From positions 64,001 through 128,000 of the IMG/VR virus record IMGVR_UViG_3300037249_001368: DNA of 64,000 bases; one strand, given 5' to 3'. Shown here in pieces: positions 1 to 64,000 of this stretch. How positions within the stretch are numbered: position 1 is the stretch's first letter; each line of letters opens with the position of its first letter. The notes under the pieces were generated by a model that did no database searches, had not been told where the DNA came from, and saw only the letters and a list, made by a program, of their open reading frames with translations. The translations under genes were made by a program, and so were the position numbers. The stretch comes from a virus (lineage: Duplodnaviria > Caudoviricetes).

Positions 1-1146
1 CAATATGATGATTCAGGTTATTACGAAACCTATGAGCAGTTCCGTATCAACATTGATAATTCGAGGAAGTTACACAGAAAGTACATTCACGAACTACCTG
101 ACTTCCCCGAGCCAATCATGCTCCGTCGTTATCTGAAAGAAATAAGCAATCCCGTGGACAGAGCAATGGCCACCCAAGTCATATCTCTGAAATCGCAATA
201 TTTCAGCTTTACATACAAACCGACTGGCGAAAAAGAGTTGATGACATTCCCTCAATTCTATGACCAGACCCTCGTAAGCGACAGAAATCAGTTCGAGCAA
301 CTCATAAATCCTCATTACAACGGCACATCATACGACACTGAGTTCAGTTCCATTCTTTCAAACAGCAACAACAATTATGACATAACGCTGTTTGACACAA
401 ACAAAATCTGGCAGATTGTGGCTGTCATGTGTAATGATATGACGTCACCTCACATGACACTCCATCAGTTACAGACATACCTCAGCGGTTTCAACTTTGA
501 GTTTTTCGCAAATTGGTTAAACAGCAACCTGTTACACATTTACGGGACAGAGGACAGCATTAAAATCAGGGTTATTGATATGGATGTTAACCTTGACCGT
601 GATAACAGAAGAATGTGGAGGTATTCAACATTCTACAAAAACTATCTGACCGAGTACCAAAACATGTTACAATTCCAAAACATCAGGTATTCAGACAGAT
701 TGGTCCTCTTCACAATCTTCAGCAAAAATTATGGCTATTACCTCGACGAGACGTACCAAGAATCATTGAAATATGACGTCGGTGCAACAGGCATTTGGGG
801 CGAGGTTCATAACTTGGTTTCGTCATTATTCACTGGCGAAGATTTGTCAGTGAAAGTTGAGTTTAATCAACAGTTGAATGTTGCCAAAGAACTCGTTGGT
901 CGTTTGTATTACGACAAAATGATAATAAATAACGAGAATAATAGATACTTAAAGAATCAGTCCATAAATGTACGACAATACATCAAGGAAATTTACCCAA
1001 AATACATCTTGGATAATTTCTACGACGTGGAGTCAGTTTTGGTCGACGGTTCAAGAGTGGACTTTGAATACAACAAATATGATTACAGCCTTAAACTCTA
1101 CACAGAGGAAGGAACTGAAGTCATGATAAATCTTGTCAGAATCTGA
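1..1146 (+). CDS. Hypothetical protein, 5'-truncated (probably virion-associated)
   Basis: Frame 1 is open from base 1 to TGA at 1144-1146. Asn/Tyr-rich; no recognisable motif. Confidence 0.75.
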   Translation, partial: QYDDSGYYETYEQFRINIDNSRKLHRKYIHELPDFPEPIMLRRYLKEISNPVDRAMATQVISLKSQYFSFTYKPTGEKELMTFPQFYDQTLVSDRNQFEQLINPHYNGTSYDTEFSSILSNSNNNYDITLFDTNKIWQIVAVMCNDMTSPHMTLHQLQTYLSGFNFEFFANWLNSNLLHIYGTEDSIKIRVIDMDVNLDRDNRRMWRYSTFYKNYLTEYQNMLQFQNIRYSDRLVLFTIFSKNYGYYLDETYQESLKYDVGATGIWGEVHNLVSSLFTGEDLSVKVEFNQQLNVAKELVGRLYYDKMIINNENNRYLKNQSINVRQYIKEIYPKYILDNFYDVESVLVDGSRVDFEYNKYDYSLKLYTEEGTEVMINLVRI

Positions 1147-1147
1147 G

Positions 1148-1172
1148 CACGAACGTCCGAAGGATGTGAGTG
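1148..1172 (+). repeat. Post-stop hairpin element, copy 1
   Basis: CAC GA ACGTCC GAA GGATGT GA GTG, 1 nt after the TGA stop; contains one G-T pair. Confidence 0.85.
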
Positions 1173-1189
1173 GTCGTAAAATCAGGAGC

Positions 1190-1531
1190 ATGAAAAGAAT
1201 ACCCGTAAATGCAGGAGAGTTAAACAACCTCCAAGGAAAGATAAACATGTATCTAAACTCAATCACCGAACGAGGCGCGGCTTTATCAGGTCAGGCTCAT
1301 TCGGATGGTTGTGTTTCAATCATAATTTCGGTATCAGGTATCCGTGGCGTCATCCAACGCACATTGGTTTTAATCAAAACCGAACAAACCGTCACCAAAG
1401 ACGGAATCACCGGTGCTGTTTGGCATGGTTACATGAACGGTGTCGGTTACGAACTCGCCACCCTGACCGAACTCAAAAACCTCATCGGTATCCAAACGAG
1501 AATGATGCGTAGCCTTGCTTTACAGCGTTGA
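1190..1531 (+). CDS. Hypothetical protein
   Basis: ORF 1133..1531; the ATG at 1190, downstream of the hairpin, is the likelier start. Confidence 0.7.
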   Translation: MKRIPVNAGELNNLQGKINMYLNSITERGAALSGQAHSDGCVSIIISVSGIRGVIQRTLVLIKTEQTVTKDGITGAVWHGYMNGVGYELATLTELKNLIGIQTRMMRSLALQR

Positions 1532-1556
1532 CACATTCTACTAAAATCATTAAGAG

Positions 1557-4500
1557 ATGCAAACACTACAAAAAGTCGAATTTGACAATCTAGCCACATT
1601 TCTGGCCACGATAAACAACAACTTTGCGATAATTCAGAACTCACCCCTGTTTAAGGGTGTTCCTGGTGAACAAGGTGAACAAGGTGAAACAGGTTCTCAA
1701 GGTGACCGTGGAACAAAGATTCTCCCTGTCATGTTTGATAAGTTCGTGGAAGTGTTTCCCGAATTACAAGGACAGTATGTTTCGGCGTTATCACCTGATT
1801 TCATCAACAGCAAGCTTCTGAATGACGACGAGAGCAATACGAACTTTAACCTCATTTGTGACGCTCTTGGTTTGGATGGAGATTCACTCATGGACGGTGA
1901 TATGCTTCTGTTTGCAACCGACTTAATGATTTATGCTTACGAAGCAAGCACCAATCAGTTGGTTGAAACAGGCATCAAGTTTGCGACAGATATCAACATT
2001 CAAGAAACTATCAACACCCTGATTGAGAACTCCATGCAGGAGTATTTGGAGCAACTGAACTCAATCAAGGTTTATCTGAAACAGTATACGACAATAGCAA
2101 GTAATGATGGCGCCACCGCAGCACCGACTGTCAGTAACGCCACGACATATTTTCCGTACATCCCGATTGGTAACATGCCCAGACAACTGGACGTGACCAA
2201 TCAGGATGTCCTTGCTATTAAGCATAAGTATTTCGGAATCGACGACGGTGAAACCAATCAGGAAAACGACTACTACACAGACAGCAGTTTTGGTGTAACA
2301 ACGGTTCTTGGTTCCATCCGCCAATACGTCAAGATTTTAAGAAATGGTACCAACCAAAACCTGTCAGGAAACATTGTGAATCCTACCAACAATCGTATGC
2401 CGTCGTTGGTTGTTATGCAAAACAGTTACGAGTCAGGCTTACTGATTGGCCACAAGAACGCTGAAAACATGTCACAATATACGGTAATGTATCGTGACAG
2501 CAACGGCAGTTTCCATATCAAGCGTGAGCACAAATGGAATCTTACTCAACAGGTGACTGAATTGGTGTTAGGTGCTGGTTTCGTGAATTGTAATAGTAAC
2601 TTCAGACTCACTGACCATGCCAACATGATTTCGGATTTCTTGACAAGTAACTATCTGCAATCAACTGTTGATTTTGGTTATGATACCAGCACATCAAAAA
2701 TCACATTCAAATCTCGTGTTCTTAATTACGCTCAGTTTACCGCTGGTAGAATCATGGAAACTGATAACCATAAGAACTTAACCACAAACAAGAGATTTGA
2801 CGTTGCTTTTGAAAGCACGCTGAACTCTTCAAATTATCAGACTAAACTGAATCAATATTTTGGTTACAACACTACAGGAACTCTGACTGATTCAGAAGCA
2901 ATAAACCTCATACCTTCCCAAAAGACAATTAAATACGTATACAAAGCCTTTGCTCATATTCTTGAAGATGTTTGGTACAAACCCGAGTACTACATTTTGA
3001 CACCAGGCTTCCAAACATTTGATAGACCGATAACCATCGACAGAATACCTTCAATGAAACTCTATAAGGATTTCATTGTTGGTTCTGACTATTTGGATGG
3101 TTATATGTACCAGTTAGAAGACCAACAAGAAGAACCTGAACAGCAAGAACGCGGTGGTGACGAAACTGGTGACGAGGGTAGGGGTATCGCCAAAACAAAG
3201 AAAACCTTCTCTCACCCGTTGGAGATTCATCTCATTAACATCGGGGCATACAACATCGGTTATGACGTAATGTTCATAGGCAGATATAATCAGGAAGGAA
3301 AACGACTCTATTCCCGATTAGACCTGCACATGGATTGGCATCAACTGATTTTGGACAAGATGGCTAAGCGTTCAGTGCTTACGGTTGGTGACAATCACAT
3401 TCTTGACGAAGATTTCCAATACGCAGATTGGACGGATTCCAAAAACGATTTCGAGTATCTTGTTCAGCAAGATGTCCACAACTGGTGGTTGAAGGACGAA
3501 AACTTTGATTTCAGGAAATACTCCAACCGCTATTGGAACGACCACACTAATTACCAAAGGGAAGGTTTCTCAGGAATCAATAACATGGGAACCGACGACC
3601 TGACACGCAGGAAGAGATTCTTGACAGGTCGTCATTTCAGGGTTATCATGGTGATTTTCAACGAGATATCCTATTGGTTCAGATATCTGCTAAATGTTCA
3701 ACAGGAAATGAACCAAACAATGCAAGAAGATTTGGTTCCTGAAGGAGCAGTGATTGCTTACAATCCTCCAATCAATATCAAGGACGGACGTGATTACAAA
3801 TACTTTACCTTGCCCGATGGATGGGTGCCGTGTTTGGGTGGTGAACTTCTCGAAAGCACGACAGCCAACCCGAGTTCTGAATCAGCCGTTGTTTGTAAGT
3901 ACGCGGTCCCCGATATGAGATGTCGCTCAATCATTGGTTATGATTGGGACCTTAATCAGTTATACAATCCTGCTGGTGACTTCTACACCAAGGCACATAT
4001 GCAACAGGGTGAAGTAGCAACATGGCACAGAACACAAGCATCAGATGGTTCTACTTTACCGTCTCTGTTATCAGCAACTAATTATTTGTCAAGAGAAGAC
4101 CCGTGGACACAACAGCACAACGCTCATAACATAGCCCTCGGTGGAACTGAGGTTGATGCCAAACTCGGTGATTATTCGAGAGAGGACGCTGAATTTAGAT
4201 TGGGTGAGAGAGATTATTTGCTTGCATATTACTCAGGCAAGGAACAAGAGATTTACGCAACATTCAATAAGTTCGCTCACATGCACCCCTTCGTGCGACT
4301 GGTCTACATTCAGAAAGCCGTCAAACCGAAGGCATCACCCAATAACTACATTTGGTATCATCTGACCGTAGGTAAGAAAGATGTGTATATCCCGATTTAC
4401 TGGCCCGATTCTAAACCATCAGTGCTCGAAGTCTATGACGCCCAGATTTATTATGGAACGGGCGGTGGAAGTGGTAGCGGAACCCACAGTATTATCGACA

Positions 4501-4736
4501 GTTACACTTCATCACAAACCCAAGATGATTCCAACAGCTCAGGAAGCAACTCCAATAACTCCTCAGCAAACAAACCTGACGAGAAACCCGATGAAAAACC
4601 TGACAGTGGTTCAAGCACCAGCATTGGAACGAGCTCAGGCAACTCGGGAAACAGTGAAAATAGTTCAGGGAGCTCAGGAAGTAGCTCAAGTTCAGCATCC
4701 GAAGACTCAGGTAACGGGGATTCAGGTAGGGTTTAA
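1557..4736 (+). CDS. Tail fibre/collar-domain structural protein
   Basis: Short collagen-like GXY run (GVPGEQGEQGETGSQGDRG), tail-collar signature (PEGAVIAY...LPDGWVPCLG...VPDMRCRSIIG) and a Ser/Gly-rich C-terminus. Confidence 0.65.
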   Translation: MQTLQKVEFDNLATFLATINNNFAIIQNSPLFKGVPGEQGEQGETGSQGDRGTKILPVMFDKFVEVFPELQGQYVSALSPDFINSKLLNDDESNTNFNLICDALGLDGDSLMDGDMLLFATDLMIYAYEASTNQLVETGIKFATDINIQETINTLIENSMQEYLEQLNSIKVYLKQYTTIASNDGATAAPTVSNATTYFPYIPIGNMPRQLDVTNQDVLAIKHKYFGIDDGETNQENDYYTDSSFGVTTVLGSIRQYVKILRNGTNQNLSGNIVNPTNNRMPSLVVMQNSYESGLLIGHKNAENMSQYTVMYRDSNGSFHIKREHKWNLTQQVTELVLGAGFVNCNSNFRLTDHANMISDFLTSNYLQSTVDFGYDTSTSKITFKSRVLNYAQFTAGRIMETDNHKNLTTNKRFDVAFESTLNSSNYQTKLNQYFGYNTTGTLTDSEAINLIPSQKTIKYVYKAFAHILEDVWYKPEYYILTPGFQTFDRPITIDRIPSMKLYKDFIVGSDYLDGYMYQLEDQQEEPEQQERGGDETGDEGRGIAKTKKTFSHPLEIHLINIGAYNIGYDVMFIGRYNQEGKRLYSRLDLHMDWHQLILDKMAKRSVLTVGDNHILDEDFQYADWTDSKNDFEYLVQQDVHNWWLKDENFDFRKYSNRYWNDHTNYQREGFSGINNMGTDDLTRRKRFLTGRHFRVIMVIFNEISYWFRYLLNVQQEMNQTMQEDLVPEGAVIAYNPPINIKDGRDYKYFTLPDGWVPCLGGELLESTTANPSSESAVVCKYAVPDMRCRSIIGYDWDLNQLYNPAGDFYTKAHMQQGEVATWHRTQASDGSTLPSLLSATNYLSREDPWTQQHNAHNIALGGTEVDAKLGDYSREDAEFRLGERDYLLAYYSGKEQEIYATFNKFAHMHPFVRLVYIQKAVKPKASPNNYIWYHLTVGKKDVYIPIYWPDSKPSVLEVYDAQIYYGTGGGSGSGTHSIIDSYTSSQTQDDSNSSGSNSNNSSANKPDEKPDEKPDSGSSTSIGTSSGNSGNSENSSGSSGSSSSSASEDSGNGDSGRV

Positions 4737-4750
4737 CCAACCTGAACCCC
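4716..4750 (+). terminator. Stem-loop overlapping the stop codon, possible terminator
   Basis: GGGGATTCAGGT...ACCTGAACCCC inverted repeat; only a weak T-tract follows. Confidence 0.4.
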
Positions 4751-4811
4751 AAATTTCCTGTTCTTTGCCTTATAATTTCAAATATATAAAAAAGAGCCAA
4801 GTCGCCCTTAT

Positions 4812-4908
4812 ATAACTTATTGATTATCAAGTAGTTATGAATTTAACACTATTTTCAAGGAGTTAAATGGATTTAGCGTTTGTAACTAATTGATTATCAA
4901 GCGTCTAC
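4812..4908. promoter_or_regulatory. Array of imperfect palindromes (TAACTnnTTGATTATCAAnnAGTTA-like)
   Basis: ATAACTTATTGATTATCAAGTAGTTAT at 4812-4838, GTAACTAATTGATTATCAAGCGTCTAC at 4882-4908, and a degenerate copy at 4841-4868. Confidence 0.6.
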
Positions 4909-5043
4909 GAAACGCTGATTTGACATGGGCTGATGCTTTTTAATGAAAATCCTATATAAGTAGTATACCGTTCGTATCGCCCTTTCATCAATCCGCGTTG
5001 AAAATAGCTCAAAATTCGGACTAATTCTTAAGTTCACCGATAA

Positions 5044-6813
5044 ATGGTTGTCACAGGCAATATAACAATTTATATCAAGGACAAGTTTGAAGATTTGTCC
5101 TTGCTTGAAGTGGAACTCACCCAACCAGAAAAAATCGAGGGGAGGGACGCTTTCACCGTTTTGTATGCTTATTCAGTTGACGGAACCAACTTTTCGGAAT
5201 ATTTACCGAAAGATGATATCCAAGCAGAGATTGATGAATTATCGTTGACGGAATTTTACATTTCTCTGAAAGTAAACAAGAACATCTTGCAAACCCACGA
5301 CGTCACCACAATTTATAAGCACGAAGACACCCTCGGAGAACGCAAACCAGACGTCAATACTGAAATCACGATAAAATACAACGGCGAGGAAGTCACAGAC
5401 CTTAAAGTCTCCTCTCTTGACGAACTAATTTCCCAGTACCCACTTTGGAATCTGAATAATAACCAAGATATAACCGTTCAGAGATGGATTGCCCAATGCA
5501 ACGCTTTTGCTGAAATGTATGGTCACTATGTGATTTATTTCAAGACACAACCAACAGAAGTGATTCATACACTGAAACATTACCACAAACGGGAAGTCGT
5601 CGACATCAAAAAGATACCACTCGTCCTCCACGGAAACGAGATTGGGAATGTTGATAAACTTGTTTATTCTGATTGGGACCTGCCACTTCAAGATGATTTC
5701 ATGGTTGATATTGTTTGGGATAAGTTCCAAACCGCATTTGGAGCAGGAACTATCCCCGCAGAAAAAGACTACATTTATTTCCCAATGCTGAACCGAATGT
5801 TTCGTATTGGTGTAGTTCAACCAGTGAATAAGTTCATGGGCAAAGTTGCTTGGTTCGAGGCTCAGTTGCTGAAATACGAGGAAGACGAAGACGTCTCAAT
5901 CAATCAGTCATTGGTTGATGATATGTCAGAAATACCCGATTTTCATGAAGCATTAAACATGGCCACAGCCGGTGATTTGCTTGATATAACTGGAACAGAT
6001 TACATTGAACAGAATCAAGGCACACCTATTGAGCAAGTCACCGAACATATTCAAACAGACTTAAACACATCAGAACGCATAGAGCAAAAGACAGTTATCG
6101 AGAAGCGTCACGCAACCGAAAACTATTCAAACAAATTGGTCGATTCCACCTCTTATATTTCATTGAAAGAGTCAGAAAAGTATCGTGAGTTTTTCGAGAA
6201 ACGTCTCGCAATCGTGAATGTGAAACCTGACGAGGAAACTTTCCTCGTCTCGATGTATGACAACAGCAAGGTGGAAAATAATGTTGTTGCCCTGCAATAC
6301 AGGATAGCCGACTTTACCAGTGTTTCTAAATTCAGTAACAACGTCAAAGAAAGTTATGAACTGAGTTTCGATTTTGTGCTGATGAAAAAGTTTGGTTCCA
6401 GTCTTATTTCTTTGATAGACGCATCGTCAGAAACTCCTGTAATCATTAACACTGTTTACACCGAGCGTGGAACTTATCCTAAACTGACATTCAGAAATGA
6501 CATCGGTCCTGAACAAGAGTCATTGACAATCAGTCACGAAATCAAAGAAAAAGAGTTATACAACCTGAGCATCAAATATGATTTACCAAACCAGCAATAC
6601 ATTTTTAAGTTGTATACCCTCCATAACAAAAAGAAGACTCCTGTCTATGAAAATATTCTGATTATTGAAAACCAACCACAAATAAATATAACAAATATAC
6701 ACCTTTTCGGAGGCAAGTTCCTGTCCTCAACGATAAAACTAATGATTGATGACAAGGAAATATTCAATGACATCTGCAGCCCTGTGCTGGTGATGAACAA
6801 CGATATCCGATAG
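5044..6813 (+). CDS. Neck/head-closure protein with a T4 gp14-like domain
   Basis: EMYGHYVIYF and PAEKDYIYFPMLNRMFRI resemble T4 gp14 PKEGDLIYFPMDNSLFEI; extra N- and C-terminal domains. Confidence 0.65.
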   Translation: MVVTGNITIYIKDKFEDLSLLEVELTQPEKIEGRDAFTVLYAYSVDGTNFSEYLPKDDIQAEIDELSLTEFYISLKVNKNILQTHDVTTIYKHEDTLGERKPDVNTEITIKYNGEEVTDLKVSSLDELISQYPLWNLNNNQDITVQRWIAQCNAFAEMYGHYVIYFKTQPTEVIHTLKHYHKREVVDIKKIPLVLHGNEIGNVDKLVYSDWDLPLQDDFMVDIVWDKFQTAFGAGTIPAEKDYIYFPMLNRMFRIGVVQPVNKFMGKVAWFEAQLLKYEEDEDVSINQSLVDDMSEIPDFHEALNMATAGDLLDITGTDYIEQNQGTPIEQVTEHIQTDLNTSERIEQKTVIEKRHATENYSNKLVDSTSYISLKESEKYREFFEKRLAIVNVKPDEETFLVSMYDNSKVENNVVALQYRIADFTSVSKFSNNVKESYELSFDFVLMKKFGSSLISLIDASSETPVIINTVYTERGTYPKLTFRNDIGPEQESLTISHEIKEKELYNLSIKYDLPNQQYIFKLYTLHNKKKTPVYENILIIENQPQINITNIHLFGGKFLSSTIKLMIDDKEIFNDICSPVLVMNNDIR

Positions 6814-6840
6814 CACGAACATCTGAAAAATGTGTTGCTA
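6811..6840 (+). repeat. Post-stop hairpin element, copy 2 (degenerate)
   Basis: TAGCAC GA ACATCT GAA AAATGT GT TGCTA; the TAG stop is in the base of the stem (TAGCA/TGCTA). Confidence 0.7.
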
Positions 6841-6888
6841 GTAACAAGGTGATTACAATTCCAAATAATTCTGAAAAGCTGATTTAAC

Positions 6889-7539
6889 ATGGACGAAAAC
6901 AAAGATTTCATTCCTGAAAACAATTCTGATTATGATGAGGTGATACAACTCACCGAATACACTGGTGCTGGTGCAATGCCAACATTCGGTGGTGGAGCTG
7001 ATTTTGGTGCAATTGCTCAGTACGACCAAATCGACGTCGGTAATCTAGAAACCAAGTACAAAGGTCTGGCTAAGAACTTCACTGATAAAGTGAAGACTTT
7101 TGTCATGACCATGAACGACGAGGAACTGACACAGGAACATAAAGACTATATGGAAGCTGTGGCAGAAATCCAAATGTCGTCGTTAGCCGACTTGTTATAT
7201 CTCTGTGCTATTAACAAACAGATGATTAACAATGTCGTCAACAGAATTAATGCGACGATGGTTGAAGATTACGCAATCATTCAATCATACACCAGTCTTG
7301 TGAAACAACACATGATGCTGATTAAGGATTTGATGACACACTTTAAGTCAATCCCTGGTATCATGAAACGCTTAAAGACTGAAGTAATCACCGACCAGTT
7401 GCTTCCTGAAGGTCACGACGGAGAGAATTTACCAGCAGCAGAATCATTCATGAAGACTGAGGAAAACGAGTTCAACAACAGAAAGGATATGTTGCGAAAA
7501 CTCGCTGCTGAAATCAAAGAAGAGCAGACAAATTCTTGA
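6889..7539 (+). CDS. Hypothetical helical protein
   Basis: 216-aa ORF between the neck and sheath genes; no motif recognised. Confidence 0.75.
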   Translation: MDENKDFIPENNSDYDEVIQLTEYTGAGAMPTFGGGADFGAIAQYDQIDVGNLETKYKGLAKNFTDKVKTFVMTMNDEELTQEHKDYMEAVAEIQMSSLADLLYLCAINKQMINNVVNRINATMVEDYAIIQSYTSLVKQHMMLIKDLMTHFKSIPGIMKRLKTEVITDQLLPEGHDGENLPAAESFMKTEENEFNNRKDMLRKLAAEIKEEQTNS

Positions 7540-7556
7540 ATTTCATAATCGGAATA

Positions 7557-7564
7557 TATAAATA
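7557..7564 (+). promoter_or_regulatory. T4-type late promoter TATAAATA
   Basis: Exact T4 late -10 box about 50 nt upstream of the sheath gene; a gp55-like sigma is encoded in this window. Confidence 0.6.
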
Positions 7565-7614
7565 CGAAGAAACATAATTTTCAACCTTAGTATAAACATC
7601 AACAACTTTTGAAA

Positions 7615-10600
7615 ATGGATATTCGTTTAAGACAAATAGTCTCAAAAGCTGCAGGTATCTATTTCATAGTCACCGACAATTCGCAGGTCAACGCGATTGA
7701 GGAAGAGAGCCGCCTCCGTGTGGTCTTCATCAACGCTCCTAAGGGACCGGTGAACTGCTTGGTGAAATTTGCGAAGGGCGATACCTCGTCGTTTACTACC
7801 ATTTTCGGCAAAGCCAATCGTAGTAAAGAAAAGAAGGGTGACTTCGGTCACAAAGTTTGCTTAGATGCTCTGTCCTCAGGCCCGCTCGGCGTTATCAATT
7901 TGAGAGTTTTTGATGATGAACAGGATACGACTCAGGTCGCTACCATCAATCCTAACACCTGCTTCGACAGTGGCGTGAGGGTTGACAAAGTCCCGTATTC
8001 ATCGCTCTTCAACAAAAACGGCTATTGGACTCCTGACAGAGACATCTTAACAGAGAAGTATTACGAAAACGATGGTTACCTGAACTTCGGTAATGTCGGC
8101 AACAGTGACGTCTCTGTATTCGTCGTCAAAGCCAAGGAAAGCGAGGTTTCTCAGCTCACCGAAGAGTACAACAAGACTCTTGAAGAGTGCGCCCTCGAAA
8201 TCGACGACTATCCGAATCTTGACTTCAACACACGCCTGTCTGACACTTTCGTCAAGGTGTATGTGTTCAACAACACTTTTGAAGGAGCACATCTGAACGC
8301 CACCTACGGTCAGTACTTCGAGTCCGATGACAGCATCACACAAGAAAACCTCGAGGCTCTGACGAAAGTCGCCGGCGTTGGTTTCATTGACTCTTACGTT
8401 GGTTCGGTGATTCCTGGTTTGGTTTCTGAAACCAGCGAAAACTTGAGCATCGACGATATCATGTATGCTAACTACATTTACACTGGTATCATCTGCGACA
8501 TCAACAACGAGTTGCTCGAAGCCACCAACACCAAGGACTTCTCGATGATTGACCTTTACGGTTTCAATTCCATGTTCGAGGAAGGTGAGTTCAAAACCAT
8601 CAGCAATTTGATGTCTTACAAAGACAACAAGTTGACCTTCGACAAAGACAGTGTGGTTCCGAAACAACCCACCAACTTGGATGAGAACAAAGCCATCACT
8701 TGCAAAAATGCTCTGAAGTACGGTGTGTTTGAGGACACCAGTCTCACAAACAACACCTTCAAGACCAACACGGGCACGGGTATCCGCTTCGATGACCTCA
8801 TCATCGGTGAGGACAGACTCCTTCACATCACCGACATCGAACTCGACGAGCCCATCAGTGAGGCAAAGACTTACGACATTTTCGCCTCGACTGGTGAAGG
8901 CCGTGACGTGACGAAAGCCATTGTGGTTGACACACAGGGTGGTGTCTTCTACAACATCAACGGTTATAAGTGGGAAACCTCAACCGACGGCGTCAACTGG
9001 AAGATTATCGACCTCGACTTCTTCCATACTCCGACTGGTAAGGTTCTGACCTACGAAAACAACTTCGGAAACGCTGTCACCTACGGCACTGCAGTTTACG
9101 CTGTTGCTTACTGCTCTGATGAATCAGTCAATTATCTCGTGAAGTATCAATCAGGTGAAATCACCATGAAGAAACTCGGTACGACTGGTACATCTGACGT
9201 CAACATCGTGGTCAATGGTAACATCTTCGTTGTTTACGGTGGTCTTGGTGTCATGTATTCTACTGATGGTGAGAACTGGTTCGCCGCTGCTGACCAACAC
9301 CTGAACTACATCACCAGTGGCTTCGGTACTCAGTACAGATTCTTCGCCTACTGCAATCCTGGTTCCTTCACCGACGGCTTCGCCGAAGGTTTTGAAGAGG
9401 GTGACTTCTTACTGAAGTATTCCAGCGATGGTCAGAACTGGCAAGAGCTCGGATGCAACTATACGTCTTTGACTGGTTTGGACATCACCAAAAACAAGAA
9501 CCTCATCCTTTGGGACGACGTGAATGTTTATATGTTCACCACCGGTAAAGCTTACTACATCGCAAAGACCGACCTCGGTAATGCCGAAAAGAGCTTCACC
9601 GAAAAGACCGTCGAAGTTGCAAGCACCGCTTTCTATCCGACAATCGTGAAAGAAACCCAAGCCAATACAGTCTTCGCTATCGCCGGCGGTGCTACCAAGC
9701 AAATCACCTTCAGCAAGGGTGAGACTCCCGCTTTCACCGCTGAAGCAATTTCAGGTATGAACAACGCCACGAGATTGTACTTTGCAAAGAACAACAAGTT
9801 GGCTTTCTTCGTTGGCGGAGATTCCGATACCAACATCTACCAAACTTGGGATGCTACTAACGTGGGTGAAGGCAACTTCACTATGCCTTACATCCTTGAG
9901 TATCAAACGGCTACTTATACCGTCGACGGTAAACTCTATGTTGGTGGTGAAACCAATGCCAAGTATATCATCAAGGTTAATCCTTACGTGAATCAACCGA
10001 GCGCAATCCTGAACAACAACGTCATTCAGTCGTACAAACTGAGCGAGCGTCAGTTCATCAACGGTACCTCCTCACGTCAGAGCGAAATCCTTGACATGAT
10101 TATGGACCCGTCCATCCGTAAGGGTTTGAAGAACACCCGTGGCTTGCGTTACCTGATTGACGCCTTCAAGTCGTACGTGGAACCTGATTACAAGAAGCAG
10201 TTCAGTGACCTCGTTCTTGACTTGCATGAGAACAACAGATTCGTGACTTGTATCATGACTGAGCCTTTCATGAAGGACATCAAGAAATCGACCAACCCGC
10301 TGTTCAAGGACACTCCGTCATCCGACGTTGTCAACTACGAGTATTTCGCCACCGGCGGTAACAAACAATACTCAACCAAGCTATTGAGCAAAGTTGACAA
10401 TCAGTTCCTGTTCTTCTTCGGTCCTGGTGACGTTGAGAACGGTGTCGTGAAACCTTTGACTGGTTTGATTTCAAACAACTTCTACACCAAGCAGAATCAG
10501 TTTGACATCATCGCCAATACCACTGGTTACGTCCAAGGCATCAACGAACTTGAGGAGCAAATCGACGACAACGACCGTAAGTACCTCGAAAAGTTCCGTT

Positions 10601-10974
10601 ACAATCCTATCATCGATTTCAACGGCTACACGATTTTCGGCAACCTCTCTGCCCAGAAGGCTATCTCGAAGCAACAGCAAATCCATAACGTGGAGTTGCT
10701 CTGCTACATCAAGGAGCAGCTTTACAATATGGCAAAGGGTGGCGTCTTCAAGAAAGGTACCTACGATGAGTATCTGGCAACTCAAATCGAGACCCAGAAC
10801 TTCATGGATTCTCTGGCACTCGCCAACGCAATCGAGCCTAACCCGATTGTGAAGTGCGACCTTGAGAACAACACTCAAGAAATCAGGAATTACAAGATTA
10901 AACTCGTCCACGTCGAGTACACTCCTTACGACTGCCTCGAAAAGGTTGTGTTTGACCTGAACATCAACAAGTAA
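7615..10974 (+). CDS. Contractile tail sheath protein (gp18-like) with a large insertion domain
   Basis: N-terminal AGIYFIVTD...KGPVN and C-terminal DRKYLEKFRYNPI...GYTIFGN...NNTQEIRN...LEKVVFDLNI match the sheath pattern; strong codon bias; upstream of the tube gene. Confidence 0.85.
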   Translation: MDIRLRQIVSKAAGIYFIVTDNSQVNAIEEESRLRVVFINAPKGPVNCLVKFAKGDTSSFTTIFGKANRSKEKKGDFGHKVCLDALSSGPLGVINLRVFDDEQDTTQVATINPNTCFDSGVRVDKVPYSSLFNKNGYWTPDRDILTEKYYENDGYLNFGNVGNSDVSVFVVKAKESEVSQLTEEYNKTLEECALEIDDYPNLDFNTRLSDTFVKVYVFNNTFEGAHLNATYGQYFESDDSITQENLEALTKVAGVGFIDSYVGSVIPGLVSETSENLSIDDIMYANYIYTGIICDINNELLEATNTKDFSMIDLYGFNSMFEEGEFKTISNLMSYKDNKLTFDKDSVVPKQPTNLDENKAITCKNALKYGVFEDTSLTNNTFKTNTGTGIRFDDLIIGEDRLLHITDIELDEPISEAKTYDIFASTGEGRDVTKAIVVDTQGGVFYNINGYKWETSTDGVNWKIIDLDFFHTPTGKVLTYENNFGNAVTYGTAVYAVAYCSDESVNYLVKYQSGEITMKKLGTTGTSDVNIVVNGNIFVVYGGLGVMYSTDGENWFAAADQHLNYITSGFGTQYRFFAYCNPGSFTDGFAEGFEEGDFLLKYSSDGQNWQELGCNYTSLTGLDITKNKNLILWDDVNVYMFTTGKAYYIAKTDLGNAEKSFTEKTVEVASTAFYPTIVKETQANTVFAIAGGATKQITFSKGETPAFTAEAISGMNNATRLYFAKNNKLAFFVGGDSDTNIYQTWDATNVGEGNFTMPYILEYQTATYTVDGKLYVGGETNAKYIIKVNPYVNQPSAILNNNVIQSYKLSERQFINGTSSRQSEILDMIMDPSIRKGLKNTRGLRYLIDAFKSYVEPDYKKQFSDLVLDLHENNRFVTCIMTEPFMKDIKKSTNPLFKDTPSSDVVNYEYFATGGNKQYSTKLLSKVDNQFLFFFGPGDVENGVVKPLTGLISNNFYTKQNQFDIIANTTGYVQGINELEEQIDDNDRKYLEKFRYNPIIDFNGYTIFGNLSAQKAISKQQQIHNVELLCYIKEQLYNMAKGGVFKKGTYDEYLATQIETQNFMDSLALANAIEPNPIVKCDLENNTQEIRNYKIKLVHVEYTPYDCLEKVVFDLNINK

Positions 10975-11007
10975 TAAACGGCTCTAAGCCTAATAATACA
11001 TCAGAAA

Positions 11008-12189
11008 ATGAAAAACTTTTCGGATATAACGATTGACAATACCTCGAAGAGGGAGCGCATTATCCAAAATGCGCTCACCCTCTCGGGGCTGCCGAGACCC
11101 TGTATCGAGAACCTGTACGAGTCTGCTTTCGCCAATCGCGACACAAACGAGATTGACGAGGAAGAAGCAAATCAGATGTTCAAAGAATACTTCGGAATTT
11201 CGGCTCCATTGGATGTGAACATCTTCTCCAATGATGTGATTGCTCACATGAAGAAAGTCGGTGACCTGACCAACACCCCAGAGAAACGTAAGAAATACAC
11301 GAAAGAACTGATGTCGGTCATTAAGAAGTATTTGAAGAACAACGACACTCCGACGATGCTTCAGATGTTATCGGCTATACTCTGTATGAAAGATGAAAAG
11401 GGCGGTTCAGTGCTCATGCAGTCTCTCAACATAGATAATCTTATGGAATCGGACAAGTTTAATCTTGTTGCTTACAATGATTTAGTCAATGCCACGAACG
11501 CAGCCGCCAAGCGCGAAACAGTTGAGCAGAAGATTACTTCAAAGCAAATCGACGCCATGTTCTATGACGAGTTGAAAAACATCTTGGCAGAACGCTTCCA
11601 AGACTACAGCAGTCAACCCGTTATTTACAGGGACTCGTACGATACCATAATGAAATACGTCGAAAGAAAATCCTCTGACATACAAACTTCACTGAACATC
11701 ATGGAAACGGATGACAGGCGTTATAAGGTCTTCATTGACGACCTGATTAAGGCCCCACAGATGAACGCATTGTATCAGTCAGTCGATTATCTGAAAACCA
11801 TAACCTCTGATATGCAGACGATGCTGTATGATTTGGTGGTTATCACCAATACCTGCATTGACCACAGTAATCAGTACAAAGACTACATCGACCCTGACAA
11901 GTTCTATGCTTACAACAATTCGTTGAAAGCCCTGTTGGAGTCCATCAGTTCTTCCGCAAATTCCAGTTACGTCCTTCAGTACAATGCTAATGGGCATATC
12001 GATGAAGGAAGATACAGAAGCCTAGTCTTAGCATCTGATTGTCTGTTGTTAATCAAACAGATTCAGAACGAGTTTGCAATCGGAATAAGGAAATATATAA
12101 ATGTGTTCTTCACAGCCGCTATGGATGTTATCAACGCATACAGACACATAGAAGGCAAGTTGGGGAACACAGTCATCACCAACAGATGA
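11008..12189 (+). CDS. Hypothetical protein (possible head-internal protein)
   Basis: 393-aa ORF with LYES, LMES and LLES motifs. Confidence 0.7.
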   Translation: MKNFSDITIDNTSKRERIIQNALTLSGLPRPCIENLYESAFANRDTNEIDEEEANQMFKEYFGISAPLDVNIFSNDVIAHMKKVGDLTNTPEKRKKYTKELMSVIKKYLKNNDTPTMLQMLSAILCMKDEKGGSVLMQSLNIDNLMESDKFNLVAYNDLVNATNAAAKRETVEQKITSKQIDAMFYDELKNILAERFQDYSSQPVIYRDSYDTIMKYVERKSSDIQTSLNIMETDDRRYKVFIDDLIKAPQMNALYQSVDYLKTITSDMQTMLYDLVVITNTCIDHSNQYKDYIDPDKFYAYNNSLKALLESISSSANSSYVLQYNANGHIDEGRYRSLVLASDCLLLIKQIQNEFAIGIRKYINVFFTAAMDVINAYRHIEGKLGNTVITNR

Positions 12190-12224
12190 TTTAACTTAGT
12201 TACGAACATTAAAAACTTTGAGAT

Positions 12225-12836
12225 ATGGCTACTGCTGAATCAATATTCCCGCACGTCGTACAGAGCACTGCAGCGGTGAACAGGTATGAACCTGTTGTAC
12301 CGTCCAACTTCAACGCTCAGTTCATTCTCGAGGGTTATTTGAAGGAGAAGTTAGGCGACTACTCGTTCCTGAAGGAATACGTGAAAGCCGTCAACGGTCT
12401 GTTCGTGGAGTACGCCGGCAACACCATCGAAGCCGGTTACAAGACCACGAGATTCAGATACGACTCCAACGATAAGCAGACCTACTACGAAATCGAGGTC
12501 CAGTTCTGGAACTTCTTGGACAACGAAAGTAAACAGTATGTCTACAACGCCCTCGTTGCTTGGTCCCGCATTAAGTATAATCCGCTGACTGGCGAAAAGA
12601 CCATGAAACGCGATTACGCTGATGCCTCGATTGTCGCCGAGAAATTCAACCGTGACGGTACCATCTTCTGGAGACGTATCGCTCATAATGTCTTCCCGTC
12701 CAGTGACATCGGTGACCAAGGCGCTGATTACGCTTCGCACGACCCCGTTGAGTTGACCATCACTTTCAACGCCGACTATGTTTCAGACGTCACCAACGAC
12801 CCACGTCTTGTTGACAGTCAGACTGGAACATTCTAA
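12225..12836 (+). CDS. Tail tube protein (gp19-like)
   Basis: 203 aa; YNPLTGEKTMKRDYA...NRDG...NVFP...LTITFNADY is the typical tube pattern; downstream of the sheath gene. Confidence 0.85.
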   Translation: MATAESIFPHVVQSTAAVNRYEPVVPSNFNAQFILEGYLKEKLGDYSFLKEYVKAVNGLFVEYAGNTIEAGYKTTRFRYDSNDKQTYYEIEVQFWNFLDNESKQYVYNALVAWSRIKYNPLTGEKTMKRDYADASIVAEKFNRDGTIFWRRIAHNVFPSSDIGDQGADYASHDPVELTITFNADYVSDVTNDPRLVDSQTGTF

Positions 12837-12865
12837 CACGAACATTTGAAAAATGTGAGTGTTAG
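12833..12865 (+). repeat. Post-stop hairpin element, copy 3
   Basis: CTAACAC GA ACATTT GAA AAATGT GA GTGTTAG; perfect 7+6 bp stems with the TAA stop inside the stem. Confidence 0.9.
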
Positions 12866-12932
12866 GTCATAACACAGATAACGCGTACATTTTCAAGGGC
12901 TTTCGCTGGCCTCAACATTTCAATTCTTTGGC

Positions 12933-12966
12933 GAAAACACCCGTCGTGAGATGGGTGTTTTCTTTT
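12933..12966 (+). terminator. Rho-independent terminator
   Basis: GAAAACACCCGTC-GTGA-GATGGGTGTTTTC followed by TTTT. Confidence 0.8.
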
Positions 12967-13006
12967 GATTAACACCGTTAATAAATAGTCATTAAAACAT
13001 TTCACA

Positions 13007-14893
13007 ATGTCACAACAGATAAATTTAGATGATTTCACGGTTAATTCCATCAGCCAAGTCGCCAAGCAAAATCTTGGTGTCACTGATGTTGAAGAAACCA
13101 ATCAGATAGTGGACGTACCGACTTTGGAGGAAACTATCACCGATGAGGTGATTCAGAAAATCGATAAGAAAAATAAAAAAGCCAAGTCGAAGTCCCAATC
13201 AAAGAAAGATGCTGAAACCCGCAGAAAGAATAAGAAAATAGACGAAGTCATTCAGGAACTTCCGACGGAGCAGTTTGAGGAACAGAACCAACAAATCGCT
13301 GAAGAGTATGAGGTTGGTTATGGAATCGAGGTTCCTGAGAAAGTTGACATGGTGGATACTGAACAGGTTATCGCTGCAGCAGAAGAGTCAATCGACGTCA
13401 ATCCTGAAGAACTCGTCTTGGAACCTGTCAAGAAGAAATCTAAATCAGGTTACTTCAAATCAAAGGTCAACGTCGGTGCCAATCACCTTCCTGCGAGGGT
13501 TCATAAACTTTCTTCTTATCTGAAATCATCCACCAAAGGTGGTATTGTTCCAAGAATTACTGACTTGAGAATCATCGTTCATACCAACGAAACTCAACTC
13601 AGAAATTCTAAGATTAAACTCACCGCTAAATCTATAACCTACAAACCCAAACAATCATTCATCGCCACCAAGAAAGGCACGCGTGTGATTATCTCAATTC
13701 CTGAACAGGATAACGGTGAGTATATCATGTATCTTTCCGACGGTCGTCGCCACGTTGCTTGGCAAATTCCAAAGATGAATGGTATCAGTGATGAATCTTA
13801 TAACCAATGGATTGCTGCCAGAATCGCTGATTTCTTCGTCAAGGGCATCGAGGTCGTTGCTCTGAAAGTTCAGTTAAGAAAAGACCCTGACCCGATGATG
13901 CCGTTGATTGACTCTATTCTTGTCAGCGGTGAGTACAAAGCTGTTCCGAGAATTGCTAAGTACGGTGACCAAATCAAAATCGACGAAGTCAGTTTCTTCA
14001 AACCTGGTTCTCGTAACAGTGGATTGCAAATCGACGTAACTCGCAGAGGCATTGATAAATACTCGGTGACTGCTTACGGTCCTGGTTTGAATGACGACGG
14101 TGACCCAATGAATCTGAATCTTGGTATTGATGGTGTTGATGTAGACAAACTCGCAGCAGGTAGTTCTTTCTCCTTCACCGTATACACCCTCGGCCAACTC
14201 GAAGACCGTCTGAAGAAAGTAATGGATGTTTTCTTTGACACCGACATTTCCAAGATGGCTGGTTTCGACGATGCTTCTTTGAAGGAAAATCCAGAAAGAA
14301 TCCTTCGCAAGTATGCTAACATGGGTAGTAAGTTGGCTTTCAAGCCTTTGAAACTTGCTTACAAAGAAATCCTGAAAACTGTCGAGGATGAATTAGAAAA
14401 TGGTGCTGATGTAGAACTCGTGATTGACGATGTTCTTGACAAGAAGCAGGTGGCTGAGGTTGCACGCAAGGCCGTCAAGACAGGTTCCAACATTAAATCA
14501 AAAATGAACGGTGACTTGATTGGTGAGGCTATCAAAGGCCACACCGATTATCTGACCTTCACCTTGATTTACTGCTTGACATTCATGTCAGAAGCCGACA
14601 AACGCCGTTCGTCAACATTCATCACTTCAGAAAAGTATTATTACAACAAAGATATACAAAATAAATCCAAGGCAAGAGCCGAGCATTACACCGATGTTAA
14701 GGACCATCGTCCAGCCCCCGAACGCGAAAAATCATTGGCGGGTCGTGGCGCTGACCGAAACTACCACACTGGTGAATATCTCTTCCATTTGACTTATACC
14801 TTGAAGGGCAAGCAATGTAAGATTGCCGCCAAGACGTTCAAGGAAATCATGGATAAGACTCAGTTCTTGACTTCAAAACCGCAGTTCGTATGA
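13007..14893 (+). CDS. Hypothetical protein
   Basis: 628-aa ORF with a charged N-terminus; preceded by TAATAAATA (12979-12987). Confidence 0.8.
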   Translation: MSQQINLDDFTVNSISQVAKQNLGVTDVEETNQIVDVPTLEETITDEVIQKIDKKNKKAKSKSQSKKDAETRRKNKKIDEVIQELPTEQFEEQNQQIAEEYEVGYGIEVPEKVDMVDTEQVIAAAEESIDVNPEELVLEPVKKKSKSGYFKSKVNVGANHLPARVHKLSSYLKSSTKGGIVPRITDLRIIVHTNETQLRNSKIKLTAKSITYKPKQSFIATKKGTRVIISIPEQDNGEYIMYLSDGRRHVAWQIPKMNGISDESYNQWIAARIADFFVKGIEVVALKVQLRKDPDPMMPLIDSILVSGEYKAVPRIAKYGDQIKIDEVSFFKPGSRNSGLQIDVTRRGIDKYSVTAYGPGLNDDGDPMNLNLGIDGVDVDKLAAGSSFSFTVYTLGQLEDRLKKVMDVFFDTDISKMAGFDDASLKENPERILRKYANMGSKLAFKPLKLAYKEILKTVEDELENGADVELVIDDVLDKKQVAEVARKAVKTGSNIKSKMNGDLIGEAIKGHTDYLTFTLIYCLTFMSEADKRRSSTFITSEKYYYNKDIQNKSKARAEHYTDVKDHRPAPEREKSLAGRGADRNYHTGEYLFHLTYTLKGKQCKIAAKTFKEIMDKTQFLTSKPQFV

Positions 14894-15261
14894 GTAAGCC
14901 TGTTTATTTCACAGAAGATTATTTCAGGGCTATGGCTTTAGACATTCCTGAAACTGTCTTAAACGAAGCGAATAAATACTTTTTTGGTACTGAACAGCCC
15001 AAAGATGTAAAGAAGCTTTTTGAATCAGAATCACCGAGACCAATCAGTGAAATTGCCGCCGAAATCGACGAGAAATGGCCGAAGGTTTCACCAGCCGCCA
15101 GACCTTACCTGGACGCAATGTATGAGTTGGAAACCATTGACGATAAGTATCTGTATGATGATGCTGAGTCAATTATCCTTTACTTCTTATCAAATGCAGC
15201 AGGTTGGCGTGGTGATGACGCCAAACGTATCAAGAAGGAATTGAAAGAATTGTGTAAATAA
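14890..15261 (+). CDS. Small phage protein of unknown function
   Basis: ATGA overlap with the previous gene. RPISEIAAEI...AARPYLDAM...LYFLSNAAGWRGDDAKRIKKEL resembles a small domain recalled from unrelated phages. Confidence 0.75.
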   Translation: MSKPVYFTEDYFRAMALDIPETVLNEANKYFFGTEQPKDVKKLFESESPRPISEIAAEIDEKWPKVSPAARPYLDAMYELETIDDKYLYDDAESIILYFLSNAAGWRGDDAKRIKKELKELCK

Positions 15262-15301
15262 ACTACAGTATAAATCAGCTTTTCAACAACTTTCTTTGAC
15301 G

Positions 15302-15333
15302 GAACCGGCTCGCTCCACCTGTGAGCCGGTTTC
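15302..15333 (+). terminator. Probable terminator
   Basis: GAACCGGCTC...GAGCCGGTTTC inverted repeat. Confidence 0.6.
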
Positions 15334-15360
15334 AAATCTTTCCTCATCTAATACATATTC

Positions 15361-18300
15361 ATGCGAAAGAAGCCCGAAACAGTAGACAATACTATAAATC
15401 AAGGGGTCATATCAATCGTGACATTTCTGAAAAAGATGTCCGATGATACTGACTTCTTGAAACTTTCTGTGGAAGAAATTCGGGATTCTGAACGTCAGTA
15501 CCTGTCTATCATTGAGGCGCTGAAAACAAACTTAGAGTTGTATTTCAAGCGCACTGACGTCGGCCTTAAGAAAAAGACCAAAAACGATATAGCAAGTTCG
15601 GATTACACCGAAAAACTGACAAGTATAAAGGAAACCCTCGACTCGCTGGCCAACGGTGAACTCATGACCAAAATCAGTTCAATCGAAGCGACCCTACGTG
15701 AAATCAAAAACGACATGGCTCGTCAGAAAACCGTAGGTGCTCCGACGAAAATCACTGGTGGTAAAGATTTGGTTGAAAAGCTGAGTTCTATCGAAAACAT
15801 CATCAATAACATTTACGTAGAGTTACAGAAGAAAGCCAAGAGTGCTGCTTCGTCAAAAGTCGAAGCGACCAAGGTGGACACCTCAAACATCGAGGCTTTG
15901 TCTAAATCCTTATCACAACTGGCTTCAACGGTTTCACGTAAAACCAATGTGGCTCTACGTAGATTTATAAGGCTGCTGAACACTCTGACTTCAAAAGACA
16001 TGGCAGGACAGGTGAAAGTTTCGGCAGCCGCTTTCACCGATTTATCCAAGCAACTTTCTACCATCGGGACAGGTTTGGAAAAGGCGGATACCCACATGAA
16101 GAAATTCATGAAGGGACTTACCGTCTTTACGCTGTTCATGCTTTCCCCTACATTCAGTAAAGCAGTGACGGTATTCACCAAACTGATGGATGCCATCAAT
16201 AAACCAAAAACTACCAATGTCAACAAACAAGCAACACAGTGGAAGTGGATATTCTTCTCATTGGCGCTTGGCATTGGTACTTTGGTCTTGGCATTGATGA
16301 ATCTCGAAAACATCAACTGGGGCAAGGTTTTATATCTCGTAGGTTTCTTGGCAGCTGTTTCAGCGGCTATGTACTTTGGTACTAGAAATATGAGAAACCT
16401 GACTTCAGTCACTGGTATCAACAAGGTCAAAAACAAACAATCACTGAAACTAAACAACAATAACAGTTTGGCTATGCAAATGCTGTTCTTGTCTGTTGGT
16501 TTAGCTGTGTTGTTATTAGCCATTGATGCCATCCGAGAAATAGATTGGGCTGAAGCAGGTAAACTGATTCTGTTCCTGTTAGCAGTCCAAACTATAATGA
16601 TGGTTTCAGATATCATCATTGGTCGTAAGGGAGCAGGTTTGAAAGGTGGCATGGGTATTTTAGGTTTCGCTATAGGAGTTTCTATACTGCTTCTTGCAAT
16701 CGACGCAGGAAAAGAAGTATTCTTTGGCAGCAAACCATTTTCAGAGGACCCGAAATCATGGATAGGTCCTTGGGCAGTTGTCGGATTCATCTTTATCATG
16801 GCTTTGATACTTGGGAAATCGGGTATCGGCCGTGGTAATGGTGGAGCCGCTGCCCAAATGTTAAAGTTTGCCTTAGGTTTTGCTATACTACTTCTCGCAA
16901 TCGACGCTGGCAAGGAAGTCTTCGTCAAGGCTTTCAAGGCTGGTGAATGGTACGGTGTTTGGGGAGCTATCGGGTTTGTGTTGTTGATGACATTTGCCCT
17001 TGGTAAATCAGGCATCGGACAAGGTAACGGTGGTGTTGCAGGTCAAATGATTAAGTTTGCTGCAGGACTTGTTATCCTCGTCGGAGCATTATGGTTGATG
17101 ACCGAATTGGTTGAAGCCAGTGGTTTTTGGAAGACTGCCGGAGCAGTAGTTCTGTTGGCTGGAACAGTCTTCGGTTTGGCTTTCATAGTTAAGCAAATGT
17201 CCGTCCAACTCAAAGGCGTTAAGAGAAAACAGGTGTTTGAAGACTTACTTCTGTTGGCTGCTGTTGCTGGGTTGGGTACTACGATATTTGCTGCTATTGC
17301 TGCCATTCAAAAATTACTTGGTGCTGATAACGGTAAAATCCTCGGGGTAGTACTCATAATCATGGGAACTGTTTTGGCTCTTGGTTATGGAATTTACTTC
17401 GTCAACAAAATTATCGAGGAAAAGAAACTTACACCTGCCAAAATCAAGAAAGCAGAAAAGTTCATAATCGAGTCTTTAGGTATATTTGCTCTTGGTGTAA
17501 TCGTTTACGCCATGATAGCAGCAACACAAAAATATCTTGGAGCGGACAATGCCAAGGTGTTAGGAGCCACCCAAATAATAATGTTGACCTTGGTTGAGAT
17601 GCTTGTGCTCGTTTGGGGTGTCGTGCAAATCACCAAAAAGATGAAGGACAGCGATATAGCCAAGGGAATGTTGGTTGTAGCCGCTGCAGCAGGTTTGATG
17701 ATTTTGGCTTCGATGATTTACGTCATCATCGCCGAAAGTCAAAAGGGTGGAGTAGATAACAAGAAAATCCTCGGCGCAACCCAAATCATGGTTTTGACCA
17801 TTGTTGAAGTTTTAGCATTGGTTTTAATCATTGGTGCAATTACATCTAATCCATTTGGGGCTGCAGTAGTCGGAGCAGGTATGGCTTTCATGGCTGCATT
17901 GGTTGGTATTGTGTTGATGGCAGCAGCTGCTCTATACATCATTGGTAAGTCAGAAGCAGATGAAGAAAAAGTTCAGTTCTTCATTAATTCAACAACCAAG
18001 ATTCTGTTACTGTTCACCAACTTTACCCTGCCGCAGATGTTAGCAATGTTGGGTATGTCTCTCGTGGCAGTTCCGTTGGTCGCTTCTGCGCTGATTATGG
18101 CTCTGACATTAGCACTTATCAGTGCTGTAAATCTTGATGATGCCAAGATAGAAACCTTCATAGAATCATCACGGAAAATATTCCTGATGTACACTCAATT
18201 CTCATTGGGTGAAATGTTAGCGATGGTTGGTTTGGCAGTGGCTTCATTACCACTTGTTATAAACTCATTGCTGATGGCAGGTTTGATTGCTTTAATCAGT

Positions 18301-19896
18301 GCCATAAACATTAAAACCGAGAATGTAGATTTATTCATACAGTCAACAGGAAAGATTTTTAGGTCATACACTGATTTCAGTTTAGTTGAGATGTTGGCAA
18401 TGGTTGGTACTTCAATAGCATCCTTGCCACTCATCATAAATTCGTTATTAGTTGCAGGTCTGCTTGCTTTAATCAGTGCTATAAACATTGATGCGGAACA
18501 GATAGACAAATTCAATGATGCTACCGGTAAAATCTTCAGAACTTACGCAAGTTTCAGTCTGAAGGAAATGTTGAAGATGGCTGGCACTGCAGTTGCTTCT
18601 CTACCACTTGTGGTTTCAGCATTAGCCGTTGCTGGTACTCTTCATCTGTTGGGTAAGACCGAACTTTCTGAGCAAAAAACAAAACTATTCATAACAGCCA
18701 TTAAATCCATCTTTAAGGCTTATTCAAGTTTCAGTCTTAGAGAAATGTTGAAGATGGCTGGCACCGCCGAAGCAGCAATGCCAATCGCGACAACAGCTTT
18801 GGCAATGTCTCACGTACTGAAAAACCTGACCGAGGTGGATGTGTCACAACAACAAATTGACAAGTTCACCACGATGGTTGTTGACTTTGTCAAGAATTTT
18901 GCAGAAACTATGGAAGCGACTTCTTCGGATGCTCTGAAAAAGATGAAGAACTCCGGAGAGTCACTAACCAACATAGTTGATATGGCTAAGGGATTTGTTG
19001 ACGTTCTCATTGCTATTGGAAACGGTAAGATTGGCAAATATGAAGTTGACCCAGTAACAGGTCAAGCAAAACTTGTTGATTTTGAGAAATTCGATTTAGA
19101 TACTGTATCTGTTGATGCTGGTCACAAACTTGGTAAGTTAATGGCTGACTTCGCTTCTGCTTATGCTGGTGCTCTTGAAATGAGTAGAAAAGAAGCCAAG
19201 CGTGCAAACAGAGCCAGTGAGGTACTTGCAGGTCTTTCGCCTGTTTTTGAAACAGTTGCTAATCTTGTTTCTGATGTAGAGAAAACAAAATTCTTGAGTG
19301 ATGAAACCCTGATGACTTCTATTTCAAAGAACATGCAAAACTTTGTTTTAGAATCAAAGGTCACATTACAACACATAAACGGTTTGGATGTCAAACAAGA
19401 AAAGTTCAAACTGTTCAAAGACCTCGTTCAGACATTCACACAAGACATTAAGTGGGAACTCGCGATAAAGAATACAGACAGATTCGGTGAAAGCGTTGGA
19501 ACCGTAGTTAAGAACATAAACGGTCTTGACCTTAAGAAAGCGATTCAAATGCAGAACATAGTTGACTCATTTACAAAGATGAGTAACTTGAAAGGTCTGC
19601 GAGACCAAATTAAGGAAATGACCGAGATGCTTAAAGAACTGAATCGTTACAACGAAAATATCAGTGAATCAGCATTGAATGTTTCTAAACAAACCGAACA
19701 AGTTGCCAAGAACCAACAAGCCACTCAACAATTAGTTAAGAATTTGGGTGAGGGTTCGGTGACAACTCAAGACTTGTTTAATGTCGTCAATCAAATCGTA
19801 ACCAACATGGTAACCGAAATCTTGAGAGGCATTGGTGCTAATACCTATGATGTGAATGTCAAGAATCGTGTTAAAATTGATGACAAAAATTATTAA
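15361..19896 (+). CDS. Tape measure protein
   Basis: 1511 aa with coiled-coil ends and a long hydrophobic Ala/Gly/Leu-rich repetitive core; located in the tail module. Confidence 0.75.
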   Translation: MRKKPETVDNTINQGVISIVTFLKKMSDDTDFLKLSVEEIRDSERQYLSIIEALKTNLELYFKRTDVGLKKKTKNDIASSDYTEKLTSIKETLDSLANGELMTKISSIEATLREIKNDMARQKTVGAPTKITGGKDLVEKLSSIENIINNIYVELQKKAKSAASSKVEATKVDTSNIEALSKSLSQLASTVSRKTNVALRRFIRLLNTLTSKDMAGQVKVSAAAFTDLSKQLSTIGTGLEKADTHMKKFMKGLTVFTLFMLSPTFSKAVTVFTKLMDAINKPKTTNVNKQATQWKWIFFSLALGIGTLVLALMNLENINWGKVLYLVGFLAAVSAAMYFGTRNMRNLTSVTGINKVKNKQSLKLNNNNSLAMQMLFLSVGLAVLLLAIDAIREIDWAEAGKLILFLLAVQTIMMVSDIIIGRKGAGLKGGMGILGFAIGVSILLLAIDAGKEVFFGSKPFSEDPKSWIGPWAVVGFIFIMALILGKSGIGRGNGGAAAQMLKFALGFAILLLAIDAGKEVFVKAFKAGEWYGVWGAIGFVLLMTFALGKSGIGQGNGGVAGQMIKFAAGLVILVGALWLMTELVEASGFWKTAGAVVLLAGTVFGLAFIVKQMSVQLKGVKRKQVFEDLLLLAAVAGLGTTIFAAIAAIQKLLGADNGKILGVVLIIMGTVLALGYGIYFVNKIIEEKKLTPAKIKKAEKFIIESLGIFALGVIVYAMIAATQKYLGADNAKVLGATQIIMLTLVEMLVLVWGVVQITKKMKDSDIAKGMLVVAAAAGLMILASMIYVIIAESQKGGVDNKKILGATQIMVLTIVEVLALVLIIGAITSNPFGAAVVGAGMAFMAALVGIVLMAAAALYIIGKSEADEEKVQFFINSTTKILLLFTNFTLPQMLAMLGMSLVAVPLVASALIMALTLALISAVNLDDAKIETFIESSRKIFLMYTQFSLGEMLAMVGLAVASLPLVINSLLMAGLIALISAINIKTENVDLFIQSTGKIFRSYTDFSLVEMLAMVGTSIASLPLIINSLLVAGLLALISAINIDAEQIDKFNDATGKIFRTYASFSLKEMLKMAGTAVASLPLVVSALAVAGTLHLLGKTELSEQKTKLFITAIKSIFKAYSSFSLREMLKMAGTAEAAMPIATTALAMSHVLKNLTEVDVSQQQIDKFTTMVVDFVKNFAETMEATSSDALKKMKNSGESLTNIVDMAKGFVDVLIAIGNGKIGKYEVDPVTGQAKLVDFEKFDLDTVSVDAGHKLGKLMADFASAYAGALEMSRKEAKRANRASEVLAGLSPVFETVANLVSDVEKTKFLSDETLMTSISKNMQNFVLESKVTLQHINGLDVKQEKFKLFKDLVQTFTQDIKWELAIKNTDRFGESVGTVVKNINGLDLKKAIQMQNIVDSFTKMSNLKGLRDQIKEMTEMLKELNRYNENISESALNVSKQTEQVAKNQQATQQLVKNLGEGSVTTQDLFNVVNQIVTNMVTEILRGIGANTYDVNVKNRVKIDDKNY
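18037..18921 (+). repeat. 177-bp (59-aa) tandem repeat within the tape measure gene
   Basis: ATGTTRGCnATG / ATGTTGAAGATG recur at 18037, 18214, 18391, 18568 and 18745. Confidence 0.8.
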
Positions 19897-19957
19897 ACCT
19901 GTCAGAAAAAATAAATTATCAGGCTAATAAATATTTCAATCATAGTTACAATTAGAG

Positions 19958-20323
19958 ATGGTACCGTTATTCGAGGAAGATAATTTTAGTGTTAAGATTA
20001 AGAAAATCAGAGACGTCTATGCAAAAAAGCGCGACGCCCTGAAAGAATCAAAGGAAAAGAAACTTGAGAATCTTCGCAATCAACGTGACCAGAAACTTGA
20101 GAACACTCACGGTCACCTCGAAAAAGCAAAAATCCGTTCAGACTTTGCTAAGAAGAGTGACCAGTTGAATTACAAAACAGAGGTCGAGATTGACAAGTTC
20201 AGAAAACAGCGGGACGAGGCGATTAAGAAAATCAAAGAACAACGTGAGAAACTGAAAGTTGTCAACAAAACCACAAAAACCGTCAAAGAAAAATCTACAA
20301 CCAAATCTAACACAACCAGATAG
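19958..20323 (+). CDS. Basic Lys-rich coiled-coil protein
   Basis: 121 aa; preceded by TAATAAATA (19925-19933). Confidence 0.7.
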   Translation: MVPLFEEDNFSVKIKKIRDVYAKKRDALKESKEKKLENLRNQRDQKLENTHGHLEKAKIRSDFAKKSDQLNYKTEVEIDKFRKQRDEAIKKIKEQREKLKVVNKTTKTVKEKSTTKSNTTR

Positions 20324-20348
20324 CACGAACATCCGAAGGATGTGAGTG
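20321..20348 (+). repeat. Post-stop hairpin element, copy 4
   Basis: TAG CAC GA ACATCC GAA GGATGT GA GTG. Confidence 0.9.
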
Positions 20349-20366
20349 GTAAAAATTTTATTTTCC

Positions 20367-20849
20367 ATGACTGAACTCACAGCAACACAGTGGTACATAC
20401 TTTACGGAGCAGGAATCCTGACTTTCATCGTTTCAATCCTTGACGACTTTCGCGTCAGGAGATTTACATGGTTTGAATGGATTCAGTATACTCTATTCAC
20501 GCTTATAGCAATCACCGCGGGTATCTTTTCATGCAGGGCACTTGAAACCAGTTTTGCATGGATGGTGATTGTATGTCTTGCTTGTGGTTTCTTGGGTGGT
20601 TCGGTTCTTATCAAAATCGACTTACGTAAAAACGAACTGTCAGACCAAGTCGTTGATTCTCTGAAAGATAAAATGAAATCTTGGTCAAGTTCATATATAG
20701 CAGGTCAAATCAACGGTGGTAACATTATACCCGAGACCTCGTTAGAATACGACGAACACATCAAGAGTCATATCGTGATTGATAACTCAAATACAATCGT
20801 TGACCCGAACCAATCTGATTATAATCCGTTTGACGAAATGTGTAAATAG
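20367..20849 (+). CDS. Membrane protein (3 TM, holin-like)
   Basis: Three hydrophobic segments followed by a soluble tail; ATG at 20367 preferred over GTG at 20346. Confidence 0.55.
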   Translation: MTELTATQWYILYGAGILTFIVSILDDFRVRRFTWFEWIQYTLFTLIAITAGIFSCRALETSFAWMVIVCLACGFLGGSVLIKIDLRKNELSDQVVDSLKDKMKSWSSSYIAGQINGGNIIPETSLEYDEHIKSHIVIDNSNTIVDPNQSDYNPFDEMCK

Positions 20850-20870
20850 CACGAATAAGTACGCTGAATC

Positions 20871-22634
20871 ATGAAGCTAAACACAGGACTAAACATATTG
20901 TATGGCAAGAACCTCGACGCCAAGATTTCTAAGAAAATCTTGTACGCGAACACCAATGGTAAGTTACAGAACCAAAAAGTTCTGAATAAAGCCGTTGGTA
21001 TTCCGAGCGACCCGTTGTATTTGAACAACAACGATATGTTCTATGCCAGCTACAATCCTGACATCAGATACAGAAACTATTTCCAGTTCTCGTCATTAGC
21101 AAACATTGAGTATCGTAATGCGTTACTCCTGTTTGCTGAAAACAAGAAAATCAAAAAGGCCGTGAAAATCATGGCTGATGAAATGGTTGTTGTTGATAGT
21201 GATGCTCAGCGTTATCCTGTTCAGCCAGATATCAACATCACCAAACTGGAAACAGATAAGCAGAAAGTTGGTACCGCAATCGTTGATTATCTTGACAATG
21301 TCTTTTATCCGAAACTTTGGAGAATGTACGACTTCGACAGTTTCGGTGATGGTGGCATAATTGATATGTTGAAAGAGTTCCTTATCACAGGAAAACTGGC
21401 ATGGGAAATAATTTATGACAGTATCAAGAACCCCAAAGACATTATTGGTTTGCAACCGTTAGACCCAACCACGTTACAGAAATACAAGGTTGGTGATGAC
21501 ATATATTACGTTCAGAGAACAGTGTTTGATGGACGTGAAAGAATCCTCCACGAAAACCAAGTAATCTTGGTTGAGTGGAATAAGTATGACTTCGGGTATG
21601 TTTCTTATGTTGACGGTCTACGACTGTCATACAACATAATGAACTCCATGAACACCTCCAAAGCGTTATGGTTTGCAGCAAAATCCCAAGTGAGGATGCA
21701 CATCAGATTAGCGCTTGGTGACGTGTCAAGGGACGAAGCCGAACAAAGACTTTCTGAAGCCGCTCAGCGCTATACGAACAACTTTAAGTTCAGCGAGGAT
21801 GGTGTGGTTCTGTTTAACAACCAACCAAACAATTCAGGCTACAGAGAGTTCTTTACTGGTGAAACATCTGTATCAGGTCATCCTGAAATCGAGGAAGTAA
21901 ACGCCAACGGTCCCGACTTAACCGAAACAGATTCATTATCCTATTGGGAGAAACTCTATTGGGAAGATACGGGAATACCGTTTGACAGAATCGACCCTAA
22001 CAACAGTGATAACTGGGGGTTCCTCGACGTAGAATCACTCAAGAAAACCGAAATCATTTTCGCCAAGGACGTAGAAGCCATTCGACGTATGTTGAATGAC
22101 ATTTGGATGAAACCAATCATCATTCAACTAACACTGAAAGAGGTAGAAATTGGAATTGACCTCAGCCTGTTGGATTCAATCGAACTGAAATGGGCATCGT
22201 ACAACCAGTACGAAAAGATGGCAGACTTAGGAATCCTTGAAAAGAAAGTAGGTATCGCACAGAACATCAAGGACTTTGGTACCACCATGAACGCCGCCGA
22301 TAAGGAAGTCCCGTTCTTCTCGGTCAACTGGCTCACCCGAAACATTTTGGGTTACGACGAAGCCACAATCAAACTCATCAAAGAAGCCAGACGTCTCGAA
22401 TACGAAGAACTTGGTTTCGACGAGAACGGTTGTCCTAAGAAGGAATTTGTTGACGCGAGCATGGGTTCGTTAGGCGACATGGGATTGGGTGACATGGGTG
22501 GCGGTAGTGGTGATTTGGATGACCTGTACGGTGGTTCCCCAGAAGACGAAGAACCAGAAAATTCATCCGATGACGAGGAACATTTCGTCGAAGATGAAGA
22601 AGCAATTTCTGATTCGGATGATTCACAGCTTTGA
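20871..22634 (+). CDS. Portal protein (gp20-like)
   Basis: IIGLQPLDP, YWEKLYWEDTGIPFDRI, KTEIIFAKDV and FSVNWLTRNILG follow the T4 gp20 pattern; acidic C-terminal tail. Confidence 0.85.
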   Translation: MKLNTGLNILYGKNLDAKISKKILYANTNGKLQNQKVLNKAVGIPSDPLYLNNNDMFYASYNPDIRYRNYFQFSSLANIEYRNALLLFAENKKIKKAVKIMADEMVVVDSDAQRYPVQPDINITKLETDKQKVGTAIVDYLDNVFYPKLWRMYDFDSFGDGGIIDMLKEFLITGKLAWEIIYDSIKNPKDIIGLQPLDPTTLQKYKVGDDIYYVQRTVFDGRERILHENQVILVEWNKYDFGYVSYVDGLRLSYNIMNSMNTSKALWFAAKSQVRMHIRLALGDVSRDEAEQRLSEAAQRYTNNFKFSEDGVVLFNNQPNNSGYREFFTGETSVSGHPEIEEVNANGPDLTETDSLSYWEKLYWEDTGIPFDRIDPNNSDNWGFLDVESLKKTEIIFAKDVEAIRRMLNDIWMKPIIIQLTLKEVEIGIDLSLLDSIELKWASYNQYEKMADLGILEKKVGIAQNIKDFGTTMNAADKEVPFFSVNWLTRNILGYDEATIKLIKEARRLEYEELGFDENGCPKKEFVDASMGSLGDMGLGDMGGGSGDLDDLYGGSPEDEEPENSSDDEEHFVEDEEAISDSDDSQL

Positions 22635-22660
22635 CACAAACATCTAAAATGTGAGTGTCA
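22632..22660 (+). repeat. Post-stop hairpin element, copy 5
   Basis: TGACAC AA ACAT CTAAA ATGT GA GTGTCA; the TGA stop pairs with the terminal TCA. Confidence 0.75.
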
Positions 22661-22688
22661 GTAATTAATACATAGAAAATACAAAACC

Positions 22689-23231
22689 ATGAACATATCA
22701 GAAAACGAAGTAAACAAAGCTCTTGAAACCAGCAAATACGTAGAATGGATGATGATGTCAATCAGAGATTATGTCTTTGGTGACAATCCTCGTTTGCTTT
22801 ACATTGCTTCATCGTTGCAAAAGAATCGTTTTTTCGGTTGGAATGATTTCATCGAACAGTTGGTACAAAATCCTGACAGATTGTCAGAGAAATGGATTCT
22901 TGCTCTTGCACAGAAACACCTAAAGCATAAATTCAACAACACCGAAGACATTTACCGAACAGTGATGGGTGTTGCCGAAAATGATGTATTTGAAGTGATT
23001 TGCGAGACTTTGAGCGACATGCCTACCGTAAAAGGTTTCCACATTTACGGTGATGCTATGGACCTCAGGGCTGGTAAAGACGAAACAGACCTTTATTTCT
23101 ATTTCAACAACCCGTTGTCTTTATCAGAACAAAAAGAACTGATTAGACAATTATCAATCACTGGTTATTACAGAATGTACAGAATGGCTGTTACGTCTGA
23201 TTTAGTGATGATTAAACTGGCAAACAAATAA
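22689..23231 (+). CDS. Hypothetical protein
   Basis: 180-aa ORF; TAATACATA at 22666-22674. Confidence 0.75.
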   Translation: MNISENEVNKALETSKYVEWMMMSIRDYVFGDNPRLLYIASSLQKNRFFGWNDFIEQLVQNPDRLSEKWILALAQKHLKHKFNNTEDIYRTVMGVAENDVFEVICETLSDMPTVKGFHIYGDAMDLRAGKDETDLYFYFNNPLSLSEQKELIRQLSITGYYRMYRMAVTSDLVMIKLANK

Positions 23232-23373
23232 TACATAAGCGTATCTCGGACAACCAAGTCCGTCTACATAGTCAACCCAATTATTAATCGGGGCATATAG
23301 ACCCCAGTAGAGTCTGCAGGTCTGTTGAGGTCTCAACTTTTCGGAGGATAAAGCCCCACAAAACATTTACAAA

Positions 23374-24720
23374 ATGGCAACTAAAAAAGAATTTGTTGTT
23401 CAGCTTGTCGAGGACATGAAGACTAACGCCCGTGCCGTTCTGAAAGGCCACGGTTTGCGTCCTGACATTTTGAACGTGATTTGCGAACGCGCTGACATCA
23501 TGTCGAAACTCGGCTCCATCGCTTGGAACCTGAAGTGGGCCAGCTCTGGCAAAAACGCTCTGATTCACCGCCCGAACTTCAAGATTTTCGGTTACGACAG
23601 CTTCGGTCGTTTCAACATGGAAGCTCGTACCGACGTCGAAGAGTTCATCAACGGTTTGTCTGAGGAAGACCAGAAGACTTTCACCAACAGCGACAACATC
23701 GTGGTGATTATCGCTCAACCCGACTCAGAAATCATCGAGGACGACGAGACCCAAATCGTTACTGGTCCTTCGTTGGTTGTTCCTTTCGACAAAGCCGTCC
23801 GCGCCGAACAGAAGACTATCGGTGGCAAGTACATCGCAGTCATGTTTGGTGAAAGCGCCATCCGCAACACTGGTGCCCCGAAGACTGAAGTGTCTACCGG
23901 TGTCTCCGCTCAGAAGCGCAAACTCCTCGCCAAGAGACGTGCCAAGAAAGCCGAACTGAACAAGAAAGTGTATGCTCTGCGTGGCAAAGCTTCCGACCTC
24001 CAGCGTCAAATCGCAGCCGGCACCGCTCAGCAAGCCATCAAGGCTGGCATCCAAGACGAAGCCGCTGCTTACGGTCCGAAACTCGCCGCTGCCATGAAGA
24101 CCCTGAACAACCGCGACAAGCAGTTGGTGAAGACCTTCATGTTGCTCAAGAAAGAAGGCGACCTCGCTACCGCAAAGAACGTCCTGAAGACCCTGAAGAA
24201 CGAAGAAGTGCTGCGTCTGTTGCTCGACGGCGAACCCGATGCCAAGACCAACCTCAGCGCCCGCCGTACTCAACTCCGCAAAGACCTCGCCAAGTGGCGC
24301 GCCAAAGCTGAGAAGTACATCGAGGACGTGAAGACTCAGAAGGCTCTCGGTAACAAGAAGGGCGTCATCGGTGCTCAAGCCAATCTCCGTCGTGCTACGA
24401 ACAAGATTGCTGAACTCCGCGCCGCTCTCGACACCTACAGCCGTATGTCCAGCAAAGCCCTGAGCAAGAAGGCTGCCGCTCTGAAGAAGACCAACGACGC
24501 CATCGAGAAACTCATCGCCAAGGGTGCTACTCTCGACCAAGCCATCGAGAAGGCAGTCAATGCCCTGAACGCCACCCCCGGTGAGAAAGACCTCATCAAG
24601 GAACAGGTCATGGCCGAAGTTGCTGACGGCACCATCGCCCAATTCGCAGTGCAACAAGCCATCCAAGACAACATGGTCGAGGACGAGACCGACATCAATG
24701 CTCTCATTGACGCCATCTAA
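23374..24720 (+). CDS. Highly expressed Ala/Lys-rich protein (likely abundant virion/core protein)
   Basis: Strong C-ending codon bias like the capsid gene; own upstream late-type motif and downstream terminator. Confidence 0.75.
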   Translation: MATKKEFVVQLVEDMKTNARAVLKGHGLRPDILNVICERADIMSKLGSIAWNLKWASSGKNALIHRPNFKIFGYDSFGRFNMEARTDVEEFINGLSEEDQKTFTNSDNIVVIIAQPDSEIIEDDETQIVTGPSLVVPFDKAVRAEQKTIGGKYIAVMFGESAIRNTGAPKTEVSTGVSAQKRKLLAKRRAKKAELNKKVYALRGKASDLQRQIAAGTAQQAIKAGIQDEAAAYGPKLAAAMKTLNNRDKQLVKTFMLLKKEGDLATAKNVLKTLKNEEVLRLLLDGEPDAKTNLSARRTQLRKDLAKWRAKAEKYIEDVKTQKALGNKKGVIGAQANLRRATNKIAELRAALDTYSRMSSKALSKKAAALKKTNDAIEKLIAKGATLDQAIEKAVNALNATPGEKDLIKEQVMAEVADGTIAQFAVQQAIQDNMVEDETDINALIDAI

Positions 24721-24747
24721 TCTCTGACCAAAGATTTGTCAAAGAAC

Positions 24748-24785
24748 CGAAACACCGAGCTCATTGAGTTCGGTGTTTCGCCTTT
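24748..24785 (+). terminator. Rho-independent terminator
   Basis: CGAAACACCGAGCTC-ATT-GAGTTCGGTGTTTCG followed by CCTTT. Confidence 0.75.
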
Positions 24786-24821
24786 CTAAAATCAAAAACA
24801 ATATATAGAAAAATTCATAAA

Positions 24822-25397
24822 ATGCCTTTTCCAATCCAAAATCAGACATCCCAATTAAAACTGAAGTTTGCTGGTCCGCTTGTCAAAGATTGGCAAGTTG
24901 CTCTCAAGCAAGATTTGGTGACATTGGATAATAACTATGATTATAAGCTAGTTTGGGTGAATGAGATTAAATCTTTGTTCTATCTGAACGCTGGTTGTAG
25001 TGGTGCTGATTTATCACATTGGATTCAATATGGTTCTTCTGCTACAATCACGCGGCACAATCAGAACCAATCATACACAGCAGGTGAGTGTGTTTATACT
25101 TTGGATGGTGGACTCTATGTCGCCATTGCTGCTGTTCCTGAAAACACCCCAATAACCAACACCGATTATTGGTTACAGTTATCAGGCAGTTCAGTGACAA
25201 TGTATGTAGAGTTCACGAACCAATCAGAAGTCCTTATTACATCATTAGTCACTCACCCAATCTTCCAAGTTTTTATCGACAATATGTTAGCCGACGCCGA
25301 AGTCGTAAACACGAGCGTTGAAAACAACATTTGGAAGATTTCCTTCTACGAAGACAACGAGTTATCACCAAAGACAGGTTACGTGGTTATTAAGTGA
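24822..25397 (+). CDS. Structural protein with a CBM5/12-like module
   Basis: YTAGECVYTLDGGLYVAIAAVPENTPITNTDYWLQL resembles small carbohydrate-binding modules. Confidence 0.55.
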   Translation: MPFPIQNQTSQLKLKFAGPLVKDWQVALKQDLVTLDNNYDYKLVWVNEIKSLFYLNAGCSGADLSHWIQYGSSATITRHNQNQSYTAGECVYTLDGGLYVAIAAVPENTPITNTDYWLQLSGSSVTMYVEFTNQSEVLITSLVTHPIFQVFIDNMLADAEVVNTSVENNIWKISFYEDNELSPKTGYVVIK

Positions 25398-25439
25398 CCA
25401 AAATCTGGATTAATAAATACCCTGAAACAAAACATCAAA

Positions 25440-26474
25440 ATGGGAAAAATATCCAACAAATTCTTATACGTCGAGTCACCGCAAATCCCCCTGATTTCGG
25501 TAGACTATGCGGATATCAAAAAGGAAACTATCGACCCGACCACGGGTAAGCCATACAAGGGGATAATTCTTTTTGGTGAGTTCGCCGACCTGAGCAACGA
25601 GACTCTGAACAACAACAAGCGCATTTATGATGTTCCGTTGTATCTTCAGTTGCTTGGTGACTTACGAAAGAAAATCCACGAGAAGAAGGGAGTCTACGGT
25701 GAACTTGAACACCCCAATAGTTACGCAGTAAACTACAAGATGGTGTCCCATAAAATCTTGGATGTGTACTACGACGAGAAAACCAAAAAGGTTATGGGTT
25801 ATGTTCTGTTGCTGAATACTCCTGAAGGAAAGAAAGCTCAGGAAGTGGTTAAGAGTGGTGGCTGCTTGGCTATTTCAGGAAGAGCCGCTGGTGAAGAGAT
25901 TGCTCAATCCGACGGTTCATTCTTGGCAAAAGTCAAATTGCTCACCACCTATGATTTAGTATATCATCCTGGTTTTTCATCCGCTGTCTTAGACTTCAAA
26001 GAACTTAACGAGTCCTACAACTTTGGTCGTCAATCAGACTACCAACACAATCCTTACTCATGCATCATCACCGAAAATCAACTAAGAGCTATACATGAAT
26101 CATACAATCAGTTCAGGGCTCAGATTTCAGGAATGGATACATTGAACGAGTGTTTCTTGGGTTGGTATAGTAATCTTAACGAAGACCAAAAACCTTCCCA
26201 ACAGCAGAAACAGCAACAGGAAAAGTTGCAAGACTCCGAACAACCAAAAGAGGAAAAATACCAACAGAAGTTGGAGAGGGCCGCTGACCAAGACCTCTCA
26301 GAGAAACATAAGAAACGTTATATGCAAATCCTGAGACGCAATCAGAGAACGACAACTCGTAATCTGAAAAACCTGTCTAAGATTGGAAATGCTGTTTACG
26401 ACAATTCGGCTGGATTTCTGAGTGATGGTTTGGCTGGCCTGCCTAACACTACCAGTGTAGCCACGGGCGTCTGA
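25440..26474 (+). CDS. Prohead core protease (gp21-like)
   Basis: NNNKRIY, YGELEHP, VSHKI, LNTPEG, LAISGRAAG and TYDLVYHPGFSSA are canonical gp21 motifs. Confidence 0.9.
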   Translation: MGKISNKFLYVESPQIPLISVDYADIKKETIDPTTGKPYKGIILFGEFADLSNETLNNNKRIYDVPLYLQLLGDLRKKIHEKKGVYGELEHPNSYAVNYKMVSHKILDVYYDEKTKKVMGYVLLLNTPEGKKAQEVVKSGGCLAISGRAAGEEIAQSDGSFLAKVKLLTTYDLVYHPGFSSAVLDFKELNESYNFGRQSDYQHNPYSCIITENQLRAIHESYNQFRAQISGMDTLNECFLGWYSNLNEDQKPSQQQKQQQEKLQDSEQPKEEKYQQKLERAADQDLSEKHKKRYMQILRRNQRTTTRNLKNLSKIGNAVYDNSAGFLSDGLAGLPNTTSVATGV

Positions 26475-26565
26475 CTTTTTGTTCCACAATTAAGTGGTAT
26501 TTAATACATACTCACGAAAATAACCAACAACTTTTTCAAATTTTTAATTAAAAATTTCAAAAACT

Positions 26566-27243
26566 ATGGCTAGTAACACAGTTATGAAAATCATCTCCGA
26601 CAATGAGGAGATTGAAAACCAAATTGCGAGAGAGACTTCGCTGAACGAATCTGAGGATATCACCCTCGACGGCACCGATGTTTTCCAAGACGACGAAGAC
26701 CTTGACATCTTCGAGGACGAAGACACCGACACCCTGTACGAAGAGGATGACGAAGACCTTGACGAGATTCTTGAGGACGAAGACGAACTCGAGAACGACG
26801 AACTGACCGAAGATGAGGACGACTTCCTGTTCGAGGATGACGACGAGTGCGACGAGAACCTCGACGAAGACGAAGACGACTTCCTCTTTGAGGACGACGA
26901 GTGCGATGACAATCTCGACGAAGACGACGAAGACCTGTTCGAGTCCGAGGAAACCGACGAGGACAAGAAACAGCAGAAAAAGATGCAACAGCTGAAGCAA
27001 CAGCAAGCCAAGCAAATGCAACAGCTGAAGCAGCAACAAGCCAAACAGCTCAAGAAAGAGCAGCAAAAGACCCAAACTCCTCAACAGAAGAAAAAGGTCC
27101 AGCAGCTCAAGCAGCAACAGGCCAAGCAGGTCCAGCAGCTGAAGCAACAGCAAGCTAAGGAAACTCAGCAAGCCAAGAAGCAACAGCAGAAGAAGCAACA
27201 GTCGCTCAACGAGAGCATCCGCAAATTCTACGGTTTGAACTAA
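26566..27243 (+). CDS. Prohead scaffold/core protein (acidic half plus Gln/Lys repeats)
   Basis: Lies between protease and capsid genes; D/E-rich repeats, then QQLKQQQAK x4. Confidence 0.65.
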   Translation: MASNTVMKIISDNEEIENQIARETSLNESEDITLDGTDVFQDDEDLDIFEDEDTDTLYEEDDEDLDEILEDEDELENDELTEDEDDFLFEDDDECDENLDEDEDDFLFEDDECDDNLDEDDEDLFESEETDEDKKQQKKMQQLKQQQAKQMQQLKQQQAKQLKKEQQKTQTPQQKKKVQQLKQQQAKQVQQLKQQQAKETQQAKKQQQKKQQSLNESIRKFYGLN

Positions 27244-27307
27244 TCCCAGACCGCGAATACATAGAGAGAAAATAACTAATTTTTCTAACACTTAAAACAG
27301 AGATATC

Positions 27308-29161
27308 ATGTTTGAAATTAAAAGAGACAGGATTTACAAACACACGCATCTGAAGCAAGAGGATGCAGACCGTTTGCGTCCCCTGATGGAAAACGCCTTC
27401 CGTGATGAACTTTCTCGCTATGACGGCCGTCCCGCACTGAGGGAAGAGAAACTCCGTTTCATCACCGAACAATACGCCAACCGTTGCCGTGTGTCTTCGG
27501 CTGTGGGTCAATCGCCCCTGCACGAGGATGCCAAAATCTTCGGTGGTCTCGATGGTAGTCTTACCAACCTCTTTGAGTCTGTCAGCGCTCCTGGTAACAT
27601 CATTAATATGGGTAACGTTCGCAACCCCATGAACGGAACCGACGTCGATGGTGGTATTTGGAACCCTGGTTACAAGAGAGGCACTGGTGACATTCCTTCG
27701 TATGTCTTCGGCCTTCAAAGCCACATCGCCCTCCACTGCATCGGCTTCGACCTGATTCCTACGATTTCGGTCGATACTCCGAAGCCCGTCGTGAGTTACG
27801 TGGACATCGTCTACGGTGGTGGTACCCTCGCCGACAGTGAGAATCTTCCTTCGTACCTCGAGTTTGCCAGCAGCTTGTTCACCAAATCTTGGGTGACCAC
27901 TCACAACCTCGTTCGCGCTACGACTGAAGTCTACATCGTCGCCGACACCGCCTCCGCAAAGAAAGCTCTGAAGCTCCGCTTCCACAGCGGTTCTACGGTT
28001 CGCGCCGCCATCAACGCCGAAGTGCTCGCCACTGGTGTTATGACGACCCTGCCCGTTGACGCTACCAGCAAGGGTGCTTATACTTGGGACAACAGCTGCA
28101 GCGTTAAGGACGTCCTTGACCTCGTTGCTGACACCACCAAGTCGCACATCGTGTCTATCGAAGGTGCCGCTGCTACTGACACCTACGTCGAAGCCATCAC
28201 CGAGCTCTACGCCAACTATCTGTCCGCTACCCGTACCAACATCGCCGAGGCCACCTCGAACAACAACAGCTTCGGTGGTATGACCCGTGAGCAAATGGAG
28301 AAGGGTCCCGTCCACAAGCTGAACGTCGTGACTATGGACGAGCAACTCGACATCGTCGGTATTGAAATCGAGGCCGACACCACGAATATCCAAATCAAGG
28401 ATATGGCTGCTATGGGTGTCCAAGTCATTTCTTACCTGTACACCGGTGTCCAAAACGCTCTGGTCCAATCCCTCGACGAGTTCATCCTCGACCACCTGTA
28501 CGCAATGGGTGTCACTGCCGCCGTCAATGCTTATCAGTCTCAAGGTATCAACCACAGCCTGTACATTGACAACCCGAGCAACACCACATATGCCATGAGC
28601 GGTTATCCTTATCCGTTCAAGGACGTCCTCGGTCGTGACCGTCGTGCTGAGATGGGTACTATCACCAACGCTATGGTGACTACTGGTTACGAGAACCAGA
28701 TGACTCACAACGAGCGTCTGTATCGTCGTATCCTCCTCATCGCTGAGTACATCGAGCAACAGACCCGTATCGCTCCCGCTGACATGCTTGTCGCTGGTGG
28801 AGAACTTTGCGCCGCCATCAAGGCTCACAGCTCCTTCACTACCAGCCCCACCCCGAACACCATGACTCAAAGCCCTGGTATCCAATACTACGGCACCATC
28901 TACCAGACCATCAACGTCTTCAAGAATCCGAAGTGCGACTTCAACGATTCTCGTATCTTGGTCTTCCGTCGTGGTGATGACAAGGACACTGGTTCTAAGC
29001 TGTTGGCCTACGACCTGGCTGCAAGCCGTCAAATCGTCGCCGAGCAAACGATGGCTGAGAAAATCCGTGTGTGGTCTCGCTTCAAGATTGCCGACATCGG
29101 CTTCTATCCTGAGCTCAACTACTACACGATGGTTGCCATCAACACCTACAAGTTCATCTAA
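27308..29161 (+). CDS. Major capsid protein (gp23-like)
   Basis: 617 aa after protease and scaffold; strongest codon bias; IGFDLIPTISV and KIRVWSRFKIADIGFYPE fit large-myovirus capsid patterns; followed by a terminator. Confidence 0.85.
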   Translation: MFEIKRDRIYKHTHLKQEDADRLRPLMENAFRDELSRYDGRPALREEKLRFITEQYANRCRVSSAVGQSPLHEDAKIFGGLDGSLTNLFESVSAPGNIINMGNVRNPMNGTDVDGGIWNPGYKRGTGDIPSYVFGLQSHIALHCIGFDLIPTISVDTPKPVVSYVDIVYGGGTLADSENLPSYLEFASSLFTKSWVTTHNLVRATTEVYIVADTASAKKALKLRFHSGSTVRAAINAEVLATGVMTTLPVDATSKGAYTWDNSCSVKDVLDLVADTTKSHIVSIEGAAATDTYVEAITELYANYLSATRTNIAEATSNNNSFGGMTREQMEKGPVHKLNVVTMDEQLDIVGIEIEADTTNIQIKDMAAMGVQVISYLYTGVQNALVQSLDEFILDHLYAMGVTAAVNAYQSQGINHSLYIDNPSNTTYAMSGYPYPFKDVLGRDRRAEMGTITNAMVTTGYENQMTHNERLYRRILLIAEYIEQQTRIAPADMLVAGGELCAAIKAHSSFTTSPTPNTMTQSPGIQYYGTIYQTINVFKNPKCDFNDSRILVFRRGDDKDTGSKLLAYDLAASRQIVAEQTMAEKIRVWSRFKIADIGFYPELNYYTMVAINTYKFI

Positions 29162-29174
29162 TCCTTCGGGATTA
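29159..29174 (+). promoter_or_regulatory. C(UUCG)G tetraloop hairpin over the capsid stop codon
   Basis: TAATCC-TTCG-GGATTA. Confidence 0.65.
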
Positions 29175-29192
29175 CCTGAAGTAGGAAACCCT

Positions 29193-29233
29193 GAAAGGCC
29201 GCCCCGCAGGTTTGCGGCGCGGCCTTTCTTTTT
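29193..29233 (+). terminator. Rho-independent terminator
   Basis: GAAAGGCCGC CCCGCA...TGCGG CGCGGCCTTTC followed by TTTTT. Confidence 0.85.
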
Positions 29234-29269
29234 AACATACTCCACAAATCGACCATAAACACAGAAAAC

Positions 29270-30673
29270 ATGTCCTCGTCATATTCCAACAAATACGCCG
29301 ACCCGATTAAGATTAACGATTTTACGTTGATTAAATTGAGTTATACACCAAGTAAAAACTGCGACTTTCTGAAAGTGGATTATAGCCAGTTTGGTGCTTT
29401 CGGCAATCATTACATTGAAGTCAATGACTTGGTTTTTGATGGCCAAGGAAATCCAACAGACTACATCGCTGACATTAATACAGTGGTTTGGGACAGAGGT
29501 TCCAACGAGTACGCTCACAGACAAAACCACGATTATATCGAGGGCACTGTTTACACTCCAGCACTTTCAACCCTCATCAGGGATAAAGAATTTCTGAATG
29601 TGGAATTTTTCATTCCTCAACTGTTCAACTGGAAAAACATTTACGGTATTCATTTGATTATCAAAGGTGCCAATACGGAAGACATATACGTTTCCAAAAT
29701 AATTCCTATTTCAGGATTCAACATTTCTGAAAGCAGAGAATTATATTATGGACAGTTTTGGATGGAATCCAACAACACAAGAATACCCTCCGTCTCAGAA
29801 GATTTATACATCCAAACCACAATAATCACAACCGACCAGATTTCACTGGAAGGTTATGATTATAATTACCCCAATACATTTGAGCCTTTAATCGAAGACA
29901 AGATTTTTCCCTCATTCATAACTACAGACCTGTCATTCGACAAAGCCAAATTCTTACACATTTTCCCAATGACACTTGAAAGCAAGACATTGGAAAATTC
30001 TTTGAAAGATTACTTCGGATATTCACGGGATAAAATCGTCCCAATCACCATACAGCATGTAGTTTCATTCCAAGGCCTTAACCAAAACACACAACAATAC
30101 GAAACACACCAAATCAGAGTTTCAAACGAGGAAAACAACTTCAGTGAGTGTGTTGTAGGCTTGAACTTGATGCCATTTATCGACTTAGAAAATCCTGAGG
30201 AACTTATCACAATCACGGTGAACACCGAAATCAATGTTGATGGAAAATTCATGTACCGTGAAAATTCTATATCAACAGACTTCAGCACCGAAATCGCCAA
30301 TTTCCTTGACCAGTTTGTGAATCCCACCTCGGTGATTTTCCAAGACGTCACCGAAACCACCCAAGTGAATCAGACTGTTATCAACAAACCGACTACAACG
30401 AAAATAGTCAAAGTATATCAGCCGATTTTTGTGAAGTACATCGAGCAAGATATCACTTACGCCAGAACAAACATTTCATTTGAAAACATCACCGAGAAAT
30501 CATTCATGGTTGTTGGTGATGAAACCATTCAATCAGATGTAACCAGTGATGGTAAGTACTACTTCAATCTTACAAAACTCACACCTCCAAAATCAGACAC
30601 ACCTTATAAATTGTATCTGTCTAATAACGAAACTGAAGTTGGTTCAGGTATGATGTTTGCCAAAGAGAAATAA
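29270..30673 (+). CDS. Hypothetical protein (likely structural, beta-rich)
   Basis: 467-aa ORF, Thr/Asn/Ile-rich. Confidence 0.75.
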   Translation: MSSSYSNKYADPIKINDFTLIKLSYTPSKNCDFLKVDYSQFGAFGNHYIEVNDLVFDGQGNPTDYIADINTVVWDRGSNEYAHRQNHDYIEGTVYTPALSTLIRDKEFLNVEFFIPQLFNWKNIYGIHLIIKGANTEDIYVSKIIPISGFNISESRELYYGQFWMESNNTRIPSVSEDLYIQTTIITTDQISLEGYDYNYPNTFEPLIEDKIFPSFITTDLSFDKAKFLHIFPMTLESKTLENSLKDYFGYSRDKIVPITIQHVVSFQGLNQNTQQYETHQIRVSNEENNFSECVVGLNLMPFIDLENPEELITITVNTEINVDGKFMYRENSISTDFSTEIANFLDQFVNPTSVIFQDVTETTQVNQTVINKPTTTKIVKVYQPIFVKYIEQDITYARTNISFENITEKSFMVVGDETIQSDVTSDGKYYFNLTKLTPPKSDTPYKLYLSNNETEVGSGMMFAKEK

Positions 30674-30695
30674 TCCATCATAAACCACTATAATC

Positions 30696-31007
30696 ATGAA
30701 AACACCAGGAAAAGTAATAAACAATTCTGCGGAGAACATGGCTGATATTATATCCATGACTCCTAAACAGTTGGAACTGTTTACAATCATGAGAAATTCC
30801 ATGATTGAGATTTTTCCTTACGAGGATAAGAGAAGGAAAAAATTCTACGATGATACGATTGTTTTATCTGAGTGTTTCGGTATAATAGCCGCCAAAGGAC
30901 TTCAACAATATATAGAGAGGGAAATTAATACAGTAAAAACCCAGCACGATGTCGAAATTAATAAGATAAAAACGGCACTCGCTGCATTAGGTGTCATCAT
31001 ACCATGA
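30696..31007 (+). CDS. Hypothetical protein
   Basis: 103-aa ORF with a TAATCATG start context. Confidence 0.7.
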   Translation: MKTPGKVINNSAENMADIISMTPKQLELFTIMRNSMIEIFPYEDKRRKKFYDDTIVLSECFGIIAAKGLQQYIEREINTVKTQHDVEINKIKTALAALGVIIP

Positions 31008-31150
31008 ATCATTGGACTAAAATATACGACAAATTCTTTCCTAAAATTTCTAGGAAAAATGGACTCTTTGCCTCGTTGGTAATGATGTTCAAATACATGT
31101 TTATACAGTTCGATGACTACGTGAATAAGAACATAAACAAGGACATTTGA
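31004..31150 (+). CDS. Small hypothetical protein (48 aa; absent from the ORF track)
   Basis: MNHWTKIYDKFF...NKDI*; ATGA overlap upstream, ends 1 nt before the next ATG and fills the gap exactly. Confidence 0.6.
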   Translation: MNHWTKIYDKFFPKISRKNGLFASLVMMFKYMFIQFDDYVNKNINKDI

Positions 31151-31151
31151 C

Positions 31152-32927
31152 ATGTTAGAAGCCGACCAGAACACAATCGACCAGCTGTACCATTGGGGTC
31201 TGTATGCTGAAGATACCTCGACTCAGTTATCCGTCAGGGGTTTGAATCCTGACTTTACGGATGATGGGGCGAGTTCATCCGTGCCTAATAGTGAAGGCAC
31301 CGCCTTGTTCAAAAGATACATGGCACAGAAGCTCCCAACATCAATCATGGGTAAGATTCAAGCAATATCCTTGAAAGACATACCCTATGATGACAGGAAT
31401 CTTCGCGACGAACTCGACTATAAAAAACATTTCAGAACATATACAGACCTGTGTTCTATATTCACGAAAATCGACAACAGAAATTATGCTCCTCAGTACC
31501 ACGCACCAGGATATGAATACTATCCTGATGATTTTGTGTATGTTACAAAATGTGGTTATCCGCTGAACCGACTCATAACTCTCAGACGTTTTCCATATCC
31601 TTGCATGGATAATATCTTTGATGAATATCAGAAAGATTCTGATGTTACAAGGATGATTACCTATTTTGACAATAACATGAACAAGTTGGAAGACATACTT
31701 GGTTTCAGTTATGGTTTGAATTGGAAAGAACTCCAAGCAGGTTATGAAGCAATGCAAATGCAAGGTTCTGACAATGAGGGTCTGACAGGTTACATGAAAA
31801 AGACCGCTGTAATATTCGGTGACGAAGAACTGATTAAGAACCGTTTGAGAGGTCCGAATGGAAACATGGTGTCACCCGACCACGACGCTAATAAAGCACA
31901 TGGTCCTGTTGATTCAATCACCACAACACACATCAGGGACGTTGGTCTGAATTTCGACAAGGAGTTTTCCTTGAAATTTGAATATTCCTCACGCAGTCTT
32001 TATGGCAGAAACCCTGACGCAGTGATGAAAGACATCATCGCCAATATACTTCTTTGCACTTTCAATGATGGAGAATTTTGGGGTGGTGCTCGTTATTGGG
32101 TTGGTGCTCGTCCCTCAAAATCATTAAATCTGTTCCAATGGATGAACTCAGATGACCCAAACAAAATTCTTCAAGGAGCATGGAACAGTCTTACATCTCT
32201 CGTCCAAAAGAATTTCGGTACCAAAGAATCTAGATTGGAAACTCTTAAGAAAGTTCTGAAAGGTGGTATTCAAATGGCTATGGCTGGTATCCTGAATTTC
32301 TTAGGAAGGCCAGGTATCCCCTATTCTAACTCATTACTGAGCGGTGCTCCTGTTGGTATGTGGCATCTGACAATCGGACATCCGATGAATCCTATCATGA
32401 CGATAGGTAATTTAATCTGTACTGGTGTAGACATCAACTTCCCAGATGATTCATTATCATACGGTGATTTCCCAACATACTTTACAGCAACAGTAAAACT
32501 GAAACCAGCAATGCCTCGTGATAGAGCAGGTATTGAAATGATGTTCAATCACGGTCAACAAAGAATTTATGTTCCTGCCGTCGCCAAAGTTTACAAAAAT
32601 GAACAGGGTGATGGTCGTCACAGAGCCGAGCTTTGGGATTATGTCACGGGTGCAGTTGACAAATCAGCTAATTTCATTGGTAAAGTCGAAGACCGTGAAA
32701 CTTACGAAACTCTTGCAACAGGTGTTTCTGATTTCTTCGGAGGAGTTAAAAACGCGGTTGCAGATGGAGCCAAACTTGCAGCAGACTCTGCTGGTGATGT
32801 TTGGACCAGTACCAAGAAGGCTGCCACGGACGGCATCCAAACGATTACAACGCGGGGCGATTTAAGTAAAGTCAACCCGATTGAATATATAAGTAAATCA
32901 AACACAGCAACCCCAACTAAAGAATAA
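31152..32927 (+). CDS. Baseplate/tail-tube initiator-like protein (gp48/gp54-like)
   Basis: FDKEFSLKFEY and IGNLICTGVDINF...FPTYFTATVKLK resemble tube-fold baseplate proteins. Confidence 0.45.
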   Translation: MLEADQNTIDQLYHWGLYAEDTSTQLSVRGLNPDFTDDGASSSVPNSEGTALFKRYMAQKLPTSIMGKIQAISLKDIPYDDRNLRDELDYKKHFRTYTDLCSIFTKIDNRNYAPQYHAPGYEYYPDDFVYVTKCGYPLNRLITLRRFPYPCMDNIFDEYQKDSDVTRMITYFDNNMNKLEDILGFSYGLNWKELQAGYEAMQMQGSDNEGLTGYMKKTAVIFGDEELIKNRLRGPNGNMVSPDHDANKAHGPVDSITTTHIRDVGLNFDKEFSLKFEYSSRSLYGRNPDAVMKDIIANILLCTFNDGEFWGGARYWVGARPSKSLNLFQWMNSDDPNKILQGAWNSLTSLVQKNFGTKESRLETLKKVLKGGIQMAMAGILNFLGRPGIPYSNSLLSGAPVGMWHLTIGHPMNPIMTIGNLICTGVDINFPDDSLSYGDFPTYFTATVKLKPAMPRDRAGIEMMFNHGQQRIYVPAVAKVYKNEQGDGRHRAELWDYVTGAVDKSANFIGKVEDRETYETLATGVSDFFGGVKNAVADGAKLAADSAGDVWTSTKKAATDGIQTITTRGDLSKVNPIEYISKSNTATPTKE

Positions 32928-32929
32928 TC

Positions 32930-33784
32930 ATGGATTTGCTAAATAAACAGAAAGAGATGACCGTTGTCCTGTTCGAGTGCGTGAACAGGATAAATCTCTA
33001 TGAGAAGGAACATGGAAAACCTCGTAAAGAAACCGCTCTTTACGAGAGTTACATTGACACCCTTCACGCAGAGTACCAAACTATCAACGAAAGTGAAAAT
33101 ATCATCTCTCCGATAAAAATCAACAATCACAACAACATTTACGCATATCTGAACAAAGTCGTGAAGTTTTACGAAAGTGCAGATGAGGGTGTTGTGCATA
33201 ATCTGAACGAGTCTCTGAAAACAGTTGACAACAAGAAAAACAAGTACGACTTTGACGGATTTATTCAGTATGTCAAAGAGTATATCCAAACTATCGCTAA
33301 GGAAAACGACTTTGAAAGATTTGGTAAGAAAGTTATCAAAATCAAAGCGTCACTCAACAAACCCATCACAGTATGTGGATTCCCAATCAACAGATTTGAA
33401 GATTCTGACATTCAGGAAATAATTTTTGACAAAACCTACAACTACATCATTGTTGTAACCAAGACTCGTATCTTTGGTTACGACATTAACAATGATGATT
33501 ACACTCTGTTACTGAAGTTCTACGAAGACAAGATTTATGATGACGACTTGGCTTTCTTATCACAGAACTTAACCAACACCAAAGTAAATCTTTTCGACTT
33601 GTTGGTGAACACGATTCACAGAAACTTTATGAAAATCTATGTCCAACCAAAGAGTCTTGGATTAAAGTATACCGATAATCTTTACAAAGATGCAGCACAG
33701 AAAGCGTTCTTAGCCGACCAGCAAAAAGCCAAGAAGTTGGCTGAATCGAATGAAGTGCTACAGCAATTTTTCCATTTATCATAA
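32930..33784 (+). CDS. Hypothetical protein (possible head-internal protein)
   Basis: Contains LYES, INES, FYES, LNES and LAES. Confidence 0.7.
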   Translation: MDLLNKQKEMTVVLFECVNRINLYEKEHGKPRKETALYESYIDTLHAEYQTINESENIISPIKINNHNNIYAYLNKVVKFYESADEGVVHNLNESLKTVDNKKNKYDFDGFIQYVKEYIQTIAKENDFERFGKKVIKIKASLNKPITVCGFPINRFEDSDIQEIIFDKTYNYIIVVTKTRIFGYDINNDDYTLLLKFYEDKIYDDDLAFLSQNLTNTKVNLFDLLVNTIHRNFMKIYVQPKSLGLKYTDNLYKDAAQKAFLADQQKAKKLAESNEVLQQFFHLS

Positions 33785-33828
33785 GAATCTAAGAATATAT
33801 TATTTTTCACCTCTAAACACATACTAAA

Positions 33829-34275
33829 ATGTTTGAAACAGTAAACACATTTTCTACCGTGATAGTCACGATTAGTTCTATCATCATAGCACTAACGACT
33901 ATTTTGGCTTTTTTCGGGAAGTTCCGAAAATGGCTTATCAATAAAATCGCTGCCGATGTAGATTTCACAAAAATCGACAAACGCAGTAAGATTTACAAAG
34001 ACCACGAAACCGTCTCTAAGATTGAGAAATTAATCGACGACGGGGTCTTTGATAATTTACAAAACAACCAGGCTCGAATAGAATCAGCACTCGATGAATT
34101 GAACATGTCAACCTTAAGAATCGAGATTGGACGGTTGTTAGACCACGAGCCACAAAACAAAGACCTGATTTACACCCTCTACGACCAATACAAAAACAAA
34201 GGCGGAAACTCATACATGCACGCTGAGATAAAAAAGTGGGAGCAAAAGTACGTCTTTGGTTCAGACAAACCGTGA
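33829..34275 (+). CDS. Single-TM holin-like membrane protein
   Basis: N-terminal TM helix and C-terminal YDQYKNKGGNSY motif typical of small phage membrane/holin-like proteins. Confidence 0.55.
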   Translation: MFETVNTFSTVIVTISSIIIALTTILAFFGKFRKWLINKIAADVDFTKIDKRSKIYKDHETVSKIEKLIDDGVFDNLQNNQARIESALDELNMSTLRIEIGRLLDHEPQNKDLIYTLYDQYKNKGGNSYMHAEIKKWEQKYVFGSDKP

Positions 34276-34315
34276 CACTAACATCTACAGAAATTTATCA
34301 TAACATCATAGAATC

Positions 34316-35047
34316 ATGAAACTTATCACAATCGACGGAATGAATATCGAGGTCCTCCTCGGGAAATATGTTCTGAGTAGCGACCAGTGGACAAACAGTC
34401 TAGACCAAGACTCAATCGCTGATGTCCTGAGAGACCGTTACTACAAGAAACTGACAAGGAAAATCAACAACATTCCCAACAAAGATACATTTATCGAGGC
34501 CAACATCAGTCATTTCTTTGAAGAGCATCCTGTTTGGGATTACTTCTTCAAAATTGATTTTGACACGATTCTTGACCAAGAACTCCCCGACTACATCAAG
34601 ACATTCAAGGAAGAGTTGGTGACCATGACCAACCATCTTATCGGAGACGTAAAAATCGCAAAATGGTACATGTCATCCTACGGCTCAACACTTGACCTGA
34701 AACTCACCTGTAAAGATAGCATCTATAAGGTCGCTGCCGAAACAATTCGCGAAGATGCTCAACTTTTCCAGTCTGTTATCAAAGGAAAAGTTTTCAACAA
34801 GAGCATGAAAGTCAGCAGAGTGTCATACAAAGATGCAGAGAGTTTCATCAGAGGTTGGACCAACAACGAAATCACCAACGAAGAATACATTGAACAATTC
34901 ATCAACCTGCTTTTCGCAATCAGGAGAACTGAGGTAACCGAGTTCTACCAAGACTTCTTCGTGACAGTCATGTCAAAAGTCGAGAGCAAAATCCTCAAAC
35001 TCATTGAACCTGATTTTGAAAAGTTCTTCGCTCAACTCTTATACTAA
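34316..35047 (+). CDS. Hypothetical protein
   Basis: 243-aa ORF. Confidence 0.75.
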   Translation: MKLITIDGMNIEVLLGKYVLSSDQWTNSLDQDSIADVLRDRYYKKLTRKINNIPNKDTFIEANISHFFEEHPVWDYFFKIDFDTILDQELPDYIKTFKEELVTMTNHLIGDVKIAKWYMSSYGSTLDLKLTCKDSIYKVAAETIREDAQLFQSVIKGKVFNKSMKVSRVSYKDAESFIRGWTNNEITNEEYIEQFINLLFAIRRTEVTEFYQDFFVTVMSKVESKILKLIEPDFEKFFAQLLY

Positions 35048-35067
35048 TCACAAACACCAGAAATATC

Positions 35068-35685
35068 ATGAAAAAATTTAAGTTAATCATAGACACTTCA
35101 GATTGGAAGGTTTTTGGTTTTGACGCGCTCTGTAACAAAGATTTCTATGCTTCTTTAGCAAGCCAAGAAATCATCAGTGGTGCTTTCCATGAGAAATACG
35201 ACAGAACCATTTCATCTGCCGCCAGTATGAAGCATCGTGACAACGCCAAACAGTACATTAACGAACAGTTTAATGACTTCTTCGGAAAACCCGAGGCAAC
35301 AGAAATTAAATGGAACGACATGCTGATTAAAACCATTCGTCAGTACATCTCGATTCATTACATCACCAGATACCTGAAGCCTTGGTTTATGAAGCAACTC
35401 GACACCATCGAAAACGTCCAACTGACCGACCTCATCATGGGTAGAGCACTGCCTCATTTTGAACTGACATTTACCCTGTCAGAAACCATCGACGAAGAGA
35501 CATTCATCGATTACATCAAGGGAATCGTTGGTTCATTCGACAATCCCGTGACAGAAGGTTTGGTTGTTGACCCCGAAAAGTTCCAAAGCATCTGTGCTGG
35601 TTTGCAAGAGATTCTTGTGAACGAAATGGTTAAGAACCTGAATCCTTCATTCACAAAATTCGTGAAGGGTTTCCTGAAATCTTAG
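35068..35685 (+). CDS. Hypothetical protein
   Basis: 205-aa ORF. Confidence 0.75.
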   Translation: MKKFKLIIDTSDWKVFGFDALCNKDFYASLASQEIISGAFHEKYDRTISSAASMKHRDNAKQYINEQFNDFFGKPEATEIKWNDMLIKTIRQYISIHYITRYLKPWFMKQLDTIENVQLTDLIMGRALPHFELTFTLSETIDEETFIDYIKGIVGSFDNPVTEGLVVDPEKFQSICAGLQEILVNEMVKNLNPSFTKFVKGFLKS

Positions 35686-35689
35686 GAAG

Positions 35690-36172
35690 ATGCCAATCGA
35701 CAAGAGCCACATTGGGATTACAACTCGGAAACAAAAACCCCAAGGTAGAGGTTACCATTACAAACAAGGCCATTTTGAGGACTATTTCAAACCTCAAAAA
35801 TACTACGGGGAATATCCGATAATTTTCCGTTCCGAACTTGAGTTTAAGTACATGGTTTCATTGGAGCGGAATCCCAATGTGGAGCGCTGGTCGTCGGAAA
35901 AGATTGTTATACCTTATTTCATGAAAGAAAAAATCAATGGAAAGGTCGTTGAAAAGAAACATGACTATTTCACTGATTTTGTCGTACACATGAAATCAGG
36001 TTCAATCTATGTTATAGAAGTCAAACCATACGCTCAGTGCCCTCGCTACAAAAACCAGATTGCGAATGACCCAGTTATATACAAAAATGCTTGCAAGTGG
36101 AACGCAGCTATAAACTGGTGTAAACAGAATGGAATGATTTTTAAGGTGGTTACCGAAAAAGACATTCACTGA
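35690..36172 (+). CDS. Head completion nuclease (T4 gp4-like, TnsA fold)
   Basis: PQKYYG..IIFRSELE...WSSEKIVIPY...YFTDF...IEVKP...KWNAA..WC....FKVVTE. Confidence 0.9.
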   Translation: MPIDKSHIGITTRKQKPQGRGYHYKQGHFEDYFKPQKYYGEYPIIFRSELEFKYMVSLERNPNVERWSSEKIVIPYFMKEKINGKVVEKKHDYFTDFVVHMKSGSIYVIEVKPYAQCPRYKNQIANDPVIYKNACKWNAAINWCKQNGMIFKVVTEKDIH

Positions 36173-36215
36173 CTGAGTAATAAATACTTATTCCTAATCA
36201 TAAAAATTCATAATC

Positions 36216-36797
36216 ATGTACGAAGCCCTAAAACAGACTATCAGTCAAAAAATAAACGACAATACTAACAAGGAAATTACTCCTGCCAAAGTGCGTGAAG
36301 CCCTGAACGCGATGGTTGATTCACTCGGCGCAAATTCCCAATTCGCCGGCGTTGCTACCACGTCAACCAATCCAGGAACTCCTGAACAGAAAGTGTTCTA
36401 TGTTTTCGCCAACGAAACCAATGCCGCTGTTCAGTTGAGCAACTTTGGTAACGTGAACGCTCCCGCCAACTCATTCTCAATCATCAGCAATGCCACTGGT
36501 TCTTGGGTTCTGACGACTTTACCAGTCGAACTTACATCTAAACAATCAGTGGTTCCTGTCAGAATAGAGACAAACGACTGGAACGAGAATGTCGCTGAAG
36601 TCAGTGTATCAGGCGTAATCGCCGACGACGATGCCCAAATGGTTCAAATCGTTCCCAAACCCGCCTCAGCTGAAGACTTCGCCGATGCAGGTGTTGTTTG
36701 TACGACGCAATCCAACGGCAGTCTGTCGTTCTCATGCACACAAACACCAGAAGCAGACATCGAGTTGTATGCGGTGCTCACCAAAATATCTCTTTAA
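36216..36797 (+). CDS. Structural protein with a Bacteroidota-phage-type domain
   Basis: NTNKEITPAKVREAL and FAGVATTSTNPGTPEQKVFYV resemble N-termini recalled from Bacteroides/Prevotella phage fibre proteins. Confidence 0.55.
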   Translation: MYEALKQTISQKINDNTNKEITPAKVREALNAMVDSLGANSQFAGVATTSTNPGTPEQKVFYVFANETNAAVQLSNFGNVNAPANSFSIISNATGSWVLTTLPVELTSKQSVVPVRIETNDWNENVAEVSVSGVIADDDAQMVQIVPKPASAEDFADAGVVCTTQSNGSLSFSCTQTPEADIELYAVLTKISL

Positions 36798-36820
36798 GTA
36801 ATCACTAAAAATCTGAAATC

Positions 36821-37444
36821 ATGGCATCACATAAAATGAAATATCTGGTCATTCACTGCACGGCTTCACCGCTGACTGATGCCGTGACACCAGATTTAAT
36901 CTGTCAATTACATATCGGACCTAAGAACAACGGTGACGGAACTTATCTGTTTAAGTCAAAGACTTACACCAAAAAACAGATGGAAAACAAAGTCATCAAG
37001 TTATGGTCAGGTGCAAAGATTAAGGCTTTATCAGCCAACGGAAGAGGATGGCGTCAGGTTGGTTACTCTGACATGATTAACAGCAAAGGCCAGCTGATTA
37101 ACTTGGTGCCATACTCTTTTGACGAAGTTTTGAACTCGTACGAAGTCACCAATGGTGCTGCAGGTTATAATTCTGTTTCTCGTCATGTGGTTTTAGCGGG
37201 TGGTTACATCCAAAGAAACGGTGTATGGATTAAGAACGGAAAAGACCCCAAAACAGGTCTTTACTTACAACCTGAAGAACTTTACACCGAGGATATGATG
37301 CGTACCTTGAGAGCATACATCGAGATGCAACTCAGAATGGTTCCTTCATTAATAGTTGTCGGTCACAATCAGTTGACCAACCAAAAAACTTGCCCAAACT
37401 TTGACGTCAGAAAATACTTAGAAAGAGAGGGACTTCTGAAATGA
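36821..37444 (+). CDS. N-acetylmuramoyl-L-alanine amidase (endolysin, Amidase_2)
   Basis: IHCTAS, GWRQVGY, GHNQL and KTCPNFDV give the Zn-ligand pattern of T7-lysozyme-like amidases. Confidence 0.9.
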   Translation: MASHKMKYLVIHCTASPLTDAVTPDLICQLHIGPKNNGDGTYLFKSKTYTKKQMENKVIKLWSGAKIKALSANGRGWRQVGYSDMINSKGQLINLVPYSFDEVLNSYEVTNGAAGYNSVSRHVVLAGGYIQRNGVWIKNGKDPKTGLYLQPEELYTEDMMRTLRAYIEMQLRMVPSLIVVGHNQLTNQKTCPNFDVRKYLEREGLLK

Positions 37445-38391
37445 AACACATATTCCAATCAATAAACCTCCACGGAAACATCATCACTGATGGTGGTTCG
37501 ACTTGGCCAACCGAGAACAAACACATAGCCAATAAGGAGTATGTCGACCGTAAATTTGCCGAAGCAACTGGCACTGACTTTTTCAAGGAAGGTGAGGTGA
37601 CAGGGCAATTCTTCATCAGAAACACCAATCCTTATAAGTTAGGTCCTATCGAACGCAACAACGGTTGGGAAGCATTTGTTTTAACTACAACTGTCTTTAA
37701 CAATAGACCTAATGATACCACACCGACCGTAAGTATGCAGATTGGTGAAACCACAATTAGTTTCACCAACGTCGATGCCACTGCTTCTGATTATGGATTT
37801 ACGCTTGGTGTCAACCAACATTTATATCGTTACCTCTGTAACAGTGCCATTGGGACAGGGTATATTGGTAATGATTCAGTTGTGACTATTGAACAACTTT
37901 TCTCGTATGTAGAAATCGGGGAAGACAGTTATGAGGAAGCAACCGTTACCACCACAGACACACTCAACGGTTTAATGTTCAAGTTCGTCCCTGTGATTTC
38001 AACTTGGTTTGATAAGGAACTTGAGGAGTTGGATGACGAATTTGAATATCCGTATATCACCGAGTTAGGAATTGCTTCGACAACGGCACAAAACATCAAT
38101 GTCAAGTCTTTAACGACTTTGGACAACGGGACTCCGATACCCCAAAACTACTACATTGTGATTCCCGAAAACGATTATCTGCCTAATAACAATTCCCTGA
38201 TTGGTTTTTATTATTGGTTTAAGGATAATGAAACCAACGAATGTGTATCAGAAAAGACATTCCTTGACATCAGCGATGCTCAGCGAGTCACATGGCTTGA
38301 TGTTGATTGTGATGTTCTGTTTTTCAATTTTGGATATATAGACGTTCCAAACAATCAGTTATCATTAGTCGTTGACTCCATATTTTATTAA
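37441..38391 (+). CDS. Hypothetical structural protein
   Basis: 316 aa; HIANKEYVD is common in fibre-associated proteins. Confidence 0.65.
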   Translation: MKHIFQSINLHGNIITDGGSTWPTENKHIANKEYVDRKFAEATGTDFFKEGEVTGQFFIRNTNPYKLGPIERNNGWEAFVLTTTVFNNRPNDTTPTVSMQIGETTISFTNVDATASDYGFTLGVNQHLYRYLCNSAIGTGYIGNDSVVTIEQLFSYVEIGEDSYEEATVTTTDTLNGLMFKFVPVISTWFDKELEELDDEFEYPYITELGIASTTAQNINVKSLTTLDNGTPIPQNYYIVIPENDYLPNNNSLIGFYYWFKDNETNECVSEKTFLDISDAQRVTWLDVDCDVLFFNFGYIDVPNNQLSLVVDSIFY

Positions 38392-38394
38392 AGC

Positions 38395-39402
38395 ATGTTC
38401 ACCTATTTTGCCAAAGCATTTAAGAGAACTAAAGCAGTTCCGATTGACGCACATTTCATAATCGCTGACATAGCGGGTGTAGACCGATATATACCAATAT
38501 CTCTCAGATACGAGGGTATGGTATTTTACACTTTGGCAGAAAAAGCCTACTATCATATAGACCAAGCACTGCAGCCAGTAATGTTCAGTCGTGGTGGAGG
38601 CAGTTCAGGTGAAGGAGGTGTCATTGTTTGGAATGTCAGGGATGCTAACAACTACCTCAATTACACAGAACTCTATTACACATTAAAAGCTTACCCCGCC
38701 GGCTCAATCGTAAGAGTAGAACCGTTAGGTGTGAACTTTTTGGTGGAAGCATCATCAGATGGAAACACTGTCAGAATTGACCCGAACACCAAAGAAATAC
38801 ATTTTGAGTTGTATGACATCGGTGGAAGCAAAGGTGTTGAGATTGAATCATTCCTGATTTGGTCAGAACTTCCCGAGAACGCTGATTTGTACGCCGACAA
38901 CATAATGGATGGCGGTACAACAACCCCAAATGAAGAAGTATTCAGGATTACCGACGGTGTCATTCATGATTACATCCCCGAAATCACCGAAGTAACCACC
39001 TACTACCAAGGTCGTTTCTACAAAAATGGTGATGTTCTGTATTTGTGTAATGGAACCAGTCAGGGCAGAGATTCATTAATCACAATCGCCAGCAGTGGTG
39101 GAGGTGGCGGTGGAGGCGGAACCACCAATTATATTTTGTGGCCGCAAACATCACTTGTAATCAGTGACTCAGTCACGACTCCCTACGTACATCTGAAGGA
39201 TGACACCAAAAATAATATCACAACTGGTACCATTGGTAGAATCATAAGCGAGTTATACGGTATTGTTCATGAATCAACTCAGACAGCAACCATCGTAGAA
39301 ATGAGCTTCATCAACAAGGTACCAGAAAATTCAAACAGTTCAGTAATCGTCCAAAGTCGTTACAATACGGTGATGGACTTAATTGGAATATACTATGGCT
39401 AA
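38395..39402 (+). CDS. Hypothetical structural (fibre-associated) protein
   Basis: PIDAHF...LRYEGMVFY and poly-Gly linkers. Confidence 0.65.
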   Translation: MFTYFAKAFKRTKAVPIDAHFIIADIAGVDRYIPISLRYEGMVFYTLAEKAYYHIDQALQPVMFSRGGGSSGEGGVIVWNVRDANNYLNYTELYYTLKAYPAGSIVRVEPLGVNFLVEASSDGNTVRIDPNTKEIHFELYDIGGSKGVEIESFLIWSELPENADLYADNIMDGGTTTPNEEVFRITDGVIHDYIPEITEVTTYYQGRFYKNGDVLYLCNGTSQGRDSLITIASSGGGGGGGGTTNYILWPQTSLVISDSVTTPYVHLKDDTKNNITTGTIGRIISELYGIVHESTQTATIVEMSFINKVPENSNSSVIVQSRYNTVMDLIGIYYG

Positions 39403-39517
39403 AGAAAAAACCGAAGGAAAAGTGGTAAACCTGTTCGAGGACAATGGCAACTTCCATGACGAAGACGCCTTACAAAAGTCATACGAAAGGATGCCTGAAT
39501 CTGACAAGCGTCAGTAA
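39395..39517 (+). CDS. Small hypothetical protein (40 aa; absent from the ORF track)
   Basis: MAKEKTEGKVVNLFEDNGNFHDEDALQKSYERMPESDKRQ*; overlaps the upstream stop. Confidence 0.5.
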   Translation: MAKEKTEGKVVNLFEDNGNFHDEDALQKSYERMPESDKRQ

Positions 39518-39579
39518 TTTGCAACGAGAGAAGTAAAGATTTTTTGCTTTCATAAAGATTTGATTTTAAGGTTTTCGGA

Positions 39580-39599
39580 GGCCCGTGGAAACACGGGCC
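39580..39599 (+). other. GAAA-tetraloop hairpin in the tRNA 5' leader
   Basis: GGCCCGTG-GAAA-CACGGGCC. Confidence 0.7.
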
Positions 39600-39604
39600 G
39601 AAGG

Positions 39605-39675
39605 TGCCTGATGGTGTAATGGCAGCACGACAGATTTTGGTTCTGTTTGTGGAGGTTCGAATCCTCCTCGGGCAA
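39605..39675 (+). tRNA. tRNA-Gln (anticodon UUG), no encoded CCA
   Basis: Acceptor TGCCTGA/TCGGGCA, D-arm GTGTAATGGCAGCAC, anticodon arm ACAGA-TTTTGGT-TCTGT, T-arm GGAGG-TTCGAAT-CCTCC. Confidence 0.95.
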
Positions 39676-39682
39676 CGTTTTT

Positions 39683-39990
39683 AGGGGTGTCGTTGCGAGA
39701 CGGCATCCCGCCTCTTATATCAGAAGAGAGTCCTGTTCTGCGTCCTTCGTCGGCGAACACCAAGACGGGTGTCAGGCCATCTACCGATGATATGTTCCGT
39801 GGTTAGCATTTCTTCCACAGAAATTAGTCATTGGTGGACGTTCAAAGTCCTAAGATTTGTAGTAACAAAGTCATTGACTTGTCGAGGGATTCGCGATAAC
39901 TCGGTTCACACTTCTTTGACAAAGGCTGGGGTTGGTAACCAAATAACCTACCTAACACGGGGAGGCTGCTAAAAACAGCTTCCCCGTTTT
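39683..39990 (+). ncRNA. Putative structured ncRNA downstream of the tRNA
   Basis: Several 10-11 bp stems with many G-U pairs; no convincing ORF; ends in a terminator-like hairpin. Confidence 0.55.
39957..39990 (+). terminator. Rho-independent terminator
   Basis: ACGGGGAGGCTG-CTAAAAA-CAGCTTCCCCGT followed by TTT. Confidence 0.75.
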
Positions 39991-40074
39991 GCTGATAACA
40001 ATCAAGTATTTTTATTTGTCTGCCTAAGAATAAAACTCAGATTGGTTTTATAAAGTATTAGAAAATTCCCATCT

Positions 40075-41637
40075 ATGCTTATAGATTTCATACAAAACCA
40101 AAACTCTGTTGAATTTAGTTATGTAAATAACAAGGGTTATATCGAAGTCGAGGAACTGTTTATGGAGCCAAACTCTCCAAACGGTTTTTATCAGATAATG
40201 GAGACAACCGAGGACGACCCCGATAAACTACAGAACTTATCTTCATTCAGAGGAAGTCCGTTGAAAAAGGAAATAGCCAAGTCCTTCAGAAAACTTAATC
40301 AGAACGAGTTCATCAATGTAACACTCAAGGAACTTAATCCAGAGCTTTATGAAAAGATTAATTGGTTGAGAGAGCCAAAAATCTATTCAATCGACATTGA
40401 AACACAAATCACTGACGAGTATGGATATTCTGATGAAGACCATGCAGATAACGAGATTATTTCCATTTCGATAACCAATGAAAATCTGAATACGATTCTA
40501 TTCATTGTCAAGAATCCTAAGGAACCGCTTAAGGAACTTCCGATAAAGAGCAAAAACTACATTGAGTCTTTGTTAGAAGCTCAACTAGGAAAATACTACA
40601 ACATGGCTGGTCCTAATCAGAACCAACCTTGTGCTTTTTCGATACAGGAATTTGATACTGAAGCGGATATGTTGGTTGCGTTTGTCGCAGCAGTCCAAAA
40701 ATATTTCCACATGATTATTGGTTGGAATATTTTTGGTTATGACTTGAAATACATTTTTAAGCGCTGTGATAAGTTAGGTATTGATTACAAGAAAATGAGT
40801 CCTGTCAATGCCTTAGCACCTGAGAAGAAGTCAATCAACTTGGCACTCGAAGTTCCGCTGAAATATCCAAGACACAGATTAGCAGCAGATTATATGAGGA
40901 TATTCAAGGCATCTGAAACTTTCAGAAACCTTGATTCATATTCTCTCGATAATGTTTCCCACGTAGTTCTTGAATTGGGAAAGGTAACTTACGAAGGGAA
41001 TCTACGAAAGTTATATGAAGATGATTATCTTAAGTTTGTTGCTTATGCGTTGGTTGATACCATATTGGTAATGCTGCTTCATCTACAAACAAATCTTCTC
41101 AGCACATATTTCTTCCAAAGTTATTATAACTCATTGCCTTATATGCGTCTCAATCAAAATCCTATATCTGAGGCGTTGATTTACAGGGAATTGAGGAGAA
41201 AGAATTTGTTCATTGTAGAATCAGAGTATCCCAAAAAGGTTTATAACTCATATCCAGGAGGTTTTGTAAAACTTCCAACCGTCCACGAAGTGTTAGCAGC
41301 TATGGGTATTGACTTTAACTCACTGTACCCAAATGCTATGATTAGTTGTTATCTTTCGTTTGACAACAAGTTTGATGACACAATTAAGATGGATGAGTTT
41401 GGTAAACCAATCAATGAGTTTAACCGAGCAAAGTTTGAGAAGTATAAATCTATGGGCTACTGTATAACCCCGATGGGAAGAATTTACAAAGCAGATGAAA
41501 ATAATATATACACCCAAATAGAAAAAAATCTTCTTGCCGAGCGTAAAATCTACAAAAAAGCGAAGGAGGATATTTACATGAATATTATACCTTCGATTGA
41601 GGCAGAGATTGAAAGAAGAAAGACATTAAAAGTTTAA
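40075..41637 (+). CDS. Family B DNA polymerase, N-terminal part (exonuclease plus palm motif A; gp43A-like)
   Basis: ExoI SIDIET, ExoII GWNIFGYD, SYSLDNVS, ExoIII YALVD, YPGGFV, motif A DFNSLYPN; ends after ERKIYKK. Confidence 0.9.
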   Translation: MLIDFIQNQNSVEFSYVNNKGYIEVEELFMEPNSPNGFYQIMETTEDDPDKLQNLSSFRGSPLKKEIAKSFRKLNQNEFINVTLKELNPELYEKINWLREPKIYSIDIETQITDEYGYSDEDHADNEIISISITNENLNTILFIVKNPKEPLKELPIKSKNYIESLLEAQLGKYYNMAGPNQNQPCAFSIQEFDTEADMLVAFVAAVQKYFHMIIGWNIFGYDLKYIFKRCDKLGIDYKKMSPVNALAPEKKSINLALEVPLKYPRHRLAADYMRIFKASETFRNLDSYSLDNVSHVVLELGKVTYEGNLRKLYEDDYLKFVAYALVDTILVMLLHLQTNLLSTYFFQSYYNSLPYMRLNQNPISEALIYRELRRKNLFIVESEYPKKVYNSYPGGFVKLPTVHEVLAAMGIDFNSLYPNAMISCYLSFDNKFDDTIKMDEFGKPINEFNRAKFEKYKSMGYCITPMGRIYKADENNIYTQIEKNLLAERKIYKKAKEDIYMNIIPSIEAEIERRKTLKV

Positions 41638-41655
41638 TATCAAAAATTTACAGAC

Positions 41656-42231
41656 ATGCCTGAAGACGACAACAAATTACAGGAAGGTCAGGAAAACGGT
41701 GAAATCCAAGAACTCGCCGACCAAATTTCCGAGAACCTGACAGGTGAAGGTGGCGAAGCCCCTGAGACTCCTGAGACTCCACAAGCCCCTGAGACCGAAA
41801 CTCCAGACAAGGAAGGTGAAAATGGTGGTACCGAAGAGCCGAATCCCGAGCCGAATCCCGAGCCGAATCCCGAGCCAACTCCGACACCAGAGCCTAATGG
41901 CGGTGGCGAGACCGAAGATGCCGAGGAAGAACAAGAAGTCCTTGGCAAGAAACTGACAAACGAACAAATTGAAGAAATTCGTCAGTATCTGAAAAAGACA
42001 CCTGAATCAAAAGAAGAAGCACTCGAGACCATCGAACAAATGGTTAAATTGTGTATCACTAACCAAGGCTGTGTTATCAGCAGTGGTTTGTATGAGTACA
42101 ACACTTGGGAAGCAATCTCAAAAGACATCCTTTGGTGGTGCGACAAAGCTCCTCGCTTCAACGTCGCCTATCCGTTGGAAACCATGTTGGTTGGTTATCT
42201 GATTGACAACAAAGCTGTGATTGGATATTAA
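41656..42231 (+). CDS. Hypothetical protein with an acidic Pro-Glu repeat N-terminus
   Basis: PETPETP and EPNPEPNPEPNPEP (GAGCCGAATCCC x3 at 41836-41871). Confidence 0.75.
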   Translation: MPEDDNKLQEGQENGEIQELADQISENLTGEGGEAPETPETPQAPETETPDKEGENGGTEEPNPEPNPEPNPEPTPTPEPNGGGETEDAEEEQEVLGKKLTNEQIEEIRQYLKKTPESKEEALETIEQMVKLCITNQGCVISSGLYEYNTWEAISKDILWWCDKAPRFNVAYPLETMLVGYLIDNKAVIGY

Positions 42232-42320
42232 CGTTAAGATTTATCAGCCTAAATAACCATAGTAGTTTGGTCAATCATAAAAAAGATGTCCTATAATTAA
42301 CCACTATAATCTTAAACGAT

Positions 42321-43271
42321 ATGCAAGTATTAATCAAAAATTTCGACTTGAAACTTTTTAAGTCGTTAATCGAGCAAAACTTGTTGGTGCAGAACGAGAT
42401 TTCAATTAACTTCGGTCCTGAGGTTGTGAAATCCTACGCATTTACGAGTTCCAAGTCCTTAATGAAAATTTGGACTGTGAGCACGAAGTCATTAATCAAG
42501 GAATCTGAAGAAGGCGGAGTCATTGATTTTGACGACGATGACCTGACCCCGAAGAGTACAGAACTTGAGTTCGAGCCATTCGACTTCTATGTTCTGAAGG
42601 GAGACATGTTCAAGAAGTACCTCAGTATCTTCAATGACGAACCCGTGACGATGATTATCGAGGTTGACGAAGAAACCAACATCGGTACTCTGATGACGAT
42701 TCAGGGCTGCTCAGCTTACCAATCCCGCTTACAGACCAAGTACAATCTTTGCAGCGACGAGCTGATTGTCAACAAGATTTCGTCTTTCGACCAAGCCATG
42801 CAAATGGTCCAGGAAAGTGAAGACGATATGCACTTTGTGATGACAAAGGAGGAGTGTGACGAAGTCAAGAAACTCATCCAACAGCTACACAAGTCCAACC
42901 CCGAGAATACCAGTTTCATCACCTTCAAGGTTGACGTCGCCCGCAAAATCATCAATGTTTCCGATAAGGTGTTCAGCGTGAACTTCCAACTTCAGAAATC
43001 GGCCGACATTGAAATCCCGAGTAAGTCGTTTGAGTTCAACCTGCTCAAGTCCGACTTTATCTCAACTGGTAACCACGTGTTCCACTTCTTCGTGGAAGAC
43101 AAACCGCAAGGAAAGGTCATTCTCAAAGCCGCTTACAAGAATTGCATCAACATCTACTGCATGGGTTATGCGATTACCTATGACAAGCAGGAAGAGAACA
43201 CCACGGTGTCTGACATTGACAGCGTGTCTGATGATGTCATTGACATTGACGAATATTTCGGAGATAACTAA
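42321..43271 (+). CDS. Probable DNA sliding clamp (gp45-like)
   Basis: Alternating helix/strand two-domain pattern, acidic, between the polymerase halves; clamp loader is in the window. Fold inferred. Confidence 0.5.
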   Translation: MQVLIKNFDLKLFKSLIEQNLLVQNEISINFGPEVVKSYAFTSSKSLMKIWTVSTKSLIKESEEGGVIDFDDDDLTPKSTELEFEPFDFYVLKGDMFKKYLSIFNDEPVTMIIEVDEETNIGTLMTIQGCSAYQSRLQTKYNLCSDELIVNKISSFDQAMQMVQESEDDMHFVMTKEECDEVKKLIQQLHKSNPENTSFITFKVDVARKIINVSDKVFSVNFQLQKSADIEIPSKSFEFNLLKSDFISTGNHVFHFFVEDKPQGKVILKAAYKNCINIYCMGYAITYDKQEENTTVSDIDSVSDDVIDIDEYFGDN

Positions 43272-43317
43272 AATCTTGACATATCGTTGACTTTCCCAGC
43301 CCGTCAGGGCTATGAAC

Positions 43318-43351
43318 CCACCCACGACTGCAAAGTCGTGGGTGGTGCTTT
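43318..43351 (+). terminator. Stem-loop (GCAA tetraloop), terminator or leader
   Basis: CCACCCACGACT-GCAA-AGTCGTGGGTGG followed by TGCTTT. Confidence 0.65.
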
Positions 43352-43363
43352 ATAACATAAATT

Positions 43364-44668
43364 ATGGATTTTCTTGATAATTACAATCGTCTAAAAACAG
43401 AAACACAGGACTTATCAAAGTTCACTGATGAGGAACTTGAAGAGATTCTCCGTGTAGCGAAACTTCGCGAAAAGGAGTACGACAATCTACAACTTGTCAT
43501 TAAGCGTAATTGTAATTCTCTGTATGGTTCAACTGCATCAGAATACTTTGATTTCTGTGATACCGATATTGGCGAGGATATTACGACTATATCAAGGCAC
43601 TTCGCTATATTGGTGGATATCGCCATAAACAAGTTCTTGACGAAGTGGGCTGATGATGAAAAATCTCTGCAAATCATGCGAGAGTTTTATCCAGACACGG
43701 TTTCACTCAAAAACTTGTATTACGTCAGAGACACGGTTAATGACGTATGTGTGTATGGTGATACTGATTCTCGGTATATTGATGTTAGTAAAGTTATGTC
43801 GCTCGTGATTGGACCTAATGGTCCAAGACAGTTACCGCCACAAACATCAGAAGGTAACAAAGAACTTGCAGACTTTGCTTCATTCTTTGATGAAAAATTC
43901 CTCAACGCAATCATCAAAAAAGCAATCGACGACGATTTGGAATATCGTAATGGTAACAAGGGACATTTGAAGATGGCCCACGAAGTTACGACCAGAAAGT
44001 CAGTGCTCCTGTCCAAAAAGATGTATATCATGCCTCTGATTTGGAAGGATGGTGTGTATTTCTCCGAGAATCCAAAGTTGAAGTACATGGGCGTTTCCCT
44101 AAAACGAGGCGAAACGACACCAGAACTTAAGAAAATAATCGAAAAACTGGTTAGAAAATATTTGGTTGATGGTTTGACGATACAGGAAATCAGCAAGGAG
44201 TGTCGTAAAATCAAAAACTACATCATAAAAACCAACAAAAAGAAAATTGTTTGTCGTTCTACATCTGTAAGTGGTGTTAAGGAAATGACTTACACCGTCG
44301 AGAAAGATAAAAAAGTTTGGTCGATACCTAAAAATCATCTACAAGCACAACTTGTCGTGAATTGGGCAAATTTCTTGGAGCAGAATGGTTTGCAGGATGA
44401 TTACAGACTTGCGTTTGAAAAGCAAAAAATGTATTATTACAAGACGTTGGGTTCTGATTATACCGTGATTGGGGTGCCCGATGATGTGGATATTGATAAA
44501 ATCCCGAATATGCCTCCAATCAACTGGCATGAAATGATTAATAGTCAATTCTTGAAACCTCTTATGAAATGCTTATTTGAGTACCCCGATAAGTACGAAA
44601 TTACCGAAGCAGATTGTAATGATTTCTTGATTGGACTGAATCATCAGGCAATTCAAATTAAAGTTTAG
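43364..44668 (+). CDS. Family B DNA polymerase, C-terminal part (motifs B and C, thumb; gp43B-like)
   Basis: QLVIKRNCNSLYG (motif B), YGDTDS (motif C), KKMY, KLKYMGVSLKRGETT. Confidence 0.9.
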   Translation: MDFLDNYNRLKTETQDLSKFTDEELEEILRVAKLREKEYDNLQLVIKRNCNSLYGSTASEYFDFCDTDIGEDITTISRHFAILVDIAINKFLTKWADDEKSLQIMREFYPDTVSLKNLYYVRDTVNDVCVYGDTDSRYIDVSKVMSLVIGPNGPRQLPPQTSEGNKELADFASFFDEKFLNAIIKKAIDDDLEYRNGNKGHLKMAHEVTTRKSVLLSKKMYIMPLIWKDGVYFSENPKLKYMGVSLKRGETTPELKKIIEKLVRKYLVDGLTIQEISKECRKIKNYIIKTNKKKIVCRSTSVSGVKEMTYTVEKDKKVWSIPKNHLQAQLVVNWANFLEQNGLQDDYRLAFEKQKMYYYKTLGSDYTVIGVPDDVDIDKIPNMPPINWHEMINSQFLKPLMKCLFEYPDKYEITEADCNDFLIGLNHQAIQIKV

Positions 44669-44712
44669 TAATAATAAATAACGGCTAGTAACAATTTTCA
44701 ATTCATAATATT

Positions 44713-46170
44713 ATGAGTAACAAGATTAAACAAAATTATGTCGACAATATTTTGTTAGGTGAAAATTCTTACAGTGGTGTATTGTACAGAATCAATGAAG
44801 TTATCAAAAACGCGCAAGCCAAAACCGTCGAAGGCTCTGAATTTCTGTCTCAGATGTACAAGTCTTTGAATGAGTCTGTCACCCCGCTTTTGTCACTGAA
44901 ACCATTCATTACCAAGGGAGAAGAACTTGCCCCCGATGATATGACCGTTGGTGAAGTCATGAAGCAGGTGAAGAAACACCTTGGGCAAAATGCCGATTTG
45001 AACTTCATCATCAACCTTTGTAAAGAGGAACACTTTGCGAAGATGATGCGTGCGGGCATCCCCGCCGAAGAAACTGTCAAAACCATTAAAGAGTTCTTCA
45101 ACAAAAAGTCGTCAGAGACAGAGAAACTCATCAAAGATGGTATCTTTGACTGCTTACAATCAGACCTCCTCGGTGACATTAAAAAGCAACTTGGTTGCAA
45201 TGAAAACGAGGGTACTGATGAGAGTGACCCCGAGAAGCAAGACAAGGAGGTCAAAACCGCCAAACTCAACGAAAACATGTTTATCGCCGGCATGAACGGT
45301 GTCTCAATGTACGCTCCTGTTGGTTTCATCCACCAAGACAGCACAGGTCAAAACTACGGTTACACCGAGGGCACATTTGTCAGATTGAATGAATCAGGTT
45401 CTGACAACGAAGCTGTAGATGTGGCTGTGGTCAGAGACCTCGAACAGAAACATTTCAAACTGATGCGGGCCGTCGACGAAATCGTTTTCAATCCTGAGAC
45501 CAACGAGTTCACCCCCAAGGAGAAGTGGGATATGAACATCAAAGTCACTGCTGACGGTGATGTGATTGTAACGCTTCCTAACGGCAACACCAAGAAAATC
45601 AAACAGGGTGACTTGCAAAAGCTGTTCATCGAAACCATCAACGAGTACGAGAGAGACCCCAAGATTGGTCCTAAATTCTCCGAACCCGTCAAAAAGAGAT
45701 ACATGCGTGATGCCGACAATTTCTGCACCATCGCCATGAATATCAAGAACTTGGTGAAATTCAATACCATGACCGCCGTCAAATCCATCAACGAGTCGGC
45801 CTTGTATGAGATTGGAACCAAGGCACCGAAACTCCTGAGACTCAACGGTCAACTGAACGTCAACTACGATTCTTTCAAGCAACTCTGTGAGTCACAAACT
45901 TCTATGAAGGACGCCATGTTCGGTCTGTTCGACAAAAACCTGAATGAGGAACAAAAGTTCTTCAAACAGCGCGAAACCAGACTGGTGAACCTGAACGAGA
46001 AGCAGAAAGAAATCAACAAGGAACTTGAAAGCATCGCAAGGATGAAGTCAGTTGCTGAACCCAATTCTCCGGCAATGGTCCGCCTAATGGAAATGGAAGA
46101 GAAGTACAACAGACTTCTTGACCAGAACATCGCTGACATTAAGGAGGCTCAGGAAGACCACCTGTATTAA
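44713..46170 (+). CDS. Hypothetical protein, likely prohead core/internal protein
   Basis: Many (L/I)NE motifs; preceded by TAATAAATA (44672-44680); C-terminal coiled coil. Confidence 0.7.
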   Translation: MSNKIKQNYVDNILLGENSYSGVLYRINEVIKNAQAKTVEGSEFLSQMYKSLNESVTPLLSLKPFITKGEELAPDDMTVGEVMKQVKKHLGQNADLNFIINLCKEEHFAKMMRAGIPAEETVKTIKEFFNKKSSETEKLIKDGIFDCLQSDLLGDIKKQLGCNENEGTDESDPEKQDKEVKTAKLNENMFIAGMNGVSMYAPVGFIHQDSTGQNYGYTEGTFVRLNESGSDNEAVDVAVVRDLEQKHFKLMRAVDEIVFNPETNEFTPKEKWDMNIKVTADGDVIVTLPNGNTKKIKQGDLQKLFIETINEYERDPKIGPKFSEPVKKRYMRDADNFCTIAMNIKNLVKFNTMTAVKSINESALYEIGTKAPKLLRLNGQLNVNYDSFKQLCESQTSMKDAMFGLFDKNLNEEQKFFKQRETRLVNLNEKQKEINKELESIARMKSVAEPNSPAMVRLMEMEEKYNRLLDQNIADIKEAQEDHLY

Positions 46171-46221
46171 GAGCGTTAACAGCAACATTCTAAGTTACGA
46201 TTTTTTTCATTTTTTTTCTTG

Positions 46222-46254
46222 GAAGGGGCAGGTGGCAGGCACATCTGCCCTTTT
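46222..46254 (+). terminator. Rho-independent terminator
   Basis: GAAGGGGCAGGTG...CATCTGCCCTTTT. Confidence 0.7.
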
Positions 46255-46282
46255 CTGTTTAACCTAAACCTTAACTTCAATC

Positions 46283-46633
46283 ATGGCAAAATACCTCGAA
46301 CCCGATAAACTGACAAAGGATTATGAAGATTCTTTGAAAGCAGGGAAATGTAACGATGCACTGCTGAAAGACTTTCAGTTGATTGCTGAAAATTCCATCA
46401 GAAGGCTGAATAATGGAAATGAACAACACATAGATAAGGACGTCTGTATCAACTACGCCGTCACTGAAGCATGGCGTAAGTGGAAATCATACGACACAAA
46501 CAAATCAACCAACATATTTTCGTTTTACACAACTATGATTCTCAACGATATGCGTATACATTATAATTACCTGAACCGTTGGAACGGTAGATGTATAAGT
46601 ATGACTCTGTTTGAGAACGCTGATGAAGATTAA
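46283..46633 (+). CDS. Late-transcription sigma factor (T4 gp55-like)
   Basis: LIAENSIRR and SYDTNKSTNIFSFYTTMILN align by eye with T4 gp55 LIAEGLSKR and [20 protein letters not shown]. Confidence 0.75.
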   Translation: MAKYLEPDKLTKDYEDSLKAGKCNDALLKDFQLIAENSIRRLNNGNEQHIDKDVCINYAVTEAWRKWKSYDTNKSTNIFSFYTTMILNDMRIHYNYLNRWNGRCISMTLFENADED

Positions 46634-46677
46634 GCGCGAACGCGAAACGCGAGCTATTATCATAAATCCGATAAGTT

Positions 46678-47289
46678 ATGCTGAACCCGATATTATCAAA
46701 CGCAATCATTCAATTCGGTAATGGATTCTTTCCAGAGGAACTGACCGAAAAATATGACACATACCTGTATAGGTTGAATTACCCGCTGAAAACATTCAGA
46801 GGATATTTCCATGAAACCATACAATCTTTATCTGTGCCAGGTTTATCTCTACAACCGACTGAATTGGTTGGTTTGTATAATAACGGAAATCTGAAAGCAG
46901 ACCGCAGTAACTTTGAACATAACACCACACAATTCACACAACCAGGAAACGCTGATTATACCAGTGTTTTGACCGATAATAAAGTAACAATCACTTTCAA
47001 AAACACCATTCTGAATTGGTTGTATGTTTGGGAGTTTGCTTACAATTATTACAAAAGACGTGACCGCGTCGGTACTTTCGACGTGAACGTGATTCTGAAA
47101 AACAGCGCAGAGATAAACATCCTTGGTTTTTACTTTAATGACGCTTTCATAACCAACACCGCAGAACTTGAGTTTTCATTCACAGAAGCGTTATCGGATT
47201 CCAAGACATTTGACATTTCAATACTGTTCAAAGAATTTAATGTCAGGTCGCTTATCCCCGAATTTAACGAAACACTCATTAAATTATAA
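46678..47289 (+). CDS. Tail tube-fold protein (gp3/gp54-like)
   Basis: IQSLSVPGLSL...VTITF...FNDAFITNTAELEFS...TFDISILF. Confidence 0.6.
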   Translation: MLNPILSNAIIQFGNGFFPEELTEKYDTYLYRLNYPLKTFRGYFHETIQSLSVPGLSLQPTELVGLYNNGNLKADRSNFEHNTTQFTQPGNADYTSVLTDNKVTITFKNTILNWLYVWEFAYNYYKRRDRVGTFDVNVILKNSAEINILGFYFNDAFITNTAELEFSFTEALSDSKTFDISILFKEFNVRSLIPEFNETLIKL

Positions 47290-47294
47290 GGAAA

Positions 47295-47744
47295 ATGCTG
47301 GATACGGTAAATGGTGAATATTCAATGCTTGTTTCAGGTCAGTATAATCGCAATGACGTGAAACTGGTTGAAGTGGTGAAATTGGATGAAAAAACCTATG
47401 GCAGGCTGGACATGATTGCTGTGTCCTACTACGGTGATGTTAAGTATCTACCGTTGCTTCTTGATTGGAACAACATTACCGACGTATCAAAAATGCGTGT
47501 TGGTGATATAGTAGAGATTCCTGACCTGATGGATATGTTGAAGTCTGTTGAAGACAACAACCGATTGCTGATGGAAGATTTTCAGGATGACCAGAATTAT
47601 CCTCTGCCAGGAATCATCGAAAACAACTTTACACCAACAACAAGCGAACAAATCGAAAAGAACACATCAGGCAATCCATTACTTGGTATCACACAGGAAG
47701 GAACCACAGTAGATGAAGCCAATGGATTCCTGATTTATAAATAA
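47295..47744 (+). CDS. Baseplate wedge LysM-like protein (gp53-like)
   Basis: RLDMIAVSYYGDVKYLPLLLDWNNITD....VGDIVEIP. Confidence 0.8.
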   Translation: MLDTVNGEYSMLVSGQYNRNDVKLVEVVKLDEKTYGRLDMIAVSYYGDVKYLPLLLDWNNITDVSKMRVGDIVEIPDLMDMLKSVEDNNRLLMEDFQDDQNYPLPGIIENNFTPTTSEQIEKNTSGNPLLGITQEGTTVDEANGFLIYK

Positions 47745-47748
47745 AGTC

Positions 47749-48975
47749 ATGGCAGAAAAAATTCTTGAACCATCAATAGAGGTACCTGAAATCAAGGTAG
47801 AAATCGACAAAGAACCCGTGAAGGGAACTTACGAAGGATTGAAGACTTCCTTAGGACAATATGTCCCATTGTTAGCATTAGGTGATTCTGAAGAACAGAC
47901 ATATATCAACTGGTCGAAGATTTCTGATTTCCGACTTGAAGTAGGTCTTTACAAATTACCGACGGTGGACGTAACGGTCGAGGACGAAGATTTCAAAATC
48001 AGGAAACACCTGAAAAATGATTTAGATGTTGGTATCTGTAGAATTGGTTACAACAATTTCGCATTACAGTTTAAGATTCTGTTCACGGAAATATACCCAA
48101 TGTCAGGTGCCGAAATACGGTTAACAGGAATACTCTATGACGAAAAAATGTGGGAAGATGTCCAGCAGAAACATTACAAAGAAATGACAGTTCAAGACGT
48201 CATCACTGAATCGTGCAAGGACAATGGCTTTGGTTTATTGGTTTACGGTAACGAGGAACTTAATACACAAATAAGCGTTGTTCAGACGTCACAATCGAAG
48301 AAGGGCTTTTTGAACTATTTGTTGCATAACTTCACCACAAATATTTGGTGTTTCGACCTAAATTATTTCTTACATTTGGGTAGTTATGAAGCAATGTCGT
48401 TGGAAGAAACCTCAACATACACTTTGGATTACAAAACAGGCGAAAAACTCAAAGAACCTAAGAAACTGATTTTCAGTAGAAACCTGTTGTTTGGAAAGGG
48501 TGGTGAGGACGCAAACGATAAGTTCAAAATCCCTGTAAAGTTTTATGAACCAGAATCAGAATATTCGGATAGATTCATAAACTTCAAAAAATCATACCAC
48601 CAATACACCGACAAGAAAGATATGACTATTCCTCAGTCAGATTTCGGAATTGGGGAAAATGCCGAAAACACTTTTTCGGGTTTTGGGTTACACAAAATAG
48701 CCAACAGTGATAAAATCCGTGAGAAGAACATATCTAAACAAGTCATCCATGTTTTCACAGATTACTTGGTACCTGAATTAAACCCATTGAGCAACATCGA
48801 GTTAGAATTATACGCTAACTCCATGTTTAGCGATAAATCAGATGAAAAAACCGGTGACTTGGACGTGGAACACAGTGGCAAAAAAACAGTAATCGGTTTC
48901 AATATAATATATAAGAAAAAAGCCGAGCAGGATGAATCAACACAGCAATTCACTGAAGAGATTCTTTGCATTTAG
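47749..48975 (+). CDS. Baseplate hub protein (gp27-like)
   Basis: 408 aa after the gp53-like gene; LPTVDVTVED, TVQDVITESC and HSGKKTVIG fit a hub layout. Confidence 0.55.
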   Translation: MAEKILEPSIEVPEIKVEIDKEPVKGTYEGLKTSLGQYVPLLALGDSEEQTYINWSKISDFRLEVGLYKLPTVDVTVEDEDFKIRKHLKNDLDVGICRIGYNNFALQFKILFTEIYPMSGAEIRLTGILYDEKMWEDVQQKHYKEMTVQDVITESCKDNGFGLLVYGNEELNTQISVVQTSQSKKGFLNYLLHNFTTNIWCFDLNYFLHLGSYEAMSLEETSTYTLDYKTGEKLKEPKKLIFSRNLLFGKGGEDANDKFKIPVKFYEPESEYSDRFINFKKSYHQYTDKKDMTIPQSDFGIGENAENTFSGFGLHKIANSDKIREKNISKQVIHVFTDYLVPELNPLSNIELELYANSMFSDKSDEKTGDLDVEHSGKKTVIGFNIIYKKKAEQDESTQQFTEEILCI

Positions 48976-48994
48976 GCATTAAAACTTTCTAAAA

Positions 48995-50212
48995 ATGGAT
49001 TCAAAAAATTTTTATGAGAACCTTAGCGAGTATCTGAACGTCATCAAGGCTTTCAAGAAAAGATATGATGTGCAAAATGGATTCGCGTTAGGGTATAGAA
49101 TTAATCAAGACCCCAACGGTGAGTTGCTGATGAAAAATAAACCTCACTCGATTGGTGAAGGTATCACCACGACTGGATGGTGTGTTTCAGTGTCACAAGC
49201 GTTTATCAACGATAACGCTTTCAAGATTTTATTGCAGTACAGAGGCGCTCAAGCCAAACTTATCTCCATTGACATCAAGGAGCAGTTTTGGGGTGAGTGC
49301 TACAACGGCAGTAAGAACTCATGGCACACAGCCATTTTGGTAAATGATTCAGGTGTCAATTTCGTGATTGACCTGACTTGTGCTCAGTTCGGTAACAGAT
49401 TCGTGGAGAAATTCATTTGGGCTTTTGAAACATGGGAAAAGACCTTCAGAAGTCCCATCTGCAAACACGTCATCACCGATTTTGATGGCAACATTCTGAC
49501 TTACAACATCGTTCCCAATGACAAGTACAGCTCCTATAAACCAGTGCTTGACAACGAAAAGATTGGTATCAAGGCGGCTCTGCACAAAAACCCGATGCTG
49601 AGTGACAAGGAGCTTGAACTCATGGCTGATTTCTTCGCAAAACGTATGGATGAAATCAACTGTAAACTTATCAACGGAACCATCAACAACTACGATGTGA
49701 AGTACATTGACTTGGTCACTAACTGCCTCGGTAAAATGACTGTCAAAAACTACGGCAACGCTTATTACCACGTGATGAAGTTCCCCAACAAGGACATGCT
49801 CAGAAAGTTCATCAAAATCTTCATCAAGAACGGCTTCGTTGCCAATCACTATATGTTGTTCTACAACAACATGGAAGATGCTTTGGAGTCATGCCTGTGT
49901 GGTGACAAAATCAATGTTGAAGTACCGAAAGACTCAGATTTGAAATGTTGTCAGGCGGTCGACACCAAGGTTTTGAACAGCCAAGATGTAAAAGAAGATG
50001 CACCGCACTATGTAGTGTTTGAGATTGCAGACTTCTTAGGTTTTGACACCAGTTCAATTTTCAACAACTCATGCTTGGTTCCTTATGGCAACCAGTTTGA
50101 GGTAACTAAGGAAGATATTTTCAACGGTGTCCAACTGCTTCCACCAAGCAACTTGAACACCCAGAAAACTAATACCATTTATGTCAGAAAACTAAAAATT
50201 GACAAACCATGA
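48995..50212 (+). CDS. Protein with a transglutaminase/papain-like Cys-His-Asp domain
   Basis: GWCVSVSQAF...SWHTAILV...VIDLTCAQF. Confidence 0.5.
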   Translation: MDSKNFYENLSEYLNVIKAFKKRYDVQNGFALGYRINQDPNGELLMKNKPHSIGEGITTTGWCVSVSQAFINDNAFKILLQYRGAQAKLISIDIKEQFWGECYNGSKNSWHTAILVNDSGVNFVIDLTCAQFGNRFVEKFIWAFETWEKTFRSPICKHVITDFDGNILTYNIVPNDKYSSYKPVLDNEKIGIKAALHKNPMLSDKELELMADFFAKRMDEINCKLINGTINNYDVKYIDLVTNCLGKMTVKNYGNAYYHVMKFPNKDMLRKFIKIFIKNGFVANHYMLFYNNMEDALESCLCGDKINVEVPKDSDLKCCQAVDTKVLNSQDVKEDAPHYVVFEIADFLGFDTSSIFNNSCLVPYGNQFEVTKEDIFNGVQLLPPSNLNTQKTNTIYVRKLKIDKP

Positions 50213-50796
50213 AATACAATAAAGAAGGAGACTTCACCCACTTCAGTGCTTTGACGTCTGACGCCTTGTCATTCTTCATCAGGATGGACGTCCCCATGCT
50301 TATTTACGCTGTCGACGACAACAAGAAGGTCTATTCGTGCATGGCTTTCCACGACAGCATGAATAAGAAATCTAAATCGAGGGTTGACACCAAGAATTGC
50401 AAGTATAAGGTAGAAATCAAAAGTTCTTCCTTTGCTGGTGAGAAAACCCTTACCGCTTTGGAGATTCTGAAAACCATTTCTAAATTCACCAACAACGGTA
50501 AATACGATATCGGTGTCACAATCAGAAATAAATGGGTTGACAAGTACAGTGTTATATTCCCGCTCATCGGCAAAGTCAAATCTTCTGTGTTGGAGCAGTA
50601 CTACAGAATTAAAGTCACTGACGAATACATTCTGTTGACTGGTCGTGACATTCAGAATTATCCTCAGGAGGTGTATTACTTCTATGAGGACTACAGCCTG
50701 CTGAAGTTTGATGAGAAAGGATTCGACACCATCATCGACAAGAGCAAATCCAAATTCACTCCTGCTATTATCTTTAACTCCGTAAAATTCAAGTAA
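50209..50796 (+). CDS. Hypothetical protein
   Basis: 195-aa ORF with an ATGA overlap. Confidence 0.7.
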   Translation: MKYNKEGDFTHFSALTSDALSFFIRMDVPMLIYAVDDNKKVYSCMAFHDSMNKKSKSRVDTKNCKYKVEIKSSSFAGEKTLTALEILKTISKFTNNGKYDIGVTIRNKWVDKYSVIFPLIGKVKSSVLEQYYRIKVTDEYILLTGRDIQNYPQEVYYFYEDYSLLKFDEKGFDTIIDKSKSKFTPAIIFNSVKFK

Positions 50797-50798
50797 TC

Positions 50799-51857
50799 AT
50801 GATTGGCGATAACACTGAGTTCATGGGCACCGAGTTTTACGGAGGTCCATTGTTCGAGCACCGAGGCAAACCAGACCCCGCGAAAGCCAGAGCAAGAGCA
50901 GAAGCCCACAAGCGCGGCATCTTACGTTCTAAAAACGCCCGTCGTCGTGAAAAGGAGGCCGAGGAGCGCCGCAAGGAGCGTGCCAAGAAACGTGCTCAAC
51001 GCGAAAAAGAGCTGAAAGCCATGGGCTTGTCGGATAACGACATCAAGAAACAACTGGAACGTGATGACAAAGATTTCGAGGCTCAGGAAAAGAAGCATCA
51101 ACAGGAGAACCAGATTCAGGCTGGTCAACAATTTTCTAAGGAGCAAGCAGCTGACATTGACAAGAACCACAAAACGGCTCTGAACGGTGCCACTGCTGCT
51201 CTGAAGAAGGTTGAAGCCAAGACCAAAACCGAGAAGAAACTGGTTTCTGACATCGAAGATTACATCGACGAGGTAAATTCAGCTGTGACTGAATCTGTTG
51301 AAAAGGGTGAGAAGTTTGACATCCAACAAATTTTGGATGACACGGCTGCTGAATACGAAAAACAACTGACCGAAACCGATTACGATGTCAATGATTTCTC
51401 CGATGATTTTGACTATAATCCTAAGACCAAAAAAGTTACCAAGAAAAAGAAACCAAAGATTTCTGATGACAGTAACTACAGGGACTTACAGGATGACGAT
51501 GCCAAAAAGAATAAGAAAATCAATGACATCAATCGCAAGATTCAGGAGTTGAAAGATAAGCATGACGAAGAAATTTCGGCCGCAAAGTCAGATGCAGAAC
51601 GCAAACGCATCTATAACAGAAACCGTCGCGAACTTGACAAATTGAAGGATAACCTGAAAAAGATGGAAATCAAGTCCCGTGACGATTATCAGGAGTTCAA
51701 GCGTGAGAAACGCGAACGCAGAAAAGAGCGTTTCGACAACAACCCAGCGGTTATGTTCTTCAGATATAATTTCTTGAAGTTCACAGAACCTTTCGTCAAA
51801 TTTGCAGGTTACTACAATGACCTGTATGATTATACCACCTCAAATATAGGTGGATAA
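50799..51857 (+). CDS. Highly charged coiled-coil protein
   Basis: 352 aa, K/R/E/D-rich. Confidence 0.75.
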   Translation: MIGDNTEFMGTEFYGGPLFEHRGKPDPAKARARAEAHKRGILRSKNARRREKEAEERRKERAKKRAQREKELKAMGLSDNDIKKQLERDDKDFEAQEKKHQQENQIQAGQQFSKEQAADIDKNHKTALNGATAALKKVEAKTKTEKKLVSDIEDYIDEVNSAVTESVEKGEKFDIQQILDDTAAEYEKQLTETDYDVNDFSDDFDYNPKTKKVTKKKKPKISDDSNYRDLQDDDAKKNKKINDINRKIQELKDKHDEEISAAKSDAERKRIYNRNRRELDKLKDNLKKMEIKSRDDYQEFKREKRERRKERFDNNPAVMFFRYNFLKFTEPFVKFAGYYNDLYDYTTSNIGG

Positions 51858-51960
51858 ATCAGACTAAATGGATATTTTTAGTTAGTTATTTAGAATGTCC
51901 CAATTAAGTTATCAATAGTTTTTCAAAAAGTTTTAAGTTTAATTTCAAAAAGTTTTCAAA

Positions 51961-53061
51961 ATGAGTAACAATCCGAATTTAAGTAGTCTGTTAGTAAACG
52001 TTTCTAAGACAGAAGTCAACGAAGTTGTTAAAGCCGAAGATTTGCAGGAAGGCGGCATTAACTGGAAAGACAAGTTCTTTGAACCAGAGGTCGGCAACTC
52101 CTACGTCATCAAGTTCCTCCCCAACATCGAGAAGGACGGGGCTTGTGAGAGCAACATCGTTCACCGAGTCTACTACAAGGACCTCCCAGACCCCGAGCGC
52201 AAGGGCAAGAAAATGACTTACATTTCTCCTGGCAAGGGCTGTCCTGTGATGGAATTGTTCTTCGAGATGTCCTCGGCCAAGAAGGCTGGTGACGTCATCG
52301 CCGAGCAAAAAATCAAGAGGTACTTGTCCCGCAAACAGCAGGCTTGCGCGAAGGTGCAAATCATCAAGTCCCCTGACAAGGAGCAAATCGGAAAGATTTA
52401 TCTGTTCCGTTTCAACACCTTTGGACAGAACGCCATCATCGCAAATCTCATCAACCAGAAGTTGAATCCTACCAAGGACCAAATCGAGAACGGCGAAGAC
52501 AAGGAGAATATCTTCAACATCTTCGAGAGTTCCGTGATGAACATCGTTTGCAAGGAAGAAACATTCGATGGTCAGAAAGGTCGCGGTTACGCAAGTTCAA
52601 CTTGGCTGCAGAAGAAGCGCGGCGCTTTCATCCAACTCGAAAACGGTGAGAGCCACGAGTTCACTCCAGCTGACCTTGACGCAGACGGCAATTACAAACC
52701 AGAAGTGATGCCTTTCGTCGAGGAATTTATCAATCAACTGACCCGCGACGACGTGTCCATGAAGAGATGGTTCTCGTATCGCAGACCAGAGGATTGCGAG
52801 ACCGAAGAGGATAAGGCCTACGTGACCAATGTTCTCAAGAAGGTCCAAACTATCATTCCTGTCATTCGCGACAAGAGCATTACCGAAATCGAAAACTTCG
52901 GCAAGGCCGAGCCCGCGGAAAAGAAGGATGCAGGGGGTGACATCTTGAAAGAGTCCATCCCCGATGAACTCAAAGGTGTAATCGGAGAAGAGAACACCCC
53001 CAAAGCTGCAGAAACCAGTTCAGACGATGACCTGATTGAACAAGCTTTACAGAACAGCTAA
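51961..53061 (+). CDS. Single-stranded DNA-binding protein (gp32-like)
   Basis: VIKFLP, CPVMEL, QIGKIYLFRF and NIFNIFES follow gp32; acidic C-terminus DDDLIEQALQNS. Confidence 0.85.
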   Translation: MSNNPNLSSLLVNVSKTEVNEVVKAEDLQEGGINWKDKFFEPEVGNSYVIKFLPNIEKDGACESNIVHRVYYKDLPDPERKGKKMTYISPGKGCPVMELFFEMSSAKKAGDVIAEQKIKRYLSRKQQACAKVQIIKSPDKEQIGKIYLFRFNTFGQNAIIANLINQKLNPTKDQIENGEDKENIFNIFESSVMNIVCKEETFDGQKGRGYASSTWLQKKRGAFIQLENGESHEFTPADLDADGNYKPEVMPFVEEFINQLTRDDVSMKRWFSYRRPEDCETEEDKAYVTNVLKKVQTIIPVIRDKSITEIENFGKAEPAEKKDAGGDILKESIPDELKGVIGEENTPKAAETSSDDDLIEQALQNS

Positions 53062-53084
53062 TCCCCCATCAACACCAATCATCA

Positions 53085-53122
53085 GAGAAGCCCTGATGCC
53101 AGTGAGCGTCAGGGCTTTTCTT
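53085..53122 (+). terminator. Rho-independent terminator
   Basis: GAGAAGCCCTGATGC-CAGTGA-GCGTCAGGGCTTTTC followed by TT. Confidence 0.8.
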
Positions 53123-53169
53123 ATGCCATTTTTACAAGTTTTTATTAGCCCGTATCTTAATACATACTC

Positions 53170-53952
53170 ATGCGACAAAAGAAAATTTCAACGATTGAGG
53201 AACTTCTGAAAGATGAAGTGGAATTTATGACTGAGCGCGATAAGTATGCTCAGAAATACCAGAAATCGTTGGAAGAGGCGAGAGCCCGTGAAGGAGGTTT
53301 TAAGAAAAACTCCAAGTATTCTTTACGCACGAAAATACTGAAACATGAATGGTTAGGTCACAGACCTGCTTCCAGAGCATTGAATTGGTTGTATAAAACC
53401 GTATTCAAAAACCCTGACAAATATCGTTATACGAAACGGTTAATGTATCAGGGTGGTCTGTTCATTTTTGAATACAAGAACCCTAAATATAAAGATACAT
53501 CTGTTCTGCCGTGGTTTGACCAATACCCGTTAGTTTTAAGTTTAGGACCCATAACCACGAATTTAGGTAACAGAAACATGGGATTTAATCTGCATTTGTT
53601 ACCTCCGAGAATCCGTATCATAGTTTTATGCTACATTTTCGAGATTTACAAAAACGCATATCGCTATGGTGTGTTTTTGAAGAGAGACATATACCCTGTT
53701 CCTGTCAGTTATCACAGCATTGTAGACCAGTTACGGATTTATGGTGTTGAGTTTTGTATCAGGATGTATATCCCAGCCAGACAAAAACAGATAGTTCACT
53801 TCCCATTAAAAGAATGGCAAAACGCAATTTTCATTCCTTCTCGGGGTTATTACGATATCAGAGCCAAGAAACTCATAAAAGAGTGGAAGGAATTTTGCCG
53901 CAGCCGTCACATCTATGTGTCTGAAAAAGTCAACTGGAAAAATATCATTTAA
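53170..53952 (+). CDS. DNA end protector (T4 gp2-like)
   Basis: FEYKNPKYKDTSVLPWFDQYPLVL...GFNLHLLPPRIR...EWQNAIFIP. Confidence 0.85.
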   Translation: MRQKKISTIEELLKDEVEFMTERDKYAQKYQKSLEEARAREGGFKKNSKYSLRTKILKHEWLGHRPASRALNWLYKTVFKNPDKYRYTKRLMYQGGLFIFEYKNPKYKDTSVLPWFDQYPLVLSLGPITTNLGNRNMGFNLHLLPPRIRIIVLCYIFEIYKNAYRYGVFLKRDIYPVPVSYHSIVDQLRIYGVEFCIRMYIPARQKQIVHFPLKEWQNAIFIPSRGYYDIRAKKLIKEWKEFCRSRHIYVSEKVNWKNII

Positions 53953-54035
53953 CAGCAGAATATTTTTCTTCAGACAAAAATCCATATTTATAAGTTTTCA
54001 GCCTAATCAAGCCAAAAAGCTTGGTTTATATCACT

Positions 54036-55688
54036 ATGAAATTTAGATTTATAGCAGGTAAAAATTGTAGGGATTTTGTTGTAATGGAATCCATTGAGAC
54101 AGAAAAGGATTTTCAGATGTATGCTATCGTCGAAAAAGTTCTGTCGAGAGAAGAGTACAAACCTTTTATGAAGGGGGATTTCGACAAACACATCCGTTAC
54201 AGTTACCTATTCAATAAGTCAATCTTCCCATATCAGTTTTGGTCTGATGTAAGAAATGCTCTGAGTCAAACCACTGGTTATCTGTGTGAGGAAAAGGATT
54301 TAGAACTGCTTGATGACCCATACAAAACAGGTCATTACAGGTCTCCGATAACCTACGAAGAGTTTTATGACTGGGTTTATTCTCTGAAATTACCTGATGA
54401 TATTTCAGTCGATGACGAAAAATATAGTTATCAGCCAGAGTCAGCAATTAGAGCGATAAACGCTCATGTTGCACGAATCGAGGTAGCAACCGCCGGTGGT
54501 AAAACTTTCCTCACATACCTTTATTGTAAGTGCCTGATGCAAGTCATCGGAATCAAGGGAAAGATTCTGATTATTGTTCCATCACAAACATTGTGCAAAC
54601 AGCTGAAAGATGATTTTTATCATTACGACAGTATGAATGATTTTGACCAACAGATTGTAGTTGAAACCATTTACGCTAATTCAAAGCGTCTCGTTGATGC
54701 AGAAATTGTTTGTGGAACTTATCAGTCTTTGTCGAACTACGAGGAAGATTATTTTGAGGATTTCACTGTTTGCATTTGCGACGAATTACACAGAGCAAAA
54801 GCTTACAGTATCAGAAATGCTATTTACGCTAAATTAAGAAATGTTCAGTACTTCTTCGGAATGACTGGTACATTCCCCGAATACAAAACTCTAGACTACA
54901 TACACATAGTTTCTATGTTTGGGCCTGAGGTAATGAATGTTTCAGCTAAGCAGTTGATGGACACGGGTGTTGCTAATTACACCGCTATTAAAATGATTCA
55001 GCTGGAATATTACAACACCAACACAAATGACCCGAATGATAGAATCAAGAACTTCTCGGAAATTGTCAAAGAATTTCCTGAGATGCACCCAGAGTATTTT
55101 GAGACACACCCAGACCTCGTGATACCAAACGAAGATGAAGGCGGTAAGTGGGAGAACCCATCGCAACGCTACTATTTGGAGAAGTATTATTATCAGCACA
55201 ATACTGCTCGCTTAAAGGTATTGTCTAATCTTGTCAACAAATTTGAGGAAAACTCGATTGTGTTTGTTGATACAGTTCAGTATTGTGAAGAGATTTATGA
55301 TTTCCTTACAGCAAATTGCCCAGACCCTGAAAGAAAGTTTTTCATCATCCACGGCTCAGTGAAACACAGAGATGATATTCTTGATGAGGTCAAATCAACA
55401 AACGGAAAATGTGTGATAATTGCTACATACGGAACTATGTCCACCGGCGTATCAATTAAAAATTTAACAAACGCATATATAGTGGACGGAGGTAAATCTT
55501 CAAATAGAATCCGTCAGTCGATAGGTCGTTTGATGCGTATCATCGAGAACAAAAAGACTTCCAAGGTTTTTGACTTTTGTGATGACATGAATGGTTCAAG
55601 CTTTAAGAAACAGGCTAAAATCAGAAAGTCGACATACGAGTTCAATAACTTTGATGTATCATCCTTTAGAATCAAAATTCTGAAATGA
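54036..55688 (+). CDS. uvsW: UvsW-like SF2 DNA helicase
   Basis: YQ motif, ATAGGKT, IIVPS, TYQSL, DELH, GMTGT, ATYGTMSTGVSIKNL, QSIGRLMR. Confidence 0.9.
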   Translation: MKFRFIAGKNCRDFVVMESIETEKDFQMYAIVEKVLSREEYKPFMKGDFDKHIRYSYLFNKSIFPYQFWSDVRNALSQTTGYLCEEKDLELLDDPYKTGHYRSPITYEEFYDWVYSLKLPDDISVDDEKYSYQPESAIRAINAHVARIEVATAGGKTFLTYLYCKCLMQVIGIKGKILIIVPSQTLCKQLKDDFYHYDSMNDFDQQIVVETIYANSKRLVDAEIVCGTYQSLSNYEEDYFEDFTVCICDELHRAKAYSIRNAIYAKLRNVQYFFGMTGTFPEYKTLDYIHIVSMFGPEVMNVSAKQLMDTGVANYTAIKMIQLEYYNTNTNDPNDRIKNFSEIVKEFPEMHPEYFETHPDLVIPNEDEGGKWENPSQRYYLEKYYYQHNTARLKVLSNLVNKFEENSIVFVDTVQYCEEIYDFLTANCPDPERKFFIIHGSVKHRDDILDEVKSTNGKCVIIATYGTMSTGVSIKNLTNAYIVDGGKSSNRIRQSIGRLMRIIENKKTSKVFDFCDDMNGSSFKKQAKIRKSTYEFNNFDVSSFRIKILK

Positions 55689-56311
55689 AAATTGGTAGCG
55701 ATGTCAATGTCAGTAAATTGGATTCCTTGATTGAAACAGAATCAGAGGAAGAATATGCTATTGGCTTGGGAACAGAATTTGAGAGTGATGATTCTGATGA
55801 TTTCTTTGAATATGACCCGTCATTCCAAAAACGGTTCATAAACAGTACCTCAAACGACGAGAGTCAGAACAAAGCAGTTTCCTTTGACTACATAAACATA
55901 TCAGAGGAGGTTTATGGCATAGTAGTAAATGTCGTGGGCACCACTGAATTTTCTAAAGACAAATCGAGAAACAATTCAGTTCTTTACGAACAGGTCAATA
56001 AGAATTTTTCAAAGATTGTCAAGGAAATTTTACAAGACCAGAAAAAGAAGAAATTCCCAGGAATCATATCAATAGCATTTATACAGTTCTCCGAATATAT
56101 AAGTTCAATGACTGCTGAGGGGAAACCTGATTTAAGTTATTATGATGTATTCCACGCCATGAACGAAAAGTTCCAAAACTTTATTAAAAAGGAACTGATA
56201 CAAATGATTGGTGCTGATAGTTACAGGAGAGCAGAGAAGAGAGCCCAAGCAGATTTGAAACCAAGTATTGACAATCACTTTGATGCCATAATCAAGAAAA
56301 TAAGTTTCTGA
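55685..56311 (+). CDS. Hypothetical protein (weak resemblance to late co-activator gp33)
   Basis: Acidic N-terminus, helical C-terminus; the resemblance is tentative. Confidence 0.6.
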   Translation: MKIGSDVNVSKLDSLIETESEEEYAIGLGTEFESDDSDDFFEYDPSFQKRFINSTSNDESQNKAVSFDYINISEEVYGIVVNVVGTTEFSKDKSRNNSVLYEQVNKNFSKIVKEILQDQKKKKFPGIISIAFIQFSEYISSMTAEGKPDLSYYDVFHAMNEKFQNFIKKELIQMIGADSYRRAEKRAQADLKPSIDNHFDAIIKKISF

Positions 56312-56312
56312 G

Positions 56313-57152
56313 ATGTATTCCCAAAAAGCAAAGATTTACGGTTTTAAGCAAATGCTCAGTGCAGCCATTGCTTTCGTCACAAGTATCTCGAAAACACTTC
56401 ACGAACTGATGCCTGACTTGCCGGTGTTTGTCCTCGTTTCAGGTGACAATAATTATATCATGGACGAGAAGTTCAAAACCGTTGCCAAGGAATTATATGA
56501 AAAGACTCCTCGCTTTGTGATACGATTTAATTCCTTTGAAAGAGACCAAGCACAGGACACAGCAGTTTACAACCGTTACGAATTTATATCTCAGGACGAA
56601 GACGCAGAAGAACAGGGTGAGTTGGCAAGAGCCTCAATCAGGAGGTTATGTACTTACCTGAATTGTAATTGCACGATGGTTTCATCGAATTTCATCAGTG
56701 CAATGATGCACCTTGAAATGCTTTATGCTATATTTTCAAGAGAGAATCCATTCAGTTATGAGTATCAGGGTTCGGCATTTAATGGGGCTTTCACGACAGA
56801 TTCTCAAGATTTTAACTTTCCTGAGCAAGATTCAGGCACGAGAAATTTTAATCAAAACATAGACGTCAAAGTTCAAGTACATTTATACACACCAAAAATC
56901 AACACTATCGTTCTCGGCAAAGATTATGATTATGATGGTGTTGCGGTGACAATTCAGGAAAAAGATGTCATAAACCGTGTTGAAGTTTCTGAAGAGGAAA
57001 CCGACTATGTGGAGAAAGACATGATTCCTGAAGAAATTGACGTCGAGGGTGAGATACCGCAGGATGGTGGTGAAGGCAAGGTCAAAGTCGTGGAACCACG
57101 TCAGGATGATGACATTCCTTATACCAGCACAAATCGTGAAACAAATGTCTAA
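56313..57152 (+). CDS. Tail terminator/sheath stabiliser (gp15-like)
   Basis: KTPRFVIRFNSFERD resembles the gp15-family LPRMSFEITSISYD segment. Confidence 0.55.
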   Translation: MYSQKAKIYGFKQMLSAAIAFVTSISKTLHELMPDLPVFVLVSGDNNYIMDEKFKTVAKELYEKTPRFVIRFNSFERDQAQDTAVYNRYEFISQDEDAEEQGELARASIRRLCTYLNCNCTMVSSNFISAMMHLEMLYAIFSRENPFSYEYQGSAFNGAFTTDSQDFNFPEQDSGTRNFNQNIDVKVQVHLYTPKINTIVLGKDYDYDGVAVTIQEKDVINRVEVSEEETDYVEKDMIPEEIDVEGEIPQDGGEGKVKVVEPRQDDDIPYTSTNRETNV

Positions 57153-57164
57153 AACTAAAATATC

Positions 57165-57350
57165 ATGTGTCAGTATTGCGAAAACCATGTCCCACTTAAC
57201 AAAACCAAGGTAAAAACAGGGACTTACATCAGCGAAGGTGGAGACGGATTCTTCTACCTAAATAACCCTAACGGAGTGGTTAGAAGAATTAACTTTTGTC
57301 CCGTGTGCGGTGCTAAGTTGACTCCGTTTGATAATCTTGATGTTGACTAA
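57165..57350 (+). CDS. Small zinc-ribbon protein
   Basis: MCQYC...INFCPVCGAKL. Confidence 0.75.
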   Translation: MCQYCENHVPLNKTKVKTGTYISEGGDGFFYLNNPNGVVRRINFCPVCGAKLTPFDNLDVD

Positions 57351-57362
57351 AATGTACCGCCT

Positions 57363-57587
57363 ATGTTCAAATTTATACCCAAAGACGAATTTTACTTAAT
57401 GATAATTTCCTCAGTTCTGTGTTTCATCATAGAATACATTTTGGAAGTTATCATCGACAGAAGCTACTTTAATATGAAAAGAATACAAAACCTATCAATG
57501 ATTCAGTTCATAGTTTTGGTTGCTTATGTAGGTGTTCTTTTCTATCTGATTTTCAAAGACTGGAAAATCAACTGGAATTGGTTATGA
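57363..57587 (+). CDS. Small 2-TM membrane protein
   Basis: Two hydrophobic helices. Confidence 0.65.
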   Translation: MFKFIPKDEFYLMIISSVLCFIIEYILEVIIDRSYFNMKRIQNLSMIQFIVLVAYVGVLFYLIFKDWKINWNWL

Positions 57588-58159
57588 AAGAAAATTACGA
57601 ATATACCCTAATCAAAAAACTTGAGAAAAGGGATAAGAAAGGAAAAGGCAACAATTTTCTGAAAGCAGTCTTTGCTCCTTACTATTTCCTTGCTGAGTGC
57701 TATTGCAGGAATAAGATTTGGAGTAACTTCATTTTCAAAAAAATGATTACCACTGACGACGTATTCAAATTCCTCGACGAGCAGGATTTTGAAGTAAGGA
57801 AGGGGAAGCGTTTCGTGAAAATGGATTTGTTGCAAGATTCGAGATATGATTTTAATGACTTGAATCAGTCTAAAAAACTCATTTTTCAAGATTATTCAGA
57901 CGCGACGCTTGCTGTATTAAGAAAGAACATTCCTTTCGACGTGGAGAATTTCATGAATCTTCATGTAGAAATCGACGATAAAATCGTGACATCCGAAGAC
58001 GGAGAAATATACCACTCCTTGGTTTATTACGTATGGATTCAGTACTGGCGCGAAACACGCTACAGAGACTCCTTGAATCGTTTAATTAAGTGGGTAGTTG
58101 CTTTCATTTGTTTAGTTTTATGTGTATTGTTATTGATACGTATTTTCTCCGTTATTTGA
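57584..58159 (+). CDS. Membrane-anchored hypothetical protein
   Basis: C-terminal TM helix; ATGA overlap. Confidence 0.7.
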   Translation: MKENYEYTLIKKLEKRDKKGKGNNFLKAVFAPYYFLAECYCRNKIWSNFIFKKMITTDDVFKFLDEQDFEVRKGKRFVKMDLLQDSRYDFNDLNQSKKLIFQDYSDATLAVLRKNIPFDVENFMNLHVEIDDKIVTSEDGEIYHSLVYYVWIQYWRETRYRDSLNRLIKWVVAFICLVLCVLLLIRIFSVI

Positions 58160-58188
58160 AAATCATTACTCCTAAATAATATTCAATA

Positions 58189-59730
58189 ATGAACAATTTA
58201 GACAAACAGAAAACCCTTGAAAAGGGTTACGAAAATGCTCAAATGCACTTTTTCAAGACTGTGACTGAGTATCTTGGTGAAATCAAAGATAAGCACGTCC
58301 GTCTTGAGATGGCAGAGAGCCTGCATGATGACATTGAGCAGAATTGGGAAACCGCCAAAGGTACATTCCAATTCCTTGGCTGTATGGCTTACCTCGTTGG
58401 TTTGGACTTCTGCTCACAAACTTACCCCAACAGAAACGTCATCGGAAATGCTCGTAAGCGTATCGAGACATTTGTGCTTCCTGCAGACTTCCAAAAGGAG
58501 TTTCTTGAGAAATTCGTGGCAGTCATTGAAAAGACTGACATGAAGGACTTTGAAGCCATCTACGACCGTTACTCAAAGGAAGCAGAAGAAGAAATTCCTC
58601 AGAAGTATGTGGGGACGCTGAGCGGCATCGCTTACAAGACCAAACTCATCCTTGCCAATTCATCAATCGCCGTAAAATATGCGGTTGACGTGAAGAACAT
58701 CATGGACAAGAACGCATGGACCTATCAGGACATCATCAAGATGAATACCACGGTCTCACAGTACTGTAAGTTCATGGGCAAGCCCGCTATCAACAAGTTC
58801 AATGCTCTGTTCATGGACAAGAACTACCAAGACTTGTTGAAGACTGCTGCCGACAAGTTTGAGCAGTACAAGTTTGGTACTCTGTTCATGGAGTCTATCC
58901 AGACCATGAAAGACTTCTTGATTTCGGGAAGATTCAGCAAGGAAGACATCTTACGTATGCTCAACAACGAGATTACCGAGGAAGAGTTTACCAAGGCAGA
59001 AGCAGAGTTCCAAGAGAAACTGAAAGCCGATGAACTGAAGAAGGAAGACAAGGCCCCAGTCTACGAACAGACCGTCGAAGACATGATGCACAAAGACCCC
59101 GTCAACGCGGTTTTGGTCATTGCTGACGAAGCCATTGATTTCGGCCTCAAAACCGAGGAAGATTTCATCAAAGGTATCGAGGCAGTGTGCAACGCCCCCG
59201 AATACATGGGCAGCATTTATCACTACATCAAGGCCAAGATTTCCGCAGTGGACAATACCTGCACTTTGGGTAAATACAACTTCACCATCGAGAAACTCAT
59301 AGAGACCGTCGATAAGAAGGTTGTGGAACTCAGAGCAGATTACAAGGCCGTTGCTGAAGAGATTTGCGAGGACCTCGGTGATAACAAGAAGGAAGTCAAT
59401 CAACTGGTCAACGCCATGATTGGTTGCTTGATTCTTGAATCAAACGACCAGAAGAGTTACCTCATTTCTCAATACATGCAACCTTCGATTGAAACATATC
59501 AACACCTCACTCAAATCATGAACCTGATTGAGGAGTCTGACATGATTGCCAACGATGAAGGACTGAAGACCTACGGCAAACTTTACAAGTTCGTCAAGGA
59601 AACTCCCGCAATCGCTGACAAACTCGTTTCAATCAACAGAGCAGAGCCTCTCTTCAATAAACTGTCTATGTTTATTGCGGTGAAAGACCTGTTTAATAAA
59701 TATAAGGAATCCTGTAATACACCTGAATAA
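58189..59730 (+). CDS. Hypothetical helical protein
   Basis: 513 aa, codon-biased, followed by a terminator. Confidence 0.8.
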   Translation: MNNLDKQKTLEKGYENAQMHFFKTVTEYLGEIKDKHVRLEMAESLHDDIEQNWETAKGTFQFLGCMAYLVGLDFCSQTYPNRNVIGNARKRIETFVLPADFQKEFLEKFVAVIEKTDMKDFEAIYDRYSKEAEEEIPQKYVGTLSGIAYKTKLILANSSIAVKYAVDVKNIMDKNAWTYQDIIKMNTTVSQYCKFMGKPAINKFNALFMDKNYQDLLKTAADKFEQYKFGTLFMESIQTMKDFLISGRFSKEDILRMLNNEITEEEFTKAEAEFQEKLKADELKKEDKAPVYEQTVEDMMHKDPVNAVLVIADEAIDFGLKTEEDFIKGIEAVCNAPEYMGSIYHYIKAKISAVDNTCTLGKYNFTIEKLIETVDKKVVELRADYKAVAEEICEDLGDNKKEVNQLVNAMIGCLILESNDQKSYLISQYMQPSIETYQHLTQIMNLIEESDMIANDEGLKTYGKLYKFVKETPAIADKLVSINRAEPLFNKLSMFIAVKDLFNKYKESCNTPE

Positions 59731-59747
59731 GGTGTCGGTCATGTTGG

Positions 59748-59783
59748 TCCCTCCGATGGCGCAAAACGTCGGAGGGATTTTTT
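59748..59783 (+). terminator. Rho-independent terminator
   Basis: TCCCTCCGATG-GCGCAAAA-CGTCGGAGGGA followed by TTTTTT. Confidence 0.85.
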
Positions 59784-59819
59784 ATACATAGATACTTTGC
59801 AACAAAAAATTTCTAGGTT

Positions 59820-60677
59820 ATGTCAATATCGAAGTTCAAGGATTTTATCAAGAGATGTGTAACAGTTGTTGCGTCAAGAGAGTTTGCATTTATTTACTGC
59901 CTTTTAGGAACCTTTGGTGAAGTAGCGCATTGTTATTTTCTATTAGATTCAGTATCATCATTTAATGGTTTCTTCAAACATTTCCAAGCAGGGGTATTAT
60001 CATTATTCATATCTTCGTCACTGATGTATTTCGTTTCCATCTCGGATTCAAGTGATGAAGAAACAGAACAGAAGCGTATCAGAAGAGCAGTAAACCTGTT
60101 CATGGTTATGGAAATACTCATGAACATGTATTACTATTGTCAGCACCTTATCATAAAAGCAGAAACCATGAGGTTGTTTGATTTCATCTTCGGTACCGTA
60201 ATTTCATGTCTGATTCCTGTAACTATTAAATTGTACTCGAACTCCATTAAAGCCAAACAATGGATTAATGAAATCGAAAGTCAGCAATCGAATGACACTG
60301 AAAATGTAAATCAGCCTAATTCATCCCAAGAACCTGGTTTATCAAAAAGTGATGTCCAAGAAATTGTAAATGTCACAGTCCAAGAAAAAATCAAAGAAGT
60401 TGAGATACCAATTAACAAAGAACAAGTCCAAAAAACAATAGATGAGGTTTTAGATGAAAGATTAAAAGAAAAGACCGCTGAAGATGGGTATTCTGTTGAT
60501 GACTTATTGTTTGAAAGCAAGTTGAAAGCCATTGTCGAGGAGAAAGTCAATGAAGCATTGAGACAGAACCCAGACGTAAAAACAAAGGAACTTCTTAAGA
60601 GTCTCGTAATCGAACAGTTTGAGAAAATACAAAAATCCAACGAAGAATATATCGACAAAAAACTTGAAGAAAAATGA
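59820..60677 (+). CDS. Membrane protein (about 4 TM) with a coiled-coil tail
   Basis: Hydrophobic N-terminal half, charged C-terminal half. Confidence 0.7.
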   Translation: MSISKFKDFIKRCVTVVASREFAFIYCLLGTFGEVAHCYFLLDSVSSFNGFFKHFQAGVLSLFISSSLMYFVSISDSSDEETEQKRIRRAVNLFMVMEILMNMYYYCQHLIIKAETMRLFDFIFGTVISCLIPVTIKLYSNSIKAKQWINEIESQQSNDTENVNQPNSSQEPGLSKSDVQEIVNVTVQEKIKEVEIPINKEQVQKTIDEVLDERLKEKTAEDGYSVDDLLFESKLKAIVEEKVNEALRQNPDVKTKELLKSLVIEQFEKIQKSNEEYIDKKLEEK

Positions 60678-61624
60678 GCAACACCACACTTCTTGAAAAA
60701 TATGCTCCACGTGATTGGGATACTATAATCATTCCAGAGAAAGTTAAAAGTTCTTTGATGAACATAATTCAACAGAAAGGTTATCGTGTCCTGTTCTACG
60801 GTTCTCCCGGGAATGGGAAGACCAGTAGTTCTAAGATAATGTCAATGGGCGACAACGTCCTTTATTTATCAGGTTCCAACGATTTCAATGTCGAAACCTT
60901 GAGAAGTAAAGTAACTCCGTTTGCATCAGGCATGGCAGTTAAGGGTGTTACCAAAACCGTAATCATCGACGAGTTTGAAAACATCAGGGATAACGTCCAA
61001 GATGCTTTCAAAATTATCCTTGACAAGTGCAAAAACACCAACTTCATATTTTGCACCAATGAAGTTGAGAAAGTAAATTCTGCATTAAGAAGCCGTTGCA
61101 CCCAATTTGATTACGATTTTGTGTCATCAAATCTTGAGGAGCACAAGCGTAATTACATCAAATGGTTGGTCAACATCGTTAAAGACATAGCCGCTGAGTA
61201 TAAAATCAAAGCCACGAAAGAGGGCATCAATCTGCTTGTCAAGAACAATTTCCCCGACTTCAGACATACGCTCGTAACATTACAACAGGTCATTGATTCG
61301 GGGTCAGATATCACGGAAGAAGCCATTGCTTCCTGCTCAGATAACACCAAACAAATCGTGGAGTTATATGAGTTAGTCATGAACAATGCAGCATCAGGCG
61401 AAAAATTCTATCAAGAAGCCTGTGCATACAAATCACGTGAAAGGGAATGTTTGATGGCTTTGGGTGAGCCATTCTTCAAGTACTTAAATGACAACGGTCG
61501 TTGGGAGCAAGTCATTCCCGCAGCAGTGATTGTTGCCAAGTATTGCGACAACTACAACATGTCAATAAACAAGTTCGTGAGTTTTGTTTCTTGCATCAGC
61601 GAGTTAAAGACATTATTCAGATGA
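60674..61624 (+). CDS. Clamp loader large subunit (gp44/RFC-like AAA+)
   Basis: LEKYAP, Walker A GSPGNGKT, Walker B VIIDE, SRC motif ALRSRC, FPDFR. Confidence 0.9.
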   Translation: MSNTTLLEKYAPRDWDTIIIPEKVKSSLMNIIQQKGYRVLFYGSPGNGKTSSSKIMSMGDNVLYLSGSNDFNVETLRSKVTPFASGMAVKGVTKTVIIDEFENIRDNVQDAFKIILDKCKNTNFIFCTNEVEKVNSALRSRCTQFDYDFVSSNLEEHKRNYIKWLVNIVKDIAAEYKIKATKEGINLLVKNNFPDFRHTLVTLQQVIDSGSDITEEAIASCSDNTKQIVELYELVMNNAASGEKFYQEACAYKSRERECLMALGEPFFKYLNDNGRWEQVIPAAVIVAKYCDNYNMSINKFVSFVSCISELKTLFR

Positions 61625-62073
61625 ATTGTTTCTTTCATATTTTCTTATCGAGGGTCGCAACCCAAAATTCTTACATCAGGGATTGTGTTGCTTGGATAGA
61701 CCAAAACATCAAAGGCAACTTCCCATACAAGATTTACTTCTCTGATAAAAGATTAAATCTAAAGGACTTCAATGCCAATCTTAAGCCAGCCAATACCAAC
61801 ATCATTATGTGGGATTCTATGCTGGTAAAAGAAAACTTTGAAATTACGGAGTTGGGCGACGTCAATGTAATTTTTCTGAAGCACAAAACAGAAATTTTCA
61901 AAAACACTAAATCCAAAAACGAGGCGGTTGATGAAAATTTTCTGTTGTTCAATGGTTTCAAATGTGTGTATCTAAACCCCGATAAGAACGAAACGAATTA
62001 TCAATACGACACCATAATTTCCGAGGACAAATACATTTTTGATTTGTCGAAGTATACAAACAATAAAGCATGA
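61621..62073 (+). CDS. Hypothetical protein
   Basis: ATG at 61621 overlaps the gp44-like stop (ATGA). Confidence 0.7.
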   Translation: MNCFFHIFLSRVATQNSYIRDCVAWIDQNIKGNFPYKIYFSDKRLNLKDFNANLKPANTNIIMWDSMLVKENFEITELGDVNVIFLKHKTEIFKNTKSKNEAVDENFLLFNGFKCVYLNPDKNETNYQYDTIISEDKYIFDLSKYTNNKA

Positions 62074-62093
62074 ACATCTGAAAGATGTGAGTG
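62069..62093 (+). repeat. Post-stop hairpin element, copy 6
   Basis: CAT GA ACATCT GAA AGATGT GA GTG; the TGA stop (62071-62073) lies inside the element. Confidence 0.85.
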
Positions 62094-62119
62094 ATTAAAA
62101 ACCTAAACAATCATTAATC

Positions 62120-63340
62120 ATGACCAGATACTTAGCTATCGACGGCAACTATTTTGCCACAAGGTGTATCATGATTCTCAACCAAGGGGATAACGTGAAT
62201 AACCTTGAAACTGACTTAGAATGTCAGAATTATTATGAAGCCCTAAAAGTCCAATTCGCAAAGGTTTGGGACATTTTGGGCAGATACTGTGACAATGTGA
62301 TTTTCGTGGCTGATTCTTGGTCATGGCGCAAACAACTTAAACCCTATGTTCCTTTCTATGTCAAGAAGCAGATACAGGAGGAAGAAGGTGTGGAAATCAA
62401 CATTGAGTATAAAGGTCTGAGAAAGGAATACAAGGAGCAGTCCGACATTAATTACGACAACCTGTACAAAATCTTCGGTCAGTTTGTTGATATGATTTGG
62501 GACAAGATTCCTACATTCAGAGTTGATGGCCTCGAGGGTGATGACTTACTTTGTCTGTTGTCAAAGAAGATTAATCATGACCACGACCAATGTTGTATGT
62601 TTGCAACCGATAAGGACTTGACGCAACTCATTGACGGTGGCATGTTTATGTACACCAACACCAAGTCCAAGAGAAACCCCTACGGAGCATTCATCATTTC
62701 AAGAGAACTTTCAGATGCTTACATCCCCGAAAAACCAGACCCGCTGAAAATGTTGATGGCGAGAAACGGCGATGATGCCACTTTCAAGCAACTGCTCAAC
62801 ATTGACATGTATGACCGAATGAATACTATACAAAGGTCAATGACCAGCGGTATTGAGATTTCATCCCCGTACAAAACCATCCTTCTGAAGATTATATGTG
62901 GGGATAAATCCGATAACATTCTACCGTTGATTAGATGGCGTACCAATGAAAAAACATTCTCCGTCACAGAAAAAATGGTTGAGAGAGCTTTCCAAAACAT
63001 GATGGAGAACTTCAACGAAGGAACCGCAAAGATGATTCTCAACGATAACGACAGTGTCGTGGACCTGCTTGGCAATCTTATGATTATCACCAAGCAAAAA
63101 ACATCAATGACGAATCTTAGAGAACATTTCAATCATAACAGAAAACTCGTGGAGTTGGACCCCAAATACTTCCCCGAGGAATCTGTCACAAAGTTTGAAA
63201 CCCGCTATAAAGAACTTCTGCCTAAATTAAATCAAAATTTGGGTTATGAATACATAAGAGAGATTCTCAATTTGGCAACAGCCCAAATCAGTGACAAGGC
63301 AACTAACATCTTGAGAGACTCAATACCTGAAGACTTTTGA
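62120..63340 (+). CDS. rnh: T4 RNase H-like 5'-3' exonuclease/flap endonuclease
   Basis: IDGN, DSWSWRK, EYKGLR, EGDD, TDKDLTQL, GDKSDNI. Confidence 0.9.
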   Translation: MTRYLAIDGNYFATRCIMILNQGDNVNNLETDLECQNYYEALKVQFAKVWDILGRYCDNVIFVADSWSWRKQLKPYVPFYVKKQIQEEEGVEINIEYKGLRKEYKEQSDINYDNLYKIFGQFVDMIWDKIPTFRVDGLEGDDLLCLLSKKINHDHDQCCMFATDKDLTQLIDGGMFMYTNTKSKRNPYGAFIISRELSDAYIPEKPDPLKMLMARNGDDATFKQLLNIDMYDRMNTIQRSMTSGIEISSPYKTILLKIICGDKSDNILPLIRWRTNEKTFSVTEKMVERAFQNMMENFNEGTAKMILNDNDSVVDLLGNLMIITKQKTSMTNLREHFNHNRKLVELDPKYFPEESVTKFETRYKELLPKLNQNLGYEYIREILNLATAQISDKATNILRDSIPEDF

Positions 63341-63366
63341 TTTTCAAATATCATAATCATATCACA

Positions 63367-63873
63367 ATGGATTACAAAGAAATAACTTTTAAGGACCTCA
63401 AAATCTCAGAGGAGCAAGAACCGTACATCTACTCTATCGAGGGCCTGTTTGAGCAAAAAGTCTTCAGCAACGAAATCGAGCTTGTGCCTAAATGCACCAA
63501 ACGGTCCTTCTTGATTATGGACAACGAGAAGTACAACGAAACATATCTGAAAGATGTGTTCGAGGAATGGTACAAGGAACTCGATGACGAAACCAAGGCA
63601 AATGCAGCAGAAGTCGACTATTACTACACAGGCGACTTCAGACTCAGGATGCTGCTCACCAAACCGCACATTTTTGACATCAGGAAAGAATACACCGAAC
63701 AGGAAAAAACTTTGATGGAGCACCAAGTTCTTTCTCCAGTGATTCTATCATTCAATCCTAACAGTAATGTCATTGGCATTATCGAAGAACCGAGAATGGG
63801 CGTTATAACTAAGTTTGACATTCCAGACATTTTCAAATTTTTGCATGACGATTCAATAACATTGGACGACTAA
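63367..63873 (+). CDS. Hypothetical protein
   Basis: ORF 63337..63873; start is ATG 63367 or TTG 63337. Confidence 0.7.
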   Translation: MDYKEITFKDLKISEEQEPYIYSIEGLFEQKVFSNEIELVPKCTKRSFLIMDNEKYNETYLKDVFEEWYKELDDETKANAAEVDYYYTGDFRLRMLLTKPHIFDIRKEYTEQEKTLMEHQVLSPVILSFNPNSNVIGIIEEPRMGVITKFDIPDIFKFLHDDSITLDD

Positions 63874-64000
63874 TGGGAGCCAAGGAACAGCAATTTCAAG
63901 CATTTCAAGAGTTTCAGAAAGTATTTTTTACGAGCCCAGAAAGATTTTCAAGATACACTAATTTTGAGGTTAACAAGCATGCTTTCATTTTACTGACGAA
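63873..64000 (+). CDS. Hypothetical protein, 3'-truncated
   Basis: TAATG overlap; MGAKEQQFQAFQEFQKVFF... stays open to the window end. Confidence 0.55.
   Translation, partial: MGAKEQQFQAFQEFQKVFFTSPERFSRYTNFEVNKHAFILLT

Follow-up and report, generated by a model that had tools for sequence, protein, structure and literature searches.

The window analysed here is a stretch of 64,000 nucleotides (positions 64,001 to 128,000) of the 178,153-base viral record IMGVR_UViG_3300037249_001368, a T4-like rumen phage whose host is probably a member of the Bacteroidota. Six copies of a short hairpin lie on its + strand, each scored with R1, a covariance model built from 14 copies of the family. Copy c07 (1144..1176; 48.3 bits; MFE -14.9 kcal/mol, z -4.5) is located at the TGA stop of a gene for 1298 amino acids, with the next ATG 13 nt after the hairpin, and c08 (6810..6841; 39.2 bits) comes after the neck protein gene (PF11649, phrog_679), whose stop is TAG, and is degenerate on its 3' side (MFE -5.9, z -1.9). 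The best copy, c09 (12833..12865; 51.4 bits, z -5.6), encloses the TAA stop of a 203-aa gene within an outer stem of 7 bp, CTAACAC/GTGTTAG. The TAG stop of a 121-aa gene is followed by c10 (20320..20352; 49.1 bits), 14 nt before the next ATG, and the TGA stop of the portal gene (PF07230) by c11 (22631..22661; 38.6 bits), in which the 5' GA is altered by a change of its first G to A. At c12 (62065..62097; 44.4 bits), the stop of a 150-aa upstream ORF is the TGA of caTGAac, which shares bases with the closing U.G pair and with the GA mismatch.

Several transcription signals lie near these copies, all on the + strand. An intrinsic terminator at 12933..12972, composed of a 13-bp stem (12933-12962) and a T run, lies approximately 70 nt after c09, and is conserved in the relatives L131 and L155; the GA hairpin c09 is thus not the terminator of its unit. 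A terminator scan flagged this true terminator and none of the hairpins, none of which carries a T-tract, their tails being A-rich or mixed; the original prediction had noted both the missing U-tract and the separate terminator after c09. A T4-late-promoter-like motif, TTAATAAATAG (12978..12988), precedes a 628-aa gene and is kept in L131, a second, TAATAAATA (19925..19933), precedes the 121-aa gene that ends in c10, and a third, TTAATACATAG (22665..22675), stands directly 3' of c11, with the same motif after c06. The pattern TAATA[AC]ATA occurs 21 times on the + strand and twice on the - strand, and the sites that were compared lie approximately 12-40 nt before gene starts. As read from the tails, promoter-like motifs follow 5 of the 15 copies in the record (late-type TAATACATA after c06 and c11, and TATA-rich stretches after c01, c03, and c14), and none overlaps a stem.

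Those 15 copies were found with R1 in the whole record, so the family is larger than the six members originally predicted, all of which were recovered exactly where they had been placed. The window copies score 38.6-51.4 bits (E 2e-9 to 2e-13), and the best non-family match in the record scores 15 bits. The placement on the + (sense) strand that had been proposed for the window holds genome-wide (15/15), and all 15 copies are outside coding sequence in a record of which 93% is coding DNA. Each is an imperfect palindrome of 31-35 nt with the consensus TAGCAC-GA-ACRTCC-GAA-GGATGT-GA-GTGCTA, in which an outer stem of 6-7 bp with a stop triplet at its start is followed by a fixed 2x2 G.A/A.G internal loop set between fixed pairs, an inner stem of 4-7 bp, and a free loop; the helix comprises 13 Watson-Crick or wobble pairs plus 2 G.A. 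The fixed core reads C-R-C-GA-AC-R-U ... A-U-G-U-GA-G-Y-G, and the GA/GA internal loop, initially described as retained in the four best copies, is intact in 12 of 15. Outer stems vary from copy to copy, and subtypes tend to be common to neighbouring copies. A loose pattern of the inner stem gave 9 matches against 2.7 expected, a count reached by none of 100 shuffles.

The covariation first read from a few inner stems is borne out by the alignment of the family in this record, in which 90% of the paired cells are occupied by pairs and both sides change in 8 of the 13 pairs, such compensatory changes giving a score reached by 0 of 500 shuffles; the paired fraction drops to 23-50% when the register is slid. 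With the copies of relatives included (n=20), both sides change in 9/13 pairs. Variants of the apical pairs include CC/GG, CT/GG, CT/AG, and TT/AA, pair 12-24 is either A-U or G.U, and the other compensatory swap is CAC/GTG versus CGC/GCG. The alignments show that pairing in the sense strand has been maintained after arrival of the element. Because G.U is tolerated (at one inner-stem pair in 7 of 19 distinct copies), A.C is nearly absent, the arms are asymmetric at the GA positions, and the + strand is predicted to fold better (-12 to -15 kcal/mol) than its complement (-6 to -10 kcal/mol), the hairpin is best regarded as a single-strand structural signal of the sense strand and not a double-stranded DNA operator, in agreement with the original prediction. 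The central 9+9 nt are invariant and the basal and apical pairs vary, which points to selection on the sequence as well as on pairing; the stability of the hairpin does not by itself account for the fixed GA core.

The position of the hairpin relative to the stop codon varies. Measured from the first base of the stop to the G of GAAC, a real ORF stop lies at -6 in six copies, at -7, -10, -15, -16, and -19 in five, and at -1 in two, where it is the TGA of caTGAac; one further copy is 61 nt past a stop, and c00 lies in a divergent 5' region without an upstream ORF. A stop-like triplet at -6/-7 that is not the ORF stop is present in c00, c01, c02, and the second copy of L155, and frames read through the hairpin stops end within 9-16 codons. 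Distances from hairpin to next start range from 12 to 147 nt. Copies c07, c10, and c12 lie between co-transcribed genes, c00 is in a 5' leader, c06 and c11 precede late-promoter-like motifs, and a classical terminator lies 50-70 nt past c09 and c13; the sole factor common to all of these contexts is transcribed non-coding RNA.

Six junctions were compared with those of relatives (n=6; c01-c05 and c12-c14 not among them), and the presence of the hairpin differs among phages at all six, in flanks that are 75-98% identical. Where the hairpin is missing, the genes abut or overlap (ATGA), and the insertions supply their own in-frame stop. Copy c07 is present in L158 and absent from L155 and L157, in which the genes overlap as ATGA; c08 is absent from L158 and L155, and c09 from L155, L157, L153, and L131. 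Copy c10 occurs only in this phage, the ATGA overlap being seen in L152, L153, and L131 and a relic, TAGCGCG, with the same spacer in L154. Copy c11 has orthologous copies in L154 and L152 and is absent from L153 and L131; its hairpin and promoter cassette is approximately 91% identical to that of L152 by our own alignment count, against 76% for the upstream coding DNA. Over the same 39 kb, this phage carries six copies versus one locus in the L153/L155 phage. A tandem pair exists in L155, relics persist in L154 and L155, and c08 and the first L155 copy are decaying.

These comparisons show that copies enter and leave gene junctions as units, that the cassettes often give the upstream gene its stop and split genes which abut or overlap in relatives, and that local duplication occurs and some copies have been deleted, leaving relics. 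Since the compared junctions are polymorphic, the insertions carry a stop, and both relics and a tandem pair exist, the hairpins are cassettes that are both acquired and lost. The original prediction ruled out mobile cassettes on account of the core genes that the hairpins follow; this is not supported, given the polymorphism of 6/6 junctions and the stop that the insertions bring with them. Each copy is dispensable in some near relative, so any function it has is modest or redundant.

As far as the searches reach, the family is confined to a narrow set of phages; neither a relative whose portal is 83% identical nor any of five whole related records has a copy. A strict motif scan returned no matches in viral contigs, four chance-like matches in metagenomes, all without outer stems, and one match in genomes, with no matching repeat in 185,579 prokaryote species genomes. 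A loose scan of viral contigs gave more than 117 matches that are chance-like by model score (best 24.9 bits), the best of which, in the unrelated contig L036, runs antisense to a 930-aa ORF that contains it. A phage collection gave no match when 9 kb of the window was used as a Megablast query. The product of the 121-aa gene was found on two long DNA contigs alone, and on no metatranscriptome contig. Nothing in Rfam 15 covers the hairpins at the gathering score or at E <= 10, one tRNA alone reaching the gathering score, so the comparison with Rfam proposed at the outset leaves the family without a match.

Several known motifs were also considered and rejected. A kink-turn does not fit the symmetric 2x2 internal loop, which lacks a bulge, and the record has no L7Ae gene; hammerhead, group II intron domain 5, boxB/nut, SECIS, and gene-60-type bypass elements were dropped by eye, their core motifs or context being missing. 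A likeness to an extended Shine-Dalgarno sequence (AAGGAUGUGA) was dropped because AAGGA is confined to copies of the CC/GG subtype, in a phage that makes no use of Shine-Dalgarno sites. A TA-targeting MITE (IS630/Tc1-like) was rejected because the flanks of the non-TA copies are complementary (GA..TC, TG..CA, CCAG..CTGG) and not direct repeats; flanks of the form TA..TA are ambiguous, TA being self-complementary.

We tentatively favour the explanation that the family is a young REP-like element, retained as a hairpin in the mRNA by which the 3' end of the preceding cistron would be protected or marked. The element would act as a folded part of the phage mRNA, with the hairpin forming immediately behind the ribosome that terminates at the end of that cistron. 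There, by analogy with REP elements, the intercistronic hairpins of T4, and the RNase III sites of T7, it would most likely block 3'-to-5' decay, flag the message for endonucleolytic processing, or both. The fixed core may offer a contact surface for a putative RNase or other protein, or it may prevent a long, stable helix from passing for perfect dsRNA. Against this reading, the 77%-complete record carries no gene for RNase III, a dsRBD protein, or L7Ae, the helix is short for an RNase III substrate, each copy is dispensable in some near relative, and two copies are decaying.

REP elements of Enterobacteria and Pseudomonas are transcribed extragenic sequences of approximately 35 nt, often a few nucleotides from a stop, with a conserved core, covarying stems, and variable presence between close strains, and they act as stabilisers of mRNA 3' ends. 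The phage family resembles them in palindrome size, extragenic placement near stops (31-35 nt, 15/15 non-coding, within the 20-40 nt of a transcribed extragenic palindrome), conserved core, covariation, and variable presence. It differs in having 15 copies rather than hundreds, one orientation, and no BIME pairs; it lacks the GTAG or CGTC head, its 5' ends being TAGCAC, TGACAC, TAACAC, CCAGCAC, and similar, no RAYT was found in the 77%-complete record, and it has instead the fixed tandem G.A and a stop triplet. REP elements have been surveyed elsewhere (PMC3733652). The PeSLs (promoter-early stem-loops) of the T4-type phages RB49 and phi1 are repeated regulatory cassettes between a stop and the next gene that are linked to insertions and deletions between close relatives and consist of a strong sigma70 promoter and a G/C-tract stem-loop terminator, mostly in hyperplastic regions beside ORFans (PMC2839356). 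Both families are small repeated T4-type cassettes after stops and tied to indels, but the present one has a fixed GA core, no polyG/polyC, and many copies in the virion module, and its promoter-like motifs, where they occur, are not joined to the stem-loop.

The T7 RNase III sites (R0.3, R0.5, R1, R1.1, R1.3, and others) are dispersed intercistronic hairpins with a conserved internal loop, whose processing leaves the upstream message with a hairpin that protects its 3' end. The phage hairpins share with them the dispersed intercistronic position in a polycistronic sense transcript and the conserved internal loop; however, T7 sites have two helices, approximately 20 bp or more, with asymmetric loops at fixed junctions, whereas the phage family has 13 pairs plus 2 G.A, is polymorphic, and is shorter than classical RNase III substrates. 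The intercistronic C(UUCG)G hairpins of T4 and those of the Mimivirus 'hairpin rule' for transcript 3' ends are very stable, stand right after viral genes, and bear on the formation of message ends or on message stability. These are defined by loop type or palindromy alone, whereas the phage family is defined by a common core sequence, and we know of no reported presence/absence dynamics for them.

Somewhat unlikely, in our estimation, is a purely selfish REP- or MITE-like DNA whose ssDNA hairpin is used by a transposase or nuclease, or which spreads by T4-type recombination or template switching; the RNA effect would then be incidental, and position and orientation would reflect the insertions that the phage tolerates. 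The polymorphic junctions in closely matching flanks, the excess of copies over the L153/L155 phage, the tandem pair, relics, and degenerate copies, the subtypes shared by neighbours, the built-in stop triplet, and the absence of the family beyond its lineage all fit this account. Against it, searches of the 77%-complete record found no Y1/HUH transposase (RAYT, PF01797; E <= 0.1) and no genes for TnpB or GIY-YIG proteins; there is no target-site duplication, and the outer stems differ, so that the element has no fixed ends. The compensatory changes also point to selection after insertion, and the orientation is 15:0 with transcription. It is similarly doubtful that a proliferating palindrome of approximately 30 nt with its own stop, invading junctions with no recognisable transposase, represents a new mobile class; such a unit would separate genes that overlap or are translationally coupled, with an RNA hairpin remaining at the site, and might spread by T4-type recombination or template switching. 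Neisseria Correia elements, which measure 100-155 bp and have terminal repeats of 26 bp and a TA duplication, are comparable as non-autonomous inverted repeats inserted at gene boundaries, which form structures in RNA and influence how messages are processed, but the phage unit is only approximately 30 nt with complementary rather than duplicated flanks, and to our knowledge no described MITE or REPIN is as small.

We consider it improbable that the hairpin is a specific site for a phage or host protein acting on the terminating ribosome or the downstream start, for example by stalling at the stop codon with tmRNA rescue or by uncoupling genes that used to overlap, in a host without reliance on Shine-Dalgarno sites. 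REPs within 15 nt of a stop are reported to stall ribosomes that are then rescued by tmRNA, and the phage encodes a permuted tmRNA, has Shine-Dalgarno sites in only 6 of 182 leaders, which are A-rich, and shows a fixed core, a stop within the 5' arm, at exactly -6 in six copies, and ATGA overlaps in relatives at c07 and c10. However, the stop elsewhere varies in position (-1, -7, -10 to -19, 61 nt), c00 lacks an upstream ORF, the next start is 12-147 nt away, and no candidate protein was found. A terminator or attenuator without a U-tract, intrinsic or factor-dependent, that insulates late units is very unlikely: copies do lie where genes end, late-promoter-like motifs come shortly after c06 and c11, and a T-rich stretch follows c05, but no copy fits a hairpin plus T-run, this phage and its relatives use classical terminators elsewhere and 50-70 nt beyond c09 and c13, and several copies lie 12-21 nt before a gene without its own promoter. 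Least probable is a + strand DNA signal, such as a primase, nuclease, or helicase-loading site, that serves replication, packaging, or recombination, for although the structure is strand-specific and GNA triloops and tandem G.A pairs are stable in ssDNA too, the copies track gene boundaries and not replication landmarks, G.T wobbles are frequent, near relatives manage without individual copies, and the 77%-complete record has no HUH enzyme.

The present, absent, duplicated, and relic states of the same junctions in near-identical phages constitute a natural experiment on the spread of such an element and on the expression of flanking genes in a non-Shine-Dalgarno host. A recognition role for the fixed G.A core, if borne out, would point to an RNase or RNA-binding protein encoded by rumen Bacteroidota or by the phages that infect them.

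All six hairpin copies of the original prediction were recovered in the window (c07 to c12: 1144–1176, 6810–6841, 12833–12865, 20320–20352, 22631–22661, and 62065–62097), and looser searches together with a covariance model of the family (R1), built on a 14-copy alignment (A1), raised the count to 15 in the whole source record (178,153 bases, CheckV completeness 77%; the window covers bases 64,001–128,000 of it). The nine copies outside the window (c00 to c06, c13, and c14), found on the + strand with R1, start at genome positions 25808, 29003, 51315, 53632, 56186, 56543, 61176, 154498, and 161197; all 15 copies lie on the + strand. R1 scores were 28–51 bits for the 15 copies, with the next best match in the record at 15 bits. 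Every copy shares a ViennaRNA fold consisting of a 6–7 bp outer stem, a 2 × 2 GA/GA internal loop, an inner stem of 4–7 bp, and a loop of 3–7 nt; fold z-scores ranged from −3.3 to −5.6 in five of the six window copies and reached −1.9 in the degenerate c08. A perfect hairpin outside the window (genome 159048–159074, CAATGAACATCTGAAGGATGTTCATTG) has the family’s inner stem and GAA loop without the GA mismatch and scored only 12.9 bits with R1.

The copies form a sense-strand hairpin family in which selection maintains both the pairing and a fixed core. Covariation of the inner stem, as predicted, was borne out: in the hairpin alignment, standard pairs occupied 90% of cells in the pair counts, falling to 23–50% in shifted registers, both sides had changed in 8 of 13 pairs, and none of 500 shuffles matched the observed covariation score. 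Adding the relatives’ copies (n = 20) brought both-side changes to 9 of 13 pairs. Free variation and covariation were found in four basal and two apical pairs, the latter being CC/GG, CT/AG, or TT/AA, with a CT/GG wobble intermediate in one relative, while the centre is fixed (5′ side C-R-C, G-A, A-C-R-U; 3′ side A-U-G-U, G-A, G-Y-G). At one inner pair, G·U replaces A-U in 7 of 19 distinct copies and A·C does so once, and the complements fold markedly worse (c07, −14.9 kcal/mol vs −6.2 for its complement); the folded form is thus the + strand, single-stranded. This strand carries 184 of the 207 called genes and every gene adjoining a copy, and is therefore the mRNA.

Pfam assigns the portal protein to Portal_T4 and the neck protein to T4_neck-protein, and genes for a prohead protease (S77) and then a gp23-like capsid protein continue the T4 order. 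Among + strand genes of the whole record, an SD-like tetramer precedes 6 of 182 ATG starts (3%, against a background of 11%), and the upstream regions are G-poor with 55–68% A at positions −14 to −11, a pattern that fits a Bacteroidota host. The motif TAATA[AC]ATA, which resembles the T4 late promoter TATAAATA, occurs at 21 sites on the + strand and 2 on the − strand of the record (window 12979, 19925, 22666, 25411, 36178, 44672, 53158, and others); the sites compared lie about 12–40 nt before gene starts and are kept in relatives, and the motif is probably the late promoter of this lineage. The 3′-arm-like string GTGAGTGCT, with a TATAAT/TATAAA box behind it, was seen outside the window at genome 25771–25786, 29022–29040, and 40930–40950. 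One occurrence follows c01, and the other two have no complete hairpin and may represent half-relics fused to a −10-like box. Outside the window, ARAGORN called tRNA-Phe, Ala, Lys, and Met and a permuted tmRNA whose tag peptide is GNNYEMRAAA* (genome 9908–10239, handle L007:9908–10239); inside it, ARAGORN and Rfam both found tRNA-Gln (anticodon TTG) at window 39605–39676. No suppressor tRNA was found in the whole record.

In 13 copies the true upstream stop lies at −1 to −19; of the other two, c02 is 61 nt past the called stop, and c00 sits in a divergent region without an upstream ORF, its distance to the first gene of the + block being 20 nt. Counted from the G of GAAC to the first base of that stop, the position is precisely −6 in six copies (where TAA, TAG, or TGA precedes CRC), −7 in one, and −10 to −19 in four; in two copies it is −1, with a U·G closing pair and the TGA within caTGAac serving as the stop. 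A stop-like triplet that does not end the ORF stands at −6 or −7 in c00, c01, c02, and the second tandem copy of L155, a locus from a relative. The stop triplet therefore belongs to the hairpin element, and local adaptation of the stem to a pre-existing stop is ruled out.

Syntenic loci of near relatives were taken from the 90% clusters to which the portal and neck proteins belong, with flank nucleotide identities to this phage of 91–98% (L154, L158), 75–90% (L152 and L153/L155, the latter one phage), and 50–82% (L131). The hairpin behaves as a cassette that brings its own stop codon and turns over rapidly between close relatives: presence was polymorphic at all six comparable junctions (c06 to c11), each occupied here. 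The c06 junction is empty in L158 and holds two tandem copies in L155; c07 is present in L158 and absent from L155 and L157; c08, degenerate here, is absent from L158 and L155; c09 from L155, L157, L153, and L131; and c10 from L154, L152, L153, and L131; c11 is present in L154 and L152 and absent from L153 and L131. In hairpin-free alleles the genes overlap as ATGA at c07 and c10 and are 12–27 nt apart at c11, where L153 reads CTT-TAA-TAAATAG, so that its portal stop sits within the late-promoter motif. L152 has 34 additional bases there between CTT and TAATAAATAG: a TGA in frame, then a complete hairpin with GTAAT as its tail. The portal protein C-terminus is the same. At c06 of L155 and c08 of this phage, the new unit lies directly before the old TAG, which now ends the 3′ arm.

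Remnants of the 5′ arm in two hairpin-free alleles (TAGCGCG at c10 in L154; GCACGAAC fused to ATGA at c07 in L155) suggest deletions besides gains, and the direct repeat AGCGC, present in both arms of the CGC/GCG outer stem, would favour slippage deletion. Neighbouring copies share subtypes (ACRT-TTTA-ATGT at 25–51 kb, ACGTCC-GAA-GGATGT at 53–65 kb), as expected if copies arose by local duplication or underwent gene conversion. Between this phage and L152, identity is ~91% for the c11 hairpin-plus-promoter cassette (counted on the alignment) vs 76% for upstream coding DNA, pointing to constraint or recent exchange. The junction after the portal gene (window 22689 onward; compared with L152:11826, L154:3522, and L131:11771) is an accessory-gene hotspot: in relatives, one or two additional genes (175, 191, or 199 aa) separate the portal gene from the 180-aa gene.

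The family is confined to one narrow lineage. No Rfam match was obtained even at E ≤ 10, and the strict 23-nt motif had no match in IMG/VR, 4 chance-like matches among the metagenomes of JGI, and a single match across 185,579 species genomes. It is unlikely that hosts carry a repeat family with this sequence. No copies were found in five related phage records searched whole (portal identity 51–56%) or in ~21 kb around the portal gene of relatives with 83%, 62%, and 59% portal identity.

Several known identities were ruled out: a symmetric dsDNA operator, as the two arms do not complement each other at the GA positions; a K-turn, as the hairpin has no 3-nt bulge; a TA-duplicating MITE, as the non-TA flanks are complementary instead of direct repeats; and a PeSL, defined as a sigma70 promoter plus G/C-tract stem-loop found mostly in hyperplastic regions (PMC2839356). 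No Y1 transposase, TnpB, GIY-YIG, RNase III, dsRBD, or L7Ae gene was found in the record, which lacks roughly a quarter of the genome.

We tentatively favour a role in mRNA, in which the hairpin would protect or mark the upstream cistron at its 3′ end, because what all copy contexts share is non-coding RNA that is transcribed, in most cases immediately behind a cistron, and because the nearest functional parallels are found in REP elements, the RNase III sites of T7, and the intercistronic hairpins of T4. That the hairpin is purely selfish DNA is possible, if less probable. A ribosome- or protein-linked regulatory site is unlikely, though hinted at by the permuted tmRNA and by the way ATGA-coupled genes are split. 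Termination without a U-tract is decidedly improbable: this phage and its relatives do have classical terminators, with a G+C-rich stem and a T run, no copy has an adjacent T-tract, and the separate terminator predicted beyond c09 does lie 50–70 nt after it, as one does after c13, so the GA hairpins are not the terminators. Least credible is a DNA-level signal. The favoured role in mRNA and the selfish reading are mutually compatible, as mRNA function and selfish spread are in bacterial REPs.

Follow-up and report, generated by a model that had tools for sequence, protein, structure and literature searches.

An ORF-free, hairpin-capped 3' trailer behind a phage tRNA-Gln gene: processing spacer or stand-alone RNA?

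Introduction

Why does a gene-dense phage genome carry, directly behind a tRNA-Gln gene and on the same strand, a stretch of about 310-319 nt without an ORF? Phage tRNA regions have repeatedly turned out to hold non-coding RNAs that await an explanation, and the function of two of them, RNAC and RNAD of phage T4, is still unsolved after decades. The original prediction for this locus, made from the nucleotide sequence by itself, was that the stretch folds into successive helices rich in G-U pairs and might be a new non-coding RNA that is co-transcribed with the tRNA and released from it. The answer depends on (i) whether the stretch codes for a protein or belongs to a known RNA family, (ii) how it is likely to be transcribed and processed, (iii) how far its fold departs from the background of its own genome, and (iv) where it occurs among relatives.

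The Locus and Its Genomic Setting

The window analysed here is a stretch of 64,000 nt, corresponding to bases 64001-128000 of the 178,153-bp IMG/VR virus record IMGVR_UViG_3300037249_001368, which is estimated to be 77% complete and in which every long ORF lies on the + strand. Judged by the DNA polymerase, the closest cultured relatives are Sphingomonas phage PAU (32%) and large phages of Tenacibaculum and Chryseobacterium (26-28%). Upstream of the locus lies a late module with a head-closure protein (35690-36172), an amidase (36821-37444), and two unknown genes; downstream begins the replication module, the first gene of which encodes the N-terminal half of a split family-B DNA polymerase (ATG at 40075). 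The features that lead into the trailer are as follows.

39395-39517, + strand: small conserved gene of 40 aa (codon score 0.39; present in a public protein collection with two variants)
39580-39599, + strand: G+C-rich 8-bp hairpin with a GAAA tetraloop, its 3' edge 5 nt before the tRNA (pair probability, P, 1.0)
39605-39676, + strand: tRNA-Gln(UUG), CCA not encoded (ARAGORN; Rfam RF00005, 62.9 bits)
39677-39683, + strand: U-rich linker GUUUUUA of 7 nt, joining the tRNA to the first hairpin of the trailer

Both the tRNA-Gln and the perfect GAAA hairpin in front of it are thus as first described. Nowhere else in the 150 kb of gene-dense genome is there an ORF-free stretch as long as the trailer that follows. 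Its G+C content (0.46-0.50) exceeds the genome mean of 0.39 and lies about 1.5 SD above the intergenic mean (0.36 +/- 0.07); the last 80 nt preceding the polymerase ATG are A+T-rich. It should be mentioned that the tRNA-Met gene of the same genome is likewise preceded by a hairpin, with 5 nt between the two, and is followed by an ORF-free trailer of 199 nt with a G+C content of 0.49 (0.526 in its intergenic region). This similar layout suggests a design common to the tRNA cassettes of this phage, rather than a special RNA at tRNA-Gln.

Coding Potential

The approximately 310 nt behind the tRNA-Gln gene are non-coding sequence. The longest frame in the trailer (39769-39969, 67 aa) has a codon score of -0.19, compared with 0.28 +/- 0.11 for in-frame pieces of real genes and -0.62 +/- 0.25 for off-frame pieces. 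None of six candidate ORFs, taken from both strands, occurs among some 15 billion predicted proteins; because the set searched includes the source contig and its close relatives, no gene caller placed a gene in the trailer. A word-based search of 5.8 billion protein clusters gave no match to these ORFs, and Pfam and PHROGs returned nothing below E = 0.05. The exhaustive phmmer search of 1.84 billion representatives produced one match to a trailer frame, which we rejected as spurious: it is a translated 12-copy tandem repeat of 97 aa, the E-value of which merely sums 12 weak matches.

An unannotated small protein of 61-67 aa (39769/39787-39972), to which the 67-codon open frame running into the terminator stem might point, is therefore hardly credible: its codon score lies about 4 SD under that of real genes, it has not been called in any record with the exact sequence, it has no homologue among the 5.8 billion clusters, and its sole match among the representatives is the tandem repeat. 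On the grounds of codon usage and the lack of homologues, we ruled out a protein-coding gene in the trailer, as the original prediction had done when it found no credible ORF behind the tRNA.

Known RNA Families and Ribozymes

When the region 39300-40300 was compared with the 4227 families of Rfam 15 by cmscan (E <= 10), the tRNA alone passed its gathering threshold, and the four other matches, attributed to chance, scored 12.6-20.7 bits (E 1.3-7.6), far short of theirs. The same library detected a permuted tmRNA (RF04321, 67.3 bits) elsewhere in the genome, which indicates that it is current. No known family, including GOLLD, ROOL, 6S, and the group I introns, accounts for the trailer, and the initial failure to fit it to tmRNA, RNase P, SRP, or HDV-like folds now extends to every Rfam family other than tRNA (0 of 4227). 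A hidden or decayed tRNA or tmRNA was also sought in the trailer with ARAGORN at low thresholds, and none was found.

Theta ribozymes are minimal HDV-like ribozymes that adjoin the 3' ends of phage tRNAs (PMC10879173). The trailer resembles them in its position directly 3' of a tRNA and in its occurrence in a phage that likely infects Bacteroidota, and we searched it with a loose theta/HDV descriptor, following the motif definition in the same paper (PMC10879173): a P1 of 7 bp with at most 1 mismatch, a P3 of 3 bp, an L3 of 5-9 nt, and a P2 of 4-8 bp. For cleavage-site starts at 39665-39694, the number of nested double pseudoknot topologies was zero, and Rfam gave no HDV-type match, and a ribozyme of this type was rejected. 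Unlike in theta ribozymes, the first hairpin of the trailer is unbroken; no P2 strand separates a P1-like from a P3-like part.

GOLLD (RF01998) and ROOL (RF03087) are, like the trailer, large structured RNAs that often stand beside phage or prophage tRNA genes. However, the trailer is two to three times shorter, has no match to either model at E <= 10, and lacks a known family of homologues. The phage also possesses an intergenic hairpin family of its own, with an outer stem, a tandem GA/GA loop, an inner stem ACRUYY, and a GAA(A) loop. One hairpin of the trailer (39752-39778) shares CGAACA...UGU with this family, yet it received no score from the family model with the filters off and was rejected as a member; the best match to this model in 39500-40100 reached 7 bits and lies outside that hairpin.

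The Predicted Transcription Unit

Many intergenic regions of this genome share a grammar in which a terminator hairpin with a T run is followed by one of two + strand motifs and this, in turn, by an ATG. The first motif, TAATAMATA, which resembles the T4 late promoter TATAAATA, has 12 copies in the window, all on the + strand, where 0.83 would be expected; the interval from 36186 to 44672 is free of it, and the nearest upstream TAATAAATA is at 36178. The second motif is bipartite (CWGCCTAA, 14 nt, TTGGTTTATA). Its core, GCCTAA-N12-16-TGGKT, has five copies in the window, again all on the + strand, versus 0.11 expected, and in the genome-wide list the same two boxes precede many genes. The following elements bracket and close the locus.

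38181-38206, + strand: promoter-like motif in two parts, CTGCCTAA and TTGGTTTTT with 14 nt between them, within the 3' end of a 316-aa ORF
39957-39992, + strand: intrinsic terminator, a 12-bp hairpin (39957-39968/39976-39987) with a 7-nt loop, followed by UUUU (P about 1)
40022-40047, + strand: another bipartite, promoter-like motif, downstream of the terminator and ahead of the ATG of the DNA polymerase gene, which it would serve

The region of the downstream motif is 79% identical over 34 nt to 38175-38208, and no motif of either kind occurs between 38206 and the tRNA-Gln gene; the motif at 38181-38206 is a candidate start of the unit that carries the tRNA. The terminator, already recognized in the original prediction, has a short U run and is not listed by a consensus scanner. 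Because the motifs bracket the locus and a terminator closes it, the tRNA and its trailer appear to form the 3'-terminal part of a polycistronic transcript ending at 39992, with a separate promoter for the polymerase gene. From these motifs, the trailer is probably transcribed with the tRNA; the co-transcription proposed at the outset fits the promoter/terminator grammar of the genome, with the two elements on the same strand and the terminator at the end. A dedicated promoter just before the tRNA was considered and discarded: the TTTTTGCTTTCATAAAGA-like motif has only about four loose copies, and TTCATAA is the context that usually precedes start codons in this genome.

The same map bears on a different idea, namely, that the stretch is a cis-acting element of the DNA polymerase gene, either a leader similar to the translational operator of T4 gene 43 or a replication origin. 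The trailer does lie directly upstream of the replication module, and an 11-bp stem (40042-40052 with 40091-40101) could form around the polymerase start codon. However, the terminator and the separate promoter-like motif at 40022-40047 intervene before the polymerase gene, 5-75 nt suffice at this position in three relatives (L003, L004, and L006), and the locus shows neither iterons nor a turn in the cumulative GC skew; we regard such an element as very improbable. A complementarity between the anticodon arm of the tRNA and the polymerase start region was judged to be due to chance.

The Predicted Fold of the Trailer

Between the U-rich linker and the terminator, the following elements are predicted.

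39684-39709, + strand: trailer hairpin 1, 11 bp with a GCGA tetraloop and 3 G-U pairs (P 0.94-1.0)
39710-39926, + strand: central domain of 217 nt (minimum free energy and ensemble, ViennaRNA; pairs with P 0.85-1.0)
39780-39838, + strand: hairpin C within the central domain, with a 12-bp basal helix, internal loops, GUGG/CCAC, and a 12-nt apical loop (pair probabilities)

The central domain is predicted to be an irregular long-range stem (39710-39754 with 39881-39926), the longest helix of which has 7 bp, closing a junction of three hairpins (39752-39778, 39780-39838, and 39846-39879). The strongest of the three is hairpin C, in which the basal helix (39780-39791/39827-39838) has P 0.81-1.0 and the enclosed GUGG/CCAC has P = 1.0. 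A linker of 30 nt separates the central domain from the terminator hairpin.

Several helices of the original prediction reappear in this fold. The one drawn around a TGCGAG loop at 39683-39709 is hairpin 1, which starts one nucleotide later; that of 39780-39790 with 39828-39838, enclosing GTGG/CCAC, is the basal helix of hairpin C; and TTTGT/ACAAA is present in the minimum free energy fold, with P 0.86 for one pair. By contrast, CTCTT/AAGAG, TGTTC/GAACA, and TTGTCGAGGGA/TTCTTTGACAA can be drawn but have P near 0 in the thermodynamic ensemble, because their strands serve the long-range stem. A preference for the long-range fold over the chain of hairpins, or the reverse, would have to come from covariation.

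Comparison of the Fold with Chance

This genome folds better than its own shuffles throughout: random 319-nt windows have a mean z of -1.34 +/- 1.40. Against dinucleotide shuffles, the whole trailer (319 nt) reached z = -5.16 and -4.76 in two runs, and 1 of 49 random windows lay at -4.7 or below, which places its stability in roughly the top 2% of the genome. With the two end hairpins removed, the central 236 nt gave z = -2.4, compared with a background of -1.32 +/- 1.20, and 23% of windows were as low. In other words, the end hairpins supply most of the excess stability, and the succession of structured helices proposed originally exceeds the background as a whole trailer but stays within it over the central 236 nt. 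Perfect local helices of at least 10 bp number 4, versus 1.2 expected per 480 nt (top 4% of windows).

The fold is also unusually well defined. Both the ensemble diversity of the whole trailer (31 versus 71 +/- 18) and its positional entropy (0.44 versus 0.96 +/- 0.24) were better than in any of 118 random windows, and the central domain by itself ranked in the top 8-10%. The + strand folds to -115.1 kcal/mol and the - strand to -100.7 kcal/mol, as is expected from the G-U pairs.

These values are among the points in favour of the view that the trailer yields a functional stand-alone structured RNA from the tRNA precursor, similar to T4 RNAC and RNAD or to a sponge or antisense RNA of the 3'ETS type, the fold of which is under selection. 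We consider this possible, as a second choice. The stability of the whole trailer, its lowest values of ensemble diversity and entropy, the definition of the central domain, the raised G+C content, the hairpin caps at both ends, and the largest ORF-free gap of the gene-dense part all speak for it, whereas the z value of the centre is within 1 SD of the genomic mean and the long-range stem is built of pieces of only 2-7 bp.

A possible target has a similarly divided meaning. Hairpin C contains, in the 3' half of its apical loop and the strand next to it, a segment (39808-39823) that is complementary at 16/16 nt to 15464-15479 (E = 0.011 for the genome); 7 of these nucleotides lie in the apical loop. 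However, the site is situated about 100 nt inside a 1511-aa ORF (15361-19896), away from its start codon, and where many oddities could turn up, a coincidence at the 1% level is not unusual; the complementarity may be due to chance.

Relatives and Origin of the Insertion

All the polymerase relatives in IMG/VR, found by an alignment-based search after a single-protein search had given none, have an identity of 47% or less, and none of them carries the element; polymerase searches of JGI metagenomes and GTDB yielded no relative. Closer relatives (53-89% polymerase identity), together with some 14 near-identical variants, were found only in Logan/ENA assemblies. In five distant relatives (L002-L006), a homologue of the 40-aa protein (ORFs of 45-51 aa, with L-x-E-D and H motifs in common) is encoded just upstream of the polymerase gene. 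The gap between the two genes is 5 nt in L006, 24 nt in L003, 75 nt in L004, 315 nt in L005, and 491 nt in L002, compared with 557 nt in this phage. It contains no tRNA gene in any of the five; their tRNA-Gln genes sit elsewhere and have unrelated trailers. Because the 40-aa gene stands next to the polymerase gene in relatives without the tRNA, the tRNA-Gln gene and its trailer are a lineage-specific insertion into a variable site.

The tRNA itself has clear counterparts: tRNA-Gln(UUG) genes of Rhodothermales and further Bacteroidota match it at 85-90% identity. A GTDB scan with its 3' half found 14 tRNA-Gln genes of these bacteria, all with unrelated trailers; the same 3' half gave no match in an IMG/VR pattern scan. 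In blastn searches (word size 11) of the intergenic region against 50,697 GenBank phage records, the tRNA part alone matched, and 45 phage tRNA-Gln loci with the same D/anticodon core have dissimilar trailers. Pattern scans of IMG/VR with two 18-mers of the trailer gave no match and one chance match, in a high-GC coding region, and a 20-mer pattern scan of JGI metagenome data gave one chance match of 22 nt. A single-sequence covariance model of the trailer core recognized only itself, with no match in four related genomes or in 59 loci. Among the genomes examined, the trailer sequence is thus seen in one lineage only.

This distribution weighs against a selected RNA, for which no homologue appeared in IMG/VR, the GenBank phages, the one JGI metagenome scan, the 45 trailers, or the four related genomes; since the trailer is missing from relatives at about 45% polymerase identity, it would also be young. 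It could be asked whether the stretch is instead a fossil at the DNA level, left by the decay of a protein gene or of the mobile element that brought the tRNA, and has no role as RNA. The site behaves as a hotspot, with unrelated ORFs of 121 aa in L002 and 79 aa in L005, the G+C content above that of the surrounding genome is compatible with a foreign origin, and broken ORFs of 39-67 aa are present. Such a fossil is nonetheless improbable, because the stretch resembles neither any Pfam or PHROG family nor the ORFs inserted in the relatives, and because it forms a well-defined fold that is more stable on the + strand than on the - strand. A mobile element with terminal repeats was looked for in particular and rejected, as no terminal inverted or direct repeats surround the insert.

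A Proposed Model of Trailer Processing

The best explanation, to which we assign a probability of about one half, is that a tRNA-Gln cassette was inserted between the 40-aa gene and the polymerase gene in this phage lineage, and that the stretch forms its 3' trailer (external transcribed spacer). Transcription would start from the upstream promoter-like motifs at 38181-38206 and/or TAATAAATA at 36178, and continue across two protein genes and the tRNA to the end of the trailer, where the hairpin-UUUU terminator (39957-39992) would stop it. The steps that follow are modelled on general bacterial tRNA maturation by RNases P, Z, and E. If RNase P cuts at 39605, the upstream mRNA would end in the GAAA hairpin followed by 5 nt and would thus be capped at its 3' end against exonucleases. 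Because CCA is not encoded, an endonucleolytic cut of the RNase Z or RNase E type would be expected after the discriminator base (39676), freeing a trailer of about 315 nt. This RNA would start 7 nt ahead of the 11-bp GCGA hairpin and finish with the terminator hairpin; with hairpins at both ends, it would be protected and would probably accumulate. The end hairpins would then help the tRNA to fold and be processed, stabilize the RNA, and bring about termination, and the central 220 nt would be a folded spacer without a demonstrated sequence-specific role.

We accordingly rank an inert or processing-related trailer first and a selected stand-alone RNA second. An objection to this order is that a phage is not expected to keep an inert spacer of 220 nt for long; this point, the record length of the ORF-free stretch, the raised G+C content, and the best-defined ensemble favour selection on the RNA itself.

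Comparison with Known Systems and Significance

The closest precedents are RNAC and RNAD of T4, which are non-coding RNAs of unknown function that have phage tRNA genes as neighbours on the same strand and are transcribed from the tRNA region (PMC3014915); they are late RNAs that are visible on Northern blots (PMC9697503). The trailer shares with them the position beside a phage tRNA gene, the strand, and the lack of an ORF, and the replication and late-promoter style of this phage is T4-like. RNAC and RNAD are roughly 120-140 nt in size. In contrast, the RNA predicted here would have about 315 nt, and it bears no sequence similarity to the T4 RNAs (the 50,697 phage records mentioned above include T4-like phages).

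A second precedent is 3'ETS-leuZ of Escherichia coli, which is reportedly a tRNA 3' external transcribed spacer that serves as a sponge for small RNAs. It is about 50 nt long and has defined small RNA partners. As in that case, the RNA considered here would be a tRNA 3' trailer that ends at the operon terminator and is released by processing, although it would be six times longer and multi-branched; it is an analogue in kind only. The locus is best read as encoding a hairpin-capped tRNA 3' trailer RNA that is comparable to RNAC and RNAD, with no demonstrated function. As no copy turned up in the other phages searched and the inner fold is little above the genomic background, a new class of RNA is possible but unproven. 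On present evidence, the stretch is an ordinary, lineage-specific tRNA trailer.

What would be gained if the trailer were more than this? The strongest form of the alternative, which we hold to be rather doubtful, is a new lineage-restricted structured RNA of about 315 nt, capped by hairpins, with a four-way-junction core, which would be released from the tRNA-Gln precursor. It would act in trans: the apical loop of hairpin C might, for instance, pair with the mRNA from the 1511-aa gene, or the RNA might serve as a scaffold or decoy for proteins. In that event, tRNA expression would be tied to a regulatory output. The borders of the insertion are known, there are flanking GNRA hairpins and a terminator, and the promoter grammar has been identified, which makes the locus a clean case of this layout. 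If trailers of this kind are under selection, tRNA processing would be a means by which phages produce regulatory or decoy RNAs with hairpin caps.

The tRNA-Gln trailer and other tRNA or helix-rich loci

Within the trailer, the ORF-free stretch 3' of the phage tRNA-Gln, the apical part of the main hairpin (39808-39823) is perfectly complementary over 16 nt to positions 15464-15479 (E = 0.011), which lie about 100 nt within the 1511-aa ORF. The tRNA-Gln itself (39605-39676) shares 85-90% identity with tRNA-Gln(UUG) from members of the Bacteroidota that include Rhodothermales and Rubricoccaceae, and its 3' half (25 nt) is identical to theirs. This likeness hints weakly at a Bacteroidota host, although the phage G+C content of 0.39 is far lower than in Rhodothermales.

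Other tRNA and helix-rich loci lie outside the window, elsewhere in the genome. At genome positions 9860-10148 (L059:9860-10148, in a stretch of this phage's genome), directly 3' of a tRNA-Ala lies a tmRNA of the permuted, two-piece type (Rfam RF04321, 67.3 bits), for which ARAGORN gives the tag peptide GNNYEMRAAA. The tRNA-Met locus (genome 166825-167216) likewise lies within an ORF-free, G+C-rich (0.49-0.53) region, with an upstream hairpin that ends 5 nt before the tRNA 5' end and a 199-nt trailer with a folding z of -2.9. Across the genome, perfect local helices of at least 10 bp are packed most densely at genome 16361-16841, with up to seven per 480 nt; this site falls inside a 3.3-kb stretch in which no + strand ORF reaches 80 aa.

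Promoter-like motifs and the DNA polymerase gene

Two classes of promoter-like motifs, both exclusively on the + strand, occur in the window. TAATAMATA, which is similar to the T4 late promoter, has 12 sites (e.g., 36178-36186) versus 0.83 expected, and the bipartite motif CWGCCTAA-N14-TTGGTTTATA has five versus 0.11 expected:

38181-38206, +, bipartite promoter-like motif
40022-40047, +, bipartite promoter-like motif
54001-54026, +, bipartite promoter-like motif
60314-60339, +, bipartite promoter-like motif
63220-63244, +, bipartite promoter-like motif

An 11-nt inverted repeat (40042-40052/40091-40101, 91% complementary) flanks the polymerase start codon at 40075 and could sequester the start site.

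Just 5' of the DNA polymerase gene, an acidic protein of 40-51 aa is kept across relatives whose polymerases are only about 45% identical. Its common motifs are L-x-E-D, H, and an SYE+M-like motif, and it may be a polymerase-linked factor. Its genes, in the window and in the relatives' polymerase regions (L002-L006), are:

Window 39395-39517
L002:2369-2509
L003:2833-2976
L004:2785-2925
L005:2548-2685
L006:2840-2995

A family of intergenic GA-hairpins

The genome carries 17 copies of an intergenic RNA hairpin on the + strand, ten outside the window and seven within it:

1142-1186, +, GA-hairpin
6808-6851, +, GA-hairpin
12831-12875, +, GA-hairpin
20318-20362, +, GA-hairpin
22629-22671, +, GA-hairpin
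46629-46669, +, GA-hairpin
62063-62107, +, GA-hairpin

In each, a covarying outer stem of 5-7 bp leads through a tandem GA/GA internal loop to the inner stem ACRUYY/RRAUGU, which is capped by a GAA(A) loop; the consensus reads CAC-GA-ACGUCC-GAA-GGAUGU-GA-GUG. Double changes occur in 8 of the 12 base pairs, and none of 500 shuffles reached the covariation score. The family had no match in an Rfam search and was not found in the four distant relatives searched. The hairpins are placed immediately 3' of stop codons, with the following ATG 15-40 nt downstream, and may serve as protein-binding or processing sites.
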